A stretch of 64,000 bases of DNA, taken from assembly GCA_963696385.1 (NCBI GenBank), contig CAVOKF010000002.1, forward strand, positions 64,001 to 128,000, written 5' to 3'. Below the pieces are notes generated by a model. It ran no database searches and was not told where the DNA came from. It was given only the letters and a program-made list of their open reading frames with translations. This DNA comes from an uncultured delta proteobacterium (lineage in GTDB: Bacteria > Myxococcota_A > Polyangia > Polyangiales > Polyangiaceae). Positions within the stretch are counted from its first letter, which is position 1; every line of letters starts with the position of its first letter. The position numbers and the translations under genes are program-made. Shown piece after piece: positions 1-64,000 of the stretch.

Positions 1-980
1 CGCTTGCCGCGCTTGTAGATCGCCACAATTCGCCCGCGATACACGAATGAATTCGCCTGCCATTCGATGTCGAGATCGACCGTGTGGGCCGGAAGCAGGT
101 CCCAGTTCAACTTCTGGCCGAGCAACTTGGGGATGGATTTGCCGGCGCTGTCGAAAGCGGCCCGAATGGTGGGTCGAATGTTTTTGGTTCCGCGGACGAT
201 GAAGGCGCCGCCCGCTTGGTCGACGTCGAAAAAGAATTTTCGCTCCTCGTACCCTCGGTCGGCCAGAAAGAGCCGCTCGCGAAGACTCGCGGCCTCGGGA
301 CGGTAGGTTCGCTCGGTCTCCTTGTCGGCCGTCAGGGCGACGATGCGCACATCGTCTTGGAGCAGACTCATCGTGACGTGCAGTTCCACGGCGGCAGGCG
401 AGATTTTTGTAAAGCGGCCCGGCCATGTGCCTTTCAAGTCGTCCTTGAGCGCGAACGACGTCCCGTCGTGAATGACGATGTCCCGAAAGGTCGACAGTTT
501 GGGGGACACGGCGTGCAGAACCGGCTGGCTCATCTTCTGTACCGTCGCTTCCAGCAGCATCCGAAACATCTCTGGAAAGGACGCTTGCGCGAGCCGGTTG
601 TGAAAGGGCTTATATCGCAGCGAAAGGCCCGCGAATTTCCGGAACGTCCGCAGAATATCGGCCAACCACTTGGCGTGGCCCGACCCGAGCGTGGACAGCA
701 CCGCCACGACCATCGCCAGCGGCATCACCTTGCGCACTCGCCGTAGCCAGCCGCTACGTCTCGCGATCGCGGTCACCTGCTCCTCGCCGAGTACTTCCGT
801 AAGCCGTTTCGCATACACGCCGACTCCGGCGCGTGTCCTGTTTGATCCGTGCATCGGGGGTCTCCTTTCGCGTTGTCTCACAACAGCGTCTAGAGAATCC
901 CCGATGCCTTTGACTATCCAATTCGTGCACTATGCACGTAAGTGATCGAGATCACTCGGGAAATAAAGATCCTACCTATG
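1..980 (-). mobile_element. IS4-family element (transposase CDS <1..854, runs off window; left end at 980)
   Basis: Minus-strand translation from ATG 854: MHGSNRT...DIVIHDGTSFALK...AVELHVTMSL...LFLADRGYE (DDE motifs). Terminus CATAGGTAGG at 980 recurs at 39798. Confidence 0.8.
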
Positions 981-981
981 T

Positions 982-1506
982 ATGCGGCTTCGCGAACACC
1001 TGCAACCTCACTTCCTTCGCAACACGCTGAACGCCATCGCCGCCTTGATCGACGAGGAGCCTTCGGAGGCACGCGATCTACTCGCTGCTGTGGCCGATCT
1101 TCTGACGGACTCCATTGAGGACTCGGCTCCGCAGCGGCCGCTCGGCATCGAGTTAGCATGGTTACGTTACCGAGGATCGCTACACGTCGCTTGGGACGAA
1201 GAACCGATGACCTCGGCGACCCTGGTCCCGCGCCTTCTACTGCAGCGGCTCGTGGAGAACGCCGTGCACCACGGTGCACTCGCCAGACGGACCGATGGAT
1301 GCGTGACGGTCCGCACGCGCGCCCGGCGCGGCGGCGGGGCCATCGTCGAGGTCGAGGACAACGGTCCGGTTATCTCCCCAAGTGGTTCGAGCGCCATCGG
1401 GCTGGGTCTACGGCTCGTCCGGCAGCGTGTCGATCTGGAGTCTCACGGCTCGTTTCGCCTGGAGTCGACTCCGAACGGCACACGAGCCATCGTGGAGTTG
1501 CCGTGA
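982..1506 (+). pseudogene. LytS-like sensor histidine kinase, 5'-truncated by IS4
   Basis: LQPHFLRNTLNAI, LQRLVENAVHHG, VEDNG and GLGL motifs; no sensor domain. Confidence 0.8.
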
Positions 1507-2285
1507 CACCGCTGCGCGTGTTGGTTGTCGACGACGAAATAGCCCGCCCGAAACTATCTGGTGCGATTGCTGCAACAGACTGGGCGCGCGGACGTCGTGG
1601 CCGCCGTCTCGACGGTCGAGGAGGCGCAGCAGGCGCTGGCGCCGGAGGCCGGCGCATCGGTCGACGCAGCATTTGTAGACGTGCGACTACGCTGTCCCGA
1701 GCGTGACGACGCGGGTCTAGCCTGGATCCGGAGCTTGGTCTCCACCACAGAGCCGCCGCTCTTCGTGCTTGCGACGGCCCACAAGAAGCACCCCGTCGAG
1801 GCCTTCGATCTCGGCGCGTCGACTTTTTACTCAAGCCGTTCACCTCGGCGCGCGTGCTGGCGTGCATGGATCGACTGACGGATCGGCGCCGTCCCGCACC
1901 GCGGATAGCACGGATACCCCAGCGCATCGCGGCGCGTCACGAGCACGTGATCGTCTTTGTCGACCTCGCAGAAGTCTGGGCGTGCGAAGCCGCCGAGAGG
2001 CTGACGTTCGTTCATTCAGCTCGAGGTCGCTTCGATCTTGACCTGACGCTATCGGCTATGCCCATGTCGCTCGGGCGCGGCTTGCTGCGCGTGCACGGCA
2101 ACTGGCTTGTGAATCCGTTGCGTGTCCTGGAGCTCGAGCGGGAGGCGGGCGAGACCACGTTGCTGGTGGGGTGCACGGAAGATGGTCGGACCGTCGGCGT
2201 GCGAGTGCCCGTCGCAAAGGACCGCGCCGCTGCCGTGCGCGATGCGCTGCCGTCGGTTGCGCCGGGTGTGCGACACTCCACTTGA
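1503..2285 (+). pseudogene. LytTR response regulator, frameshifted
   Basis: LRVLVVDDE start, REC segment (1561..1878) and LytTR segment (LLRVH..WLVN, 1854..2285) lie in different frames. Confidence 0.8.
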
Positions 2286-2386
2286 CCGTCAGAAGCCCCC
2301 TCCGAAGGGGAAGACCCACGTGCGGTCGTGGGACGAAAAGGGCAGGTAGTCGGATCAACCGCCGGGCTCACACGTGAGCATCCGAT

Positions 2387-3560
2387 TCACGGATCTCCCA
2401 CCAAGCCTGGCACCGGGATCGGCACGGCGCTGTAGGCTGCTTCACCCAACGACTCGCATTGGGCGGCGCCCCAGCAGACGACCCCGCCGCCATCCGCGAT
2501 GGCACACGCGGACGCCGCGCCCACGGAGACGGCGATCGCAGCGCTGCCCAGGTCGGGCACGGTAACCGGGGGATACGTCGGAACAACGCCGTCGCGTGTG
2601 TCATTGCCCCACGATTCGACGCTCCCCGCCCTCAACGCACAGGCGGACTGGGTGCCCACCGACACCGCCGTGACTCCGCTCGCCAGTCCGGACACGGCTT
2701 GCGGAATCGTGGCCGTAGCGCCCCCGATGTTTTGCATGAGAGCACCCCAGCATTCGATCTGCCCGCCGGTCGTGAGAGCGCAGGCGGACTGCTGTCCAAC
2801 GGAGATGGCCTCCACGCCGCTCTCAAGTCCCGTGACGGGGACCGGTGCCGCACTCGCCGCCGTCGAGTCGTTGCCGAGCTGACCGAAGTCGTTGCCGCCC
2901 CAGCACTCCACCCCGCCGCCGGCAGTCACGGCACAGGCCGAGTCGAACCCCACCGATACCGACGTCACGCCGCTCGGCAGACCGGCGACGGGCGACGGGG
3001 TCGCGAGATACGAATAGCCGCCAAGCTGAACGCCCCAGCACTCGACTTCGCCGCTGGCCGTCAATCCGCACGCAGACCCATCTCCGACCGACACGGCGAT
3101 GACCGCTCCGCTGAATCCAGCGATCGTCATCGTCAGCGCCGACGAGCCTCCGTCGCTCGCGGCCACGATGTCGCCCCAGCATTCCACTTCGCCGCTCGCG
3201 CTGGCGGCGCACGCCGAGTTGGTTCCGACGGAGAGCGAGAATCGGAGAGCTCGACAGGCCGCCGATGGGCACCGGAACCGCGCTCGAGACCAGCGAATCG
3301 TTCCCGAGCACCCCGTTCTGGTTGCACCCCCAGCACACGACCGCGCCTGCCGCCGTAAGAGCGCACGCGGCCGATGCTCCGATGGAGACCGCCACCGCCG
3401 TCAGCGGCTCCACGTGCTCTCCGGGTTCACGCTGGGCGCCCTTTTCGACCGGACCGTCGCCGATCACGCCGGAATCGTTCCCGCCAAGCTCGGCGCCGCG
3501 ATCGCTGCATGCAGGGAACGCCACGACAACCAAGACCCGCCAGCGCCAAGACAAGGCAGG
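2387..3560 (-). pseudogene. RCC1-repeat secreted protein, frameshifted
   Basis: Repeated SACA..GGVECWG.N..GQLG units split across ORFs 2387..3187 and 2823..3887. Confidence 0.75.
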
Positions 3561-3609
3561 CGGGCGCGCCCGACGGCGTCGCGCGCACGCCTCAAGCGAG
3601 CGGAACCGC

Positions 3610-3761
3610 GCTACGACGCGAAGCTGCTCCTCGAACTGTCGAACGGCCTGACTTACCGACGAGGCGGACACGTTGAGCTCGCGCGCCGCGGCGCTGAAGC
3701 TCCGCCTCGCGACGGCAAGGAATACGTGAAGCTGCGGCAGCAGGCTCGGGCTCAGCGGCAT
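3610..3761 (-). pseudogene. LysR HTH N-terminal fragment
   Basis: LHVFLAVARRSFSAAARELNVSASSVSQAVRQFEEQL. Confidence 0.7.
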
Positions 3762-3855
3762 GATTGTGAAGCATACCTTCAAGGCGCATTGCGATCGTGC
3801 GCGTAGCGAGAACGACGAACAGGTCGTACTTTCTGGGTCGGAGGCGAGAGGAGAC

Positions 3856-3910
3856 ATGACCAAGATCGAAGGAAAGGTCGTCGTCACGGCGCCAGCAGTG
3901 GGGTTGGCGT
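3856..3910 (+). pseudogene. Short-chain dehydrogenase N-terminal stub
   Basis: RBS plus MTKIEGKVVV(T)GASSGVG-like start, divergent from the LysR fragment. Confidence 0.5.
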
Positions 3911-4249
3911 GTCAGTGATCGACGAGTACCTGGCCACCCTCACCGGAGACCAGCGCGCGGCGCTCGATAAGCTCCGGAAGACGATACGTCCATCCTTCCA
4001 CTAGCCGAGGAGTGCATCAGCTACGGGATGCCGGCGTTTCGGCTCGATGGAAGAGTCGTCGCTGGATTCCAGGCTACGGCCAAGGGCTGCTCCTACTACC
4101 CATTCAGTGGAGCGACCTTGCAGACTCTCGGCGGGGACCTGAAGAGCTACGGCCACACCAATAGCGCCCTTCATTTCCGCCGTGACAAGCCCTTGCCATC
4201 GACACTCGTCCGCAAGCTGATCAAGGCACGCATCGCCGAGCCCCGATAG
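3909..4249 (+). pseudogene. YdhG/DUF1801-family protein, frameshifted
   Basis: IDEYLATL..QRAALDKLRKTI / ECISYGMPAFRLDG...KPLPSTLVRKLIKARIAE. Confidence 0.7.
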
Positions 4250-4466
4250 TTTCCAGGCGGGTCTGCGGTCCCATGCGGGACGAGCTTCGAACTCCTGCCG
4301 GTAAGCCCACCGCCGACCCACCGAATCGTTTTCCGGAGCCGGGCAGAGGTTGCCAAGGCAACCGGCCCCGAGGATGCGTTCCTCGCGCGTGGTGTCGTGA
4401 GCGGCCAATCATTAGGCAACCGAGGGATGTTGCCATCCCTGGCCCTTACGGAACCGAGCGCGTCCG

Positions 4467-4620
4467 CTAGGACGGGCCGGAGCGCGCTGCGATCGCCGCC
4501 TCATCGATGGCGCGCAGGATACGCCGCGCGTGGTCGAGGAACCGCTCGCCCGACGGCAAGAGGCGCACGCCGCGCGGCGTACGCTCGAGGAGCGGCGCGC
4601 CGAGCTCGTCTTCGACGTCT
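4467..4620 (-). pseudogene. LysR HTH fragment
   Basis: Manual translation: EDELGAPLLERTPRGVRLLPSGERFLDHARRIL. Confidence 0.6.
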
Positions 4621-4802
4621 CGGGTTTCCTTTCGCCGCGCTGCGTTCGGTCTCTGGTCGCAAAGCGACCAAATTCCAGCAGCCGCGTCTTTTCGTGTGCT
4701 TTCGGCAAACGTGCGTGAACCTATGACCGCGGACCGCTACTTTCGGCGGGGGGAGGCCCCTGAACCACCGGCGCGGGGGGGCGCCGCGCAACGAGCGAGC
4801 GT

Positions 4803-5057
4803 TTAGGCCCCGCAACAGCGCTTAAACTCTTTTCCCGAGCCGCAGGGGCACGTCGCATTGCGTCCGACCTTGGTCGCGGCGACGACGACGTTCTGGGGGT
4901 GCACGTGCGATGCGGCTCCGCCGCCCTCTCGAGCGACACGTCGCATGCGTTGGAACCGTTGGCGTAGTCGGTCCACACCGTAGCCGTCGAGCAACTCGCG
5001 CCAGAGGCGTTGGACCCGCGAGGACCGTGGACGTTGGGAGCTTGGAGGCGGCGAACC
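4803..5057 (-). pseudogene. SEC-C motif protein, C-terminal fragment
   Basis: KVGRNATCPCGSGKEFKRCCG; 5' part replaced by the repeat starting at 5058. Confidence 0.65.
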
Positions 5058-5170
5058 GAGCGAATAGTCGCTCCAAAGCGTATCGGCCAACGAAGAGACC
5101 GGGAAACCGCCGCAGTCACATAAGATCCCTTTGGGGCGCTCGTTCTCACTGAAACAGCGGACCGATTTGG
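5058..5170 (+). repeat. oriIS/dif-like repeat, copy 1
   Basis: GAGCGAATAG..CAAAG..TCGGCCAACGAAGAG..CAGTCACATAA-gatccc-TTTGGGGCGCT..GATTTGG. Confidence 0.85.
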
Positions 5171-5396
5171 TCCGGGCGGACGACTCGCGCGGTACGGTCG
5201 ACGGGTGCTTGACGTCGTGCTGGCGGTGACCTGCGTCATCGCCATCGTCCATTCGGCAAGGCAGCGGTTCGTATTCGGGATCGCGTGCGCAATGGCGATC
5301 GTCTACGGACTCGTCGCGTCGGCGTTTTGCGTAATGACCGCTGTCCGGCGCGGAGTGGTCGGCGCGGAGTACGCGTTCGGCCTTCTTTTCCTCGAG

Positions 5397-5840
5397 ATGG
5401 CGATACGCTTGGGGCTCGAGGTGACGCTGGCGATCGTGCAGACCAACACGGTCGGGCACACTCGAGCGGGTGGCTTCCACCGCCTCGCCTTCCAGCCGAC
5501 GTTCGACGGACAGGTCGAGGCCGGACGCGATCACGTCCTCGTGGACGATCACGTCGGCCTTGGTAGCACTCTCGCGAACCTTCGGGGCCACATCGAGAGC
5601 CGCGGCGGTACGGTCGTCTTGGCGACCACGCTGAGCGCGAGCCGTCGCAGTGAGGTGCTTGCGCTTCGCGCCGGGACGCTTCACTCTCTCTCTGACAAGC
5701 ATGGCGAACTCGACAAATACTGGCGGAACCACGTCGGCTTCGGCATCGACGTCCTCACCGAGGCCGAGGCCGGCTATCTCCTGCGCGCCCCGTCCGTTGA
5801 CGCCATCCGAGCTGGAGTGGCTCAGGCGAGAGGGGGCTGA
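5397..5840 (+). pseudogene. Phosphoribosyltransferase-like protein, probably 5'-truncated
   Basis: HVLVDDHVGLGSTLANL PRPP-binding loop. Confidence 0.6.
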
Positions 5841-6016
5841 GTTCCAGGCCGAGTATGCCGCCATCCGCGCCCGCATTGGTCATCCGGTGGATGCGCAGGC
5901 GGCGCGCTCTCGGGGCTGATCGGAACCAGAACCAGGCGGCGGTGCTGAGTTGGCTCCTTTCGTCGTCGTCTCCCCCACGCCGCGGCTGTCCTCGCTCCTT
6001 GGGCTGTCCGCCGGCT

Positions 6017-6350
6017 TCAGGCAGCGGCGCGGTAGTCATGATGAAGGCCGCCGAGCACGGGGATGGCCTCGACCGGGCCAGCAAACTTGGCTCGGGAGCG
6101 TTCCGTGCGGACCGGAGCCTGCTGGCCGATGCCCTGGTGAGGCCGAGCCGGGTTGAAGTAGCTCAGGGCATACTCGGCGAGGAGATACCGCAGGTGCCGC
6201 TCCGACAGGATGATCACGTGGTCGAGGCACTCGCGGCGGACGCTACCCAAGAAGCGTTCGCACACCGCATTCATCAGGGGCGCCCGGACCGCGGTGTGCA
6301 GGACGCGCGTCCCGACGCCCGCGGCGACGCGGTCGAAGACGGCTCCGAAC
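6017..6350 (-). mobile_element. rve/integrase-core transposase, 3' fragment
   Basis: MNAVCERFLGSVRRECLDH...ARPHQG...LGGLHHDYRAAA. Confidence 0.8.
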
Positions 6351-6489
6351 TGCCCAGGTCAAACCCCGAGTACGTGGCGCACCCTCGCCATCGCCCGCCA
6401 GAATCTCGGAGGCTCGTCCGTGACCGACTTCAGAACCGCGGAACATGGGCTTTTTTGCCGCGTTTGCCGCGTTTCTGTTCGCGATCCAG

Positions 6490-6595
6490 GAGCGAGTAGG
6501 CGGCGCAAAGCTTGTCGGCCGACGAAGAGACGCGGAAACCGTCGCGGCCACATAAAAATCGCCTTTGGGGCGTTCAAAGCGCCGTCCCAATTGAG
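6490..6595 (+). repeat. oriIS/dif-like repeat, copy 2 (8-bp spacer)
   Basis: GAGCGAGTAG..GTCGGCCGACGAAGAG..CGGCCACATAA-aaatcgcc-TTTGGGGCGTT..CAATTGAG. Confidence 0.8.
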
Positions 6596-6674
6596 CAACG
6601 CCCGCGCGCACTAACAGCTGCGCTGACGAGGAAGCCGCGAAGGCGCTTTCTACGCAAGCGAGGAGACCTGAACC

Positions 6675-6868
6675 ATGGCCAAAGCGACGACGGCGGCGAA
6701 GAAACCCCTTTCGAAGAGCGCAATCCTGCAAGCCGTGACGGAGGCGGGGCGGCGAGGAAATCTCGCGCAAGCAGGTCAAGCAGGTGATCGAAACGCTCGT
6801 GGAAGTGGGTCACCGGGAACTCAAGAAAACCGGCATCTTCGTGCTGCCCGGATTCGCCAAGTTCGTAC
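6675..6868 (+). pseudogene. HU-family DNA-binding protein, frameshifted and truncated
   Basis: KKPLSKSAILQAV / QVKQVIETLVEVGHRELKKTGIFVLPGFAKF. Confidence 0.65.
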
Positions 6869-7006
6869 CCAAGCCGTGATCACAGCGCCATCTCCATCAA
6901 CGAGCACGATCGTCGCGTTCTGGTTGGTTCTTGCGGACTGCCGCGGGCCCGCCGCATTTCGCTTCGCGCAGACCGCCCAAACGCTGAGCAACCCCGGCTA
7001 TGAGTA

Positions 7007-8665
7007 TCAGGGGGTCCGCGCGCACCGGAAGCCCTTGTAGGTATCCGCGTTGAGCGGGGGGGCCCCTTGAAATTCGTGAGGGGAGCAGCCAACCCACCAG
7101 TCGCAACCCTGGACGCTTCGACTGTACTGCTCGGGCGGCGCGGGGACCAACCCCAGATACGCGCAATCGCGGCCCGGACAAGGGTACGACGAGGGAAATA
7201 CGTCCAGGGTCCACTCCAGTTCCTCTCCGACCATGTCGAGTTGACCCCAGTAGGCGGCACCCTGTAGCGCGGTTCCCACCGGCGCAACGGAGCACGAACC
7301 GACGGACCACCCCTCACTGCAGTCGAAGTCACACTGGCCGATCTGACCGCAACCGAGGTTGAACTCGCCGCAGGAGCTGGGACCGCAGGCCCTGAAGTTA
7401 GGCACACACCCACTCCCGGCGGTCGGCGCCGGAACGGGCTCGGGATAGTCGCAATCGACAATCGCGTACTCGGGACTCCATACCGCAGTCAGTTCGTTTC
7501 CGGCATCATAAGCGTCCGGACCTGTCGAGCCCCAAGGGTATTCGCGCTCCTGGCTGCCGCCCACGGCGGCGTAGTCCCATTCCGCTGCGCTCGGCAAAAA
7601 CCCGCCATCCCAAATGCAGAACGCATACGCCTGGTACCAGGTGATGCCGGTGGCCGGTAGGTTTTCCGGACTGCCCGCCGTGATCGGCCAAGTGGCACTC
7701 ACGAGCGAGCTCCAAGAAACCCCAACCGGCGCCAGTAGCGCGTTCCAGTCGGTCGCGTCCCAGCCGGTCTCGTACACCGGTTGCTGAGATTGGGTCACGG
7801 CGCTCGCATTGACCAATCCGAGACCCCCATTCACGTGCGTGTGCTTGCCGCTGCCGTTCGCAGGCGGAGCGCCGGAGGCGCCAGCGACGTAGTTCACGTA
7901 CTGCCGGAACCGGCCCGCCGTAACGAGATACTTGTCCAGACGAAAACCACTCACCGTGACCGGGGGGCCCTCCACGAGCGCTCCCGCGTCGGTGACGGTC
8001 GGGTTACTGTTCGCTGGAGCGGGCGCAGCGGACGCGGCGGCAACGCGGTAGTACGTCCCGCCCGGGACTTCCAGGCTCGTGCAGCAGCTTTCGGTTCCGC
8101 TGCCGCCCGGACCGCAATTGGTCATGCCGGGCCCACCGGGGGCGCAACTCGGGGCGACGGTCGTCGAGCCAACGCAGGCGCCATCGACGCAGTCCCCCGT
8201 GAAGCACGTCCATACATTCCCCCATCCGCCGTCGGGGCCGCAGGTCTCGACGGCGTTGCCCACGCACTGCGTGGCCATCGGTGTGCAGACCGCCGACTCT
8301 TCGGTCGCGGCGTCCGCGGTTGGGGCGTCCGCGGTTGGGGCGTCCGCGGTTGGGGCGTCCGCGGTTGGGGCGTCCGCGGTTGGGGCGTCCGCGGTTGCGG
8401 CGTCCGCGGTTGGGGCGTCCGCGGTTGCGGCGTCCGCGCTTCCGGCGTCGGCAGTTGTGGCGTCCGCACTTCCGGTCGATCCCCAAGCACTCGAGAAACC
8501 GCTGGAGCTCGGGCTGCCGATCGATCCGCTTGAGGCGGGCGCGCTTGCGCCGGAGCGGCTGGGGGCCAGCGCCGAATCCGACGGCCCCAACGTGGGCTCT
8601 TCAGCGACTAGACCGCAACCGAAAAGCACGAGGGCGACCGCGCCCGAAACGCAAACTCGGCCCAT
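7007..8665 (-). CDS. FGE-sulfatase (SUMF1/EgtB) domain lipoprotein
   Basis: Lipobox LFGC; FRLDKYLVT, WYQAYAFCIWDGGFLPS, YPWG, GFRCAR. Confidence 0.85.
   Translation of the reverse strand: MGRVCVSGAVALVLFGCGLVAEEPTLGPSDSALAPSRSGASAPASSGSIGSPSSSGFSSAWGSTGSADATTADAGSADAATADAPTADAATADAPTADAPTADAPTADAPTADAPTADAATEESAVCTPMATQCVGNAVETCGPDGGWGNVWTCFTGDCVDGACVGSTTVAPSCAPGGPGMTNCGPGGSGTESCCTSLEVPGGTYYRVAAASAAPAPANSNPTVTDAGALVEGPPVTVSGFRLDKYLVTAGRFRQYVNYVAGASGAPPANGSGKHTHVNGGLGLVNASAVTQSQQPVYETGWDATDWNALLAPVGVSWSSLVSATWPITAGSPENLPATGITWYQAYAFCIWDGGFLPSAAEWDYAAVGGSQEREYPWGSTGPDAYDAGNELTAVWSPEYAIVDCDYPEPVPAPTAGSGCVPNFRACGPSSCGEFNLGCGQIGQCDFDCSEGWSVGSCSVAPVGTALQGAAYWGQLDMVGEELEWTLDVFPSSYPCPGRDCAYLGLVPAPPEQYSRSVQGCDWWVGCSPHEFQGAPPLNADTYKGFRCARTP
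8305..8440. repeat. 15-bp tandem repeat encoding an APTAD linker
   Basis: GCGTCCGCGGTTGGG repeated about 9 times. Confidence 0.9.
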
Positions 8666-8754
8666 CTTCGGCAGTGGCGGCAGACCCGGATAACGGCGCG
8701 CCCAATCGTTCCTCGACTTGATTACTTACCCAGACCTCTATGTAGGTCGTGTCG

Positions 8755-9469
8755 CTACACGTCATGCCGACTCGCCGGCGTCGCCGTGCATGCTCCTGCG
8801 CTGCAGTACGGCGTAGCCGCCGGGCACGCCACCGCAGTTGCCCAGCCGGTGCACCCGTTGGATTGCGTCGCGCACGTCTCGAGCCCGCCCGTCACGCACT
8901 GACCGGCTCCGATCGTGCACGCGTTGGTGCAACACGCTCCGGCACTGCATGCGCCGTTGCTGCACGGCGTCGATGCTGACTCGTAGAAGCACCCCTGCGC
9001 GTCCATCGCGCAGGTCACCAAGGTGGACGTCGTCGCGCACACGTTCCCCAAGGCCGTGCAGGTCGCGCCGGCGTTGCAGGTGCACGCCGCCCCCCCAGCG
9101 CTTGTCGTGCAGCTCTGATGCGCGCCGCGCGCCACCGCCGTCCCCCACTGGCCGTTCGACCCGCACATCTCGACGCCCGTGCCCGGGCACCGCGTGCCCG
9201 TGGGCGTGCACGCCGTCGAGCTGTTCGATGCGGAACTGCTGCTCGAACTGGAAGCGCTCGAGCTGGCGCCATTGGCGCCTGAACCGCTCGTGGCGGAGGA
9301 ACTGCTTGAGCCGGCCGCGCTGACGCCTGAGCTCATCGTCGAGCCTGGCTGCGGCTATGCTCTGCCCGGACGCGCCGCCGTCCAATTCGGACGTTGAAGT
9401 GCCGCCAAGTAGACCGGTTCTGGAGCCGCACCCGGCCAGAACCGAGACTGCGGCCGTCATCGCCCGCAT
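8755..9469 (-). pseudogene. Cys-rich secreted protein, frameshifted and truncated
   Basis: Leader MRAMTAAVSVLAGCGSRT resembles that of the 24821..25969 FGE protein; Ser-rich linker and Cys repeats are in another frame. Confidence 0.55.
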
Positions 9470-9644
9470 CCGCGTTTGGAATCGGGCCGCCTTCATTCCC
9501 CTGCCGAGCACTATCCCGTGAGTGGAGAGCGAGCGCAAGGACGGGCGCGAGGTTCGGCTCGAGAGCCGATCGCTACTCGTCGCTCGTCTTCAGGTTGCCT
9601 CCTTCTCCCGGATTAACCCATGCCATCGCGCTCGGAATCCCCGC

Positions 9645-9994
9645 TCAAGCCCTCAGCACGGCTTGCACTCTTGCTCTCTCTCCCACCAGAATCTCGAACG
9701 CTCGGCCGAGACCGACCTCGGCCGCAACCGCCTTGAGCAGGGACTCGACGGACCCGGCGCTCACGCCACTCTTCGCCACAGCGTGCGCGACCGGTGCCTT
9801 GACGGGTGCGGCTGCCTTCGCCGCCGCCTTGCTCGCGGCCGCTTTGGCGGCTCCGCGAACGTCGTAGACGTAGGTGTCCGTGAGGGCGATGCCGGCCGCT
9901 TTGGCCTTGGCGACCACGCCTTTGGCGGACAACCGGGGATCCGCGGAACGTACAAAGTCGGCTTTGGTCTGCTTGGGGGCTGTTTGGCTGTCAT
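9645..9994 (-). pseudogene. Small Ala/Lys-rich hypothetical protein, frameshifted
   Basis: GAGGAG RBS before ATG 9994; main body in ORF 9645..9932. Confidence 0.5.
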
Positions 9995-10008
9995 GTTCAA
10001 TCTCCTCG

Positions 10009-10131
10009 GAGCGAGTAGGCGTCGCAAAGCCTGCCGGTCGACGAAGAGCCGCGGAAGCCGCCGCGGAAACATATCGCGTCTTAATCGCGTCTTAGGAGCG
10101 TCCGTTGTCGCTGAAGCGGCGAAAGATTTGG
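10009..10131 (+). repeat. oriIS/dif-like repeat, copy 3 (11-bp duplication in core)
   Basis: CGGAAACATAT-cgcgtc-TTA ATCGCGTCTTA GGAGCGTCCGTTG..GATTTGG. Confidence 0.85.
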
Positions 10132-10452
10132 CGCTCGCGGGTGATCGAACAGGCCCACGCGCGGCTCGGGGTCGCCCGCGAGTCCGCGCGACCTTCATCG
10201 GTCATCGCAGACTATCGGCCCGAAACGTCCGACCGGCCGCGCGCCCTTCGCTTGTGCGCAGTCGCCGCAATAGGATCCGGCTGTCGCGGTGCGCCCGGAC
10301 GGAGCTCAACTCGACCGCGCGACTTGCTGTGGCATAGGCCTTGCTGTCATGCGGGAGCATGGAAGCAGCCGGGGGTTGTTCGAGGCGGCTGCGCGTCCAC
10401 GAGGCGGACGGCGAGCGCCCTCTCCCCGCCCTGAATCTCTCTGCCGCTCGCG

Positions 10453-10974
10453 TTGCTGTTTCTCGGGGCCGGCGCCTGCGGCCCCCCGTGTGGTGACCAG
10501 CCGGCGTGCAAGTTCGTCAATCTGCTGACGGAGTGCTTGTCGGCGCCGGACTGTCCTGTGAGCGGCGCCGGAGTGAAGGTGTTGCCGGGCGCGAACCCTC
10601 CCGACGCTGGGGCTCTTCAGACTATGGGCTCCAATGTCTCAATGACCCTCGTGAGCATGTTTCAAAATGACTCGATTGAGGTTCCCTTCGCAGAGAGCGC
10701 CGCCACGATTGCGGCGCTGCCGATCCTCGACATTCAGGTCCTGGGGGTGGTCTTCGGGAGCGCCGACCAGGTCTCCGTGCTCATCAACGGTCAGCCCTGG
10801 ATCGGGTGCGAGCCGCAGCACTTCAACGGGACCTCCGAAGAGTGGAAGTGCCCTCTCCCGGCGGGTACCCAGACCCTTGGGCTGCGAACGCAGGCGGCCG
10901 GCTTCGAAGCGGCGACGATCGCCCTGACCGAGGCCACCTGCACCGGCCACCAGTATGTCGTCTGTGGCGATTGA
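10453..10974 (+). CDS. Hypothetical secreted protein or lipoprotein
   Basis: Coding-like 173-aa ORF with a GAGAC lipobox-like motif; start uncertain. Confidence 0.5.
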   Translation: MLFLGAGACGPPCGDQPACKFVNLLTECLSAPDCPVSGAGVKVLPGANPPDAGALQTMGSNVSMTLVSMFQNDSIEVPFAESAATIAALPILDIQVLGVVFGSADQVSVLINGQPWIGCEPQHFNGTSEEWKCPLPAGTQTLGLRTQAAGFEAATIALTEATCTGHQYVVCGD

Positions 10975-11330
10975 GGGGGCGCGGGTGCATGGCATCGCGG
11001 TCGCCGTCTCTCTCGCGACCCGCACCCGACGCACATGTTGAAGCGTTCGGGCAGTGCGTCGAGTTCTCTCTCGACCCGATGGTCGAGGGATTCACGCCCT
11101 TCGCCAACTTGGATGGCGGCTACGTCCTTGCTGAAATCCGATAAGGCGTTTTACGATGACTCGCCGGGCCTTCTTGGCTCGACCCCGTTGCACTCCTTAT
11201 CCGCACGTAAAGCACCTCAGCGGATTTCAACGACGGCAGGACGCGGTCCTGATTTGGCTGCTCGCAACGATAGCCCGAACGTCGCGATCGGAGCTGGCCG
11301 GCTCCACCCTTTCTTAGCTCGATCGTTCGC

Positions 11331-11493
11331 GGCGAGTAGTAAACCCAAAGCACGTCGGTCGACGAAGACCTGCGGGAAGCCACCGCGGTCACATATATGC
11401 AATAGGCGATTCTGCGACTGCGCCGGGTGACGCATGCGAGGAGCGCGGACGGGAGACGGCGCAGTTGCTCAATCGACCGGTTGGACGGAGCCG
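11331..11493 (+). repeat. oriIS/dif-like repeat, copy 4 (type B right flank)
   Basis: Left ~66 bp nearly identical to copy 5; right flank ATAGGCGATT..TTGCTCAATCG..TTGGACGGAGCCG matches copy 14. Confidence 0.85.
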
Positions 11494-11940
11494 GTGCGCG
11501 GCAGAGACCGGGCGCTTCCGGAGGCCGTCTTGGCGGGGCCGCTATGGGGAAAGAGGCCGTACGGGTTCGGTCCGCGGCTGCGGGCTGGCTGGTGGCGTTC
11601 GCGTGGGTAGCGCAGGCAGAGGCGGGCGCGCGCGCCGAGGGGGGCCGACCGCGGTCCCAACCGGCGAGAATGGGTCGACCGATCCGCGCGCCGAGTGGGT
11701 ACGCCGTCGCGAGCGCACACGTCGCCCCGGCCGCGCCGAGGGCACAGTTGGGCGTGGTTGCCGACGCTTCGTTGCGGTCACGCGGCCTCCGGCGGCGCGC
11801 GCGCGAGGGCGTGGGGATCGTCGAGGGGCCGACGCACGACGGCGAGTGCGCCGCAGGCGGGGCATCGACGCACGTCGATGCCGGTCAAGTGTCGCAGCAG
11901 CTCTTGCCAGGGCAGCGCGGCATCGGGCGCGCCCAATAGG

Positions 11941-12033
11941 GAGCGAGTAGTAAACCCAAAGCACGTCGGTCGACGAAGAGCTGCGGGAAGCCACCGCGGT
12001 CACATATCGCATCTTATGACGCGTCCGTTGCCA
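11941..12033 (+). repeat. oriIS/dif-like repeat, copy 5 (split by intron; remainder at 13974..13995)
   Basis: CGGTCACATAT-cgcatc-TTATGACGCGT CCGTTGCCA | intron | TTGAAAGTGCCATCCAATTGAG. Confidence 0.85.
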
Positions 12034-13973
12034 GTCGGGTAGGCCGGGGATGTTGTCTCCCCGGCCCCCCTTCGGATCCGGACGTGCGCAATTCACGCAT
12101 CCGGCTCTTCGGTCACGGGTTCGCTGCGCGCGGGAGAAATGGGTGAGCGATGCGAGGCGGCGGGAGCGGGTAGCGCTCCAGCAGAAGCCGCATTCGCTTC
12201 CAAGGCATATGGCGTCGTTGCGACCGGCGGTTGAGCCACCGGCGCCACAACGCAATAGTCTTGCGGCAGAAGAGCGCGATGGCGCGGAAATTCCCGGTGA
12301 TTCCGTAATATCCGTAGTGACCACGCAGCTTTTGCCCAAGTGCCTTCTGCTGCTCGCGGATGGCGTCGTGCCGGTGCTCCCTGCACCATTGCGCGACCCG
12401 CGACACCGCTCTCCGGAAGCGGTCTTTGGCTGTTTTGCGCATGACAATCCACTTGCCAGAGCGAGCTTTGCCCCAGTAGTGCGTGAAGCCGAGTAGGTCG
12501 AAGCTGCCAGGACCTCGGTCGCCGCCATCGACTTTCGATGAGCGACGGTCAGGGCGCTGAAACTCCACCAACCGCGTCTTCTCGGGATGCAGCGCCAGGC
12601 CGTACGCACCCAATCGCTTCGGCAGCACGTCCAGCACCTTGCGGGCATCCACTTCATGCGAAAACAAAAGCACTGCATCGTCCGCGTAGCGGACGAGCAG
12701 CGCCTTGCCCGAAAGCCTTGGTTTAACTTCGCGCTCAAACCAGACGTCGAGCACCTCGTGCAGGAAAATGTTCGCCAGAATCGGCGAAATCACCCCGCCC
12801 TGCGGTGTGCCCGTTTCCGGATACGCAATGGCTCCGTCTTCGAGCACGCCCGCATTCAACCACTTTCCGATGAGCCGCAGCAGCACTCCGTCGTGCACCC
12901 TGCGGCGTAGGACTTCCCGTAATTTCCCGTGGTCCAGGACGTCGAAGAACTTGCGTACGTCGACCTCGAAAACCCACCCGCCACCCATCATTACCGCTTG
13001 ATTCTGCAGGGTCTCGAGCGCTTGATGCGCCGAGCGCCCCGGCCGGAAGCCGTACGAGCAGTCCAGAAAGTCCTGCTCGTAGACCGCCTCCAGCACCATC
13101 GCGACCGCGCGCTGCAATACCTTATCTTCGAAGCTGGGAATGCCGAGCGGTCTCGTTTCCGAGCCGCTCCCCTTCGGGATATGGACTCGCCGCACCGGCG
13201 GTGCTCGGTACGTACCAGACTTCGCGCGTTCGAGAAGCGACTGCAGGTTGCCCTCCAGGTTTTCCGCATACTCTTGCGCGCTCTGCCCGTCTACGCCACG
13301 AGCCCCGTCCTTGCGTGTGCGTCGGTACGCTTCGCGGAGCCAGTCGGTATCGATGTGATGGGCAAGCGTTCGGAACGCCATATCGGGCGCGTCCTTCGCC
13401 AGCTTTCGAGTTTCGTTGAGATGGGAATTGAGTTCGGCGCCTCGGCCATCGTTCCCTCCAGCGGTTCCGTGTTTTCCGGTGCCGCCCTTTGCTCGGCGGG
13501 GTCCCTTGGGACGGTTCCCCCGCGTCGTCGCTCCTACTGCGGCACTCCGACTTCCCGTCGCCCATCGCGCTTGGCTTCGTTGCCTTCGCCGCGCACTACC
13601 GCCGCAATTCAACAGCCGGAGGCGCCGGGATATCCCAGGTTCCTGGACCGTCCTTTGCGTACATGCCCTGCTGTTCACCCCGGCAGAGTCGACGGGCCAG
13701 GCCTTCGGGCTCGCCCGACTTTTCGGCACGTCGATGTTGCCTTCCGCGTTTCAAAACGCGTCGGCCTCCGCGAAGAGACGGATTTCGAGGCTCTTTGCAC
13801 GGCCTGCACGCCCGCTGTGTACGCTTCGCAGCCGCGATTGCTCGCGAACCACGCAACACTCGCTTCCGGCTGGCGGCCCCGCCTTGGCCGGTCGGGAATT
13901 TCACCCGCGGACGGTTACGTGAGGTTTCCGCTCTTACATGTCTTCCTCCTCACCCAGGCTTCGCCTGGCGCAC
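12034..13973 (-). mobile_element. Group II intron, full length (probably bacterial class E)
   Basis: 5' GTGCG at 13973; domain V GAGCCGGATGCGTGAATTGCGCACGTCCGGATC; domain VI ending CCCGAC at 12034. Confidence 0.9.
12113..13449 (-). CDS. ltrA: Group II intron reverse transcriptase/maturase, no En domain; probable frameshift near 13410
   Basis: [28 protein letters not shown]. Natural start [15 protein letters not shown] (13449) is out of frame with KLAKDAP. Confidence 0.9.
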
Positions 13974-14591
13974 TTGAAAGTGCCATCCAATTGAGTGAAC
14001 GACGGGACCCGCATGCTTCCCGGCCTTCTCCTGCGGCATTTTGCCTTGGGTGCCGCCTCTCGGGAGGCGCGCAGCAGGCGCAAGCGGCGGGCATCCGCCT
14101 CCCGACGGGAGGCATCTCCATGCCCGGCACCGGAGCCACGCACAGGCATCCCTTTGATGCCGAGCATGGCTTGATGCCGAGCATGGCGAGGAGCCACCCG
14201 TTTGCGGCGGCGAGCACCGTCGAGACAATGCCGGGCACGGAAAAGGCCGTCTCTCCGCCCGGGCGCTGGCCGAAGGGCCAAGCCGTCAGGGTTGGGCACG
14301 CTGAAGAGCGTGCCTCCCGGGCCCCGAAGCCGCCCGCCGACGGCGGGCCTCTCCCCGTTCCCCCCTGAGCAGCGCGCAGCGCGGCTTGCCTCCGGCCCCG
14401 GCGGAGGCCGGGGGAAGGGCGACCGTGCCCTGCGTAGCCGAAGGCGAAGCATGGGAGCCCGCACAGGCGGCGGGCCGCCGAGCACGCGATTGGGGGAACT
14501 CGGCCGCCCGCAGTCGCCCGAAGCTGCCGTGAGGCAGCGTAGGGGGGCGAGGACGGACGCAAGGGGGCACCAGCACGCCTCGGCTCTGCGG

Positions 14592-14620
14592 TTGATTGAT
14601 CGCACGAATAGTATTATGAT
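14592..14620 (+). promoter_or_regulatory. Sigma70-like promoter of the vapBC pair
   Basis: TTGATT-17 bp-TATGAT in an AT-rich patch about 30 bp upstream of the ATG. Confidence 0.55.
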
Positions 14621-14652
14621 TCCAGTAGTTAGGAACAACGCCGAGGACCCCC

Positions 14653-14886
14653 ATGCGCGCCCCTACCCTCAAGCTGCCCGACCCGACGCTCGACCGGAAG
14701 CTGACGGCAATCGCCAAGCGGCGGCACACGACGCGCGCCAAGGCGTTGCGCGAGGCGCTGGACGCGTTGGACAAACAGACGACGAACCCCACCGTCGCAT
14801 CGCTGGCAGACGATCTGATTGGGTCGCTGGAAGGACCGGGCGATCTGCTCTCGAATCCGAAGCACATGGCTGGCTACGGGCGGTGA
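14653..14886 (+). CDS. CopG/RHH antitoxin (VapB-like)
   Basis: TLKLPD.TLDRKL...ALREAL; overlaps the PIN gene start. Confidence 0.75.
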   Translation: MRAPTLKLPDPTLDRKLTAIAKRRHTTRAKALREALDALDKQTTNPTVASLADDLIGSLEGPGDLLSNPKHMAGYGR

Positions 14887-15296
14887 CGGCGATCGTCGAT
14901 ACGGGGCCGCTGGTCGCCCTGCTCGACGCGCGTGAGCCGCACCATGCCTGGGCGCGCGAGACGCTCGGCAGGCTGGAGACGCCGATTCAGACCTGCGAGG
15001 CGGTGCTCAGCGAGGCGTGCTTCCTGCTGCGCGGTGTGAAGGGCGGCCGCAACGCAGTACTGTCGCTCGTGAGCCGGGGCATCGTCACACTGGACTTCCA
15101 GCTCGCTCCCGAACTCGAAGCGGTCCGCAAGCTCATGACGAAATACACGAGCGTGCCGATGGCGCTCGCCGACGCGTGCCTCGTGCGCATGAGCGAGCTC
15201 ACGGCGCGCAGCGCCGTCGTGACCGTCGACGGAGACTTTCGCATCTACCGCCGCAACGGGCGGCAGGCCATCCCGGTCGTGATGCCGGAGGACTGA
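14883..15296 (+). CDS. vapC: PIN-domain toxin (VapC-like)
   Basis: AIVDTGPLVALLD, EAVLSEA, MALADACLV, TVDGDFRIY. Confidence 0.85.
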   Translation: MTAIVDTGPLVALLDAREPHHAWARETLGRLETPIQTCEAVLSEACFLLRGVKGGRNAVLSLVSRGIVTLDFQLAPELEAVRKLMTKYTSVPMALADACLVRMSELTARSAVVTVDGDFRIYRRNGRQAIPVVMPED

Positions 15297-15299
15297 GCG

Positions 15300-15497
15300 C
15301 TATCGGGGAGGCCCCTCATTCCGGGGAAGGACGTCCCCGGCCGTCGCGTCCGCACCAGCCTCGGAGGCCTCGTATTCCTCTTTCAGCAGCCGAAGCCCGG
15401 CCGCGCACACGTCTGCGACGCTGGCGTAATGGCCGGCAGTGACCTCCGCTTCGGCGAAGGCAAGAAGATCATCTGGCAAATGGACTGTAAAGGACAT
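15300..15497 (-). pseudogene. Orphan ParD-like antitoxin
   Basis: VHLPDDL.AFAEAEVTAGHYASVADVCAAGLRLL; no toxin follows. Confidence 0.55.
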
Positions 15498-15535
15498 GGA
15501 CTCGCTCGAACCGTTCCCTCACTCTCTTCCGCTTT

Positions 15536-15552
15536 GGCGAGTAGTAAGCCCA
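15536..15552 (+). repeat. oriIS/dif-like repeat, copy 6 (left stub, followed by intron)
   Basis: GGCGAGTAGTAAGCCCA, identical to the starts of copies 11, 12 and 15. Confidence 0.7.
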
Positions 15553-16245
15553 GTGCGACCAGGCAAGGCTGGTCTGAAAGGAATGAGATGCGATGAGCTC
15601 ATAAAATTCAGAGAGTCGTCCAGCGGGTGCGAACCCCGCCCGGCGAAGGGCCGAGCCCGTCCAGCCGGAAGCGAGGCTTGCGCCGGCCGCCGCAAGGCGT
15701 TCGGCGATGCGTAGTCACGCGAGTGAGTGGGCCGTGGGGAATGCAGCCACGAAAACTACATCAGTCCGGATGCCGAGCGCTTTGGGCGGCGCGAAGGCGA
15801 CGGCGGCTGCTGCGCAGCAGGGCGAGCAGGAGCCGCATCCGGCGGGGTCTACGACCACGGCACGCCACAAGAGGACGAACCAGACACCTGGGAGGCCCTC
15901 GCTTTTCCTCGGTGAAATCCCGGAGCAACGGAGAGCCGGTCACCCGTCTCCGACGCGCCGAGCGCACGCGGATGCGCGCACGGCCGGCCGAGCGCCTCCC
16001 CGTGAGGGGCTCCGCGCAGAACAAGCATTCGCGCCGAGGTAGGCCGCTGGCGAGGGGAGACCGGAGCCACGGCCGAAGGAAGCGGGGGAGTCGGAGGGCC
16101 GCATACGAGCGTGGACGTCGGGGAACGGATTGGCACCCGGACCCGGCCGAGCAAAGGCGGCCCGTGCTGAGTTGAACTTCAGGAGGGAACCATGCCCGAC
16201 GCATCGACGTTGGAAGACATGTCACCGAAACTATTGAAGGTGTCC
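15553..16245 (+). mobile_element. Group II intron 5' fragment (RNA domains plus RT start)
   Basis: GTGCGACCAGGCAAGGCTGG start resembles intron 1; RBS plus MPDASTLEDMSPKLLKV, then truncated. Confidence 0.75.
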
Positions 16246-16399
16246 CGTAAATAATGAACAGATTGGCGCGCCGATGGACCAGACCCTGCGGACCGTCTTG
16301 GCCGGAGGCCGTGTCACAGAACTTGAACCGGAACCGAGCTATTGCGCGCAAACGGAGAGAGCGCGGCAGCGAGACGGAAAACGAAGACGGCGGGGCCGA

Positions 16400-17110
16400 T
16401 GCAGGCCCCCTGGACGCAACGTTCGTGTCCATGGGACGCGACAATTCGGTCTGTGCGATCGCGTCGGGCGGCGGTGCCGTGTGTTGGGGCGACGCCATCA
16501 ACGGAGAGTTCGGGTTCAACCCCATTCCCGTTCCCGCTCCGGTCATGGGTCTCGCGAGCGGCATCACCGGCGTGTCCGTCGGACAAATCTCTGCCTGCGC
16601 GATCGGGTCGGGCGGCGCGGTGGTGTGCTGAGGGGACAATTCGGACGGGGAGCTCGGCAACGGCTCCACGACGACCAGTGCCGTTCCGGTCCAGGTCACA
16701 AGCCTGACGATCGGTGTCACGTTCGTGTCGGTGGGAGACCTGTCGGCCTGTGCTGTGGAGTCCAGCGGCGCAATCCAGTGCTGGGGCGATAACACCGGCA
16801 ACACGTCCACCCCGAGCAGTTCGGTGCCGGTGCCCGTCATGGGCCTCGCGAGCGGTGCGATCGCCGTGTCCGCGGGCACGGTCGCCTGCGCGATCGCGTC
16901 GGGCGGCGCCGTCCAGTGCTGGGGTGGCAATAGCTTGGGCCAGCTCGGCAACGGCACCACGACCGACAGCGCAGTGCCGGTGCAGGTGACCGGCCTCACG
17001 AGCGGCGCAACCAGCGTCTCCGTGGGGGTCGCCGTCGCCTGCGCCGTTGTGGCCGGGGGCGTCCAGTGCTGGGGCAGCAAAGAGTACGGACAACTCGGCA
17101 ACGGGTCCAC
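16400..17110 (+). pseudogene. RCC1-repeat protein with internal stop
   Basis: RCC1 repeats; TGA replaces the Trp of CWG at ~16629. Confidence 0.75.
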
Positions 17111-17524
17111 GAGGCGTGACTTCCGTGTCCGTGAGCGTGAGGGCCGCGGACCTCGAGAGGAGCCATCACAGCGGCGAGGCCGGTCGGGCGCAGGGCTGCC
17201 GTCCCCGGGCGTCACCCGTTCGGGGGAGCCGCGTCGCCTTGACGCCTCCGGCGGCGCCGGGCAGAGTCCCTTCCTGACGGGAGCGGCGGATGGGTCCGGC
17301 AGCCAAAGATCACGGGGAAGAGCGCTTTGCGATGGCAGACTTGTTTTCGGCGCCCTGACGGCCATGTGCCGGCAACCGGATCGGACGTGCGACGGGCGGC
17401 GCGCCGAGGCGTATCGGCGCGCATTCCATGGCCGCAGAGGGGATTGGACCTGACCGGGCGGCTGCATGCAGCCGTCGGGGCTTTCGCGAGCGTCGGCCCG
17501 ACCGTCCTCGGGCCGTGCCTCGGC

Positions 17525-20500
17525 GTGCTCCGCCGACTCGCGAGCGTCGCGATCCTTGCCGCCCTGGCGACGGGCTGCTCGAGCAAGGTCATTCAGGCCG
17601 GCGGCCTGGAGCTGATCCTCGAGACGAACATGAAGCAGGGGACGGACTTCAATTCGATCACCGTCGACATCCAGGAAGAGCAAGGCGAAGCCGGTACGTT
17701 TCGGACCGTCACCGACGTCCCCATCCCCGTTCAGATGGGCACGCTGCCCGGGACGATCTCCATCGCCGCCGGCAAGAGCGGCAACGAAGTGGCGCTCATC
17801 ACGATCACGGCGATGTTGGGCAACACGCCTGTGGTCGACCGCGTGATCGAGGTTCAGGTGCCCGAGGATCGGGTCGCCGAGCTGGTGGTCTTGCTTTCGT
17901 CGAATTGCGCCGGCCAGCTTCACACGAGCTGCCAGGATCCGCAGAGCGAGAGCTGTCAACCGGCTTCGGGGACCTGCGGTTCGGATTCGGTGAATGCTTC
18001 GACCTTGCCCACCTACTCGCCGAACGAGTTCGAAGGGGGGTCGGCGGACGCGACAATCGTCGAAGCCGGGCTCGAGGCCGCAACCGCGGAAACCGGGCCC
18101 GCGGCGCCGCCGGATGCGACGGTCGCCGAAACGGGGTCAGACGCCGCACCGGACGGCACGGCACCCGGCGATGCTTCCGCCGAGCCCGACGCCGTGCCGG
18201 ACGGGCCCCCGTGCACACCGGGTGGATCGTGTACTTTTTCGTCGTGTCAGTCGGGTTCGTACGTGTGCGAGGACGGCGGACGGGTCTGCAGTCCCATTGC
18301 GACGGGACGGATCGAGGCGGGCACGGCCTGCTCCGAGCCTGACGATGCGGATGTCGCGATCGACGCTGGAGCGGAGACGTTCGTGTGCAACGCGGCCGGG
18401 GCGTGCGTCGAGTGCAACGCCGGGGGCGATTGCTCCGAACCCGCACAGCCTTGCATTCGCAAGGCGTATGCCTGCTCCTCGGGGGTGGCCACGTGTCAGA
18501 CGGTCGGAGACGCGGTCGAAGGTTCCTCGTGCGGCGCAGGTTTGTACTGCTACAACGGCGTTTGCAGCGCCTGCACGGTCGGCGCCGCATGCGCACCGGC
18601 AACGCAGCCGTGTCACCTCGGCAGCGTCACGGCCTGCACGGCCGGCGTGGCGACGTGCACCGACCAGACCACGAACGCCGCGGCGGGCAAGTCGTGTGAA
18701 ACCGCGACAGTCCCGATCGGTGTCTGCGACGGCGCGGGCAACTGCGTTTCGTGTACGCCGAACGCGCTATGCACCCCCACGGGCAACACGTGCCAAAGCG
18801 GGACGATGTCCTGCTCGTCCGGCCCCGAGTGCGTCGCCGGAAGCGCCGTCAACCAGGGGAAGCCATGCGGGACCGGCAAGGTTTGCTCCAGCGGAACCTG
18901 CGTGGCGTGCGGCGCGGCGTCCTGCCCCGATGGGTGCTGCAATGCCGACGGGTGCGTCGCCGCCGAGACGACGACCGAATGCGGCCTGGGCGGCGTCGCG
19001 TGCAGCACGTGTCCCCCGCCCGCCGTGGGGGGCGTGGCGGCGTGCGACACGTCCACCGGCGCCTGCGCGGTCACGTGCAACGGGGGCTACCACGCTTGCT
19101 CGGGTGCGTGCGCGGCCAACACGAGTGTGAACACCTGCGGGAGTTCGTGCACGCCATGCGCCCTGCCCAACGCGACGTCCACGTGTACGGGCGGCGCCTG
19201 CGCCATCGCGACGTGCGACCCCGGATTCGGCAACTGCAACGGCCTCGCCTCGGACGGCTGCGAGACTCCCCTCGATACCACCACGAACTGCGCCGGATGC
19301 AACGTCGCCTGCACGCAGCCGAACGCCACGGCGACGTGCGCGACGGGCGTGTGCGCCATCGCCACGTGCGACGGGGGCTACCATATTTGCTCGGGTGCGT
19401 GCGCGGCCAACACGAGTGTGAACACCTGCGGGAGTTCATGCACGCCATGCGCCCTGCCCAACGCGACGTCCACGTGTACGGGCGGCGCCTGCGCCATCGC
19501 GACGTGCGACCCCGGATTCGGCAACTGCAACGGCCTCGCCTCGGACGGCTGCGAGACTCCTCTCGATACCACCACGAACTGCGCCGGATGCAACGTCGCC
19601 TGCACGCAGCCGAACGCCACGGCGACGTGCGCGACGGGCGTGTGCGCCATCGCCGCGTGCGATGAGGGCTACCATATTTGTTCGGGTGCGTGCGCGGCCA
19701 ACACGAGTGTGAACACCTGCGGGAGTGCGTGCACGCCGTGCGCCCTGTCGAACGCGACCTCCGCGTGCACGGACGGCGCGTGCGCCATCGCGACGTGCGA
19801 CACCGACTTCGGCAATTGCAACGGCCTCGCCTCGGACGGCTGCGAGGTGGACCTATTGACTTCGTCCACGAATTGCGGCGCGTGCCAACACGACTGCTTG
19901 GGCGGAGAGTGCTTGGACGGCGAGTGTCAGCCCATTGCGATCGTGCCGGCGACGGCTCAGCCGACCGCGGTCACCAGCGACGGCACGCAGGTCATGTGGA
20001 CCAACTCGGCCGGCGCGGTCCAGGGAGTCAAAGTCACCGGCGGCACGACGTGGACGTTGGGCAGCGCGACCAACGCAAGCCCGTACATCACCAACGACGG
20101 GACGTACACGTATTGGGCGAACAACCTGCCCTGCGCGGATCCCTTGGGGTCGGCGGCCGTCCTTTCGGCGCTCGACACCGGCGGCCCGGCGACGACGCAG
20201 TGGTCCATCGGGAACTGCGGCGTACCGGTCACGATGCAGAGCGTGCTGGCGACCGGCACGACTCTCTATTCCGTCCTGTTCAACCCCTTTGACGGCGAAT
20301 GCGGCGCGACGCTCTATCTCCAGCCGCTCCAGATGCCGAGCGCGACGTCACCCCCGGCCTTCACCAACGGGCCTTGCGTCCCCAAGGGCTTGGCCGCCGA
20401 CGTCACCTCCATCTATTGGACCGACCTAGGCACGGGAGCGGTCATGGCCGAGCCGCTCGCCGGTGGCACGCCCACATCGCTCGCGAGCGCCGTGAGCCCG

Positions 20501-20824
20501 CTGGGCATCGGTGTCGCGGGCGGTTACGTGTATTGGACCGATAACGTCAGCGATGTGCTCCAGCGGGTCGCGACATCGCTCGCGACGACGGCGCAGACTC
20601 TGGAAAGCACGACCGCACCGGGGCCGCTCTACGTGGACGGAACGAACGTCTACTGGATCGACAGCGCCGGAGTGGAGCGGGCTCCCGTCGCCGGCGGCAC
20701 GGTGGTGACCGTCGGTGTTGGGCAAACGCCGGTCGCGATCGCCGGTGACGCGACGGCCGTTTATTGGGCCAACCAGGGAACCGGCGCCGACAACGGCTCC
20801 ATTGAGAGACTCCGCAAGCCCTAG
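17525..20824 (+). CDS. Large Cys-rich lipoprotein with C-terminal beta-propeller-like domain
   Basis: Lipobox LATGC; NCNGLASDGCE repeats; YWT/YWAN repeats. Confidence 0.8.
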   Translation: MLRRLASVAILAALATGCSSKVIQAGGLELILETNMKQGTDFNSITVDIQEEQGEAGTFRTVTDVPIPVQMGTLPGTISIAAGKSGNEVALITITAMLGNTPVVDRVIEVQVPEDRVAELVVLLSSNCAGQLHTSCQDPQSESCQPASGTCGSDSVNASTLPTYSPNEFEGGSADATIVEAGLEAATAETGPAAPPDATVAETGSDAAPDGTAPGDASAEPDAVPDGPPCTPGGSCTFSSCQSGSYVCEDGGRVCSPIATGRIEAGTACSEPDDADVAIDAGAETFVCNAAGACVECNAGGDCSEPAQPCIRKAYACSSGVATCQTVGDAVEGSSCGAGLYCYNGVCSACTVGAACAPATQPCHLGSVTACTAGVATCTDQTTNAAAGKSCETATVPIGVCDGAGNCVSCTPNALCTPTGNTCQSGTMSCSSGPECVAGSAVNQGKPCGTGKVCSSGTCVACGAASCPDGCCNADGCVAAETTTECGLGGVACSTCPPPAVGGVAACDTSTGACAVTCNGGYHACSGACAANTSVNTCGSSCTPCALPNATSTCTGGACAIATCDPGFGNCNGLASDGCETPLDTTTNCAGCNVACTQPNATATCATGVCAIATCDGGYHICSGACAANTSVNTCGSSCTPCALPNATSTCTGGACAIATCDPGFGNCNGLASDGCETPLDTTTNCAGCNVACTQPNATATCATGVCAIAACDEGYHICSGACAANTSVNTCGSACTPCALSNATSACTDGACAIATCDTDFGNCNGLASDGCEVDLLTSSTNCGACQHDCLGGECLDGECQPIAIVPATAQPTAVTSDGTQVMWTNSAGAVQGVKVTGGTTWTLGSATNASPYITNDGTYTYWANNLPCADPLGSAAVLSALDTGGPATTQWSIGNCGVPVTMQSVLATGTTLYSVLFNPFDGECGATLYLQPLQMPSATSPPAFTNGPCVPKGLAADVTSIYWTDLGTGAVMAEPLAGGTPTSLASAVSPLGIGVAGGYVYWTDNVSDVLQRVATSLATTAQTLESTTAPGPLYVDGTNVYWIDSAGVERAPVAGGTVVTVGVGQTPVAIAGDATAVYWANQGTGADNGSIERLRKP
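19076..19845 (+). repeat. 291-bp intragenic tandem repeat (~2.6 copies)
   Basis: Units start at ~19076, 19367 and 19658 and are nearly identical. Confidence 0.9.
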
Positions 20825-20889
20825 CCGTTGCCGTGTTCGGCGGCACCGGCTACGGCGAGCCTGTCCTGGCTCCTTGGGGATGGCCTCGA

Positions 20890-21965
20890 CTATGTTCGCG
20901 CACGATGTTCGCCATCGTGACCGTGCTTGCCGCCGCTCTCGTGGACCTGTTTCGCTCGCGACGGTCGTTGCTCACCGAAAGCGCTTTGCTCCGACACCAA
21001 CACCCCGTGCTGGAGCGGTCGGTCGCCCGGCCGCACGTGACGCGGCTCGACCGGATCGTGCTGGTGGCACTCGCTGCCATCACGCCGACGTGGCGGAACC
21101 TGCTGCGGGTGCTCCAACCCGAGACGCTTCTCCGCTGGCACCCCGCCGGCTTCAAGGCTCTCCGGCGCTGGCGCAGCCGACCAGGGCCGACGTTGCGCAT
21201 CGCGGCCGAGACCGTGGCGCTGATCCGCACGATGGCGCGTGAAAACTCGCTTTGGGGTGCGGAGAGGATTCGCGGAGAGTTGCTCAAGCTCGGAATCAAA
21301 GCCAGCAAGCGCACGGTGCAGAAGTACATGCGCGCCGCGCGACCGCAGCGGCCTGAAAGGCAGCGCTGGTCCACGTTTCTGCGAAACCATGCCTGCGACA
21401 TCTGAGCTTGCGATTTCTTGCAAGCCTACGATTTGTTCTTCCGCCCCATCTTCACGCTCGTGTTCATCGAACTGGCCACGCGCAACGTCGTGTTCGCCGC
21501 AACGACGCGCACGCCGTCACAGGCATGGGTCGCGCAGCGGCTTCGCAACGCGACCCCCCTCGGCGTGGCACCGAAGTTCTTGATTCGCGACCGAGACGAC
21601 AAGTTCGGGACCGCCCTCGATGCGCTGGCCCTTGCCACCGGCATCCGGGTGATCCGCACGGCGGTGCGCGCGCCCAACATGAACGCCATCTGTAAACGCT
21701 TTCTCGGCTCGCTGCGTCGCGAGTGCCTCGACCACATCCTGGTGCTTGACGACCGGCACTTGCACCGCGTGGTCGCCGAGTACATCCGCTACTTCAACGC
21801 CGCACGCCCTCACCAAGGGCTCCGCCAGCAGACGCCGGTGCCCGCCGTGCGCCCCAGCGACGGGAAGGTCGTCCGATTGCCGGTGCTTGGCGGCCTGCAT
21901 CATGACTATCGCAGAGCTGCATGAAAGACGCGATTGCGCGCCGATTCGCGAAGTAGCCAGCACGG
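20890..21965 (+). mobile_element. rve/integrase-core IS, transposase with internal stop
   Basis: WGAERIRGELLKLG...; TGA at 21403; CLDH..PHQG..GGLHHDYRRAA. Confidence 0.8.
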
Positions 21966-22058
21966 TGCGAGCGAGCTGCCTCGGTTAGAGCTCGCCGAAC
22001 GCGAAGTTGGGCTTCGCGATGTCGCTGAGCGCGTGGTTGACCAAGTTGCATTAGTCGG

Positions 22059-22679
22059 TTGACGAAGTTGCTCTCAAGTGCCACCCTAAGGATCATGATT
22101 GGTGACGTGTCCGTTCACGGGCGGCGAATCGTCGTGAAGACGAAGGCACGCGGCGACTTCCTACTGCGAGTCGCCCACGCAACGGCCGACGTGCCCGAGG
22201 CCGAGCTGGGTGGCCCCAGGGTCCTCCGAGTGCTGCTCAATCGGCTCGCGGATAACCTGCTTCCGACGGACGACCCGCTGGTTCATGCGCGGCTCCGTGG
22301 CCTGCTTGCCATGCGGGAGCTCCTCAACGCAAACGGAGGGGCGCTTTCCGCAGACGACGTCCGGACGATGCTTGGCATCTCGCGGCAAGCCGTGGACAAA
22401 CGCCGCAGAGCCGGGAGGCTACTCGCTGTCGAGCTGCCTCGCCGGGGACTTTTCTATCCTGCGTGGCAGTTCACCCCTGCAGGCAGCACCCTTTCCGGCA
22501 TGACCGAGATTCTGGCGGCGCTGAGGAAGCACCAAGTCGACGGTTGGGCACAGCTGCGGTTCTTTTTGAGCCTCAACGACCGGCTCGGCGGACGGCGCCC
22601 GATCGACGTCATCGGCGAAGGAGATGTCGATGCCGTGTTGGAAGCCGTCGGCGCGTTCGATGAGCATGGCGCCGCGTGA
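22059..22679 (+). CDS. Xre/MbcA/ParS-like antitoxin
   Basis: HTH LGISRQAVDKRRR, YPAWQF, RLGGRRPID; coupled to the RES gene. Confidence 0.7.
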   Translation: MTKLLSSATLRIMIGDVSVHGRRIVVKTKARGDFLLRVAHATADVPEAELGGPRVLRVLLNRLADNLLPTDDPLVHARLRGLLAMRELLNANGGALSADDVRTMLGISRQAVDKRRRAGRLLAVELPRRGLFYPAWQFTPAGSTLSGMTEILAALRKHQVDGWAQLRFFLSLNDRLGGRRPIDVIGEGDVDAVLEAVGAFDEHGAA

Positions 22680-23269
22680 GCGTGCAGCACCCCAATCCGC
22701 CGGGGTCGACCGACGCGTTGCGGCTGCTCATCCGACGCATCTCCTACGGTTGGTACCGCATCCACCACACCGGCAACCCCCCCCTACAGTTTGGCACGAG
22801 ACCGAGCAACCGGTTTGATTCGCCGGCCGGTGAATTCGGCGTGCTCTACGTCGCCAAGGACGCGTACGGAGCCTTCATCGAAACGTTCGGCCATGAGACC
22901 GGACGAACACCGCTGGTCACACAGGCCGAGCTGCACGCCCGCGAAATCTCCATCGTCAGCAGTACGCGGGCACTACGGCTCGTCAATCTCCGGGGCGAAG
23001 GGCTATCCCGCATGGGCGCGGACGTAGCGCTCACCAGCGGGTCCGATTATGCCCTTTCACGACGTTGGGCGATGGCCCTTTATCGCCATCGGAGGCAACC
23101 CGACGGCATACTGTACCGGGCGCGTCACGACCCCGCTCGAACGTGCGCCGCTCTCTTCGATCGCGCGGCTCTCGCTCTTACGGCACGGCAAACCGGAACG
23201 CTGCTCGTCCCGGCCCATCTCGGCCTCCTAGCCGACATCCTCGACAGGTATGGCTATGGCCTCGGGTGA
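22676..23269 (+). CDS. RES-domain toxin (NAD+ phosphorylase family)
   Basis: NRFDSP.GEFGVLYVA...AFIETF...DGILYRARHD. Confidence 0.85.
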   Translation: MSVQHPNPPGSTDALRLLIRRISYGWYRIHHTGNPPLQFGTRPSNRFDSPAGEFGVLYVAKDAYGAFIETFGHETGRTPLVTQAELHAREISIVSSTRALRLVNLRGEGLSRMGADVALTSGSDYALSRRWAMALYRHRRQPDGILYRARHDPARTCAALFDRAALALTARQTGTLLVPAHLGLLADILDRYGYGLG

Positions 23270-23377
23270 GGCGTGGGGCGGCGGGGACATGACCATCCAG
23301 ACACACCGCTTGCCCTTGAGTTCCGGCGCGGCGGCTCGTCGTCGGCACGCTGCGAGGAAAGGCCAAAACGCCGAAGC

Positions 23378-24602
23378 CGTCCTGTCCGGAAACCCATCGT
23401 CGGCGATTGTCGCATAAGTTCGGGGCAAATCGCAGGCTTGAAGGTGCGGCAGGACACGGGCAGTGTGGGCGCGGTCCGATGCTCCCGGCGACGCTCCAAT
23501 TCATCATCGCGATGGTCGCGCACGCGATCAATGAGCGGATGGCGCGGAGGGTCGACTACTTGCACGAGGAGGTTCGGGTCCTCAAGGAGGCTCTCGCGGC
23601 AGCGACCGGCACGATCCGGATCGACTTCACCGCCGACCAGCGGCGCCGCCTGGCGCTCAAAGGCAAGCTGCTGACTGCCAAGGAACGCAGGGCCTGCTGC
23701 CAGATCGTGCGCCCCGAGACGATCCTCGCCTGGTTTCGCCAACTGGCCTCGGATAAATACGACAGCTCGGAGACTCGCAAGGTCGGCCGGCCCCGCAAAG
23801 CGAGCGACAGTCGCCGACTCGTCGTCGAGATGGCGCGCGACAACCCGGGATGGGGGTACACGAAAATCCGCGATGCGATGCGAGGGCTGAAGATCGAGAT
23901 CGGCCGCACCACCGTCGCCAGCATCCTGGCGGACGCCGGCGTAGAGCCGGCGCCGGATCGCAATCGCAAACGGACCTGGGCGCACTTCCTCAAAAGCCAC
24001 TGGGAGACGCTGTACGCGTGCGACTTCTTCAGCGTCGAAGTCTTGGGCATGTTCGGGACCGTCCGCACCATGGTGTTCTTCGTCATGTGCATCAAGACCC
24101 GCGCCGTGCGGATCGCCGGGGTCCGCATCGCCCCGGACGGCGATTGGATGAAGCAGATTGCCCGCAATCTTCTGGATCCGGTAGACGGATTTCTGCGAAA
24201 CGCGAGCCATCTGATCCACGATCGGGACCCCGTGTTCACCGAGGCATGGACGGCGCTGCTCGAGACTGGCCGCGTGACCTGCGTGCCCATTCCGGCGCGA
24301 AGTCCAAATTGCAACCCCCACGCCGAGCGTTTCGTGAAGAGCATCCGCAGCGAGTGCTTGGACCGCTTCGTCATCTTCGGCGAGCGCCACCTGCGGCATC
24401 TGATCCGCGAGTTCGCCGCCCATTACCACACCGAGCGCTACCACCAAGGACTTGGCAGCCAAATCATCAGGCCGACGCCGTCGCCGAGCAACGACAACGC
24501 GTCGCTTGGCGCGATCGGGTGTCGATCGCGTCTCGGCGGACTCCTCAATTTCTACCGTCGCGAGGCTGCGTGAAGAGCGGCGACGGCTTTTCGGACATCA
24601 CG
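23378..24602 (+). mobile_element. rve/integrase-core IS with apparently intact transposase (23479..24573)
   Basis: 365-aa ORF (ACDFF, IHDRD, AERFV). Imperfect IRs TGTCCGGAAACCCATCGTCG / TGTCCGAAAAGCCGTCGCCG. Confidence 0.85.
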
Positions 24603-24608
24603 GGCTCA

Positions 24609-24725
24609 TGGCGGCGGTAGCCAAATACTCGTTCGGCAGTCACGCAGCTCTCGAGTGCCGGTGGTGGAGTCACCCGCGGCGCGGAAGGGCGGCGACCTTG
24701 CCGCCGCTGGGCAGCTGGACGGCGC
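24609..24725 (-). mobile_element. rve element 3'-end fragment
   Basis: GCCAAATACTCGTTCGGCAGTCACGCAGC also occurs at 34947. Confidence 0.65.
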
Positions 24726-24820
24726 GCGATAGCGGCGCATCGCGACCGAACGGGGATCATCGTGGGTCGCAAACCTTCGATGTAAGGCTTTCTTATCCTC
24801 TCCTTCCTTCCTGCCGCTTT

Positions 24821-25969
24821 TCACGGCGGACTCCTGGCGCAACGAAAGCCGATGTCGTTGGCGCGGAACGTCGGGAAGTCGCCGCCGCGGACCGGGGCAA
24901 ACAAGGCCGCCGCGGTTTCGCTGAAGTCGCCGCCCCAATCCGCCCGGCCGTAACCTGTAGCTGTCGTGAGATAGGCGCAATTTATGCACGGGACGTAGGT
25001 GGCAGACGAATCCAGGTTCCACTCCCAGAGTTCCCCCGCCATATCCAGCTGACCCCAGTAACCCGCTCCCAGCATCGCCGTCCCTACCGGCGCGATATAC
25101 GTCGGGTTGGCCGTGTAGTAATCGCCGTAAATCGCATACTGGTTCGCCGTCCCCGGATCCGTCGACCCCCACGGATACTCGAGCTGCTGACTCCCACCCG
25201 CCGCCACGTACTCCCACTCCGCTTCGCTCGGCAAAAAGCCCCCATCCCAAATACAAAACGCGTACGCCTCGTACCAGTCCACGCAGTTGAGCGGCAGATT
25301 CTCTTGGCTGCCCGCCGTGGTCGTCCACGTCTCCGAGGGTGCCTCGCAGCTTAGGTTCGTGTTCCACGTGCTCGCCGCGCCAGCCCCCGTAGCGATGTAC
25401 ATGTTCCAGTCCGTCGCGTCCCAGCCCGTCTCGTCCGGCCCCGCGACCGCGCTATTGGCTAGGCCCCGGCCCCCATTCAAGTACGCGTGGATACCGCTGC
25501 CGTTGGCAGGTGGGGCGCCGGTGTTGCTCGTCACATAGTTCACGTACTGCCGGAACCGTCCGACCGTCACGAGGTACTTATCCAGGCGAAATCCGCTCAC
25601 CGTTGCCGGGTCGGCCTCGCCGGTCGGACCGCCGTCCGTTGCGGTCGCGAACCCGCCATCGAAGTAGTTGATGTCACCATACGTTCGATAGTACGTCCCA
25701 CCCGGGACCTCCAGGCTGGTGCAGCAGCTCTCGCTCCCGCTTCCCCCGGGGCCGCAGTTCGTCATTCCCGGCCCGCCGGGCTGGCAGCTAGGTGGGATAC
25801 TTACTGGGCCGGAAGAGCTGCTCGTGGAGACGCTCACGCTGCTCGAACCGGCCGCAGCGGACATGCCGGCAAGCAGCTCGGTCCTTGCGCCGCATCCATT
25901 CGGGACGGCAACGACCAAGATCGCCGCCGTCATCGCGCGCATCAGCGTTTGGAATCCAACGGCGCTCAT
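24821..25969 (-). CDS. FGE-sulfatase domain secreted protein (paralog of 7007..8665)
   Basis: Shares GGPGMTNCGPGGSG.ESCCTSLEVPGGTYYR, FRLDKYLVT and GFRCAR. Confidence 0.85.
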   Translation of the reverse strand: MSAVGFQTLMRAMTAAILVVAVPNGCGARTELLAGMSAAAGSSSVSVSTSSSSGPVSIPPSCQPGGPGMTNCGPGGSGSESCCTSLEVPGGTYYRTYGDINYFDGGFATATDGGPTGEADPATVSGFRLDKYLVTVGRFRQYVNYVTSNTGAPPANGSGIHAYLNGGRGLANSAVAGPDETGWDATDWNMYIATGAGAASTWNTNLSCEAPSETWTTTAGSQENLPLNCVDWYEAYAFCIWDGGFLPSEAEWEYVAAGGSQQLEYPWGSTDPGTANQYAIYGDYYTANPTYIAPVGTAMLGAGYWGQLDMAGELWEWNLDSSATYVPCINCAYLTTATGYGRADWGGDFSETAAALFAPVRGGDFPTFRANDIGFRCARSPP

Positions 25970-26587
25970 TCCGCTCCAGAGCAATATCCGGTGAGTCGAC
26001 CGCAAGCGCAAGGACCGCCGCGCGAAGCTCGACGACAGGGGCATTTGAATTTGGGGGACATTGCGGCCGCACTCTCGCTCGGAGTGGTGATGCTGCGTCC
26101 TTGACGGCGACGATCGGCGTGTCGGCTTGCACGCTGTGGAAGCGCTCATCTTTGGACGGTCGAGGATGGACCTCCTTCCCAAGTGATATCGATTCGTAAT
26201 GGCAACAATCCATTCGATGGATTGGAGCCGTTCGACGGGACGACGGTCCGCCGTAGGGGCCGTGAGCCATCTCGACCGCCCCTTGGTCGTCCACCCGTCG
26301 CCGCCTCGGCACGCCTGACCATCACACCAATGATTATGAGCACTTAGTTCGGGCATTCCTTTGGCAGTTGCGCTGGCCCGAGAATTGCCGTATGCGTTGT
26401 TCGTGCACCTTCCTCTGCGCGTGTAGCGCCCTTTGGTCGAAGCCGCTTACGGAGCGCTGAGCCTATACGGCTAACGCGCTTTCGGTTGAGCCTTCGAGAG
26501 TACGCGCCGCACTCGGCACATCGGTGTCGTACGCCCGAAGACTCGCTTTCTTCATGGGTCTCACAATCCGCGATCGGGGTGGGCGTG

Positions 26588-26839
26588 ATGGACAGCCACA
26601 GTGATATTCTAGCGATGCCCGCCGAAGCGGCGTGGGTTGCGCTCGAGGGCGACGTGCTGACAGTGGAGGAGCTTGCCGCGCAGCTGCGGGTTAAGCCCAA
26701 GACCGTCTACGCGGCCATTCGACGCAAGCAAATCCCCGGCATCCTGCGCGTGGGAAGACTCATCCGCATCTCGCGATCGAGCGTGCTAGCGTGGCTTGCC
26801 GGCCAAGATCGTGAAGCTCGCTCACGGAGCCAACGATGA
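26588..26839 (+). CDS. Excisionase-like HTH protein
   Basis: VLTVEELAAQLRVKPKTVYAAI...RVGRLIRI; overlaps the integrase start. Confidence 0.8.
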   Translation: MDSHSDILAMPAEAAWVALEGDVLTVEELAAQLRVKPKTVYAAIRRKQIPGILRVGRLIRISRSSVLAWLAGQDREARSRSQR

Positions 26840-27970
26840 GCGTGCGCAGCGAACGGCGCCGAGACAAGGTCTCGGGCAAAGTACGGGAATATTGGATGGT
26901 CCATGTCGTAATCCAACTGCCGGATGGACGGCTTGTGCAAGCGCGCAAGGCACTTTCGAAGACGAAGGTGAACAAGCGCGAGGCCGAGGCGTACGAACGG
27001 CGACTGCGGGTGGAGATGCTCAATCCGTCCGCGGTGAAGCCAAAGGAGGTCCCCACACTCAAACAGTTCTGGCCGACGTTCCTCGCATGGGCGAAGGGCG
27101 AGCGGCACAAGGCGAGCGGAATCCACTCGAAGGAGTCGATCTACCGGGTGCACCTGGCGCCCGCGTTCGACTCCAAGCGGCTCGATCAGATCGATGACGC
27201 AGCCATCACGCGCATCAAGTGCAAGCTCGCTACCGCGGGCCGCAGCCGCAAGACCGCGAACAACATTCTGGGCGTGCTGTCGAAAGCCCTGCGGCTCGCG
27301 TTCAAGTGGAAGGTGCTCTCGCAGATGCCCTGCGAATTCAACCTGAAACCAGTCAAGAACATCCGCATCGACTTCTACGAGTTCGCCGACTACGACCGGC
27401 TCGTCGACGCCGCCGGCAAGGTCGGAAGCCGCTACGCGGCGCTCGTGCTTCTCGGCGGCGACGCAGGGCTACGACGCAGCGAGATCATCGGGCTTCGATG
27501 GTGCGACGTGGACTTTGCAAGAGGTCAGCTGCGCATCGTGCAAGCGCAGTGGAAGGATACGGTCGACACCCCCAAGAGCGACAAGCCGCGCATCGTTCCG
27601 ATGACCGATGCGCTGACCGATGCGCTCAAGAGGCACCGGCATCTTCGCAGCGAGCGGGTTCTATGCTTGGACGACGGCAAGCCGGCGCCCGGGCATGTGC
27701 TTCGCGACTGGCTGGAAGCGGTGCAGCGCCGGGGGCGGGCTCGAGGTACGGGGGAGCCTTCATAAGCTCCGCCATACGTTCTGCTCGCACCTGGCGATGC
27801 GAGGCGCATCGGCCAAGGCCATTCAGGAGCCGGCCGGGCACGCCGATCTGGCGACCACGATGCGGTACATGCACCTGTCGCCGGCGGCGCGCGACAGCGC
27901 CATCGCCCTGCTCAACGTGCGAAACCACAGCAACATAGCAGCAACGATCGGTAGCGAAATCTATAACTAG
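26836..27970 (+). pseudogene. Tyrosine integrase, frameshifted near 27740
   Basis: GLRRSEI in one frame; HKLRHTF..GH..TTMRY in another. Confidence 0.85.
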
Positions 27971-27992
27971 CTGAATTGCTTATGGAAAGAGA

Positions 27993-28013
27993 GTGGAGCT
28001 GACGGGAATCGAA
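27993..28013 (-). other. att-like fragment: 3' end of tRNA-Ala or tmRNA
   Basis: Minus strand TTCGATTCCCGTCAGCTCCAC (T-loop plus acceptor strand) just downstream of the integrase. Confidence 0.55.
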
Positions 28014-28317
28014 AAGGTGGGCCAAAGCGCGATGAACCCCAACAAACATACGATAGTCGCAATTGGCTCCGATCTGTCAAGGTCCGAAAATACGCCAGTT
28101 CGTGACCCTTCGAGCGCATTGGCGTCAATTGGTGAATCCGAATCCGAAATAGTGAGCGACGCGGCCCTCGAGCGAGCGATCGTTGACGCCGTCACGATGG
28201 GGGTGGGGGACGTGGCGCGCACACTCGCGACCCGACTCGAGGAGCGGCGGCGAGCGCTCGTGCCGGCGAACGTCGCGGATATGGCGACGGCGCTTGTGGA
28301 ACAAACGCCCAAATGAC

Positions 28318-28653
28318 TCATACGGCTCGCCGCTTCTTGGGCCTCGGCGCATCCAACGCCCCGACGGATCCTCGGCGCGCTGTTCGGCGGCGCGGAGACG
28401 GGCGACGGCTCTCCATCGCCAGCCGCAGGATACGGTTGATGCGCGTCTGGTAGCCCTTGCCCAGCGACTTGAGCCAAGCGAGCACGTCCGCGTCAAGACG
28501 AATGGTGAGTTGGCGTTTCGCGGGCGGCCAGGGCACGCGCACCGCATTCGCTAGAAACGCCTCATCGAGCGGCGGAATGTCCGCGTAGTCGAGGGTCTCA
28601 TCGGTGAGACGGTCAACTCTCTCCAAGTCGCTCTTGATAGACTTCTTGCTCAC
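28318..28653 (-). CDS. brnA: BrnA antitoxin
   Basis: KRQLTIRLDADVLAWLKSLGKGYQTRINRILR. Confidence 0.85.
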   Translation of the reverse strand: MSKKSIKSDLERVDRLTDETLDYADIPPLDEAFLANAVRVPWPPAKRQLTIRLDADVLAWLKSLGKGYQTRINRILRLAMESRRPSPRRRTARRGSVGALDAPRPKKRRAV

Positions 28654-28897
28654 GGCGGTTCGCCTTTCTCGTCGAGATGATGCGCGTCGCGTCGTCCCCG
28701 CGCGCGGTATGGCGAGGACGGACGACCACGCGACCGGCGAGCACGCCCAGTGTGATGAACCGCTGCTCGCCATAGTCGAAGCGGTTATCTTCGAGGGTAA
28801 CGGTCGGGCCGTCGAACACGAGCGGCGCGTCCTCAAAGCTGAGGCCGTGTTTTGCGAGGTTGTGGCGAGCTTTCGCTTCATCCCATTCGTAACGCAC
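28613..28897 (-). CDS. brnT: BrnT toxin
   Basis: YEWDEAKARHNLAKHGLSFEDA...RIISTRKANRRE. Confidence 0.85.
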   Translation of the reverse strand: MRYEWDEAKARHNLAKHGLSFEDAPLVFDGPTVTLEDNRFDYGEQRFITLGVLAGRVVVRPRHTARGDDATRIISTRKANRREQEVYQERLGES

Positions 28898-29097
28898 GTG
28901 TAGCTCTTTTTGTAGTTACATTCAAGCGAGGAAAAGCGGATTGAACCGGGCTATGGTCACGTACGGTTACGGCCAACGCTCGGCCCGGCACTGCGTTCGC
29001 ATCGTCGGAATGAAGTCGTCCAACTCGTCGTGAAACGACGCAGTCGTTCGAGTACCCGTCGATCCACGCGACCTGGCCCGTCGGAGAGCACGCGCAA

Positions 29098-29307
29098 TTA
29101 GTTATACCGCAAGGAGTTCTTCGCGAACGAAGTGCAAGCGGACCATTTGGGTGCCTGATCCTCTTCGAAGTGACAGCGCACGGCATCGCGAATTTCGTCG
29201 TGAAGCTGAGCCACGGTATCCGCCTCCGTGAAGATCGACATCCCCAGGGCGCGCGCGGTATAGCCGCCCGCGGCGGCTTCTTCGACGACGAAAATGATCT
29301 CGCTCAT
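29098..29307 (-). CDS. HicB-like small protein (C-terminal frameshift likely)
   Basis: MSEIIFVVEEA..GGYTARALG.SIFTEADT. Confidence 0.6.
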   Translation of the reverse strand: MSEIIFVVEEAAAGGYTARALGMSIFTEADTVAQLHDEIRDAVRCHFEEDQAPKWSACTSFAKNSLRYN

Positions 29308-29861
29308 GCTTAGCCTCAGTCAAGGTAGCTGACTTGCAGGCGAGCGACACGGCGCCTGCCGTCGCTCTGCCAGACGTTCTCTTGAATTCAGGGTGCCGTC
29401 CAGTGTGCAACCCTTATCGCGCTCTGACCCGTCGAGGGGACTGGCGCACGATATCGGCAAATAGTCGTGCGAGATCGCACTGTGATGCCCTCCGAGCAGA
29501 TCTCGATCTGATCGCTCGCCGCCGCCGTCAGCGGCATCGCCACGAACGCCGGCGCAGTCGCTCAGCGCAGTCGGAGGTTGCCGTAGTGATGACCCGCGGC
29601 ACATCGACCGCGCGATCGACAGCTGCTCGGCGTGGGCGCGCTACAGCGACCGACCGGGCGGCGCTTCCGCGAGTCGCCGGACTGCACCACCGCGTATTCG
29701 AGGGCCGCGTTCACAAGCGACAATGGCCCTAGTACCTCGATTCCGCGGAATGGAAGGGTCGTTTTCCGCGATATTCCCGACGGGATCGGGTGGTCTCACC
29801 CCTCCGTTTCATGGAATCGGGGTACTAGTGCGCGCGCGGAGCTACAGTCGGTTGGATCCCC

Positions 29862-30131
29862 TTGAGCGCGCATACCGTGACCGTTAGCGTTGAACTCCCC
29901 GTGACCGGCGGCGCCACCGCGCCCGACTCCCGGCTCATCGGTGACGAGCTCCGCGTCCTCTGGATCATCGAACAGGTTCGGACGAAGCGCATCGGCGTCG
30001 GCAAGGGCGCGGAGCTTGCCGGCATGCCGCGCGCGGCGTTCATGCAGGCGCTGGGCACGCACGGCGTGCCCGTGATCGACTACCCGCCCGCTGACCTGCA
30101 GGGCGAGCTTGATATGCGGGAAATGGGTTGA
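29862..30131 (+). CDS. UPF0175-family antitoxin-like protein
   Basis: IGVGKGAELAGMPRAAFMQALG.HGVPVIDY. Confidence 0.75.
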   Translation: MSAHTVTVSVELPVTGGATAPDSRLIGDELRVLWIIEQVRTKRIGVGKGAELAGMPRAAFMQALGTHGVPVIDYPPADLQGELDMREMG

Positions 30132-30625
30132 TCGTCGTCCCCGACGCGGGGCCGCTCATCTACCTGGGCGGAGCCGGACACCTCGATCTCCTCCGCCGCC
30201 TCTACACCGAAGTCGTTGTGCCTCGCATCGTGCTCGATGAGGTTGTCGTTGCGGGCGCGGGCATGACAGGAGCCGACGCCGTGGCGGCCGCGCACTGGCT
30301 GAGAATCGAGGACGTCGCTCCCGACCCCGATCTGCTGGACGTGCTCGACCGCGGAGAGGCAGCCGCGCTTCCGCTTGCCGCGCGCCTTATGGCCACGCTT
30401 CTCGTCGACGATAGCGCCGCGCGAGCCATCGCCGGCGCGAGAGGCATTCGGGTCGTCGGGACGATCGGCCTGTTGCTGCAAGCGAAGCGGAGGGAGTACC
30501 TCACCGCGGTGGGCCCCGTAATCGCTCAAATGGAGCAGCTTGGAAATGTACCTGTCCGCGCTACTTCGCGAGGAAGTCGTCCGGCTCGCTGGCGAGGACG
30601 GCTAAACAAGTTCCGGGCTGAGTGA
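30128..30625 (+). CDS. DUF3368 PIN-like protein (3' frameshift likely)
   Basis: VVPDAGPLIYL, LDRGEAAAL, LLVDD, VVGTIGLLL. Confidence 0.75.
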   Translation: MIVVPDAGPLIYLGGAGHLDLLRRLYTEVVVPRIVLDEVVVAGAGMTGADAVAAAHWLRIEDVAPDPDLLDVLDRGEAAALPLAARLMATLLVDDSAARAIAGARGIRVVGTIGLLLQAKRREYLTAVGPVIAQMEQLGNVPVRATSRGSRPARWRGRLNKFRAE

Positions 30626-30696
30626 TTCGGCGTCAACCGGTATAGGACCACGTGACGTAGCGAGGTACGTCACGACCTCGATGAGGGGCACGACGC

Positions 30697-30790
30697 TCAG
30701 ACTTCTTGCTCACGGCGGTTCGCCTTTCTCATCGAGATGATGCGCATCCGTGGTCCTCGTGCGCGGTATCGGCGACGACGACAACGCAGC
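30697..30790 (-). pseudogene. Second BrnT 3' fragment
   Basis: RIISMRKANRREQEV; DNA matches 28640..28690. Confidence 0.6.
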
Positions 30791-30962
30791 GGGGGGAGGT
30801 GAAGCGCCGATTTTTCGGCTGGGCCCAGACGTGACGAGAAGGGCCAGCAGTGCAGTCTCAAAGGCCGCCGGAGCGGACGCGCGCTTGCTTCAGCCATTCC
30901 GTCGAGCCGCCGCGATGCTAGGCGAGCGACCGTTCCAGCTTGCGCCCCAGCGCGGTGTCGCT

Positions 30963-31889
30963 CTACCTCCGATTGCGACGATCCGCGATGCCCGAAGGAT
31001 TGCCCGGCTCGACGGCGAATAAGTCCTCGGTGCTCACGGCGGTGACGGCCTTGTCGAGCCAGCCTTCGAGCGTAGCGAGGTCGGGACAGGCAAGGATGCG
31101 CGCGTGTTGCTCGGCCGTAACGGCGAGTTCACGGCGCTCGAGAACGCGGAGGATCGATCGGGCTTCGCCCTCGGCGCGGCCTTCAGCCTTGCCGTCAGCC
31201 TTGCCCTGCGCGAACAATCGGCGTTGCGTCTCGCTAAAGAACTGCTGGCCTTGAGGAAGCATCTCGAAGCTCTTTCTGGCGGCTTCGCCGAGTGAGGACT
31301 CGATCAACGCGAAGCATAGCATCTTCAGCGACTCCGGCAGACCCGCGGCCCCCACCGCCGCGGCCGTCGCGACCCGAACCGCGGTGGGCACGTCGTCGTC
31401 CCGACCGTGCGCCATGACCGGTAGCACGGCCAGATGCGGCTCGCGCACGGCGACATCGACGTCTGTGATGACCGGGATGCCCTCCGGCCCGATGACGAAC
31501 GCTCTCCACGCCAAGCCCCCGCCGAGGTCGACGGTCTTGGCCGCCCAGCGGGCCGTATCTGCGTCGGGGGTGACCACGAGCACCACGAAGGGGCACCGGT
31601 GTCGCGCTCGGGCGCTGACGGCGTACATCGGCCACGTGACGGGCTTGTCCCGATCGACGTGGAGTTGCGCTTCGAGGATGATGCCGAAGACCGTTTGGCC
31701 CTCCACGAGCAAGACCACCGCATCGGCGTGGTACTCGGTGGGAACGAGAGCATTGAGCGAGGCCTCGGCAAGACGAGCCTCCGTGAACACCGGCAGCGAG
31801 ACGTGCAGCAGTTCACGCAACAGGTCCGCCGCGAGCTCGGGCCTCTCGCGCACCAGCGCGATGATCCCTTCGTGGAGCAGCGACGGCAT
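30963..31889 (-). CDS. Rpn-like / PD-(D/E)XK-type myxobacterial hypothetical protein
   Basis: EYHADAVV..IILEAQL; GKADGKAEGRAEG; LEGWLDKAVTA. Confidence 0.65.
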   Translation of the reverse strand: MPSLLHEGIIALVRERPELAADLLRELLHVSLPVFTEARLAEASLNALVPTEYHADAVVLLVEGQTVFGIILEAQLHVDRDKPVTWPMYAVSARARHRCPFVVLVVTPDADTARWAAKTVDLGGGLAWRAFVIGPEGIPVITDVDVAVREPHLAVLPVMAHGRDDDVPTAVRVATAAAVGAAGLPESLKMLCFALIESSLGEAARKSFEMLPQGQQFFSETQRRLFAQGKADGKAEGRAEGEARSILRVLERRELAVTAEQHARILACPDLATLEGWLDKAVTAVSTEDLFAVEPGNPSGIADRRNRR

Positions 31890-31990
31890 CGCCGCGACAC
31901 TACCCGAGGGGACGAGCGAGCGCACCCCCGCGCCGCAGCGGCAGCACGTCCGGCTCAGCCCCGGCCTGGCCCGTCGCGATCGCCTCCGAT

Positions 31991-32140
31991 TACTCGTCTC
32001 CATTCTGGGCTGCGAATCCGTTCTCCCTACCGGGGGATTACTCGTCCTCGTTACTCGTCTCGCTTAAGAAGCTCGGACGAGTAGACGAGTATTCGAGCGG
32101 CAGCCGTCCCGGACGAGTGAGGACGCGTGAGGACGAGTGA
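31991..32140. repeat. Iteron-like GACGAGT cluster (putative replication origin)
   Basis: TACTCGTC at 31991, 32039 and 32052; inverted GACGAGT at ~32076, 32084, 32112 and 32132, plus a variant at 32122. Confidence 0.65.
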
Positions 32141-32148
32141 CGCGGTAC

Positions 32149-33291
32149 TCACGATTCTTCCGGGGGAGCCATGTGGGATAAGAAAAGGCGCACGCCCCGG
32201 CCGCGGCCCCTCGTTTTGCGAGACACGACCGCGCCGGCATCGAGCAGGTCATGGATGGCCACTCGGACGACGGAAACGCGCCGGTTCATTTTGGCAGCGA
32301 TGTTGTCGGCCCCCGGAGCGCCCGGGTGGGCCTCGATGTGGCGGCGCACGTTTTCGGCCAGCTCCGCGAACTCGACCGAGGCTCGTGCGTCGGACTTCGC
32401 GCCCCACTCGGCCCGGTCCACGTGGACGACGCGGAGCCCCCAGCGTGGGTCGCCCTCGTCGGCCATGTCGTCGAACCGAAGGGCGAACGGAGCGACCGTG
32501 TGTCCGTGGACGCGCTCCTTCTTGTGTTCCACATGCGTCATCGACTTGCCTTCCTCGCCCGCGAAGACGAAGTGCGATTGCGCGGTCTCCGTTTTGGCCG
32601 TCGTGCCGTGCACGTCGTGCATCGACGAACGCATCGAGCTGCCGTCGCGCGGTGGCTTGACGTTGTGATCGATCGTCACGATGACGCATCGAGTCCGGGT
32701 ACTGACCTGCTCAAGCCGGTCCGCGACGAGCTGCACGGGCCCTCGCTTCCACTCGTCGGTGTTCGGGGTCGCCCCCCGCCATGAATCGATGACGCAAAGC
32801 GAGATCCCGTCGAGCAGCCGCAGCAGGCGCTCGCAAGCGTCCGCATCATCCAAGTAGAAACCGGGGCGGCGCAAATACCCGATGGACTTGTCGAGATCCC
32901 GGAGATCCACGTCGCGCACGCGCGCCAGCCGCTGCAATCGCTCTTGACTGATGCGTTGCCCCTGGCCGTCGAAGTCCAGAGTCAGGACCCGCCCGCGCTT
33001 GCACTTGAATGTTGCCCAGGCGTCGCCCCCCGCGGCCACGGCAAGCGCCACGTCCGCCCAGGCGAGCGACTTGCCGGAATACGCATTGCCCGCAACGAGC
33101 GTATGGGCGCCGGCGGTGAGCAGCAGTCCCGGGCAAAGCCAGTCGACGGCCGGCAGCGGCTCGGCCAGCTCGGCACCCCAAAGCGGTTCGGAGACCCGCG
33201 CGTCGCGAACGCCCTCGCGCTCGCACCCGGTTCGCGCCTCGTCATTGCCGGGCGTCAGCAACTGCTCAAAGTCCCATCCCAGCTCGGTCAT
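32149..33291 (-). CDS. AAA_25/RepA-like helicase
   Basis: VDWLCPG, GNAYSGKS Walker A, CVIDS Walker B, IDHNVK. Confidence 0.8.
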   Translation of the reverse strand: MTELGWDFEQLLTPGNDEARTGCEREGVRDARVSEPLWGAELAEPLPAVDWLCPGLLLTAGAHTLVAGNAYSGKSLAWADVALAVAAGGDAWATFKCKRGRVLTLDFDGQGQRISQERLQRLARVRDVDLRDLDKSIGYLRRPGFYLDDADACERLLRLLDGISLCVIDSWRGATPNTDEWKRGPVQLVADRLEQVSTRTRCVIVTIDHNVKPPRDGSSMRSSMHDVHGTTAKTETAQSHFVFAGEEGKSMTHVEHKKERVHGHTVAPFALRFDDMADEGDPRWGLRVVHVDRAEWGAKSDARASVEFAELAENVRRHIEAHPGAPGADNIAAKMNRRVSVVRVAIHDLLDAGAVVSRKTRGRGRGVRLFLSHMAPPEES

Positions 33292-34226
33292 GCTCGCCCC
33301 CGTCGCGCGCTCAGGGCGCGGGTGATGGTCTTGCGCGCTTGCCGCTCCGGCAGTCCCGCGCGCACCGCCGCACGCAAGAGCGCGCCCGCAAATTCGGCAC
33401 TGCTGATCGGCAGTCGCGCAAGCGAGTCACAGGCTCGGTGGAGAGCAACGTTCCGCATCTCCTTGGACGCGCGGGCGACGCGGTCGCAGTGGCATTCGAG
33501 AGCCACGTCCATGTCCTGGTAGCCCGACGGTGGGGCCCCGAGGGGAGCGGGTGGGTTCATTCGTCTCGCACCGGCTATCGCCAGAATCCGATCGACGTCG
33601 AGCGGCGAGCCCTCTCCAACCAGCACGACGTGCGTTGCGCCGGGCGGAAGGGTCGGCACCGACCAAAGCCGGCAGGGATCCTTCGTGGCGGCGTCGACCT
33701 TCGCGTCGTGTGCGACCACACGCGCGCACCGGTTCCAAACCAGTCCGTGCTCCTCGGGCGTCATCGCCCGCGAGACGATCAGGAGCGCCCGCCAGCAAGG
33801 CGCGTCCGGCCGGCTCGACGCCGTCGAATAGACGATGTGGCGATACCGTTGCAATCGCTCGTGTGCGGTCTGCGGCGTCATCGTGCCCGCGTCATGTTCC
33901 AGAGCGAGTGCCGAGACGCTCTCCACGTGATCGCTGGATCGAATCCCGTCTCGCAACGACGCCAAGACGAATGCGCCGGCGCTTGCCGGATCGGCGGTAA
34001 CGATCGGATGCTCCACCCACCGCACGAGCTCGTGAGACGTCACCTCGAGTCGGATGCCGCGTGGGGGACGGAGCGCGATCCGTTCGGGCCCGAGCAACGT
34101 CATCGCGACCGCGGGCTCGCTCGCGCACGTGCACCCCTGCAGCGAGTGCTCCGGCAGCGTCTCGCTTCCTTCGAGGGCCGCGCGCTCGGCGGCGTCGAAC
34201 GCGCGGCAGGCCGGGCAGCGGCTCAT
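33288..34226 (-). CDS. Primase-like (AEP/PriCT-type) protein
   Basis: LALEHDAG, YSTASS, WRALL..SR, DAATKDPCRLW, RNVAL; coupled to the helicase. Confidence 0.6.
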   Translation of the reverse strand: MSRCPACRAFDAAERAALEGSETLPEHSLQGCTCASEPAVAMTLLGPERIALRPPRGIRLEVTSHELVRWVEHPIVTADPASAGAFVLASLRDGIRSSDHVESVSALALEHDAGTMTPQTAHERLQRYRHIVYSTASSRPDAPCWRALLIVSRAMTPEEHGLVWNRCARVVAHDAKVDAATKDPCRLWSVPTLPPGATHVVLVGEGSPLDVDRILAIAGARRMNPPAPLGAPPSGYQDMDVALECHCDRVARASKEMRNVALHRACDSLARLPISSAEFAGALLRAAVRAGLPERQARKTITRALSARRGRA

Positions 34227-34291
34227 CGACCCCCTCCCTTCGTTGGCTCACGACGTGCAACGCACGCTCGCCGGGCAAGCGCAGCCCGGGC

Positions 34292-34939
34292 GTGCCCGTC
34301 TACCAGGAGTACATGAACCCGATTCTGGACGTGCTGCGTCGAGAGGGACGACCTCTCACGATCGAGCAGCTCGATCGCCACGTCATTACGGAAATGAAGT
34401 TGGCTCCCGACGTCGCGGCAATTCCTCATGACGCCGAGAAGCCCGATCGAAGCGAAGTAGGTTATCGAATCGTGTGGTCCCGGACGTACCTGAAGAAGGC
34501 CGGCCTCCTCGACAATCCGACGCGCGGCCAATGGGGCGCTTCGGAGAAGGGCCGCAGCGCCGGAGCGATCGACGCGTACGAGTTGGCCTCGGAGATCGTG
34601 CAGGCGTCGAAGGCGGCATCTGTCGCAAGGGCAGCCGCCGGTGAGTCGTCGGAGAGCGACGCCGACGGCGAAGGGAAAGAGGACGAGGAGCTCCTCGCGG
34701 CGCGGGTAGGCGACGAGCTCGCGCGCCAGATCCGGTCCACCCACGAGCAGCTCGCCGCGGACGGCCAGCTCCTCTCGGCTGACCAGGCGGCACGCTGTTG
34801 CGGACGCTTCCGTGATCTCTTTGGCCCCGACGTGCTCGGCGGCCTCGACGGCGAGGCGCTGCTCACGAAGATGCATGGGCGCGGTACGAAAGACAGCCTG
34901 GTCTATTGGTTGGAGTTCAAAGACGACGACGAGTTCCCT
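34292..34939 (+). pseudogene. Mrr N-terminal domain protein (McrB-like), truncated by IS
   Basis: YQEYMNPIL...WSRTYLKKAGLLDNPTRGQW; SLVYWLEFKDDDEFP, then the IS end. Confidence 0.7.
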
Positions 34940-36132
34940 TGTGGTGGCCAAATACTCGTTCGGCAGTCACGCAGCCCCTCGAGTAACGGTGGTGGAGCCC
35001 ACCGACGCGCGGAAGCGCGACGACCCGGCCACGGCTCGGCGGTTGGACGGCGCGCGAGAGCGGCGCGTCGCGACCGAGCGACATGTGAGGTCGGTCCTCG
35101 TTATAATAGGCGACATACTGGCGGAGCAGGCGCAGCAGATGCCGCTCCCCAAGCACGATGACGTGATCGAGCAGCTCGCGACGTAACGTGCCGATCCATC
35201 TTTCCGCGTAGCCGTTTTGCCACGGAGAACGCGGCGAAGTGCGCACCTGCCGGACGCCGAGGTTGTCGACCCGTGCGTCGAATGCCGCGCCGAAGATGCA
35301 TCCCGATCTCGGATCAGCCGCGCCGACACGCTCTGGGCGCCGATGGCATTTACGATCTGCTGCGCGGTCCACGCGGCGTACGGGTGCGCCGTCACGTTGA
35401 CGTGCAGCACACGGCGCCGGTCGAGCGAGAGGACGAAAAAGACGTAGAGGACGTTGAACGTGACCGTTGGCACGGTCAGAAAGTCGATCGCAATCGTTGC
35501 CTCGAGATGGTTGCCGAGAAAGGTCTTCCACGTTTGCGACGGGGGACGGCCGGGTCGCGCAGGTGGCTTCGGCATGTACTTCGCGACCGTGTCCTTGTCG
35601 ACGGCATGACCGAGCTTGGCCAGCTCGCTGGCGATTCTCCGGCGGCTCCAAAGCGGATTCTCTCGCGACATCTGCTCGATGAGGCTCACCAGCTCCCGGA
35701 GCCAAGGGCGGCCGACCCACGGGGCGAGACCTCCACGCCCACCACCGAGCGAAGCCCCGCCGATGCCATGCGACCACGGTCGCCGGTTCGACGATCGCGA
35801 GGCACTCCGCCCACCGCGACCACGCACGGGTGACGATGACCCAAAACGCGCGGTCGATCGGCCGGAGCCGCGGTCGAGGAGTTGCCCGACGAAGAATCGC
35901 AAGCTGCTGGCGGAGCACGAGGTTCTCCGCAACGAGGCTCGCACGAGGCCGCAGCGCGGAGCGCAGCGTGCCGATAACGGCTTGCAGGATGGCGAGCATC
36001 GCGGCGAGGTTCGCGCCTGCCGCGGTCCCTGTCACCCGCGAATCGCTGTGGCCGACGCGGTATGCTGGGCGTTGGCCCCGCACGCGCTGCGTCCGAAGGA
36101 ATCCGGAGAAAAATGCATTCTTCGTCACCACA
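34940..36132 (-). mobile_element. rve/integrase-core IS, frameshifted
   Basis: IRs TGTGGTGGCC / TGTGGTGACG; AIDFLTV, SPWQNGYAERWIG. Confidence 0.85.
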
Positions 36133-36137
36133 GGTGC

Positions 36138-37360
36138 GTAAGCGTCCGACGCGCCCCGCTGTGCCGCGGCCGCAACAGAACGCGGCCGTGTTCGGCGACT
36201 TCAGGCCAGTGGTTCATGGGGCGGAGGCCAGGCGCTGCGACGTCGTGCTGGGGTCGCGTCGCGGAGTGGCGCGACCACTCGCGGACACCTGCATCGACGT
36301 GACGAAGCGAGACGCGTTCGGGGATTGCGGGAGTTGCGCTGCGCCCAGTGGTTCAGGGCGCTGGACCGTGGGGCGCCCACCGATCGGGTAGCAGCGCGTC
36401 GAGCTGCTCGTCGGTCGTCGCGTCGCGGACTCGCGCTAGCACGTCGGTGAGCTACTCCGTCGGCTCGACTTCGTTGGCGATGCAGGAGCCGACGAGCGAG
36501 TAGAGCCCCCTCCTTTTCGTGCACCATCGCTGCGCAGATTAAAAGGCTCAGAGTGCGGGCCGATGACGATTTCAGCGACAAAGTGTCCAATGGACACACA
36601 GGGCCCCGACGGGCCTCAGCGCGCCAGAGCCGGAGGCTGCCACAGCGCGGGGCGTTGAACGTGTTGGACGTCGATGCCATCGAGCAACATCGCCAGCTGC
36701 GTCGCGTCGAGCATCGCCGTCCGCGTGCCGGGCTGCATCGCAGGGATCCGAAATCGATTTCTCTCCAGACGCTTGTAGACCAATAGAAATCCCCCGCGGT
36801 GCCACACCAAAATCTTCACCCGGTCTCGTCGTTTGCCAACGAACGCGAACAGGTCCCCGCTGAAGGGATTCAAGTCCCAGCTCTTCACGATCGCGAACAG
36901 ACTGTCGTGGCCTGCACGCATGTCGACCGGTTGCGACGCGAGGTACACGCGAACGTGAGGCGAGAAACCGAACACCGTCACGGACCCGCGATCGCACGAA
37001 CCGGCGCCGCGATGTATCCGACGTCCATTCCCGGCTCGCAGCGGATCGTCGCCGCGCCGACCACGACCTCCACTAGTCCGCGGCCGGACCGACCCGCCTC
37101 GACGGTGATCTCGATCGGCTCGATCGCCGACGCACCGTGCTCCGCACGGTTATCACGAGCCAACTGGCTCGACCACGACCGAAGCGAGAACACCGAAAGC
37201 CCTTCATTCTCTGCGAATTGCCGCGCCGTGAGTCCGCTACGCCGCCAACGCGCTCAACTCGGCTTGACCACCAGACTCGCGACCGACGCTCGCGTCCCAT
37301 GCCCCCGATCGCACGGCGCTTTTTGCCCTAAATCAAGTGCGGGCCCGCCCGGACGGTTAC
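36138..37360 (-). mobile_element. Internally deleted IS66 (tnpA, tnpB 36616..36981, tnpC remnant)
   Basis: Ends GTAAGCGTCCG / GTAACCGTCCG; flanks acaggtgc / ccaggtgc (7/8 TSD); TnpB PVDMR..KRLE. Confidence 0.85.
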
Positions 37361-37490
37361 CCAGGTGCGGACTTCCAGGCTGACGCTCAACGTCGCCGCC
37401 AGCGCAACGGCTCGTGGTCGGAAGCTCTCCGCGCTCCAGCGCGGGACACGACGAATCAGGTCTCAAACCTGCCGCGCAGCGGCTTCGTCC

Positions 37491-37537
37491 AAGATCCCTT
37501 TGGGGCGTCCGTTGTTACTCAGCGGCGACCGATTTGG
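37491..37537 (+). repeat. oriIS/dif-like repeat, copy 7 (right half only)
   Basis: AA-gatccc-TTTGGGGCGTCCGTTG..GATTTGG; homology begins at the spacer. Confidence 0.75.
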
Positions 37538-37555
37538 CGCCACGCGTGGCCCTCA

Positions 37556-38243
37556 TCATCGTCCGTAGCGCATACAGCACATTTGCTCGGGTCGAGTGCA
37601 TGGAAACCCTGTCGGTTCGCCTGCGCCGTTGCAGCCTCCTCCGGCATCGACGCATATGCCGCCAGCGAAATCGCAATCCTGGGCCGCCGCATCAATGTCA
37701 CTTGAATCCGACGTGCCTGCCTCTACCCGACAACTACATCCGCAGACCCCGCAGTCGGCCTCGCTTGCTTCAACCGTGTCTGACAAGGAGTCGCCGTCGC
37801 TTGTCGCTGCTCCTTCGAAGGAAGCTGCTGAATCCAGAGACGCGAGGGCAGATGCCGTAGACGCATCGCTCCCCGCAATTGGATGACCAGCGACTCTTGC
37901 CGCGTCGCCTCCGCAGGAAGCCATCGACATAATGAACAGCGCGAGCGCGAACCAAAATTTCTTACCGATCGGATGACAGGGAGCCGCCCCGTCACGTGCC
38001 AGTTCTCCTCGACCGGCGATTGAAATTGGGACGGTGCCCGCCGCCGGACCATCGAGCGCCTCGGTGGCCGCTCCCAGACCGATGCCGCCTATGCGCACCG
38101 TGGAGGTCGTTGCCGCGCGGTCGATCGGGGCTCCGCAGAAGGGGCACCTCATTTCATCGCAAAAGAGATGACGTCGCAAAAGAGATGACGTCGCAAAAGA
38201 GATGACGCCTACACGCCCCACAGACGACAAGAGACCTAATCAC
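37556..38243 (-). pseudogene. CxxCxRH..CPFC membrane/secreted protein, frameshifted by a 17-bp triplication
   Basis: With one repeat unit the start reads VIRSLVVCGACRRHLFCDEMRCPFCG. Confidence 0.6.
38157..38207. repeat. 17-bp perfect tandem repeat x3
   Basis: TCGCAAAAGAGATGACG x3. Confidence 0.95.
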
Positions 38244-39221
38244 CGGCTATCGCTACAAATTGTAGCTTACTCGCATCGACATGTCACGAGGCGGACGGCT
38301 CATTCTTCGCGGGGCCGCCGCCGCTCGACCCGGCCACGGCGTGTGCGCTGTCCGCCTGCCCGCGCCCGACACGGGGATGGTCACCGGCCCCCAACTCGCC
38401 GAAGTTTCTCCTGGAGACACGAGTGCCTCCCCAGTTACTGGGCCGTCCCCTTCGCTTGTGCCGTGGTCATCCAGCGCGCCGTGTGCGCCGCCTCACTCGC
38501 GGCATCCGGATCGACGCCGCCGAGCGTTCAGGGTTGCCCATCCCGTGACACCCGGAATCATGAATACTTCGCGGCTGCTTCCCCACGGCCAAAACGCTCG
38601 GGTGCGTACGCATCAGCGACGCCGTGGCCGCGTCCGCTGCAAGGCGCGCTACCGACCTGGCTGGGCTCGGCCATGATCGGGCCGGATTCGCACCCGCAGG
38701 ACGACCTCTCGCAATTTCTCGAGGTCATCTCTCGCTCCTTCCTTCCTGACCAGGGAGGCCGGGTCGCAACTGACAAGTCGCCGACTTATTCGGCAGATCG
38801 CAGCCTTCCGTTTCGCCCTCTGGTTTGCCGTAACGCCTATGCCCACCTGGCGTTATGGGGTGAACGTCGCATAGAACGATTGATTTGGGAGCGACCCGTA
38901 TGGAGCGTAGGCAGTCCAACCGCAAGACGGGGCATTGGGCGGGAATCGGGGCGAACCTCCAAAGTTAAATGTGGTCCACGATCCGGTGAATGGCTTGAAG
39001 CTACTCCAGTCCGGAGTGGGAGTGTCGAAGGTCTCCAATCCTAATTCGAGTTCACCGGTACTGGTCAGGTTCTGACAAGACGGCCACTGCCACCCGATTT
39101 GGCGATGGACCACCCCCCGACTCCATCGAAGTGCCTGGCCAAAAGAAGCCTTTTTCCCATCGGCGATGATGGCCGCGGTCGGCGCGGCAGTCGCAGCAAC
39201 GCGACACGGCGGCGGGCGCAC

Positions 39222-39534
39222 TGTCCTTCGACGAGCGCTTCGCCATGATCGTCGACGCCGCGTACCTGGCACGCGACAATCGACGCCTCGCGCGCTTGCT
39301 CAAGGACGCCGGTCTGCGAATTTCCGGAGCGTGCTTGGAGGACGTCGACGCCTCCGCTGCACGCGGCGCCGATCGCGGCATGCTCCGAGAGCTCGCGACC
39401 TGCTCATGGGTCGGCGACGTGCTGGTCACCGGCCCAACGGGCGTAGGCAAGAGTTACTTGGCGTCGGCGCTCGGTCACGTGGCCGCCGTCGAGGCATGCG
39501 CGTGCTCTACCGCCGCGTGCCGAGGCTCTTCGAC
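39222..39534 (+). pseudogene. istB: IS21 IstB ATPase fragment
   Basis: SFDERFAMIVD...GPTGVGKSYLASALG...YRRVPRLFDE, cut by repeat copy 8. Confidence 0.75.
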
Positions 39535-39658
39535 GAGCGAGTAGTAAGCCCAAAGTGCGTCGGTCGACGAAGAGCCGCGAAAGAGGGCGCGGAAACATAT
39601 CGCGTCTTAATCGCGTCTTAGGGGCGTTCGTTATCGCTGAATCGGCGAACCGATTTGG
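39535..39658 (+). repeat. oriIS/dif-like repeat, copy 8 (11-bp duplication in core)
   Basis: Full consensus with ATCGCGTCTTA x2. Confidence 0.9.
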
Positions 39659-39666
39659 TACGTCAA

Positions 39667-39798
39667 TAAGCCGTTTCGCATACACGCCGACTTCGGCGCG
39701 TGTACCGTAGAGAATCCCCGATGCCTTTGACTACCCAATTCGTGCACTATGCACGTAAGTGATCGACATCACTCGAGAAATAAAGAATCCTACCTATG
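39667..39798 (-). mobile_element. IS4 left-end remnant
   Basis: Matches 800..836 plus 891..980 with an internal deletion. Confidence 0.8.
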
Positions 39799-39871
39799 AA
39801 GACGCGATATGTTTCCGCGCCCTCTTCCGCGGCTCTTCGTTGACCGATACCCTTTCGACTGGCTACTCGCC
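39799..39871 (-). repeat. oriIS/dif-like repeat, copy 9 (cut in core by IS4 end)
   Basis: Minus strand GGCGAGTAG..CGGAAACATATCGCGTCTT | CATAGG. Confidence 0.85.
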
Positions 39872-39902
39872 TACGGACCACCGCGCCTCTCGCCGACTCG
39901 GC

Positions 39903-39957
39903 ACCGCGGCGGTTTCCCGGTCTCTTCGTCGACCGACGCTTTGCATTGGCACTCGCC
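39903..39957 (-). repeat. oriIS/dif-like repeat, copy 10 (left half)
   Basis: Minus strand GGCGAGTG..CAAAGCGTCGGTCGACGAAGAGACCGGGAAACCGCCGCGG. Confidence 0.75.
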
Positions 39958-39984
39958 GAGCGCGCCGTGCGTAGCACTGACGTG

Positions 39985-40143
39985 ATGGCGGTCACGGGTC
40001 GGTCTGCACCCCGTGTGTACCCCTGTCAGTGCTTCGCCGACACCCTCACGGGCGGCAGCGCATGACTCGGGGCCGTTGTGGCTCGCTATTCCTCAACGTT
40101 GGACTTTTCATTCCTTTCTCCATGTCGGTTTATCCCGGCGCAC
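39985..40143 (-). mobile_element. Group II intron 5' fragment
   Basis: GTGCGCCGGGATAAACCG..GCGAGCCAC..GGCCCCGAGTCATGCG domain I start. Confidence 0.65.
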
Positions 40144-40390
40144 TAACCGTCCGGCCGGGGCCGTACTTGATTTAGGCGCAGAAAGCGCCGTGCGATCGGG
40201 CGCATGGGACGCGAGCGTCGGTCGCGAGTCTGGTGGTCAAGCCGAGTGGCGCGTTGGCGGCGCGGCAATTCGCAGAGAATGAAGGGCTTTCGGTGTTCTC
40301 GCTTCGGTGGTGGTCGAGCCAGTTGGCTCGTGATAACCGTGCGGAGCACGGTACGTCGGCGATCGAGCCGATCGAGATCACCGTCGAGGG
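40144..40390 (+). mobile_element. IS66 left end plus tnpA fragment
   Basis: Inverted homolog of ~37095..37359. Confidence 0.8.
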
Positions 40391-40396
40391 GCGTTA

Positions 40397-40506
40397 GGCG
40401 AGTAGTAAGCCCAAAGTGCGTCGGTCGACGAAGAGCCGCGGAAGCGGGCGCGGAAAAATATCGCGTCTTAGGGGCTTCCGTTGTCACCGAGCGGCGAAAG
40501 ATTTGG
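40397..40506 (+). repeat. oriIS/dif-like repeat, copy 11
   Basis: Full consensus; core CGGAAAAATAT-cgcgtc-TTAGGGGCTTC. Confidence 0.9.
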
Positions 40507-40737
40507 CTCATCGAAGTCGTGGACACCTTGCGGGGGGCGCAGTGCAGCTTTCGGAACTCGCACCCCGCCTCCGGCGAGGGGGGTAACTGCCCACGAACGA
40601 TCGGAGCCTCCGATGGAAGCCTGGCGGGATGACGCGCCTAACGCGCCCGTGCTTGATCTACCGAACGGACCTCACGGGCGAGCGTGTCGGGGCAGCGTCA
40701 CGGTCGCATGTGCTACGAATAAACGAGATCCCTCGCC

Positions 40738-41376
40738 ATGGCCCAGCCCCACGACGCGTCCGTTGTGACTCCGGCGGAGTACCTCGCCTTCGAGAGGAAC
40801 TCGGAGCGTAAACACGAGTACCTCGCTGGACGCATCTTCGCCATGGCCGGGGCGAGCCCCAAGCACAACCTCGTCTGTGGAAACATCATTCGAGCGCTGG
40901 GCGAGCGCCTGCGCGCTCGCCGTTGCGCCGTCCTGCCCAGCGACCAGCACGTCTACATCGAGGCGACCGGTCTCGGGACGTATCCTGATGTCACGGTTCT
41001 GTGCGGCCCTGGTCGGCGCCACGAGGACTTCCCGCAAAGCCTGGTCAACCCTTTGATTTTGGTCGAGGTGCTCTCTGCCTCAACCGAGGCATACGATCGC
41101 GGTGCCAAGTTCGACCACTACCGTCGAATCGAGACGTTGCGAGAGTATGTCCTCGTCTCGACGGATCGTCTTGCGGTGGATCACTACCTGCGGGAAACGG
41201 ACGGCACGTGGCGTCTCGCCGTCTCGCGTGGCCTCGACGCGCAGCTACGCTTGCCGTCTGTCGACGCGACCGTGCCGCTGAGCGAGATCTACGAAAACAT
41301 CGACCTGGTCGCGCCCGAGGGGATCGAAGAACAGTCCCCGTACCCGCCAGAGGTGAAGGTGCCGAAGCGCTCCTGA
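40738..41376 (+). CDS. Uma2-family endonuclease
   Basis: EYLAFE..KHEY..MAGAS..H, YPDVTV, VEVLSASTEAYDRG.KF..YR. Confidence 0.9.
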   Translation: MAQPHDASVVTPAEYLAFERNSERKHEYLAGRIFAMAGASPKHNLVCGNIIRALGERLRARRCAVLPSDQHVYIEATGLGTYPDVTVLCGPGRRHEDFPQSLVNPLILVEVLSASTEAYDRGAKFDHYRRIETLREYVLVSTDRLAVDHYLRETDGTWRLAVSRGLDAQLRLPSVDATVPLSEIYENIDLVAPEGIEEQSPYPPEVKVPKRS

Positions 41377-41400
41377 GGATCGGAACTCATTCGCCTGGAA

Positions 41401-41432
41401 TGCTGTCCATCATGCTGTCCACTTTGCTGTCC
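41401..41432 (+). repeat. TGCTGTCC x3 at 12-bp period (integrase arm-type sites?)
   Basis: Positions 41401, 41413 and 41425, about 130 bp from the tRNA fragment. Confidence 0.5.
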
Positions 41433-41561
41433 CTCACGGCACCCTCGCGCGTAACGAGCTGGACGTGCGCGAGACGCCTCCGGGCCGTCTTTCTCGATAT
41501 TTCAGTTCAAATGCAGTTTGCAGGAAACGCTCTGTAACACGTTGAAACCACGTAACAATCG

Positions 41562-41606
41562 CCTTGCCAAGGTGGACGTCGATGGTTCAAATCCCTTCTC
41601 CCGCTC
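41562..41606 (+). other. tRNA-Gly(GCC) 3' half; att-site remnant
   Basis: CCTTGCCAAGG anticodon arm, GGTTCAAATCC T-arm, TCCCGCT acceptor strand; no 5' half. Confidence 0.75.
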
Positions 41607-42575
41607 GAAAAAACAAGGGTTTCTGGAAGGGCCGACGACCCTGGAAGACCCCTGAGAATTAGCCCTGCTTGTGTGTTTTCTTGTGTGTGCGCGACGAGCG
41701 CGAGCAGCGCAGAGCACGCCGGGCTCAAGCGGCTTGCCGCCGGTTGCGTTGCCCCCCACGACTGGCGCCGTCGTCCCGCTGCTACGCCGGCCTAGCCGGG
41801 GGGGGCACGTGCGCCCGATCCGCGAGCGCGATGCGCTTGTCAAAGGAATCGGCGGCGGTCCGATTTCCCACCTGCTCTTCACCGCACGACAGATTGGAAC
41901 GGGCAACACGACAGGTTCATTCGTGCGATCCGACTCACGGTGAACGCACTGACGCGTTGCGGCAATCACTTCTCGGCGTGCCCTTCTGTTGGGGGTCTTC
42001 GCGCGCGAGTCTGTACCGCGGCAAGTGCCGTGTGAGAATAGCGACTCGCGCTCGTGGAGCTCCCCAGGTCTCCTCACCGCGATTCTTTTCGGCGCGCCCC
42101 CAGGGATCCGTCGATATCGAACGGCGAGTGCTCAACGAGAAGCTCCGCGAACGTGTCGAAGTGGTCGTCAGATAAGGGGTCAGCGAGCGTGGGCTCTTGG
42201 GCCGGCATGGACACACTGTGCCCGCCAGCACACGAGAAACTCACCGGGACGAGCTCGCGGATCCGCGGCACGATGATCGGCAGAACCTCCTTCATCATCG
42301 GGTCGTCGTCTTTCGAGCTCGAAGACGGCTGAGGTCCCGGGTCCGATGATCGCGCCAGCTTCTTTGGGGCGCCGCTCTGGTGTGTCGCTCGCACCGGGAC
42401 GCTTCCGGGGCCGCGCTCAGTCACGCCGGCGCGGCCCTTCGCGACTCCCGCCACCAGGCTGTCACAATCTTTGCGCTCTCGTACACCGGGCCGTGCGGGG
42501 GCCCGGCTTGCCAGTGAAGTCGCTCGCCGTCGCCCCAGAGGACGCGCGCTCTCGGGTACCACTCACGTTGACAGC

Positions 42576-42687
42576 GGCGAGTAGTAAGCCCAAAGTGCGT
42601 CGGTCGACGAAGAGCCGCGGAAGAGGGCGCGGAAACATATCCCGTCTTAGGGGCGTTCGTTATCGCTGAATCGGCGAACCGATTTGG
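42576..42687 (+). repeat. oriIS/dif-like repeat, copy 12
   Basis: Full consensus; core CGGAAACATAT-cccgtc-TTAGGGGCGTT. Confidence 0.9.
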
Positions 42688-42793
42688 TTCTCGAGCGCAA
42701 CCCGCAATCGTCGACCCGAGTGTTCCGGGACGGCGTCCACCAAATTGAGGATTTCGCAGTCTTTCAATACGTGGAGATCTACAGTCCGCTCGC

Positions 42794-42840
42794 GGCGAGT
42801 AGGCCGTTCAAAGCCTGCCGGTCGACCGAACGAGCCGCGC
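42794..42840 (+). repeat. oriIS/dif-like repeat, copy 13 (degenerate left part)
   Basis: GGCGAGTAGGCCGTTCAAAGCCTGCCGGTCGAC. Confidence 0.7.
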
Positions 42841-43127
42841 CCAAGGCGCTGCCCCAGGCCAACGGAGGGTGATCGTCCGCCATGCTTCGGAGCCTCGATC
42901 TGCGTGCCGAATTGGCCGAGCACGCCTGCCTCCCACGCTCAACGCCCTTGCCTCACGTCGATGGCCGATGGCTTACGCATCACTGCCCATGAACGCCATC
43001 GCCGACGCTACGATCGCCCTGCGATGGGACCGACAAGCGCATCCGGCGTGCGAAGAAGACGCTCGCATCGAGTGGGCGGCTCTTCGAACTCCACGACGAC
43101 GCCGAGCTCCAAAAGCGCCTGCCTGCG

Positions 43128-43817
43128 GTGCAGCGGGCGCTCTATCTCTTGTTCAACGAGGGATACCACGGCGCTTCGCCCGAGGTGTCCGTGCGCGTCA
43201 GCCTGTGCCGCGAGGCGCTGCACCTCGCCCGGATGCTCCTCGAGCATCCCGTGTGCACCATCCCCAGCACGCGCGCTCTCGTTGCCGTGATGTGCCTGCA
43301 CGCAGCGCGGATGCCCGCGCGGCTCGACTCCGCAGGCGACCTCGTCCCCCTCCGGCAACAGGACCGTACCCGCTGGGACACCGCTCTTACAGCCGAGGGG
43401 ATCACCTTCCTCGACGCATCGGCGACCGGCGCCACCCTCAGCGAGTATCACATCGAGGCGGCCGTCGCGGCCGTGCATGCGAACGCGAAGACTGCGGACG
43501 AGACCGCGTGGGCCGAGGTCGTCGGGCTCTACGACATGCTCATGGCGCTGCGTCCATCGCCCGTCGCGCTCAGCCGGGCAATCGCGATTGGGGAGAGAGA
43601 GGGGCCCGAGGCAGGCCTGCTCGCCGTGCGTGCCATCGAGCACGACGGCCGGCTCACGCGAAACCCCTTTTACGAAGCCGCCCTTGGCGACCTGGAGCTG
43701 CGGGCGGGGCGAATGGAAGCGGCGAGGAAGCACCTGAGGGCTGCGCTCGAGAGGGCGCGAAATCCGATGGAGCGGCGGTTCTTCGAGGGACGGTTGCGCG
43801 CGCTCGTCCCGCGTTGA
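43128..43817 (+). pseudogene. ECF sigma factor C-terminal extension (DUF6596/TPR), 5'-truncated
   Basis: LYLLFNEGY, LCREA, QDRTRWD, YHIEAAVAAVHA. Confidence 0.75.
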
Positions 43818-43882
43818 CCGACCCGCCTACTTGCGCGGGACGACTGCGACCCACGTCGACGCCCGCCTTAGCGGACTCCCCC

Positions 43883-44728
43883 CTATGAGCCGTGAGCGTC
43901 GAGCAAGAGCTTCTTGGCCTGATCATCGGGTGTGCCGTCATCGCTCATCGTTGGACTGTCCCCTTGGCTCGATGCGCTCTGCGGCAAGGAGGCGGAATCC
44001 GGAGGAGCGGTCCCATCCTGCGCGTAATTGTCGTACTTCGTCACGTCGCCCGTGTCGTCGTCGTCGCCAAACGGGTCGTCGGACAGGTCGCTCCCATCGT
44101 CCGCCCCGCTGCTCGGCGGCGCATCCCCACCTTCCGCGCCAGTTTGCCCGCTGGGATCCGACGGGCCGGCATGCAGCGCCAGGAGCGCGGCCCGCACCGT
44201 GTCGACGTCCAGGCCGTCGAGGTCCATGGCCGGGTCCAGAAAGCCTAGGTTCTGAAGCCGCTGGGCCGCGCCACTCAGGGTCTCGATCGGGTTCAGGTGT
44301 CCGACCTTGATACTGAAGGTCGCGCCGTCGCTGGCAAAGACGATTGAGACCTTCTGCATGGAGATGGGAATGTCGAACGTGGCGTGGCCGTCCCCGTCCG
44401 TGCTCAGTCCCTTCAGGTCGGGGCATTCCGTGACGCTGAAGCCCTGGGAGGCTCGAGCGGGGTCGGCGAACACCACGACCAAACCGACGTTGGGCACGTC
44501 TGACACAAACAGGTTACTTTGCCCCGTCTGGAGCGAGTGAGGGACCGGGCTCTTGTTCACCTGATCCGGGATGTACAGGACGTCCGTCGGAAGCAGCAGG
44601 TTCGGATCGGGCCGCAGCTTCCGCAAGTCGTCGTTGGCCGGGTCGTTCCAGACGGAGTCCGCGTCGAAGGCGAAACGGTACGCCAGCAGTGGGAGATGAT
44701 CGCCCTGTTTGACGACGTACGGTTGCAT
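43883..44728 (-). CDS. LysM-like/peptidoglycan-binding protein of the type often T6SS-linked
   Basis: YVVKQGD..LAY..WNDPAN..LR..PNLL; GHLNPI..GAAQRLQNLGF. Confidence 0.7.
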   Translation of the reverse strand: MQPYVVKQGDHLPLLAYRFAFDADSVWNDPANDDLRKLRPDPNLLLPTDVLYIPDQVNKSPVPHSLQTGQSNLFVSDVPNVGLVVVFADPARASQGFSVTECPDLKGLSTDGDGHATFDIPISMQKVSIVFASDGATFSIKVGHLNPIETLSGAAQRLQNLGFLDPAMDLDGLDVDTVRAALLALHAGPSDPSGQTGAEGGDAPPSSGADDGSDLSDDPFGDDDDTGDVTKYDNYAQDGTAPPDSASLPQSASSQGDSPTMSDDGTPDDQAKKLLLDAHGS

Positions 44729-44861
44729 GGTGGTCGCGTTTCCAGAGCGCCGAGCCGTAGCACGGAGGAATGCCGGAGCGGCGGCTGCGTTCTTTCGTGC
44801 GCCTCTCGGACAATCTTGATATCGTGGCGAGAGTTACCTTACAACGGGCAGATCACGAATC

Positions 44862-46595
44862 TTGGGCAAGGCCTCGGACACCCCGTTAGCCACGGCCGGC
44901 AGCGGCCCTTGGCAGGACTATAGCTTCAAGTGCTACGACAACATCCTTGACGTAAGCGCGACGTCGACGGACGGCACGACGTACACCTTAACGCTCGGCA
45001 AGGTGGACATCGCCACGCTCACCATCACCGATCCGGCGTCGCTCAAGCTTTTTCGCAGCTGGGACCCCGACGACGACGTCCCCAGCGAGAGTCTTATCGT
45101 CAGTGGCGTGGGCTCGGCGAAGTTCAATCAGCCGGACCTGAGCGCCGTCCGGATGGCCACACCGGGGAGCAGCGGCAACGTGACGCTGAACTTCGGAGCG
45201 GCCCAATCTCTGTCCTACGGCCCGCTCGACATTCCGCGGACCCAGACCATCAGCAACACTCTGCGCGCCGACAAGCTGGCCATCTGCAACGCGAAGACGC
45301 TCGCCGACCTCGCCAAGGCCGCGCCGGCCACGTCGGACTTCAACCTCGCGGCGAGCGCGCCGGAGGAGGTTCACCTCTGCGACGCGGCCACCGCCAACGG
45401 TTTCGAGCAAGGTGTCGTCGACCTGAACGCAGCGATCGACTCCGGCGACTTCGTCAAGGCATGGGCGAGCGCCAGGATGCTGGGCCTGCCTCTGCCGGAG
45501 GACGACGCGAAGTACGTCGATTTCGATTCGTTCTCCGACGACGAGTGGCACCTGGCCTACGCGGTTGGCGGCGCGGCGTGCAATCAGAAGAAGGACGGGT
45601 CGTTCGGCTCGCGCTGGGACGCGAAGAAAAAGTCGATGATCGGTCTGCAGGGAACGGGGAACTACCTCGACCTGATCAACGACATGGCCGAGTGCGGCGT
45701 GGATCCTCTCGCGTCGCCGCCGCTCTCGCTCGATACGATTTTCAATTACTACAAGAACGTCCAGCTCGAGCACTCGCACGAGAAAGTCAACGCGCTCTAC
45801 GCGAAGCTCCTCGCAGCGTGCCAGCGGGTCATGAGCGGGCTTCAAGTGCACTACCGCAATGCCGGGAACACGAAGACGCCGAGCTGGGAGAGGCAGGACC
45901 AATCGGTCGTCGTGCTCTACGTCGGAGGCGTGCTCGTCGAGGTCGGCGGCAAGGCGACGGTATTTCCTTCGGTGCAAGCGGCGAGCGACTTCGTGCCTCC
46001 CGGGGGCGCATCGGTCTCCGTCGCGCCGGGCCGCAAGGCCACCAAGAAAGGGCCGTCAAAGTTTCCAGTGGTCTTCAAGGGCCTCAACGCGCCGGTGGGA
46101 TTCAGCGCGTCGGTATCGCGTGCCGTGTACGGACGGCGTTACGAATCGAGCTGCGAAGGGATGGCGTCGTTTCGACTGCGGACGCTCCCCCAGTACTTCT
46201 CGCCGGTTGGGGTCGTCTGCGCGACGCTCAAGACGGGCGGCATCGGGCACTGCATCGCGGTCTTCTCGGGACCGGGCAGCCTCTATTTGTCGTCAAACGG
46301 CAAGGAGCCCATTGCGGTGACCAAGGGACTCGTTCAGAGCGCCACCGAGGCGGAGCTCGTCGCCATCTACAGCCATGGAAACCCGGCTTCGACCCTGTCG
46401 GCAAGCGACTTCGATTATGGCTTCGGTGTCACGCCTAAGCCGCAGGGCGAAACCCCGGCGCAGCGCGAGTCCATCATCGATCAGGTCATGCTCGACGCGA
46501 AGGTCGACGAGGCCTTGCACCGCAACAGCCGAACGGTACCTGGGCGCAGGCGCGCCCCGCTCGACTGGAACAACTTTCTTCCCAGCTGGGCGTAG
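44862..46595 (+). CDS. Hypothetical protein, possible papain-like C-terminal domain (start uncertain)
   Basis: 577-aa coding-like ORF; SCEG..GHCIAVF..YLSSNG. Confidence 0.65.
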   Translation: MGKASDTPLATAGSGPWQDYSFKCYDNILDVSATSTDGTTYTLTLGKVDIATLTITDPASLKLFRSWDPDDDVPSESLIVSGVGSAKFNQPDLSAVRMATPGSSGNVTLNFGAAQSLSYGPLDIPRTQTISNTLRADKLAICNAKTLADLAKAAPATSDFNLAASAPEEVHLCDAATANGFEQGVVDLNAAIDSGDFVKAWASARMLGLPLPEDDAKYVDFDSFSDDEWHLAYAVGGAACNQKKDGSFGSRWDAKKKSMIGLQGTGNYLDLINDMAECGVDPLASPPLSLDTIFNYYKNVQLEHSHEKVNALYAKLLAACQRVMSGLQVHYRNAGNTKTPSWERQDQSVVVLYVGGVLVEVGGKATVFPSVQAASDFVPPGGASVSVAPGRKATKKGPSKFPVVFKGLNAPVGFSASVSRAVYGRRYESSCEGMASFRLRTLPQYFSPVGVVCATLKTGGIGHCIAVFSGPGSLYLSSNGKEPIAVTKGLVQSATEAELVAIYSHGNPASTLSASDFDYGFGVTPKPQGETPAQRESIIDQVMLDAKVDEALHRNSRTVPGRRRAPLDWNNFLPSWA

Positions 46596-46597
46596 CC

Positions 46598-47659
46598 GTG
46601 GCGTCGGTGCACCTCCGCGGTGTCCGCGGTGCTCGCGCGCCGGGGGCGAATGCCGCGTGGGCTCGCGCGGCCCTCGTCGTCGCCGCGGGCTGCGGCGGGC
46701 GACACGCCGCCGTCGAACGGCCGGAGTGCCCGACGGAGCGAATCCGGGCCGCGCCGGTCACTCGGAGCGCCGTCGCGATCACCCCTCTGGATGCGGGACC
46801 CCCGTCTCTCCCCAGGCGATTCTACGTGGCCGTTGCCGGGCGGTGCTCGGAGTGGATCGTGGCTGACGGCCTGGCCCGGACTGCGCGGCAAGGTCCGCTC
46901 GGCGAGGTGGTGCTCGAGGTCAAGGTCCGCAGCGGCAGCGCGGGCCCTGCCGTCGGCGAACACTACCGGCGCATCGGACCTCTCGAACGCATCCAGGACC
47001 GTCTGGAGGCACTGGCGTGCTACCCCTGCTTTCTCGAACGCGACCCGATGGTCGCTCGTGCCTGGCAGGACTGTGCGCCCGTCCGCCCTGCCCGCTGGTA
47101 TGCCGACCTTCGGGACTGCACCCACGAAGCAGCGCTCCTCGAAGGCTTGCCCGACGCAAGCCCGCGCGCCGGCTGGGAGTTTCACAACGGGGTGACCTGC
47201 GAGCTTTCCGAGGAGGGCGCGCGCGCCCGGGACGAGGAGGATCGCGCGGCGTACGACGCGACGAATCAGCAGCTCGAGGCGGCGCTCGCGACGGCGAAGA
47301 AGCGCCTGCTCTCGTTTCAAACCGCGCTGTCGCACACGCGCTCCGTGTTCGTCCGCCGCGGCGAGGGATGCGAGGCCTGGGACCTCCGGCAGGACGCCGA
47401 TAGCCCATCGGGATGGAATCTCACGGCGGGACCCGCTCGCCTCGGGCGGCCATCAGCTCTCCGAGTTTCGATTTGCAGCCGGCCCCGACGGGGTCCGCCT
47501 GACGGGCTGGATTCAAACGCCGATTCCGTCCCGGGATCCGGCGAGCAACGAGATTCGCTACGGTCCGCTGTGCGAGTCGTGGACGACCCTGACCGACGCG
47601 GCGGCGGGTCACGCGAAGTTCACCGACCAGGTGTGGTACTTCTCTCGCGTCGCATGTGA
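46598..47659 (+). CDS. Hypothetical lipoprotein (3' frameshift likely)
   Basis: ALVVAAGC lipobox; starts 2 bp after the upstream stop. Confidence 0.5.
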   Translation: MASVHLRGVRGARAPGANAAWARAALVVAAGCGGRHAAVERPECPTERIRAAPVTRSAVAITPLDAGPPSLPRRFYVAVAGRCSEWIVADGLARTARQGPLGEVVLEVKVRSGSAGPAVGEHYRRIGPLERIQDRLEALACYPCFLERDPMVARAWQDCAPVRPARWYADLRDCTHEAALLEGLPDASPRAGWEFHNGVTCELSEEGARARDEEDRAAYDATNQQLEAALATAKKRLLSFQTALSHTRSVFVRRGEGCEAWDLRQDADSPSGWNLTAGPARLGRPSALRVSICSRPRRGPPDGLDSNADSVPGSGEQRDSLRSAVRVVDDPDRRGGGSREVHRPGVVLLSRRM

Positions 47660-48112
47660 AAAAGCCATCGACGAGGAACCCGAAGGGTTTGGTCCGGGTT
47701 GCGAGCGGTTGGGCCGCTGAGGCACCCGAAGACCGCCCTCGCCACTTGCGGCACCCCCCATGATGCCAACTCGCTCTTGGGCCGCTCGCGGCCCCAGCCG
47801 ACCCTTCATCCTCGTCCCGCGACCCTCCATCGGAAATGACGGAAACCCGCGCCGAGGCGGTGGGACAAGAAGCCAAAAGGAGGTCTCGACATGTCCTGTC
47901 CCCGTTTCCTCGCTTGATCCGCCCTCGCCCTCGTCACGTCCGCGGCCGGCTCGGTTCGCGCGCAGGAGGCGGCCGTGCCCTGGCGCGCTCCGAACGGCGG
48001 GGCCGTGAGCATCAGCTACGCGAATGGTCTGGGGTCCGGCTCCATGGCGACGCGCGAACGCGGCCGAAAGACGCGAAATGTGCTGTCCATGGTGACGGGT
48101 GTCGTGTAACGG

Positions 48113-49087
48113 GTGGGTATGGGAGCGGCTGAACGGATTGAGGAAGTCGATGCGTTTTACGCGGTGGACGTGCATCTTGTGGGCATGAAGAAGCGACTGA
48201 CGTCGCAGGACCTGATGGGCGCTCAGCACAGCGAACTAGAGAGCTACGTCATCAAGGAGGGGCTTGAGCTTCAGCGCTTGCTGCTCGAGGCGCACATGGA
48301 GCTGCGGGCGGCGCGGGAACGGCAGGTCCCGGTGAAGGGCGCGGACGGCATTCGTCGCAGGACGCTGCGGGCGAGTTCGCGTCCCCTGATGACTCTTGTC
48401 GGCGAGGTGAGCGTGTCGCGGCTGGCCTACCAGGCGCGAGACGTGAACGGTCTGCATCCGATGGACTCGGTGCTGAACCTACCGCCCGAGGCATATTCGC
48501 ACGGGGTCGAGCGCTTCGTGGCGGAGCACACTGCCATCCAGTCGTTCGACGACGTCCAGCGGGAAGTCGTCTCGCACACGGGGGCCCAGGTCGCCAAACG
48601 GCAGGTCGAGGAGATGTCCGTACGCGCCGCCGCGGACTTCGAGCTGTTCTACGCCGAGCGTCGAGAGAGCGGAGAGCTGGAGGAGCACACGCGAGACCCG
48701 CTGGTGATGACGTTCGACGGCAAAGGCATCGTGATGGTGCCCAGGGACCTGCGCCCGGCAACCAAGAAGGCCGCTGGCAAGGCCGTGCGCAAGCTCGCGA
48801 CGCGCCTCACCTCGGGAGAGAAACGCAATCGCAAGCGGATGGCGGAAGTGGCGGCCATTTATACCGTGCCGAGCTATGCCCGTACGGCCGAGGAGGTCGT
48901 CGCGGACCTGAACCGGTGCGCCGACCGCGAAGCACGTCCGGCACGCCCCAAGGTGCGTAACAAGCGCGTGTGGGCGAGCGTGGCCGAACCCGCGAAAGCC
49001 ATCATCGAGGAAACATTCCGCGAGGCCCTTGCGCGCGACCCTGAGCACCAACGGCAGTGGGTCGCCCTGCTGGACGGCAACGAAGAC
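48113..49087 (+). mobile_element. ISKra4-family transposase, 3'-truncated
   Basis: TFDGKGIVM, GEKRNRKRMA, NKRVWASV, RDPEHQRQWVALLDG. Confidence 0.8.
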
Positions 49088-49304
49088 CGGAGACGTTCGC
49101 GCGCCGCACGTCGACCAGCGTTCGGCGTGGCGACGTAACAGGCACGCTGCCCACCCAGGCGCGTTCGCGTTCGGCGACGTCGGCGTGGTGGCTTCGCGGC
49201 ACGGGGGACCATCGCACGCGCACGGAAACGGAAACGCTCAGCGGGAAGAGCGGCGGAGCAATGATTTCACCTGACTCGGTGTAGGGGTTCGCGAATTTGG
49301 GGGC

Positions 49305-50440
49305 CGTGCTGGCTACTTGAAGGATCCAACGGACGATCGCGGAGATCAGGCGGCCCGGCGATAGTCGTGGTGCAGGCCGCCGAGCACCGGGAGTTCGACG
49401 ACTTTTCCTTCCACTGTAGTGCGAGCGGCGGCCGCGGAGCCGTTCGGGGGCACCGGGATCCGCTGGCGGAGCCCTTGGTGCGGCCGAGCGGCGTTGTAGT
49501 AGCGGACGTACTCCGTGACGACGCGTTGCAGGTGCACGTCGTCCAGCACAATAACGTGGTCGAGACACTCGCGACGAAGCGACCCGAGAAAACGCTCGCA
49601 GATGGCGTTCATGTTCGGCGCGCGCATGGCCGTGCGGAGGACGCGGATGCCGCTCGCGCGAGCGACGGCGTCGAAGTTGGGCCCGAACTTGTCGTCTCGA
49701 TCGCGAATCAAAAACTTCGGGGCCTCGCCAAACGGCGTTGCCTTGCGGAGCTGCTGCGTGACCCACGGCTGGGACGGCGCACGGGTCGTCGCCGCGAACA
49801 CGATTCTGCGCGAGGCCAGTTCGATGAACACGAACACAAAGATCGCGCGGAAGAACACGTCGTAGGCTTGCAGAAAGTCGCACGCCCAGACTTCGCGGGC
49901 ATGGTTTCGCAAGAACGTGGACCAGCTGCCCATGCGGTCTGCCCGGCCGGGCTGCGCGTATGTACCTCTGGATCGTGCGTTTGCTGACTTTGATCCCGAG
50001 CTTGAGCAATTCTCCGCGGATTCTTTCCGCCCCCCACGTCGAGTTGTTGGACGCCATCGAGCGAATCAACGCGCCGGTCTCGGCGGGGAGGCGCTTTGCG
50101 GAGCGCGGTCGGCTCCGCCAGCGCCACAGGGCCCTGAAGCCGGCGCGATGCCAACGAAGAAGCGTCTCGGGCTGGACGATGCGCAGCGCATTCCTCCACG
50201 TCGGCGTCAAGGCAGCGAGCGCGACCAACACGATCCGGTCGAGTCGGGTCACCCTCGGCCTGGCGACCGACCGCTGCAGAATGGCGACTTGGTGGCGCAC
50301 AAGGCGACCTCAGCGAGCAAAGACCGTCGCGACCGAAGCAAGTCGACGACGGCGGCGGCGAGCATGGTCATGACGGCAAACGTGGTCCGCTAGAGATAGC
50401 CGAGCCCTGGGAATCCCAGCCGATCGCCGAAGTAGCCGTG
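49305..50440 (-). mobile_element. rve/integrase-core IS, frameshifted (relative of 20890..21965)
   Basis: WACDFLQ..IRDRDDKFG..GGLHHDYRRAA; shared end AAGTAGCCAGCACGG. Confidence 0.85.
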
Positions 50441-50596
50441 TCCTTGCGGCACGGCTGCGGGGCGGGGAGTACGAGGGGGGGGTCTGGCGGGGGGCGTGCG
50501 AGAGGGGCAGGTCGCGGCGGGCGGCGGTGGCATTCGGCAACAGTGCGTGAAGTCGACGCGTGACTCGGGCAGCGTCGCGGTCAGGAGGAAGACCTG

Positions 50597-51010
50597 ATGA
50601 ATCGAACGAGTATCGGGGCAACGGGCGCTCTAGAAAGTCTGCGCGGGCGGATGGAGCGGTGGCGAGCCGGATGCGGAGGCAAGCGGTCGAGGGTGCCCCA
50701 GGAGCTGTGGAACGCGGCGATCGAGGTGGCTCGCCGCGAAGGGGTGTGGGCGACGTCGCGGGCGACGCGTTTGAATTACCAAGGGCTGAAGGACCGGATG
50801 AGCCGAGCGTCGACGGGCTCGGCGATCCAGACGACGTCGCCGTCGTTCATCGAAGTGGCGATGCCGGCGGCGAGGACGGCGGACGGGTCGAGCCGGACGG
50901 TGATCGAGCTCGAGGGTCGAGGCGGAGAGCGGCTGCGCGTGGAGGTGACGGGCGCGAGCGGGTTGGACGTGGTCGGATTGGCGCACGCCTTCTGGAGACG
51001 CGAGCGATGA
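50597..51010 (+). CDS. IS66 TnpA-like accessory protein
   Basis: RVPQELWNAAIEVAR..TRLNY..FIEV; coupled to tnpB. Confidence 0.7.
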   Translation: MNRTSIGATGALESLRGRMERWRAGCGGKRSRVPQELWNAAIEVARREGVWATSRATRLNYQGLKDRMSRASTGSAIQTTSPSFIEVAMPAARTADGSSRTVIELEGRGGERLRVEVTGASGLDVVGLAHAFWRRER

Positions 51011-51384
51011 TCCAGCTCACGCCGCAGATGCGGATTCTGGTTGCGGTGGAGCCGGTGGACTTTCGGCGGGGGATCGACGGGATGTGCCGGGTGTGCCGGC
51101 AGATCTTGTCGAGCGATCCGTTTTCGGGAGCAGTGTTCGTATTTCGAAGTCGTCGGGGGACCGCGATTAAGATTTTGGCGTACGATGGGCAGGGATTCTG
51201 GCTCTGCCAAAAGCGTTTGTCGCATGGAAGATTCGACCACTGGCCGCGAAGCGGCGCGGGCGACGAGAAGACTCGCCAGCTGCTGGCGCACCAAGTGCAG
51301 GTGCTGCTGATGGGTGGCAATCCGGAGACGACGCAGGCGGCGAGCCCGTGGCGCTCAGTAACGCCGGACGTCGCGGCGGCGTAA
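51007..51384 (+). CDS. IS66 TnpB accessory protein
   Basis: MIQLTPQMRILVAVEPVDFRRGIDG..YDGQGFWLCQKRL. Confidence 0.85.
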   Translation: MIQLTPQMRILVAVEPVDFRRGIDGMCRVCRQILSSDPFSGAVFVFRSRRGTAIKILAYDGQGFWLCQKRLSHGRFDHWPRSGAGDEKTRQLLAHQVQVLLMGGNPETTQAASPWRSVTPDVAAA

Positions 51385-51405
51385 GCCGGCCGCGCTCATC
51401 GCCGT

Positions 51406-53139
51406 CTAGGCGGCGGCACGCGTATCGTCGCCGCCGCTCGGCGAGGCGCCGCGCCGTGCGAGGGTGGCCTTGTAGTTCCAGGGGAGCCAGTCGCCGGGAG
51501 CCTCGGCGACGGCCTTGCAATGGCGTTGCAGCGCGGTGAGGTAATCGAAGGGATTTTGGTGGTGCAGCTCGGCGGTGTGAATGAGGGTCATATAGATGTC
51601 GCCGACGCGCGCACCGAGCTCGCTTCTGTAAAAGAACGACACGTTTCTCAACCGAATCGCCATCTTGAGGACACGCTCGCACAGGTTATTGTCGAGCGGC
51701 GCTCCCGGAACACGGAGAAAAACCGTGAATTTGTCCCACCGTTTGAGGAAATAGTGGAAGGCCTGCCCGAGGTCGGAGTGGGGCTCGATGCGCTTTTCGT
51801 CGAGCTGAGCGGTCATCCACTTCTGCAGATCCCCCATGACGGGCGCGCTGAGTCGCTGGTGCACCCGTAATCGCTCGTCGTCCGAGAGGCCTTGCTTTTT
51901 GCAGTCGTTGTCGACCTTGTAAACCGCCGCGAGCCGCTCGAGAAGCGCGAGGCACTCGTCGGGGTAGTTGGCGACCTCGTCGACGACCTTGCGTCGCCCG
52001 TGGGAGATGCAATTGATCTCGATGACGTCATGGCCGTCGGGGACGTTGCGCGAAAGGGCGTCACTCATGAGCAGAGGGACAGGCCGGTCTGGGGCTCGTT
52101 GTTTCAGCAGCTCGGCGAGGTTTTCTCCCGCATGCTTTCGCCCCGTGAAAAATAGCGCGATGACGCCGAGTGACGCGATGATCGAGACGATGGCGGTCGT
52201 GAACAAGCCTGTGCGCTCGGGGGCCTCGAGTGTTCCTTTCGCGAGCAAGTCGGCGCGGCGCTTGCCCATGAGGCTCAAGATGCGCATGTGGCTATCGTCG
52301 ACGTGCAAGAGCTCGGCCTGGGCGGCGATGCGCTTGAGCTCCTTGTAGACCGGCTCGACCCGATCGACGCGATCGCGCAGGACATCCCACTGGGTCGACG
52401 CAGGGACGGGCGTACCGAGATTGTCCTGCAGCTTCTCGAGTCGATGGAAGGGAACGCCCGCGCCGTAGTGCATCACGGCGATCATGCTGCTGGCGGACTC
52501 GTCGCACTTTTCTCCCTGGGCCTCGGGCGGCGGACGAGCGGTGAACACGTGGCCGCAGGCGCCGCAGCGAAGCTGCTTGCAGTGAAAGCAGGCGGCCCCC
52601 AGCGGAGCCCGCCCGACGATCCGAACGAGGGTCGCGGGGGCGGCCAGCTCGTAGACACGGCCTTGTGTGCAGAGCGGGCACGAGTCTCCCCGCCGCAGCG
52701 ACTCGTGATCCACGGTGACGTGCTGCGCCGCGCGATAGGCGGAGGCGGGCACGCGTCCGTGACCCTTGCGCTTTTCTTTCGTGGGGGGCGCCGATGGCTC
52801 CGGCGCACTCTCCGCGGCCGCGGGGGTGGCGCTGGGATCGCTCGCGGGCGCGTCTTGCGGCTCGACCGCCGGATGGGCCGTCTGCGACGCAGGGTTGGCC
52901 ACGTCGGCCTTGATGTGAGCGGTCTTCTCATTGCCCGTGAGTCCGAAGAGGCGCCGCACCCGCGTCAGCGTGGCGTGGGTCTTGCGTAGCTCGCGGGTCG
53001 TCTCGATCACGGTCGTCGCAAGCGCTTCGATGAGGTGGTAGTCGTCGTCACAGACGACCGCCCGGATGCGCTCCAGCATCGGCGGCAGGTCGTTCAGATC
53101 GACGTCACGGACGGGCGTGCGATCCACGTCAGTACCCAC
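51406..53139 (-). CDS. IS66 transposase (TnpC)
   Basis: LHVDDS, MSDALS, CISHGRRK, PLDNNLCERVLK. Confidence 0.85.
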   Translation of the reverse strand: MGTDVDRTPVRDVDLNDLPPMLERIRAVVCDDDYHLIEALATTVIETTRELRKTHATLTRVRRLFGLTGNEKTAHIKADVANPASQTAHPAVEPQDAPASDPSATPAAAESAPEPSAPPTKEKRKGHGRVPASAYRAAQHVTVDHESLRRGDSCPLCTQGRVYELAAPATLVRIVGRAPLGAACFHCKQLRCGACGHVFTARPPPEAQGEKCDESASSMIAVMHYGAGVPFHRLEKLQDNLGTPVPASTQWDVLRDRVDRVEPVYKELKRIAAQAELLHVDDSHMRILSLMGKRRADLLAKGTLEAPERTGLFTTAIVSIIASLGVIALFFTGRKHAGENLAELLKQRAPDRPVPLLMSDALSRNVPDGHDVIEINCISHGRRKVVDEVANYPDECLALLERLAAVYKVDNDCKKQGLSDDERLRVHQRLSAPVMGDLQKWMTAQLDEKRIEPHSDLGQAFHYFLKRWDKFTVFLRVPGAPLDNNLCERVLKMAIRLRNVSFFYRSELGARVGDIYMTLIHTAELHHQNPFDYLTALQRHCKAVAEAPGDWLPWNYKATLARRGASPSGGDDTRAAA

Positions 53140-54004
53140 CGAGCAGGCGTTTTCGGAAGTCGCCGACCAGCGGATATCCGAACAGCTGTTTGAGGGAACG
53201 ATTGGGAATCGAGCCGCGAGCGTCCTTGCCGAGGCCGGCGGTCATCCCGAGAACCGTCCAGTTGGCGGCGCGGTAACACGTGCCGCGAGAACAAGTCGGA
53301 TCGACAAATGTCTCCGTAAAGTAGATCGGATGCCGGTAGACCCGCTGCCAGTCGTCCGAAAGCCGGCGCGAAATGGCGCCGAGCAGATGCGACGCCAGAT
53401 GCGGCACCTTCACCCACGGCAAAATCAGAAACCGGCTCTGGTAGGCGACAAACCGAATATGGGCCCTTCGCTGCTCCTTGGACCAGCCGATGTAGCGATC
53501 CCGAGGCCCCAGATGCCGCGCGGCCGACGACCAGCAGAAACACGCGATCGGCTGTCCGGCCGCCGATACCAGGTACTTGAGGTGCTCGCCGACCGGATGC
53601 GTGTACCCCAGATAGTGATGCTGCTGGACCATCGACTTGACCAGCGACTCCTCGGGCGTGCGTCGAACCTGCCGAATGTCCAGGGGAGCGAGCTCCGCGA
53701 GCGGAACCGCCAGCGGGCGCGCCGGGACATCCACATGATCCACGACCGCGTGCCGACGTGGCTGCTGACTCCGCCATCGCGCCGGCGGCAGCTCCACGTG
53801 GCCTTCCCGGTGCAATCGCAGCATCAGCCCGCGACAGACCGCATCGCACAACGTCCCGTTGGGTTGCGCCCAACCCCACGCCTCACAAACCTTGAACGAC
53901 AACGCTCGGCGACTGGTCCCCGGACTCGCGGCGATCAGCTCTCGCAGAAACGCCACGTCGCCGGCGCGCACCTCGCGTCCTCGATATCGAAGCAATGCCT
54001 CCAT
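53129..54004 (-). CDS. DUF4338 (DruA-like) protein
   Basis: HHYLGY, RDRYIGW, RFLILPWV.VPHLASH, ETFVD, GTCYRAANW. Confidence 0.85.
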   Translation of the reverse strand: MEALLRYRGREVRAGDVAFLRELIAASPGTSRRALSFKVCEAWGWAQPNGTLCDAVCRGLMLRLHREGHVELPPARWRSQQPRRHAVVDHVDVPARPLAVPLAELAPLDIRQVRRTPEESLVKSMVQQHHYLGYTHPVGEHLKYLVSAAGQPIACFCWSSAARHLGPRDRYIGWSKEQRRAHIRFVAYQSRFLILPWVKVPHLASHLLGAISRRLSDDWQRVYRHPIYFTETFVDPTCSRGTCYRAANWTVLGMTAGLGKDARGSIPNRSLKQLFGYPLVGDFRKRLLGGY

Positions 54005-54094
54005 GGGCGCGATCCGTATCGCGCCATTTTTTAGAACGTAAGCTCTATTTTACACCCAGCCTCCGCGTCACGACCGCTCACCGCAGTGTTGCCG

Positions 54095-54340
54095 CAAGGT
54101 CACAAGTAGCCACCACGGGACGTAGACTCGCCTCCACACGCCGCTGCGGTTTCGGAGAGCGCCCCCACTCGCAGGGCATAGAGAGCCGCGCGACTGCCGC
54201 TCGGCCGGCGATGGCGGCGCTTGGACCCGCCGGAACGACGAGGGCAAGTCGGCCTGGCAAAACGGACAAGCCGGCTCCTCGACCCGAATGTGCCGGGCAC
54301 ATCCGGGACACGCTGCCAGTGGAGTCCGGATCACGCGCAA
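54095..54340 (-). pseudogene. CxxCxRH..CPFC small protein, truncated
   Basis: VIRTPLAACPGCARHIRVEEPACPFCQ. Confidence 0.5.
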
Positions 54341-55091
54341 CCGCCCCCCGCAAGCTCGACGAGAAACTCGAATCCGATGGGATCGAGCCGCTGCCTCGCG
54401 GGCGGGGTGGGATGGGCCATCCGCGCTCGGCGGCAGGCTCGGTCCATTCCGCTTGCGCCGGCGCGGGCTAGAGGATTGTTGAGCGGCCTGCCGGACGTGA
54501 TAAAGCGCGCTCCCGTCCGAGCGGTCACCGGCGCCTCGGTACGAAAAGGCGGAGGCATCGGGTTATCGAGTAGAACAGCACGTTCCGCCTTGCGCGGCCA
54601 TCCGTCAAGGCGCGGTCGGGAACCGGTCTCTCCTTGCCGCCAGGCGTCATCGACCGGCGCCCGCAACTCCGGTTGAATCGCTCCGAATGGGCGGCCATGA
54701 CCGAGTCCGGGCGCGAACGCGCAATCCCGCGTGCAAGTGTCGCCGACGTTGGCTCGGTCGCTGACGGCGCAGATAGGCCTGTCGGGCAGTGGGGTCGTCG
54801 ACCTTGCCTGGCCCTGGGAGGCTCTTGGCGCGCTCGCGGCGGTGGACCAACTTGCGGCGTCGCCCGACGACGATAGGCTTGGCCATGCAGCTCGCTTACG
54901 ACGGAGGAGGTACCCGTGAAGAACCGCGAAGCGTGCTTTGCGAAGGGTTACTGAGTCCGACTCGCACCCCATCGCCTGCGCGCGCGCGCAAGCGATCGGT
55001 CATCGCCAAACCCCACCTGGAGTGCGATGTTCTTCTCGGCGAGCCCTTGGGCGGTGAGTTGCGCCACGGCCTCGCGCCGCATCACGTCGGG

Positions 55092-55220
55092 TTCCGGTCC
55101 GCACGGAACGCTCCCGAGCCAAGTTTGCTGGCCCGGTCGAGGCCATCTCCGTGCTCGGCGGCCTTCATCATGACTACCGCGCCGCTGCCTGATGCCGGCG
55201 GACAGCCCAAGGAGCCAGGA
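55092..55220 (+). mobile_element. rve element 3'-end fragment
   Basis: Inverted near-copy of ~5992..6116. Confidence 0.75.
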
Positions 55221-55286
55221 CAACGGGCGCGTGAGCCGACGTCGCCGCTTTTAGAGAGCAGATCGCGTGCCGAAGCGTTGTCGCTG

Positions 55287-55449
55287 CGGCTCCGTCCAAG
55301 TGGACGATTGAGCAATTGCGCCGATACGCGCCTCGACGCTAATCGCACGCGTCACGGGCGCCGTCGCACAATCGCCTATTATTTATGTTACTGCGGCGGT
55401 TTTCCCGGTCTCTTCGTCGGCCGATGCGCTTTGAAGCCGCTATTCGCTC
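55287..55449 (-). repeat. oriIS/dif-like repeat, copy 14 (type B right flank)
   Basis: Plus strand TTATGTTACTG..GCGCTTTGAAGCCGCTATTCGCTC; flank homologous to copy 4. Confidence 0.85.
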
Positions 55450-55451
55450 CT

Positions 55452-55530
55452 GCGATGTCCAAAGTGCCACGGCCGACTGCGGGTGCTCGCCGTGATCACC
55501 GAGCGCGAGCCCGTGCGCCATGTTTTCGTG
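55452..55530 (+). pseudogene. ISCR/IS91 transposase C-terminal fragment
   Basis: RCPKCHGRLRVLAVITEREPVRHV. Confidence 0.55.
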
Positions 55531-55666
55531 CCCTCTTCCGGGCGCGCCCCGGGCCCTGGGCGGCGGCGGCGCAGGATCCCAGAGCACCCACTTTACCCGC
55601 GGTCAGTGGCGTGCAATCACTTGAAATCGCCTCTGGCGGACTCCTCCGATAGTCCTGACGCCGACG

Positions 55667-57343
55667 ATGTCCGCCACGGTCCTCCTAGCCCACCGTTCCT
55701 ATACGGCGGTCCGCGGAACGAGCGGCTCCGGTATTGACGCCACGCCGAGCCGATGTTCGACTTCCCAGTCATGCTCTAGCCCGGCCCAGAAGCCGGAATT
55801 TGGCGTGCGGGAGGCGCCTGTCGAAGTGCGCGAAGGCGATGTCGTCGCAGGGTACCGAATCGGCCAATTGCTCGGTTCGGGGGCAATGGGAACGGTATTT
55901 GCCGCACAGCACATTTTGCTGGACCAGAAGGTCGCCATCAAGTTCTTGGTCACCGAGTCCGCACCCTCGGACTCGATTGCTCGCTTCGTGCGCGAAGCCA
56001 GGGCCACGGCGACGATCAAGAGTCCGCACGTGGTCCGTGTCCTCGACGTCGCGCTTCGTGACGGAGGGGCGCCGTACATCGTCATGGAATATCTGGAGGG
56101 CTGCGATCTCGCGTCATGGCTGCGAACTAGGGGGCCGCCGGGCGTTCACGTCGCAGTCGACTTCGTCTTGCAGGCTTGCGACGCAATTGCCGAGGCGCAC
56201 CAACTTCAAATCATTCATCGCGACCTAAAGCCGGCCAATCTCTTTGCCGTCCACCGGGGTGGGGCCGTCGAAGTCATCAAAGTCCTCGATTTCGGAATTT
56301 CAAAGGCGGCCGGGCTCGTGTCCACGACTGCACCACCCGGCATCTGGCGCCCGGGCGCGATCGTCACCGAGGAGAAGATCCCGTTCGGCTCACCCTGCTA
56401 CATGTCTCCCGAACAGATGGAGTCGGCGCGCGACGTCGACATCCGTACGGACATCTGGTCGCTCGGCGTCACGCTCTTCGAACTCATCACGGGCACGTTG
56501 CCCTTCCAAGGCCAGTCCCTCGTTCAAGTCTACGCGACCATCAAGTCCGGACCAAAGCTCAGCCTGCCGCAGGGGTCCCCCCGCGGCCTCATCGACGTCA
56601 TTCGGCATTGCCTCGCCACCGAACGCAGCCAACGTTACGCGACGGTCGACGAGCTGCAGACGGCACTGGGTCCGTTCAGCTCGCCCCGAAACACCGTCCG
56701 GACTCGACGTGCAAGACGTAGGGATAGCGGTTCGGAGACGCCATCTCCCGAGGGTCGATCGGAGGTTGTTACCCCCAGTCCCCGCGTGGTCCGGGCGAGC
56801 ACGACTCCGGATGCCACATTGATCTCCGCAAATCCTGTTGTGCCGATTTCGAAGCGAGATCCCCTGGTGACTTTCGCTATTGGACTTTTAGCGGTCCTTG
56901 CCGTGGGTGGTCTTGTCGGCCTCATATCGACCCGCAAGACTTCCAATCCGTCCTCCCTGTCCCCGCTCGGATCGCTGGAGCCTTCCACAAGGCTCCGCGC
57001 GCCGTTCGGGCGTGTCGAGGAATCCTTCCCGGCTGACTCTGGCCCTCGTCTTCCAACCACCGTCAACGATCCGGGCCCTTTGCGGGAACCGACGCATTCC
57101 TCTAGCGTCCCCCGCGCAAAGGCACCCGGACCCGATTCGTCCCGCGCGTCCGCACGACCGCCTGCGCCCGGTTCGATGACACCGTCGAACTTCGTGACGT
57201 CCTCGGCCGCCAACAGCGTGCGGGCCTCCGCGACTGGCACTTCCTCGGTGCCCCCGAGAGACGCCGACTCCGCGTCGGACGCCGAGGCGCGGCCCGCAAC
57301 ATCGTCAGGAGAGCATTGGTTTCCTCCGGACGTTCCCAGGTAG
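55667..57343 (+). CDS. Ser/Thr protein kinase with TM segment (true start possibly ~55805)
   Basis: LGSGAMG, VAIK, HRDLKPAN, DFG, YMSPE, DIWSLG. Confidence 0.92.
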   Translation: MSATVLLAHRSYTAVRGTSGSGIDATPSRCSTSQSCSSPAQKPEFGVREAPVEVREGDVVAGYRIGQLLGSGAMGTVFAAQHILLDQKVAIKFLVTESAPSDSIARFVREARATATIKSPHVVRVLDVALRDGGAPYIVMEYLEGCDLASWLRTRGPPGVHVAVDFVLQACDAIAEAHQLQIIHRDLKPANLFAVHRGGAVEVIKVLDFGISKAAGLVSTTAPPGIWRPGAIVTEEKIPFGSPCYMSPEQMESARDVDIRTDIWSLGVTLFELITGTLPFQGQSLVQVYATIKSGPKLSLPQGSPRGLIDVIRHCLATERSQRYATVDELQTALGPFSSPRNTVRTRRARRRDSGSETPSPEGRSEVVTPSPRVVRASTTPDATLISANPVVPISKRDPLVTFAIGLLAVLAVGGLVGLISTRKTSNPSSLSPLGSLEPSTRLRAPFGRVEESFPADSGPRLPTTVNDPGPLREPTHSSSVPRAKAPGPDSSRASARPPAPGSMTPSNFVTSSAANSVRASATGTSSVPPRDADSASDAEARPATSSGEHWFPPDVPR

Positions 57344-57416
57344 CGCAGAGACTCACTGATCGCATTTTTCCAACGCGAATCCCTTTCACATCCACTTTTG
57401 CGCCCAGGCTCGAACG

Positions 57417-58337
57417 ATGGCCTCGATCCGCGAATCTGCAACTGGCAAAACCTTACCTCTCGAGCCCGATCACGTCGTGGGTCGCGCACTGACTTGCGCC
57501 TTGCGTCTCGCACCGCCCTACGTCTCCGCGCAGCAGACACTTCTTCGATGGACCGGTGACCGCTGGTGCGCGCGCGATCTCGGCAGCAGCAATGGGACAT
57601 TCGTCGATGGGGTACGGATAGCAGCCGGTGAGGAATACCCGCTCCAACGCGGCTCACGCGTGGCGTTCGGCGACCTTGGAGCGGACTGGGAACTCGTGGA
57701 CGACGGCCCGCCTCAGGTGATGGCCATTCCCCTCGATGGGGGTACACCGCTCATCATCGATGACGAATTGCTCGCGCTGCCGTCCGCGGACGACCCACAA
57801 GCAACTATTTATCGCGGACTGACGGACGACTGGCTCCTCGAACAGCACGACGAATCCGTCATGCTTCTCCGGCACTTCGTGGTGTTCGCATGCGCCGGCC
57901 GCATGTGGCGCTTTTGCTGCGGACAAACGGTGGGCAGAACCACACGCGCCTCTCTGTCACCTATCGAAATGCGCCTGGGTCACATGGAGCTTATATTCAG
58001 CGTATCGCTCGATGAGGAGCACGTGGGCCTCCAGGTACGGTGCGGCGGCCGCAGCATCGACATGGGAGTGCGCGCTCACCATTATCTGCTTCTGACTCTC
58101 GCTCGCCAGCGGATCCGTGACGCCCAAGCCGGCCTTCCGGAGGCGTCATGCGGCTGGATCGACCGCGAAGACGTGGCACACGATCCTCGAATGGCCTCTC
58201 CTCAACTGAACGTCGACGTCTTTCGCATTCGAAGGCAGTTCGCCGACAAGGGCGTGGTCGACGCAGCGACCCTCGTCGAGCGCCGCCCGCGACAGCTTCG
58301 CATCGGGACCGGCAGAATCTCTATCGAGCGGTCGTGA
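57417..58337 (+). CDS. FHA-domain protein
   Basis: VVGR, VSAQ, RDLGSSNGTFVDG. Confidence 0.85.
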   Translation: MASIRESATGKTLPLEPDHVVGRALTCALRLAPPYVSAQQTLLRWTGDRWCARDLGSSNGTFVDGVRIAAGEEYPLQRGSRVAFGDLGADWELVDDGPPQVMAIPLDGGTPLIIDDELLALPSADDPQATIYRGLTDDWLLEQHDESVMLLRHFVVFACAGRMWRFCCGQTVGRTTRASLSPIEMRLGHMELIFSVSLDEEHVGLQVRCGGRSIDMGVRAHHYLLLTLARQRIRDAQAGLPEASCGWIDREDVAHDPRMASPQLNVDVFRIRRQFADKGVVDAATLVERRPRQLRIGTGRISIERS

Positions 58338-58472
58338 GACTCACCGCCCGGGCCCACCCCTAGCCTTCTCAAATACGGAACGTTCTGTCGCCCGACCCGG
58401 CACTCACGGACGGGCCGGTAAGCCGCCATCGTCAAGCAGGAAACCAGCGCCGAGGTCGACGCCGTCAGCAGC

Positions 58473-59393
58473 TCATTCACAATCTATGCAGTTGTCGCCT
58501 AGGCATAGGAGGATCGCATTTGCGGTACCCGCGCCAAAACTGGTGTCGTACAGGCGCTGCAACACGGTTGACGGATCGGTCGTTTCGAGGCCATTCTCCT
58601 CCTGTGTCGTGCAGGCAGCGCCAGGCTCAGGCCCTAAGGCGGCGCAGTCTTGAGTCGTCTCGGCGCCACAGTAGCAAGGCGTGGCGGCGTTTCCTTCATT
58701 GTAACACGCGGTGGTCGCGTTGAGCACGCAGGTAAGGGCCGTGTAGCACAGCTGCTGCCGGGACTGGCCAGCCGCTGGCCCGGCGTCGGCTACCTGCCCG
58801 CTCAGGTGCTCGCAGGCCGTTCCCGCGTCGACGCACATCTGCTGCGCGCACGCCTGACAAAGGGCACCCTGGGTGCCAAGGATGACGCCCAGCGTGTTGA
58901 TATCGTCGTCGGCGTCCGCCACGGCAGCGTCGACAACCTCGCCGTCGGAGGCGTCGCTCGCGGAATCGAAAACGGACGAGTCGACGCTCACATCGGGCGG
59001 AGCGCTGTCGACCACGGCCTCACCGCCGGACTCAGCGATTGCGTCGCCTGACCATCCGTCGCTTCCGGAATCGACGATTGCGGCCGTCTCAGGTCCGCCG
59101 TCGATGACGTCACCGTTCGAGTCGACTGGTGCATCGCCATCGGCGAAATCGGCGAAGACGTCTCCTGCCGAATCTACCCCAGGCGCGTCTCCCGGCGCCC
59201 CCTCCTCCCCTCCGTCGTCGACCGTCGCATCGCTTCCAGACGCCGCGCTGGCGTCGGAGGCGTCGGACCCGCTATCCAGGCCCCTGGCCGGGCCCGCACC
59301 GGAATCGTTGCCGCTGCAGCCCGCGACCGCGTGGGCAGCCGTGATCCCGAGGGCGATGCACGCGACAAGGCCTGTTCGCGAGGGCGTCCGCAT
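58473..59393 (-). CDS. Acidic Cys-rich lipoprotein
   Basis: VAGC lipobox, DA-rich linker, Cys-rich C-terminus. Confidence 0.7.
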   Translation of the reverse strand: MRTPSRTGLVACIALGITAAHAVAGCSGNDSGAGPARGLDSGSDASDASAASGSDATVDDGGEEGAPGDAPGVDSAGDVFADFADGDAPVDSNGDVIDGGPETAAIVDSGSDGWSGDAIAESGGEAVVDSAPPDVSVDSSVFDSASDASDGEVVDAAVADADDDINTLGVILGTQGALCQACAQQMCVDAGTACEHLSGQVADAGPAAGQSRQQLCYTALTCVLNATTACYNEGNAATPCYCGAETTQDCAALGPEPGAACTTQEENGLETTDPSTVLQRLYDTSFGAGTANAILLCLGDNCIDCE

Positions 59394-59397
59394 TTTA

Positions 59398-60384
59398 CTA
59401 TCTACCTTTCCCTTCGTTGCGGCGATGACCGATAGCGCGCAGGTGCTCGCCAAGATCGATGGTGAAGCCACCGAACGGGCGGCCCACGTATCCGGCGTCT
59501 GCTATCTCGTAGTTCACCTCGAACAACGCGGAATACGGATCGACCGTCCCGGCGAGGTTGATCGTGAACAAACCTTGTCGCATCTCACCCGACTCCACGG
59601 CAAAGCCTTGCGGTGAGTGGGTGCCCCTATCGACCAGGTCCTCAAAGATCCCCTCCGGAATAGCGCCTGAATACATGCGTGGGTTGAGCACCGCAGCCCT
59701 ACCTATCGCGAACGTCACTCGCTCTTTGCCGAGATCGAAGCGTACGCTTTCGGCGGGCCCCCCCCCCTTGACCAGCGATCGCACGGCGATTCGTAAGCGG
59801 ACGCCGATCCCGCGCGTGTTGGCCATGATGAAGCCAAGGTGAACGGTCGAGGCGGGAGCGGAGGTCTTCTCGACGAGGTCGACAAAGTCCGCGTCGACCG
59901 AGGCCTGGGAAATGGTCACCCTGCCCGAGAGTATATTGTACGGCGGTATGTACGGCGGAAAGGAATCGACCGGGCCATAGGCTGGACAGGTGCCATCGTA
60001 CACGGCGATGGCCTGGCAGAGAATACGGCCTACCGCTCCAGGGGTTCCTACGTCCGAGGAGCCGGGCGTCCAGGCTATCGCAGCTGGCTGGCTGGTCCCC
60101 GGTTGTATAGCCGGCGGGCCTCCTATGCTCGGGTCCATGGCAGCCGCAGGGTTGCAGCCGCCCGAGGCGGTCATCAGGGCCGGGCACGAATTTGCGTCCT
60201 GCGTCCACCCCCATGGACACCACCTGAACTGCACGTTTCCGGGCTGAGAGAAATAACCTTGTGGGCTCAGGTTGTGCAAAAGCGCAGTAACCGGCGTCTC
60301 GAGCCCGATCTCCGGCTGTCCGATCCAGCTGATATCCGACACGTCGCAAAAACCTAATTGCGGGAATAAGTTGGTCGTGTTCAT
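59398..60384 (-). CDS. Hypothetical protein
   Basis: 328-aa ORF with RBS, in an apparent operon. Confidence 0.65.
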   Translation of the reverse strand: MNTTNLFPQLGFCDVSDISWIGQPEIGLETPVTALLHNLSPQGYFSQPGNVQFRWCPWGWTQDANSCPALMTASGGCNPAAAMDPSIGGPPAIQPGTSQPAAIAWTPGSSDVGTPGAVGRILCQAIAVYDGTCPAYGPVDSFPPYIPPYNILSGRVTISQASVDADFVDLVEKTSAPASTVHLGFIMANTRGIGVRLRIAVRSLVKGGGPAESVRFDLGKERVTFAIGRAAVLNPRMYSGAIPEGIFEDLVDRGTHSPQGFAVESGEMRQGLFTINLAGTVDPYSALFEVNYEIADAGYVGRPFGGFTIDLGEHLRAIGHRRNEGKGR

Positions 60385-60408
60385 CGTAATCCTCTCCCTC
60401 GTCTTGCG

Positions 60409-61362
60409 TCAGCGATCTTGTGCCACGATGATATAAACATGTGGTTGTTTCGGAGGCGGGTCATAGGTTCGCGGCGGCACCGGAAACGGATCAGGAAGCC
60501 CATTCGTTAGTTCGTCTGTTGTCGCGACGACTGCGTAAACCATGAGATTCACAGGAGTCGCCTCGGCTTGAAAGTCTATCTCCTCGTCCGCGGGCCAAAC
60601 TCCAACAATCCAATAATATGAATTTGTATCCTTGCATTCGAGCTGCGCTGGCGATTCGAGCAGGAGCTCGTCCGTGCCCGCCTGCAGCGTCGATTCGGGC
60701 GTCTCCGCGATGCGTCGATCAGGCTGTCCGTTGGTCTCCGTGTAGAGGCCGAAGCGAATGGGCTCGGGGTTGGGGTCTGAGGTGGCGTTGACGTCGGTGA
60801 ATCCGATACCGGTGACAATGCCGCAGGTGTCAGGCTGGATCTCGATGCCCACAAGATTCCCCGCAATGGGCTGAGTGTCTGGGCCGGCGCCCACGTAGCC
60901 ATATCGTTCGACATCGAAGCACGTCGCGTCCTGGCAAACGCTGAAATCCTGGCACGGGGGGGTGCAAGCGCCGGCGTCACTGGGTTCGCCTTCGGAGGAA
61001 GCGTCGGGCATGCTGCCGGACGCGCCGGTCTCTTCTCCATTGAATGAGTCTGGGGCACCCTCGTCTTGCCGCACAATGTCCGCGGCGTCGACGGAAGCGG
61101 GGATGCACATATGTGCCGCGCATACGGAAGTCCCGGGGGGGAAGCCGGAGGTTCGACAGTCTTTCGCCGTGTCGCACGCCGGCTGGCAGGCGTTGGAAAG
61201 ACAGATCTCGCTGCCGAGGCAGTCGGAGTCCTGGACGCACTCCACCAGAACGCTGGACCGCTGGAAACCGAACAGGTCGCTGCACCCCGCGGCGGGCAGC
61301 AGTACGCCGAGCGACGCGCCCCAGGTCACGGCCGCCCCCCGTGCTCTGCTTGACGTCACCAT
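60409..61362 (-). CDS. Cys-rich lipoprotein
   Basis: AAGC lipobox; CVQDSDC motifs. Confidence 0.7.
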   Translation of the reverse strand: MVTSSRARGAAVTWGASLGVLLPAAGCSDLFGFQRSSVLVECVQDSDCLGSEICLSNACQPACDTAKDCRTSGFPPGTSVCAAHMCIPASVDAADIVRQDEGAPDSFNGEETGASGSMPDASSEGEPSDAGACTPPCQDFSVCQDATCFDVERYGYVGAGPDTQPIAGNLVGIEIQPDTCGIVTGIGFTDVNATSDPNPEPIRFGLYTETNGQPDRRIAETPESTLQAGTDELLLESPAQLECKDTNSYYWIVGVWPADEEIDFQAEATPVNLMVYAVVATTDELTNGLPDPFPVPPRTYDPPPKQPHVYIIVAQDR

Positions 61363-62387
61363 GTCTTCTCCACGGTAAGACCCCACGCCGTTGGCCCGGC
61401 GGAAGGCTCAACGCGCAGGTCTCGGGCGGGCGACGGCAATGCCCGCGCCAACCAAAGGAAGGCCGCGCATGCGAACGAGATTGCCCCGGTCGCAGCAGCC
61501 ACCGACGCCACCCCGGCTTGCCCGTACGCGCGCGATTGGACGTTCAGCCCCTGTCGCGTACAGAAGCGACCCTGACAGTCGGCGCTGTCGTACGTCGACC
61601 GCGCAGATAACGCGAAGCCCGCCGCGACGCCCAGGGCCCCCATTGCCACCGCGCCCATCGTCACGGCAGCGGTTCGCCGGGTGCCCAACCCGCGTGCCGA
61701 GCTTGTGCCTGTGGGGGGAGCGGGCGCTGACGCGCGTGTCGGGCGACTCAGGGGCGCGACCGCCGCCGTGGGCAACGGATCGAGCGCCGGAATTTCGATC
61801 GTCGGCGTACGCTGCGCCTCGACCTCGAGCGTCGTCGACCAGGTTTGCTTTCCCCAGGCGCTCACCTTCACGTCGTGTCGGCCTAAGTCGACAGGCGTGG
61901 GCCGATCGATCTGATGGGCTCCCAACGGCTCGCCATCGAGGCGAATATCGAGAAGGGTCGCGTCGACTGTCTTGTCGACGCGGACGACGATCCAGGCGAT
62001 CGCGGCCTCGAGCTTCGCGGCGCGAGCGCGCGCCGCGCTCTCCCACTCGGACTTGCCGTCCCCGCGGGCAGCGACGGCAGCGGATTGGTACTCCGTCCAA
62101 GCCTGCGCCCTCTTGCCGAGCTTCTCGTAGCAATAGGCGAGATTGAGCATGGTTCCCGCGCCCGGATCGAGCCTCAGACTCTCCTCGAACTCCGCGGCTG
62201 CCGCTTCGTAGGCCCCGCGATCCATCAGCTCCCGGCCCCTTCGGAACGGCTCCCATGCCGCCACCTCTCGGCCGTCGTCCTCGACTCGACTCCGCGCGGA
62301 CACGCTATCCCCCTGCGCCCACGCGACGTCATCGACTACGCCGATGAACACCACCAGACGAACCGCGATCGCGAATGCGCGTGTCAT
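61356..62387 (-). CDS. TPR/PEGA-like exported protein
   Basis: FEESLRLDPGAGTMLNLAYCYEKLG. Confidence 0.75.
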   Translation of the reverse strand: MTRAFAIAVRLVVFIGVVDDVAWAQGDSVSARSRVEDDGREVAAWEPFRRGRELMDRGAYEAAAAEFEESLRLDPGAGTMLNLAYCYEKLGKRAQAWTEYQSAAVAARGDGKSEWESAARARAAKLEAAIAWIVVRVDKTVDATLLDIRLDGEPLGAHQIDRPTPVDLGRHDVKVSAWGKQTWSTTLEVEAQRTPTIEIPALDPLPTAAVAPLSRPTRASAPAPPTGTSSARGLGTRRTAAVTMGAVAMGALGVAAGFALSARSTYDSADCQGRFCTRQGLNVQSRAYGQAGVASVAAATGAISFACAAFLWLARALPSPARDLRVEPSAGPTAWGLTVEKTW

Positions 62388-62812
62388 CACGCGCCCCTTA
62401 TTCTGGAATGCTCGCAGGAATCCGTGCGGACGGCCTGCGAACCGAGGCGCCGTGTGCCCGTCGCTGAGCGGCACCGGCGCGACCCCTCCGGCCGTCGCGA
62501 CCATGGCAATTGCTCCAGCCTTGGCCGACCCCCGCAGGGGCCGCTCTGACGACTCGCGAGAAGATGACGATGGCCGCCATGACCGACACACACTACGCCT
62601 TACCCCACGGCGGGACAGCAGGCGATTTCAGTCGGTTACAGCCTGCGGTGCCCATGACTTCGCGTCGGGCTGGGCGTAGGCCGCCCCCGCCCCTTCTTCT
62701 CAACCCCGACGAAGCCGCTACAACGGCCAGCGCTGGTGAGCCTCATCGAGCAGATGTCGCGCGAGAATCCGCTTTGGAGCTCCAGATGCTCGGCGACTCG
62801 GTGCGGCCCCTC

Positions 62813-62926
62813 GGCGAGTAGTAAGCCCAAAGTGCGTCGGTCGACGAAGAGCCCGCGGAGGCGGGCGCGGAAACATATCGCGTCTTAGGGGCTTCCGTTG
62901 TCACCGAGCCGCGAACCCGATTTGAG
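62813..62926 (+). repeat. oriIS/dif-like repeat, copy 15
   Basis: Full consensus, about 200 bp upstream of the ISCR transposase. Confidence 0.9.
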
Positions 62927-63123
62927 AGCCGACCCCCCTCCCGGCCGGGCTTCCGACACCGAAACGGCAGACATCCGCGAAGTGGAACATGGCGTCGAGA
63001 GGGATCGACTGCGGCGGTGGCCGCGTCACCCTCGAACGTGGCCAGGTCACCCGACGCGGGTTGTTTTTCCCGTGAAATCCAGTCGCATGAGCATGGCACG
63101 AAAATGGGCGTGTTCGAGCGTCC

Positions 63124-63405
63124 GTGGCTGCTCTCGCACCCGCGTACGTTCCCCGTCGCCCGACCGAAACGGTCTTGTACAGGTTGGTGCGCGAGAATCT
63201 GGAATCGTTTCTCGCACACGCGCGCGAGCACTACGAGGGAGGCCTGCCCCATTACGTGGAAGCGGAACTGCGTGCTTATTTGGATTGTGGAGTGTTTGCT
63301 TGCGGATTCACACGTTGCCACTGCGACTCATGCGGCCACGACTTGCTTGTGGCTTTTTCCTGTAAAGGCAGATCTCTCTGCCCCAGTTGCTGCGGCAGGC
63401 GTATG
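63124..63405 (+). pseudogene. ISCR/IS91 rolling-circle transposase N-terminus (Zn-binding domain), interrupted
   Basis: YVPRRPTETVLYRLV..YLDCG..CDSCGHDLLVAFSCKGRSLCPSCCGRRM. Confidence 0.9.
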
Positions 63406-63432
63406 AAGAACGCTTCATGGTGCGTCACCTCG

Positions 63433-64000
63433 CTATGTCCTTGGAATGACGAGAGGGAGTTGGCCGGCGGTTGGTCCTGCACCCGCCCGATCGCGTCTGG
63501 CTCGCACGCGCGTCGTGACTCGCTTGGCGACCTCGTTCTCGAGATCGCTCCTTGCGAAGATCCAAGGGCCGTTTGCGAGGGGGTGGCATGCGGGCACCTC
63601 GTTGGCCTGAGCGGCACGGCGCAGCGTTCTGGTGGATACGTCCATCAGCCCGGCCGCCTCCTCGAGGGATAACCAGCCGTCGGCGCGACGACGCTCGATC
63701 GAGTGCGCGGGGATCCCTCTTGTATGGCGAAGCGAAGCAACCAATGCACGCGTGTAGTTTGCACCGTTCGGCGTTCGGATCCCGGCCTTGCCGAGCCACG
63801 CAGCGATTTCGTGATCGGGAAAGATTCGCGCGAGGACGCGCACGGCTTCGACGACATCCGACGATGTCGTTCGGCCACGCTCCCCGCTGCGGCGCTTCGG
63901 AACTAGCAAATCCGTATGCGCGCCTCCCTTCCAGTGCACGGTGAGCACGATTTCGGAGCGCGCTTCATCGACGTCTGCCCAGATTTGTTCAATGACGGCA
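63433..64000 (-). CDS. Large serine recombinase, C-terminal part (runs off window)
   Basis: IVLTVHWKGGAHT, DHEIAAWL..G.RT..G..YT, terminal HTH. Confidence 0.7.
   Translation of the reverse strand, partial: AVIEQIWADVDEARSEIVLTVHWKGGAHTDLLVPKRRSGERGRTTSSDVVEAVRVLARIFPDHEIAAWLGKAGIRTPNGANYTRALVASLRHTRGIPAHSIERRRADGWLSLEEAAGLMDVSTRTLRRAAQANEVPACHPLANGPWIFARSDLENEVAKRVTTRVRARRDRAGAGPTAGQLPLVIPRT

Follow-up and report, generated by a model that had tools for sequence, protein, structure and literature searches.

Among rolling-circle HUH transposons, eukaryotic non-autonomous Helitrons are short, transposase-less derivatives that outnumber the autonomous copies, lie beside captured gene fragments and make no target duplication, features that the repeats described here recall. 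Known active members of the IS91 family use a 4-nt target. IS91-family elements make no target duplication, according to the sections cited here (PMC13181058), and in the IS91-family member IS801, 229-, 360- and 679-nt origin-end 'miniature sequences', products of one-ended transposition, were found in 26% of trapped IS801 insertions (PMC3189936). In the sections of the IS801 study on which we draw, these short derivatives keep an intact origin end, have a fixed internal stop, lack the transposase and leave no target duplication, and most genomic fragments are attributed by the authors to rearrangement and not to transposition (PMC3189936).

We analyzed a window of 64,000 nucleotides from an uncultured Polyangiaceae bacterium, in which a sequence-only reading had listed 15 positions of a dispersed repeat. 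The repeat is present at each of them, full-length in seven cases and partial in eight, the partial copies being left parts and short stubs apart from a single right part (Table 1). A sequence-only covariance model with 16 copies as input (R1) recovered 14 of the 15 at E <= 2.4e-4, and the fifteenth, a 25-nt outer-end fragment (15537-15561, plus strand), was read by eye. The copy placed earlier at 55287 on the minus strand is real as a left part (55381-55448), while the rest of it is a different inner sequence. A 15-mer core has 26 matches against 9.5 expected, a number reached by none of 100 shuffles, and 12 matches carry at most one mismatch. Across the genome, nhmmer finds 100-103 copies and R1 finds 94; 90 of the roughly 100 lie within islands that span 433 kb. 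The unit measures ~111-112 nt, and alignments of the copies agree with the consensus string first proposed and show a conserved core, ACATAW-N6-TTWGGGG. Its consensus fold is weak (-3.6 kcal/mol), with no consensus hairpin. Units fall into many subfamilies, in keeping with the divergence noted earlier, and most lie without a transposase at joints with cut genes.

Table 1. Repeat units and associated features in the window. Model positions refer to R1.
Feature	Position	Strand	Evidence	Remarks
Full-length unit, subfamily TCGCTC/CGTA	5059..5170	+	R1 86.4 bits, E 5e-26, model 2-113	Two flanks unrelated to each other; inner flank also in G003, from exactly 5170 on, there without unit
Unit, internal ~10-nt deletion in right part	6491..6594	+	R1 71.1 bits, model 2-112; alignment	
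Full-length unit, 11-nt core duplication (ATCGCGTCTTA ATCGCGTCTT)	10010..10131	+	R1 92.3 bits	Outer end 8-10 nt from RBS of minus-strand gene; other DNA at this point in four paralogues (three in G003, one in G000)
Left part of unit	11331..11397	+	R1, model 2-67	Continuing inner sequence differs from unit and is common to copy 55381-55448
Unit cut at model position 93 by group II intron	11942..12035	+	R1 71.8 bits	
Intron_gpII	12034-12109	-	Rfam	At truncation of unit 11942..12035
RVT_1 ORF	12116-13750	-		Beside unit 11942..12035, group II intron
group-II-D1D4-6	13669-13901	-	Rfam	Same intron truncating unit 11942..12035
25-nt outer-end stub (GGCGAGTAGTAAGCCCAGTGCGAC)	15537..15561	+	Direct reading	Group II intron 5' domain begins at 15631, after the stub
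Right part only	37488..37537	+	R1 16.9 bits, E 2.4e-4, model 64-113	
Full-length unit, 11-nt core duplication	39536..39658	+	R1 99.3 bits	
Repeat family D14	39708-39786			Near left part 39798..39871
Left part, core cut by IS4-like end (CATAGGTAGGAT...)	39798..39871	-	R1, model 2-75	
Left part	39903..39957	-	R1 32.9 bits, model 2-59	
Group II intron fragment	40000-40107	-		Near left part 39903..39957
Full-length unit	40397..40506	+	R1 99.6 bits	Outer flank is a truncated repeated element, uninterrupted elsewhere
Full-length unit, best model match	42576..42687	+	R1 107.1 bits, E 1.8e-32	Outer-flank paralogue at C6:197469-197643 runs on without unit
Left stub	42794..42840	+	R1 19.4 bits, E 3.8e-5, model 2-46	Family D10
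Left part	55381..55448	-	R1, model 2-68	Outer flank (C2_119448) is a 71-nt piece of ISCR-like tnpA 3' region, matching C4:38018-37948 and others at 96-97%
Full-length unit	62813..62923	+	R1 98.1 bits	~80 nt upstream of left end of broken ISCR-like element; oriented opposite to the origin-end unit belonging to that element (C2:131497-131606, outside window)
Broken ISCR-like IS91-family element, left end and 5' part	63007..64000	+	Left-end alignment, blastn to intact copies	Extends past window; interrupted by serine-recombinase insert
Zn_Tnp_IS91 domain ORF of broken element	63091-63669	+	Pfam PF14319, E 1.9e-11	

The repeat is the terminal ~111-nt oriIS-side module of an ISCR-like IS91-family IS. 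Three intact copies and one broken copy of this element are present in the genome, and each of their Zn_Tnp_IS91+Y2_Tnp ORFs has a unit downstream in inverse orientation, which upholds the earlier proposal of a tie to an ISCR/IS91-type Y2 transposase. The full element is ~1.99 kb long and consists of a left end rich in GC (GCGGTGGCCGCGTCACCC..), the gene for a 567-aa HUH/Y2 transposase, 64 nt that contain an inner CTTTG, and finally the 111-nt unit, which on the transposase strand ends ..CTTTGGGCTTACTACTCGC(C). The unit aligns collinearly with the final 111 nt of the IS copies, and homology among these copies breaks exactly at its outer end (C4:38312/3, C4:1138005/6, C6:129111 and C2:131605/6). 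Pfam assigns Y2_Tnp (PF04986, E 2.4e-23) and Zn_Tnp_IS91 (PF14319, E 3.2e-17) to the transposase, both above cut-offs. The best NCBIfam model, 'ISCR element clade Ia', gives 282.8 bits, under its 925-bit cut-off, and transpos_IS91 gives 97 bits, under its cut-off of 125. A four-sequence alignment that includes ISCR1 and ISCR2 shows an invariant HFH motif and two invariant tyrosines. By these scores the transposase is a distant IS91/ISCR member outside the named clades.

ISCR1 and ISCR2/ISVsa3 resemble this element in having a Zn_Tnp_IS91 + Y2_Tnp transposase (35-38% identity, with ISCR as the best NCBIfam model), in an origin end that lies downstream of the gene (at 175 nt here and ~232-237 nt in ISCR1/2), and in the diverse, often truncated genes that abut it. 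The outer end of the unit, GCGAGTAG, is the IS terminus. We used six plasmid records, setting each ISCR terminus by the point at which three records with different neighbors diverge: ISCR1 ends in ..GGTTTATACTTCCTATACCC and ISCR2 in ..CGTTTATTCTTCCTATAC, the elements of this genome end in ..CACTTTGGGCTTACTACTCGCC and a relative in G011 ends in ..GCTTTGGGCTTCCTACCCTCC. Visual alignment of these short motifs, with no statistic attached, gives the common terminal pattern TTT-N3-CTT(C/A)CTA-N2-C. The likeness to ISCR origin ends proposed by the sequence-only reading stands; the string it gave for them was not quite exact, the true ends being GTTTATACTTCCTATAC(CC) and GTTTATTCTTCCTATAC. Unlike ISCR elements, the element described here scores under the curated ISCR and IS91 cut-offs, has a left end, carries no resistance genes, resides in a Polyangiaceae soil bacterium and not in Gammaproteobacteria, and ends in a discrete 111-nt module that also occurs solo ~90 times.

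At either end the unit meets unrelated, truncated DNA in a joint exact to the nucleotide; the DNA so joined comprises other IS copies, conjugation genes and chromosomal gene copies. Comparisons of filled loci with uninterrupted paralogues place the start of the unit at G(C/T)GA(G/A)TAG (17 comparisons, with a tolerance of one base) and its end at ..GATTT(G) (nine comparisons). This bears out the sharp outer boundary of the sequence-only reading; the inner one, on which that reading laid little stress, is as sharp, and is constant to within one base across 60 unique inner flanks. No target duplication was detected, as direct repeats flanking 43 full units did not exceed those of shuffled flank pairs. 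Among outer-flank homologues elsewhere, 67 of 69 boundary-reaching matches lack the unit, and 64 of 120 inner-flank homologues carry it. A purine occupies outer position -1 in 62 of 65 unique outer flanks; a conserved 4-nt target of the GTTC/CTTG type beside the origin end was not found in these 65 flanks, and the targets in the 17 comparisons end in varied bases. At the inner end the last four bases are TTTG on the transferred strand (CAAA on the transposase strand) and do not resemble the IS left end (..CCGC / GCGG). In none of 18 informative cases, from which two rows that were copies of the filled locus itself had been left out, was a continuation of the target located directly behind the unit or in the next 40 kb inward, so that no unit is demonstrable as a simple 111-nt insertion. 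One apparent continuation proved to be a second IS4-like copy, and no empty-site paralogue was found in the genome.

About nine in ten copies (~90) stand solo, with no transposase gene attached. Sequence from the 3' end of tnpA borders eight units, and seven of these retain the left part, in six left-part types. The IS bodies adjoining them are 84-99% alike, which points to body and unit being separable. In contigs from three metagenome runs the unit subfamily changes 4 nt from the inner boundary (loose ends at L006:4205), and no circle joint was found in these assembled contigs. Related elements at 57-69% transposase identity carry a diverged 110-112-nt module at the same place: from CA(A/C)(A/T)T.. 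to CT(A/T)C(T/C)C(G/T)CC the distance is 110-112 nt in six of six elements (transposase identity 57-100%), with a diverged interior, which indicates that the module co-evolves with the transposase. Full-length solo cognate modules with an identical inner boundary occur in G006 (eight, beside the IS-linked one), G012 (three) and G011 (one). Three 100%-identical units lie in three contexts in G000 and four such units in G006, pointing to recent events, and a small number of unit-plus-cargo blocks recur with different outer flanks.

Taken as a whole, the solo units are probably miniature derivatives of the origin end, with a transposase cleavage site at each boundary, comparable to the IS801 miniatures. 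The first site would be the normal outer origin nick, and the second a fixed inner one just behind a second, origin-like CTTTG, where the transposase would also cleave. Rolling-circle strand transfer from the outer start to the inner stop, a putative premature termination, would free the unit or leave it alone, while a start at the inner site would allow the IS body to move and to rejoin other units. Solo units would remain cleavable ends, which would explain their position where unrelated, truncated stretches of DNA meet. We infer that the units mobilize neighboring DNA. Their own mobilization in trans together with adjacent DNA, as first proposed, may occur; the few unit-plus-cargo blocks in different contexts would fit it, but an interrupted target resumed in none of the 18 informative cases. 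Gene shuffling by the units is plausible. Counting against the miniature-derivative reading are these missing continuations, the inner end that differs from the left end, the lack of a 4-nt target in the outer flanks, the shared orientation of only 38 of 63 neighbor pairs within 10 kb, and the attribution of most genomic IS801 fragments to rearrangement (PMC3189936).

That closely similar IS bodies adjoin units of six left-part types, and that the subfamily is swapped at the inner boundary in metagenome contigs, would also fit a unit that is an independent landing pad, the IS ending at the inner CTTTG and inserting site-specifically behind ..GATTTG, in parallel to IS91 behind CTTG; copies would in that case be homologous through the unit for having a target in common, not an end. 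The end of the body, AACAGATTCAAAGCGCACGTCG, does resemble the outer part of the unit, AGTAAGCCCAAAGTGCGTCGG, which gives the body an origin-like end of its own, and three other types of mobile element target the unit too. We nevertheless consider this unlikely, because each relative at 57-69% transposase identity has at this place a diverged, equally long module of its own, the 15-nt spacing and CTTCCTA-like motif of the ISCR1/2 oriIS are found at the outer terminus and not at the inner motif, and none of the eight tnpA 3' ends lacks a unit, even if the inner ends TTTG, ATTG, TGTG and AGTG resemble the CTTG target of IS91 in the sections cited (PMC13181058). This alternative also overlaps with the miniature-derivative model, to which re-insertion of the body beside solo units belongs. 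Solo units might otherwise be passive relics of the full IS, eroded by deletions, insertions and homologous recombination, immobile and mobilizing nothing, which would agree with the verdict of the IS801 study, in the sections cited, on most genomic fragments (PMC3189936). The islands are indeed dense with IS4-like elements, IS110-family elements and group II introns that cut units, the other target halves are missing, segments reassort among units in a manner that fits homologous exchange, and G003 has 55 units with only C-terminal transposase fragments (in an assembly of 330 contigs). Random erosion would not, however, give one inner boundary in 60 flanks and in the modules of three other species, nor does it account for identical solo copies in different contexts or for unit-plus-cargo blocks with different outer flanks, and we regard passive relics as quite improbable.

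A further view takes the unit as a site-specific recombination site (Xer/dif, pdif modules or an integron attC) at which a tyrosine recombinase acts and which bounds cassettes. Xer/dif sites consist of two ~11-bp arms with imperfect dyad symmetry around a 6-8-bp spacer; an attC is bounded by RYYYAAC ... GTTRRRY, folds into a hairpin that leaves some bases extrahelical, and is linked to an IntI integrase. In favor of this view, attC and REP-like sites are targets of both group II introns and IS110-family elements. Same-orientation runs of units 0.6-3.6 kb apart, with small genes including toxin-antitoxin genes between them, and the conserved core could be read likewise, but ACATAT and the complement of TTAGGG agree at only ~3/8 positions without dyad symmetry, and terminal inverted core sites are absent. 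Both unit orientations are common (38 of 63 neighbor pairs within 10 kb are co-oriented), and the one window ORF that matches Phage_integrase (26815-27762) has no unit beside it. Exchange of left and right parts about the core is not seen, the four-gamete test giving zero quartets for the core segment paired with either part; the halves occur apart through insertion of an IS4-like element in the core, with a ~10-bp duplication. An attC was rejected on account of the ends GCGAGTAG and GATTTG, the weak fold and the lack of a linked integrase. The 'dif-like site' of the sequence-only reading is better described as an IS4-like target, and a recombination-site nature, largely refuted, is extremely improbable.

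Like REP/REPIN sequences and their RAYT transposases, the units are short, structured, HUH-linked repeats into which an IS110-family IS has homed, but they are confined to mobile-DNA islands, whereas REP sequences are spread through intergenic regions, and they lack a consensus hairpin fold. A search for a Y1_Tnp/RAYT gene (PF01797) gave no match in G000, the control being positive in 6 of 14 known genomes. Helitrons differ in having a Rep-helicase in place of the Zn-ribbon Y2 transposase, and their derivatives retain both parental termini, while the unit has only the origin-side ~111 nt. From IS801, as described in the sections cited, the units differ in ending in TTTG, unlike the left end, where IS801 fragments end in a left-end-like tetranucleotide, and in their ~90 copies and many subfamilies, where such fragments are rare in genomes (two likely cases); the mobility of IS801 miniatures was observed (PMC3189936), while the units are known from sequence alone. 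Unlike the IS801 type, they were also not found as simple target insertions in the informative cases. Altogether, the units mark the seams of a mobile-DNA patchwork in this soil bacterium.

The dispersed repeat of ~111 nt, hereafter the unit, is very probably the origin-end module of an ISCR-like element of the IS91 family. A Zn_Tnp_IS91 + Y2_Tnp reading frame occurs at four loci of this Polyangiaceae genome (G000; 6.94 Mb, 65.8% G+C, 8 contigs), intact at three and broken at the fourth by a serine-recombinase insert just past the window's end. At all four loci a unit lies downstream of the transposase gene in inverse orientation; the intact protein, of 567 aa, stops 64 nt short of it. Homology between IS copies ends exactly at the unit's outer end, and the element's left end starts GCGGTGGCCGCGTCACCC, at the point where loose ends break in metagenome contigs. 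The 567-aa transposase scores above both Pfam cut-offs; its top NCBIfam model is that of an ISCR clade, with a score under the curated ISCR cut-off and also under the IS91 cut-off. It is 35-38% identical to the ISCR1 and ISVsa3/ISCR2 transposases, with which it has the HFH motif and two invariant tyrosines in common. The family is present in 21 of 31 genomes of the genus (counting the unpublished G010) and, among 201 genomes sampled from the order, in 73; named records place the group in the Polyangiaceae; a wide protein-anchored scan of genome contigs returned just three loci, all from close relatives. The ISCR-like transposase gene that starts at the window's end is interrupted by a gene for a large serine recombinase (domains Resolvase, Recombinase and Zn_ribbon_recom, plus an HTH_17 tail; L001:1436-3535, G000:C2:127436-129535).

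We compared the outer end with reference oriIS ends read from six plasmid records (three for ISCR1, three for ISCR2), taking as the end the point where the records diverge. The termini of ISCR1, ISCR2, our element and that of a relative (G011) have the pattern TTT-N3-CTT(C/A)CTA-N2-C in common, a short-motif match made by eye and carrying no statistic, which supports the oriIS-like end proposed in the sequence-only reading. According to a 2018 paper, the origin side of ISCR1 adjoins variable genes, and ISCR transposition had at that date no experimental evidence (PMC6218425). An outward sigma-70 promoter, as in ISCR1, was sought in the units, with 0 sites in 39400-42800 of the window. On plasmid CP113227.1 (L063), the oriIS end of ISCR1 has its final 19 nt (GTTTATACTTCCTATACCC) in two tandem copies, just behind the ISCR1 transposase gene and directly before the neighbouring gene.

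The 15 copies listed for the window in the sequence-only reading exist: a covariance model (R1) built on sequence only, with no structure, from an alignment of 16 copies recovers 14 of them (E <= 2.4e-4), and the remaining one is a 25-nt outer stub at 15537-15561. Seven are full-length and eight partial, and the core 15-mer matches the window 26 times (9.5 expected), 12 of these with <=1 mismatch. Across the whole genome there are 100-103 copies by nhmmer and 94 by R1. Full length is reached by 49; the outer end is retained in 71 and the inner end in 73. Multi-copy clusters hold 90 copies over a summed 433 kb, and the orientation of neighbouring units is mildly biased (38 pairs same, 25 opposite). 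Several units with their flanks are duplicated between the contig ends C6:1-60000 and C7:1-100000 (for example C6:1099 = C7:3257; C6:4036 ~ C7:6194), either as large repeats or as an assembly effect, so that these counts may hold a few duplicates. Among the 31 genomes of the genus, R1 finds the unit in five, with 94 copies in G000, 55 in G003, 4 in G044, 1 in G006 and 1 weak match in G001.

The ends were mapped by setting filled sites in G000 against paralogues that run on uninterrupted. To within one base, 17 comparisons place the start of the unit at G(C/T)GA(G/A)TAG; 9 place its end at ..GATTT(G), often with microhomology of 2-5 nt. The base outside is a purine in 62 of 65 unique outer flanks and in 56 of 60 inner flanks. 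Direct repeats flanking 43 full units do not exceed in length those of shuffled flank pairs, giving no sign of target duplication. Where homologues of the outer flank reach the boundary, the unit is absent in 67 of 69 matches, and among homologues of the inner flank it is present in 64 of 120; the outer end is therefore a terminus that lands in other DNA, and DNA on the inward side can travel along. In none of 18 informative cases was the rest of the interrupted target present behind the unit or up to 40 kb away, the lone apparent resumption within 40 kb being a second IS4-like copy. Empty sites were found neither within G000, for any of 103 matches, nor in relatives, a search in which the C3 copy was seen to adjoin a T4SS coupling-protein gene that is truncated and itself repeated. 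The 31 genomes gave no spanning match to a G006 locus that bears two solo units (units lacking a transposase gene). G003 has between-unit segments in common with G000, with breaks at unit boundaries where other DNA is joined. Four units (C6:22245, C6:105678, C7:1370153 and C7:1434088) lack their first 18 nt and are preceded instead by the GC-rich palindrome GGCCCCGGGGCCAGTAAGCGCCCGGGGC, then CTACTCGAC, an inverted outer-end copy.

Further observations, too, fit no simple account. IS bodies 84-99% alike adjoin units of six left-part types, metagenome contigs switch unit subfamily 4 nt from the inner boundary, and the inner-end tetranucleotide is unlike the IS left end. In public metagenome runs (all 24 listed being assembled contigs), 4 of 4 show a summed contig depth over the unit that is several times that of the IS body; depth of this kind cannot rank the parts of a stretch, and we give it no weight as evidence.

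The unit might instead be merely a favoured target of the element. Against this, same-genus relatives whose transposases are 57-69% identical each keep the same layout behind the stop codon: first comes an inner motif, GTGCGCTTTGAA-N3-GCT or similar, and behind it a 110-112-nt module whose opening bases are CA(A/C)(A/T)T and whose closing bases are CT(A/T)C(T/C)C(G/T)CC. Since layout, length and ends are kept while the interior has diverged, the module co-evolves with its transposase. In more distant relatives (46% identity) the tail is shorter, ~40 nt, and has a terminus of the same kind. Solo cognate modules stand without a transposase in G006, G012 and G011, with exactly the same inner boundary, mostly preceded by CT on the transposase strand. 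Other identities were also considered. A REP/RAYT reading was rejected, as G000 has no RAYT gene. Rfam at gathering thresholds reported in the window group II intron domains only, none on units, which set aside a known RNA family. No convincing consensus fold emerged: RNAalifold on 16 copies gave -3.6 kcal/mol with 11 weak pairs, and further alifold runs almost no pairs; single-copy DNA folds vary by subfamily, and only a local CCGCGG..CCGCGG hairpin recurs, without covariation.

The dif-like core of the sequence-only reading did not stand. Its supposed arms are not complementary, and four-gamete quartets between the core and its neighbours number 0 (S1-S4) and 0 (S4-S5); elsewhere in the unit they are few (S1-S3, 2; S3-S4, 4). 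The separate left and right unit halves are explained by an IS4-like element of ~1.45 kb (DDE_Tnp_1; at least 14 copies) that sits in the core. It inserts repeatedly at ACAT^AT-N6-TT^AGGGG (^ marks a junction), making a ~10-bp duplication (AT-N6-TT), and its ends read CATAGGTAGGAT.. and ..ATCCTACCTATG (as a pair also given as CATAGGTAGGAT../CATACGTTGGTA..). A doubled ATCGCGTCTT in several units (e.g. window 10010, 39536) looks like the footprint of IS4-like excision. Five or six units of different subfamilies carry, at GATT^TGG of their inner end, an IS110-family element of ~1.78 kb (NF033542 'RNA-guided transposase', E 4.9e-64), which appears to home into the unit. Group II intron domains lie at three window loci, along with one RVT_1 ORF. 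No locus is more than ~100 nt from a unit or stub, and the unit at 11942-12035 is cut short by one of the introns.

Positions of transposase, guest elements and defence-related genes, with element termini
Feature	Location	Terminus (transposase strand) or source
567-aa transposase gene	C4:36433-38133	
ISCR1		..GGTTTATACTTCCTATACCC
ISCR2		..CGTTTATTCTTCCTATAC
G000 element		..CACTTTGGGCTTACTACTCGCC
G011 relative		..GCTTTGGGCTTCCTACCCTCC
IS4-like element	window 3-929(-), 39658-39786	
Unit halves	C4:48221, C5:729942, C6:107800, C7:1399143, C7:1435985, C4:1147993 and elsewhere	
IS110-family element	G000:C6:114416-116195 (L057), C2:21732-23509, C6:105772-107550, C6:22340-24105, C4:1017819-1019594; 194-nt piece C4:1139863-1140056	
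Group II intron domains	window 12034-13901(-), 15631-15857(+), 40000-40107(-)	Rfam
DruA (this and the next four: defence / toxin-antitoxin genes or fragments, between units)	window 53132-54049(-)	
Mrr_N	window 34001-35158(+)	
RES	window 22664-23266(+)	
BrnA antitoxin	window 28321-28950(-)	
Uma2	window 40723-41373(+)	

A few unit-plus-cargo blocks recur in different contexts; a unit with ~860 nt is found at C4:1147417 and C6:46575 (92.6% alike). A copy of the chromosomal locus C7:712864-715376 (2.5 kb, 92.7%) at C4:38314-40825 begins immediately beyond the unit's outer end at an intact IS copy, with not one base between. The copy lacks the N-terminus of a 617-aa protein, which C7 and G003 both have whole. 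Capture of C4:38314-42707 as one piece was rejected: only 38314-40825 is collinear with C7, and the remainder is a paralogue in the other orientation. The window also holds a 15-nt tandem array (8272-8482; GGCGTCCGCGGTTGG-like units, ~14 copies) within a long ORF that encodes an FGE-sulfatase domain, and three 291-nt tandem repeats (19072-19944) inside a 1193-aa ORF with no Pfam match.

We propose that two cleavage sites bound the unit, an outer origin nick and an inner site behind a second origin-like CTTTG motif, with candidate cleavage points at outer flank^GCGAGTAG and inner ..GATTTG^AACAG. Just inside both proposed sites the sequence is alike (..CAAAG.GC..GTCG, transferred strand). Transfer starting at the outer site and stopping at the inner one would release the unit alone; starting at the inner site, it would move the IS body, which may rejoin other units. 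Units would sit at rearrangement joints because solo units would remain cleavable ends. The two-site model covers the exactness of the ends, the presence of solo copies in several species and the mismatch between body and unit. On its own it leaves the absent other halves of targets unexplained; intramolecular events (adjacent deletions), or new blocks landing at the outer nick of resident units, would be an explanation for these. Taken whole, an ISCR-like origin-end module with this two-site mechanism seems to us the probable account.

Elements of the IS91 family insert without duplicating the target and require ~82 bp of the origin end (PMC13181058). The closest precedent in our literature search for miniature or non-autonomous IS91-family elements is IS801, for which both one-ended transposition and miniature fragments of the origin end have been documented (PMC3189936). 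The IS801 miniatures differ from our units, whose inner-end tetranucleotide does not resemble the IS left end (PMC3189936). What is new is a discrete, length-conserved terminal module with ~90 solo copies in many subfamilies, an inner boundary exact across species, and use as a homing site by other elements. More speculatively, and with the balance against it, the unit could be a self-contained 'origin cassette' with two cleavage sites of an ISCR-like transposase, able to be released, to pass from one IS body to another and to stay in place as an active one-ended origin. Such a unit would be the first high-copy, naturally diversified non-autonomous IS91/ISCR family and a bacterial counterpart of non-autonomous Helitrons, stitching captured chromosomal and mobile DNA into islands, and would offer a tractable natural substrate set for showing ISCR-type transposition. 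If the units are mere relics, the finding is a tidy repeat-family annotation in Polyangiaceae genomes.

ISCR elements are blamed for the assembly of resistance-gene arrays, yet most of what is held about their movement is deduced. In this lineage ~100 natural copies of an origin-end module are available, exact to the base at their ends and belonging to several subfamilies, together with three transposases that are intact and with related elements that have cognate modules of their own. Such a comparative data set can help locate the cleavage sites of ISCR-like transposases, and could show whether origin ends alone reshuffle neighbouring DNA. Origin ends also become homing sites for IS110-family and IS4-like elements and group II introns, which helps explain how the islands grow into dense mosaics.

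Follow-up and report, generated by a model that had tools for sequence, protein, structure and literature searches.

The question raised by this locus was whether a dif-like sequence that recurs across a mobile-element island serves as a crossover site for the DNA on either side of it. The window under study is a stretch of 64,000 nucleotides (G000:C2:64001-128000; positions without a contig name are those of the window) from the 6.9 Mb, 66% GC, eight-contig genome G000 of a soil bacterium, and it holds integrase-core fragments, IS66 pieces, toxin–antitoxin pairs and a group II intron. The first-pass annotation had pointed to two copies of a repeat, copy 4 (11332-11396) and copy 5 (11943-12007), which run together and then part inside an 11-6-11 core. 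We confirmed that 64 of the 65 bases are equal before they diverge. The quoted cores were all found in place (copy 1 from 5113; copy 5; the copy-14 arm at 55383-55393), the type B flank that follows copy 4 recurs after copy 14 and at seven genome places in all, and copy 7 is a half only, with the spacer and right half at 37493-37536. One contig of public run X1 spans 11339-11971 with three differences, a weak check on the assembly because X1 may be the source sample of G000. The last 162 bases of C2 overlap the start of C7.

The core was compared with the dif and xerCD of the host, as had been proposed. A loose search of G000 returned one good dif candidate, C3:50569-50596. When scored with a weight matrix made from 16 single-copy dif candidates of relatives, excluding the host and its closest relative, this site reached 36.9 bits and stood at the top of 13.9 million positions. 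A related dif pattern was present in 12 of 31 genus genomes (once in 11, twice in one), with no match for the reversed control; two of the 12, the unpublished G148 and G010, also contributed two of the 16 training sites. The GC skew is negative beyond the first 100 kb of C3, which is weakly compatible with a terminus, the contigs being unordered. XerC and XerD are both encoded, at C3:320339-321220 (309.5 bits, cut-off 335) and C3:185808-186665 (313.9 bits, cut-off 329.6); each gene falls just below the model cut-off and is the best match for one model. With the same matrix, 43 of the 110 genome positions scoring at least 9 bits fell within the repeat, and 30 of its 46 full-length copies carried a site of at least 11.9 bits. 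The core is a real dif-like 11-6-11 site matching the host dif. In the commonest form its XerC arm agrees with that of the host at 10 of 11 positions and its XerD arm at 6 of 11, the reverse of the earlier statement that the XerC-side arm was the divergent one. A chromosomal dif is a single-copy site at the terminus; the repeat has about 100 copies, and no unit was found near the host dif, the sole copy on C3 lying 433 kb away. An integron attC-like site was rejected, as seven folds gave no stable structure (z +0.14 to -1.5). Two lone dif-like sites lie outside the repeat, one at 11134-11161 (forward strand, 23.5 bits, genome rank 3) and one at C4:1148126.

We found that the core sits inside a 110-bp unit that is a transposon end, a connection missing from the first-pass annotation. 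Complete units on the forward strand of the window are copy 1 (5060-5169, core 5113-5140), copy 3 (10011-10130, in whose core 11 bp are tandemly duplicated), a further copy with a duplicated core (39537-39657), and those at 40398-40505, 42577-42686 and 62814-62924; copy 2 (6492-6593, forward) has a truncated right arm. The core duplications resemble two 8-bp IS4 target copies with three bases between them, and are possibly IS4 excision footprints; at least four full copies show them. The unit at 62814-62924 faces the 5' end of a long Y2 transposase gene that is interrupted; the N-terminal part of this gene, with the zinc-binding domain (PF14319), lies at 63124-63672 on the forward strand, and the gene's own origin end is found beyond the window, at C2:131606. 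Profile searches of G000 gave 104 matches at E < 0.01, 80 of them below 1e-8; the matches are clustered, the median distance between neighbours being 2.6 kb. A different, near-invariant 100-bp repeat occurs in tandem at C6:48508-48703 and is dispersed at more than 20 further places over all contigs.

At all four long Y2 transposase loci of G000 a unit follows the stop codon by about 65 bp, with the unit start, or origin end, outermost, and a unit likewise stands behind the transposase at locus L003 of a Polyangiaceae MAG. The long transposase scored above cut-off for PF04986 and PF14319, as an HUH Y2 enzyme with a zinc-binding domain. Its best NCBIfam match was to ISCR clade Ia and fell below cut-off; the scores stayed under the cut-offs of NF052416 (282.8 of 925) and NF033538 (97 of 125). 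Its nearest named relative, in a peat Polyangiaceae MAG, was 92% identical. On its origin side, an ISCR-like (IS91-family) HUH element ends in this unit, which has spread for the most part as a mini copy with sharp ends. In G000 the base before the outer end is a purine in 67 of 71 cases, as is the base after the inner end in 58 of 61; beside the origin end the tetranucleotide target of IS91 type was not found, the purine alone being conserved there (also at 32 of 34 outer ends in a relative, G110). The inner end behaves like a terminator with a weak hairpin only. No common upstream end was recognized among the transposase loci when a terIS with a subterminal palindrome was sought. In a DNA search of 41 genomes the repeat was found in G000 and G003 only, besides one 26-bp match. 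At L153 (G000:C4:18500-38400), where the transposase lies at C4:36433-38136, and at L003 the long transposase comes after a small gene and traG, near trbB, trbE, trbG and trbI, and the stretch from traG to the origin is 85% identical in a peat MAG. A conjugative element was rejected as the general autonomous form, as traG and trb genes adjoin the transposase at C4 and L003 only and in none of 20 upstream stretches elsewhere.

The sequences bordering the units were then consistent with more than simple insertion. Outer flanks are unique save for two duplicated blocks, and 21 outer and 11 inner ends in G000 interrupt sequences that are intact elsewhere (the 11 being 15 rows less four transposase-linked copies that match one another). 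For the outer ends, no remainder of the interrupted sequence was found within 60 kb, and a genome-wide search gave only two ambiguous cases; for the 11 inner ends, too, no cut counterpart of the missing half was found. Joining outer flanks (72 ends) to inner flanks (68 ends) in pairs never rebuilt an empty site, nor did the flanks of the G003 copies at four loci, and a simple MITE insertion was rejected on this ground. The missing target halves and empty sites therefore indicate that the units are not plain insertions but seams left after deletion or exchange. Missing target halves are also expected from adjacent deletions made by the transposase. A 4.15-kb duplicate of 99.4% identity (G000:C6:1-4146 and C7:2156-6305) has its right border exactly at a unit inner end.

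The divergence between copies 4 and 5, which had been read as flank exchange, has a different origin. Copy 4 (11332-11396, forward) runs from the origin-side end, of the type found downstream of all four long Y2 transposase loci, through the XerD-like arm (11386-11396) and lacks its right half. The type B flank that follows (11397-11942, reverse strand) is a remnant of a second IS91-family element, of the kind with an integrase and a short Y2 transposase; its downstream end adjoins the XerD-like arm, its other side is cut by copy 5, and it retains the last 52 codons of the transposase (11778-11936, reverse; C-terminal match to the IS91 transposase of G110 with 54% identity over 41 aa, E 7e-9). 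The full form is found in G110, where an element of 2.3–2.5 kb, coding for a short IS91 transposase and a tyrosine recombinase of integron-like type, lies precisely between the spacer and the XerC arm; 7 of 34 units run into it, and in four instances the arm continues on its other side. The complete example at L159 (G110:C3:2728949-2731470) is a clean model of an IS91 element that targets Xer-like sites. Of seven type B ends in G000, five follow a unit XerD arm, one a remnant of the arm and one a stretch that is AT-rich and arm-like, although the genome contains the five-base target word 1310 times. No intact copy of the second element was found in G000. Judged by sequence, the type B flank is an insertion of a second IS91 lineage, of the same kind of element as in G110. 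Copy 14 (55383-55447, reverse) consists of a left half that runs into the type B end. In copy 7 (37482-37536, forward), likewise cited as evidence of exchange, positions 37482-37492 are the end of the second element on its integrase side, and the spacer, XerC-like arm and right arm follow directly; this copy is the opposite boundary of an insertion of this kind. Tyrosine recombinases within IS91 elements have been described already (10.1101/542381), and at 29 loci in other genomes we saw only scattered hints of integrase-carrying IS91 elements that target Xer sites.

Other units are split by IS4, IS1634, IS110 and two types of intron. IS4 has 14 of its 30 ends at the spacer, as in the reverse-strand left half at 39799-39871, which passes into an IS4-type end. 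Copy 5 (11943-12033, forward) comprises the origin end, the XerD-like arm (11997-12007), spacer (12008-12013), XerC-like arm (12014-12024) and the start of the right arm, and is interrupted by a group II intron with a reverse transcriptase/maturase (12034-13973, reverse; Rfam RF00029 and RF02005, TIGR04416 above cut-off), other copies of which share the target site; the rest of the right arm, up to the sharp inner end, follows at 13974-13993 on the forward strand. Two types of group II intron home to fixed unit sites, antisense in the right arm and sense in the left arm (window 12034-13973; G000:C6:22223, C6:105656, C7:1370175 and C7:1434066). An IS110 element with an RNA-guided transposase occupies a unit inner end at G000:C6:114406-116193 (L202), with four further full copies and one partial copy at the same unit position. 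The downstream flank common to six copies, a candidate mobile cassette, was rejected as such and is IS110 inserted at the inner end.

We extended the comparison of core and host to related elements, searching 301 genomes and retrieving 40 long-type loci. Many of these showed by eye a similar origin end with a dif-like site 20–60 bp inward, in either orientation. With the generic matrix 8 of 41 long-type loci scored at least 7 bits, so the dif mimic is common, not universal. Own-host matching was assessed in 15 genomes of the phylum for which a dif candidate was available; G054, which had none, and G365, where it was unclear, were excluded. The best site behind the transposase shared 15.3 of 22 positions with the dif of its own host and 13.3 with those of other hosts (permutation p 5e-5, a value that overstates the case because the 15 genomes were chosen after inspection and some are kin). 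The XerC arm alone scored 9.0 of 11 against the own host and 7.5 against the others. Eleven of the 15 genomes beat all 100 shuffles and four failed against their own dif; the 6-bp spacing between the arms was retained in 11 of 15. The unusual XerC arms of hosts G231 and G032 were each matched at 10 of 11 positions by their elements. This copying of the host dif across relatives suggests that the element borrows the XerCD recombinase of its host. Furthermore, matches to Xer-like recombinases were found beside 17 of 29 short-type loci and in none of 20 upstream stretches of long-type loci in other genomes.

Several relatives carry short copies of their own. G331 and G286 have several with sharp inner ends, and G110 has its own 100-bp unit; over 179 kb, 32 of its 34 outer ends come after a purine and all 30 inner ends come before one. 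The 42 pattern matches in the G110 arrays, a few of them likely to be chance, lie at least 0.8 Mb from its dif candidate, and 27 of 31 neighbours are co-oriented. An orientation set by the replichore was rejected, as arrays on one side of the dif candidate face both ways. One exact head-to-tail dimer of the unit is suggestive of rolling-circle transposition in vivo.

Breakpoints within the units were located using a copying model with 36 haplotypes from 43 full copies, omitting three with core deletions. The model gave 22–32 switch points, and the spacer held 17–22% of the switch-point weight, compared to 7% for uniform simulated crossovers (p 0.001–0.003, the haplotypes not being independent). 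The concentration at the spacer that had been predicted thus stood as an enrichment of about threefold, with the remaining 80% or so of the weight spread across both arms. Duplicated flanking blocks in G000 end at an outer end, an inner end or an IS4 insertion, and none ends cleanly at the spacer; duplicated cargo blocks are bounded there only when an IS4 copy is present. No excised circle was seen among the contigs of the public runs, where the joints fit other genomic copies. The proposed Xer crossover at the core keeps its host-matched site, the presence of XerC and XerD and the spacer enrichment, and loses the flank evidence originally cited for it. The support for recombination is indirect: elements track their hosts, the spacing of the arms is kept, switch points are enriched at the spacer, target halves have been lost, and short-type but not long-type loci often have a recombinase beside them.

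Based on these data, we think it probable that the HUH transposase seeds the units and that host XerCD resolves between them. The position behind the transposase, the sharp ends, the copy number, the match to the host dif, the tracking of the host XerC arm across genomes and the insertion of other elements at the core are all established. A long ISCR-like element of the IS91 family would shed its oriIS end as a 110-bp mini element that terminates at a fixed inner site, the transposase making both ends, mobilizing the mini element in trans and copying it locally. The unit would bear a selected imitation of the host dif, a borrowed resolution site at which XerCD may bind the core and resolve directly repeated parent and daughter copies. 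Such resolution would delete or release the intervening DNA, so that the surviving units would be hybrids marking seams between unrelated DNA; in relatives with their own tyrosine recombinase, the borrowed site would be superfluous. Exchange by Xer would be limited because the spacers differ between unit types. At the present locus copy 4 was presumably hit first by the integrase-carrying element, the near-identical copy 5 would then have been joined 546 bp on with loss of the remainder of that element, and the intron may have entered copy 5 last. A broader form, in which two enzymes capture genes without an integrase of their own, is possible but doubtful: HUH transposition would scatter host-matched Xer sites, XerCD would excise and reinsert the DNA between them to give integron-like arrays, and a second IS91 lineage with its own integrase would have evolved to land in the sites.

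The main alternative, rather unlikely in our estimate, is that HUH transposition acted alone. The unit would then be just a transposon end, the seams would come from one-ended transposition and adjacent deletions, the mosaics from homologous exchange and insertion scars, and XerC would bind the mimic without recombination, whether in an architectural role, to repress an outward promoter or as a guide. Duplicated blocks that terminate at the outer or inner end agree with this, as do switch points lying mostly outside the spacer and the C6/C7 duplicate, in which the upstream 4 kb are common yet the left arms differ, the difference lying inside the left arm. An earlier test on seven genomes (strict origin-motif filter, 14 loci kept, 7 used) points the same way, as the XerC arm alone tracked the host (XerD arm p 0.19). 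However, two arms held at 6 bp in 11 of 15 genomes, switch points enriched at the spacer, and the lack of an own recombinase at long-type loci when many short-type loci have one argue against this alternative.

The first-pass view, that the cores mark pdif-like Xer cassettes with XerCD crossovers as the chief route of flank exchange, now appears improbable. It accounts for the host-matched core, the spacer enrichment, the arrays with a median spacing of 2.6 kb and the co-orientation of neighbours in G110 (27 of 31). However, type B is an insertion, cargo blocks are never bounded at the spacer, and the sharp-ended conserved flanks, about 50 and 30 bp long, require the transposase. Neighbouring units in G000 do not alternate (33 same, 25 opposite), and we found neither an inverted-pair arrangement nor a module repeated at several loci with sites at its borders. 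Finally, a chance likeness of an AT-rich patch such as a promoter, conceivable with an AT-rich matrix in a 66% GC genome and with many long-type loci lacking such a site, is very improbable, and is largely refuted by the own-host test, as base composition cannot produce tracking that includes the odd arms of G231 and G032.

ISCR elements are known movers of resistance genes, and pdif modules raise the question of how extra Xer sites come to be placed around genes. The preferred reading, seeding by the HUH transposase and resolution by XerCD, would link these two separate mobility systems. Through an end whose XerC arm is adapted to each host, the transposon would provide a seeding route for Xer sites, and whether rolling-circle transposons require a resolution step becomes directly testable; should XerCD be inactive on the unit, it would still be an abundant mini element, its likeness to the host dif then lacking an explanation. 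IMEXs such as the CTX and TLC phages also imitate dif, depend on host XerCD and integrate at dif. The present element resembles them in its imitation of dif and its probable reliance on XerCD, and differs in that no unit lies near the host dif, the only copy on that contig being 433 kb off.

IS91 starts at its right-side origin end and often overruns its terminator (PMC13181058), and IS91 and ISCR elements, as described there, share with the present one an HUH Y2 transposase with a zinc domain, a downstream origin end, a structure without terminal inverted repeats and the capture of neighbouring DNA; the transposase here differs in falling below the model cut-offs. In the literature searched, which left most subscription journals outside, we found no description of a dif-like site in an IS91 or ISCR origin end. 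IS801 has fixed right-end miniatures of 229, 360 and 679 nt (PMC3189936), which are likewise short origin-end pieces of the IS91 family with fixed internal stops and a transposase acting in trans. In contrast to IS801, the mini form here outnumbers the gene by about 25:1, its junctions show a purine and not a tetranucleotide, and the unit includes a host-matched Xer site; the word 'Xer' does not occur in the main text of PMC3189936. The IS1202/ISAba32 subgroup also homes to Xer sites (10.1101/2022.12.17.520857), as does the integrase-carrying IS91 element here, but with a DDE enzyme and 5–6 bp outside the XerC arm, whereas the HUH element lies between spacer and arm. The pdif or xrs modules of Acinetobacter are similar in having clustered dif-like sites away from the terminus and between accessory genes (PMC11705084; PMC12907356). 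Paired xrs there are reported not to have excised cassettes, even as direct repeats (PMC11705084), which speaks against resolution by XerCD in the present case. The Acinetobacter sites are mostly inverted pairs with a divergent XerC arm, whereas the XerC arm of the present unit is kept, its sites are often co-oriented, and each lies inside a transposon end that would explain its seeding.
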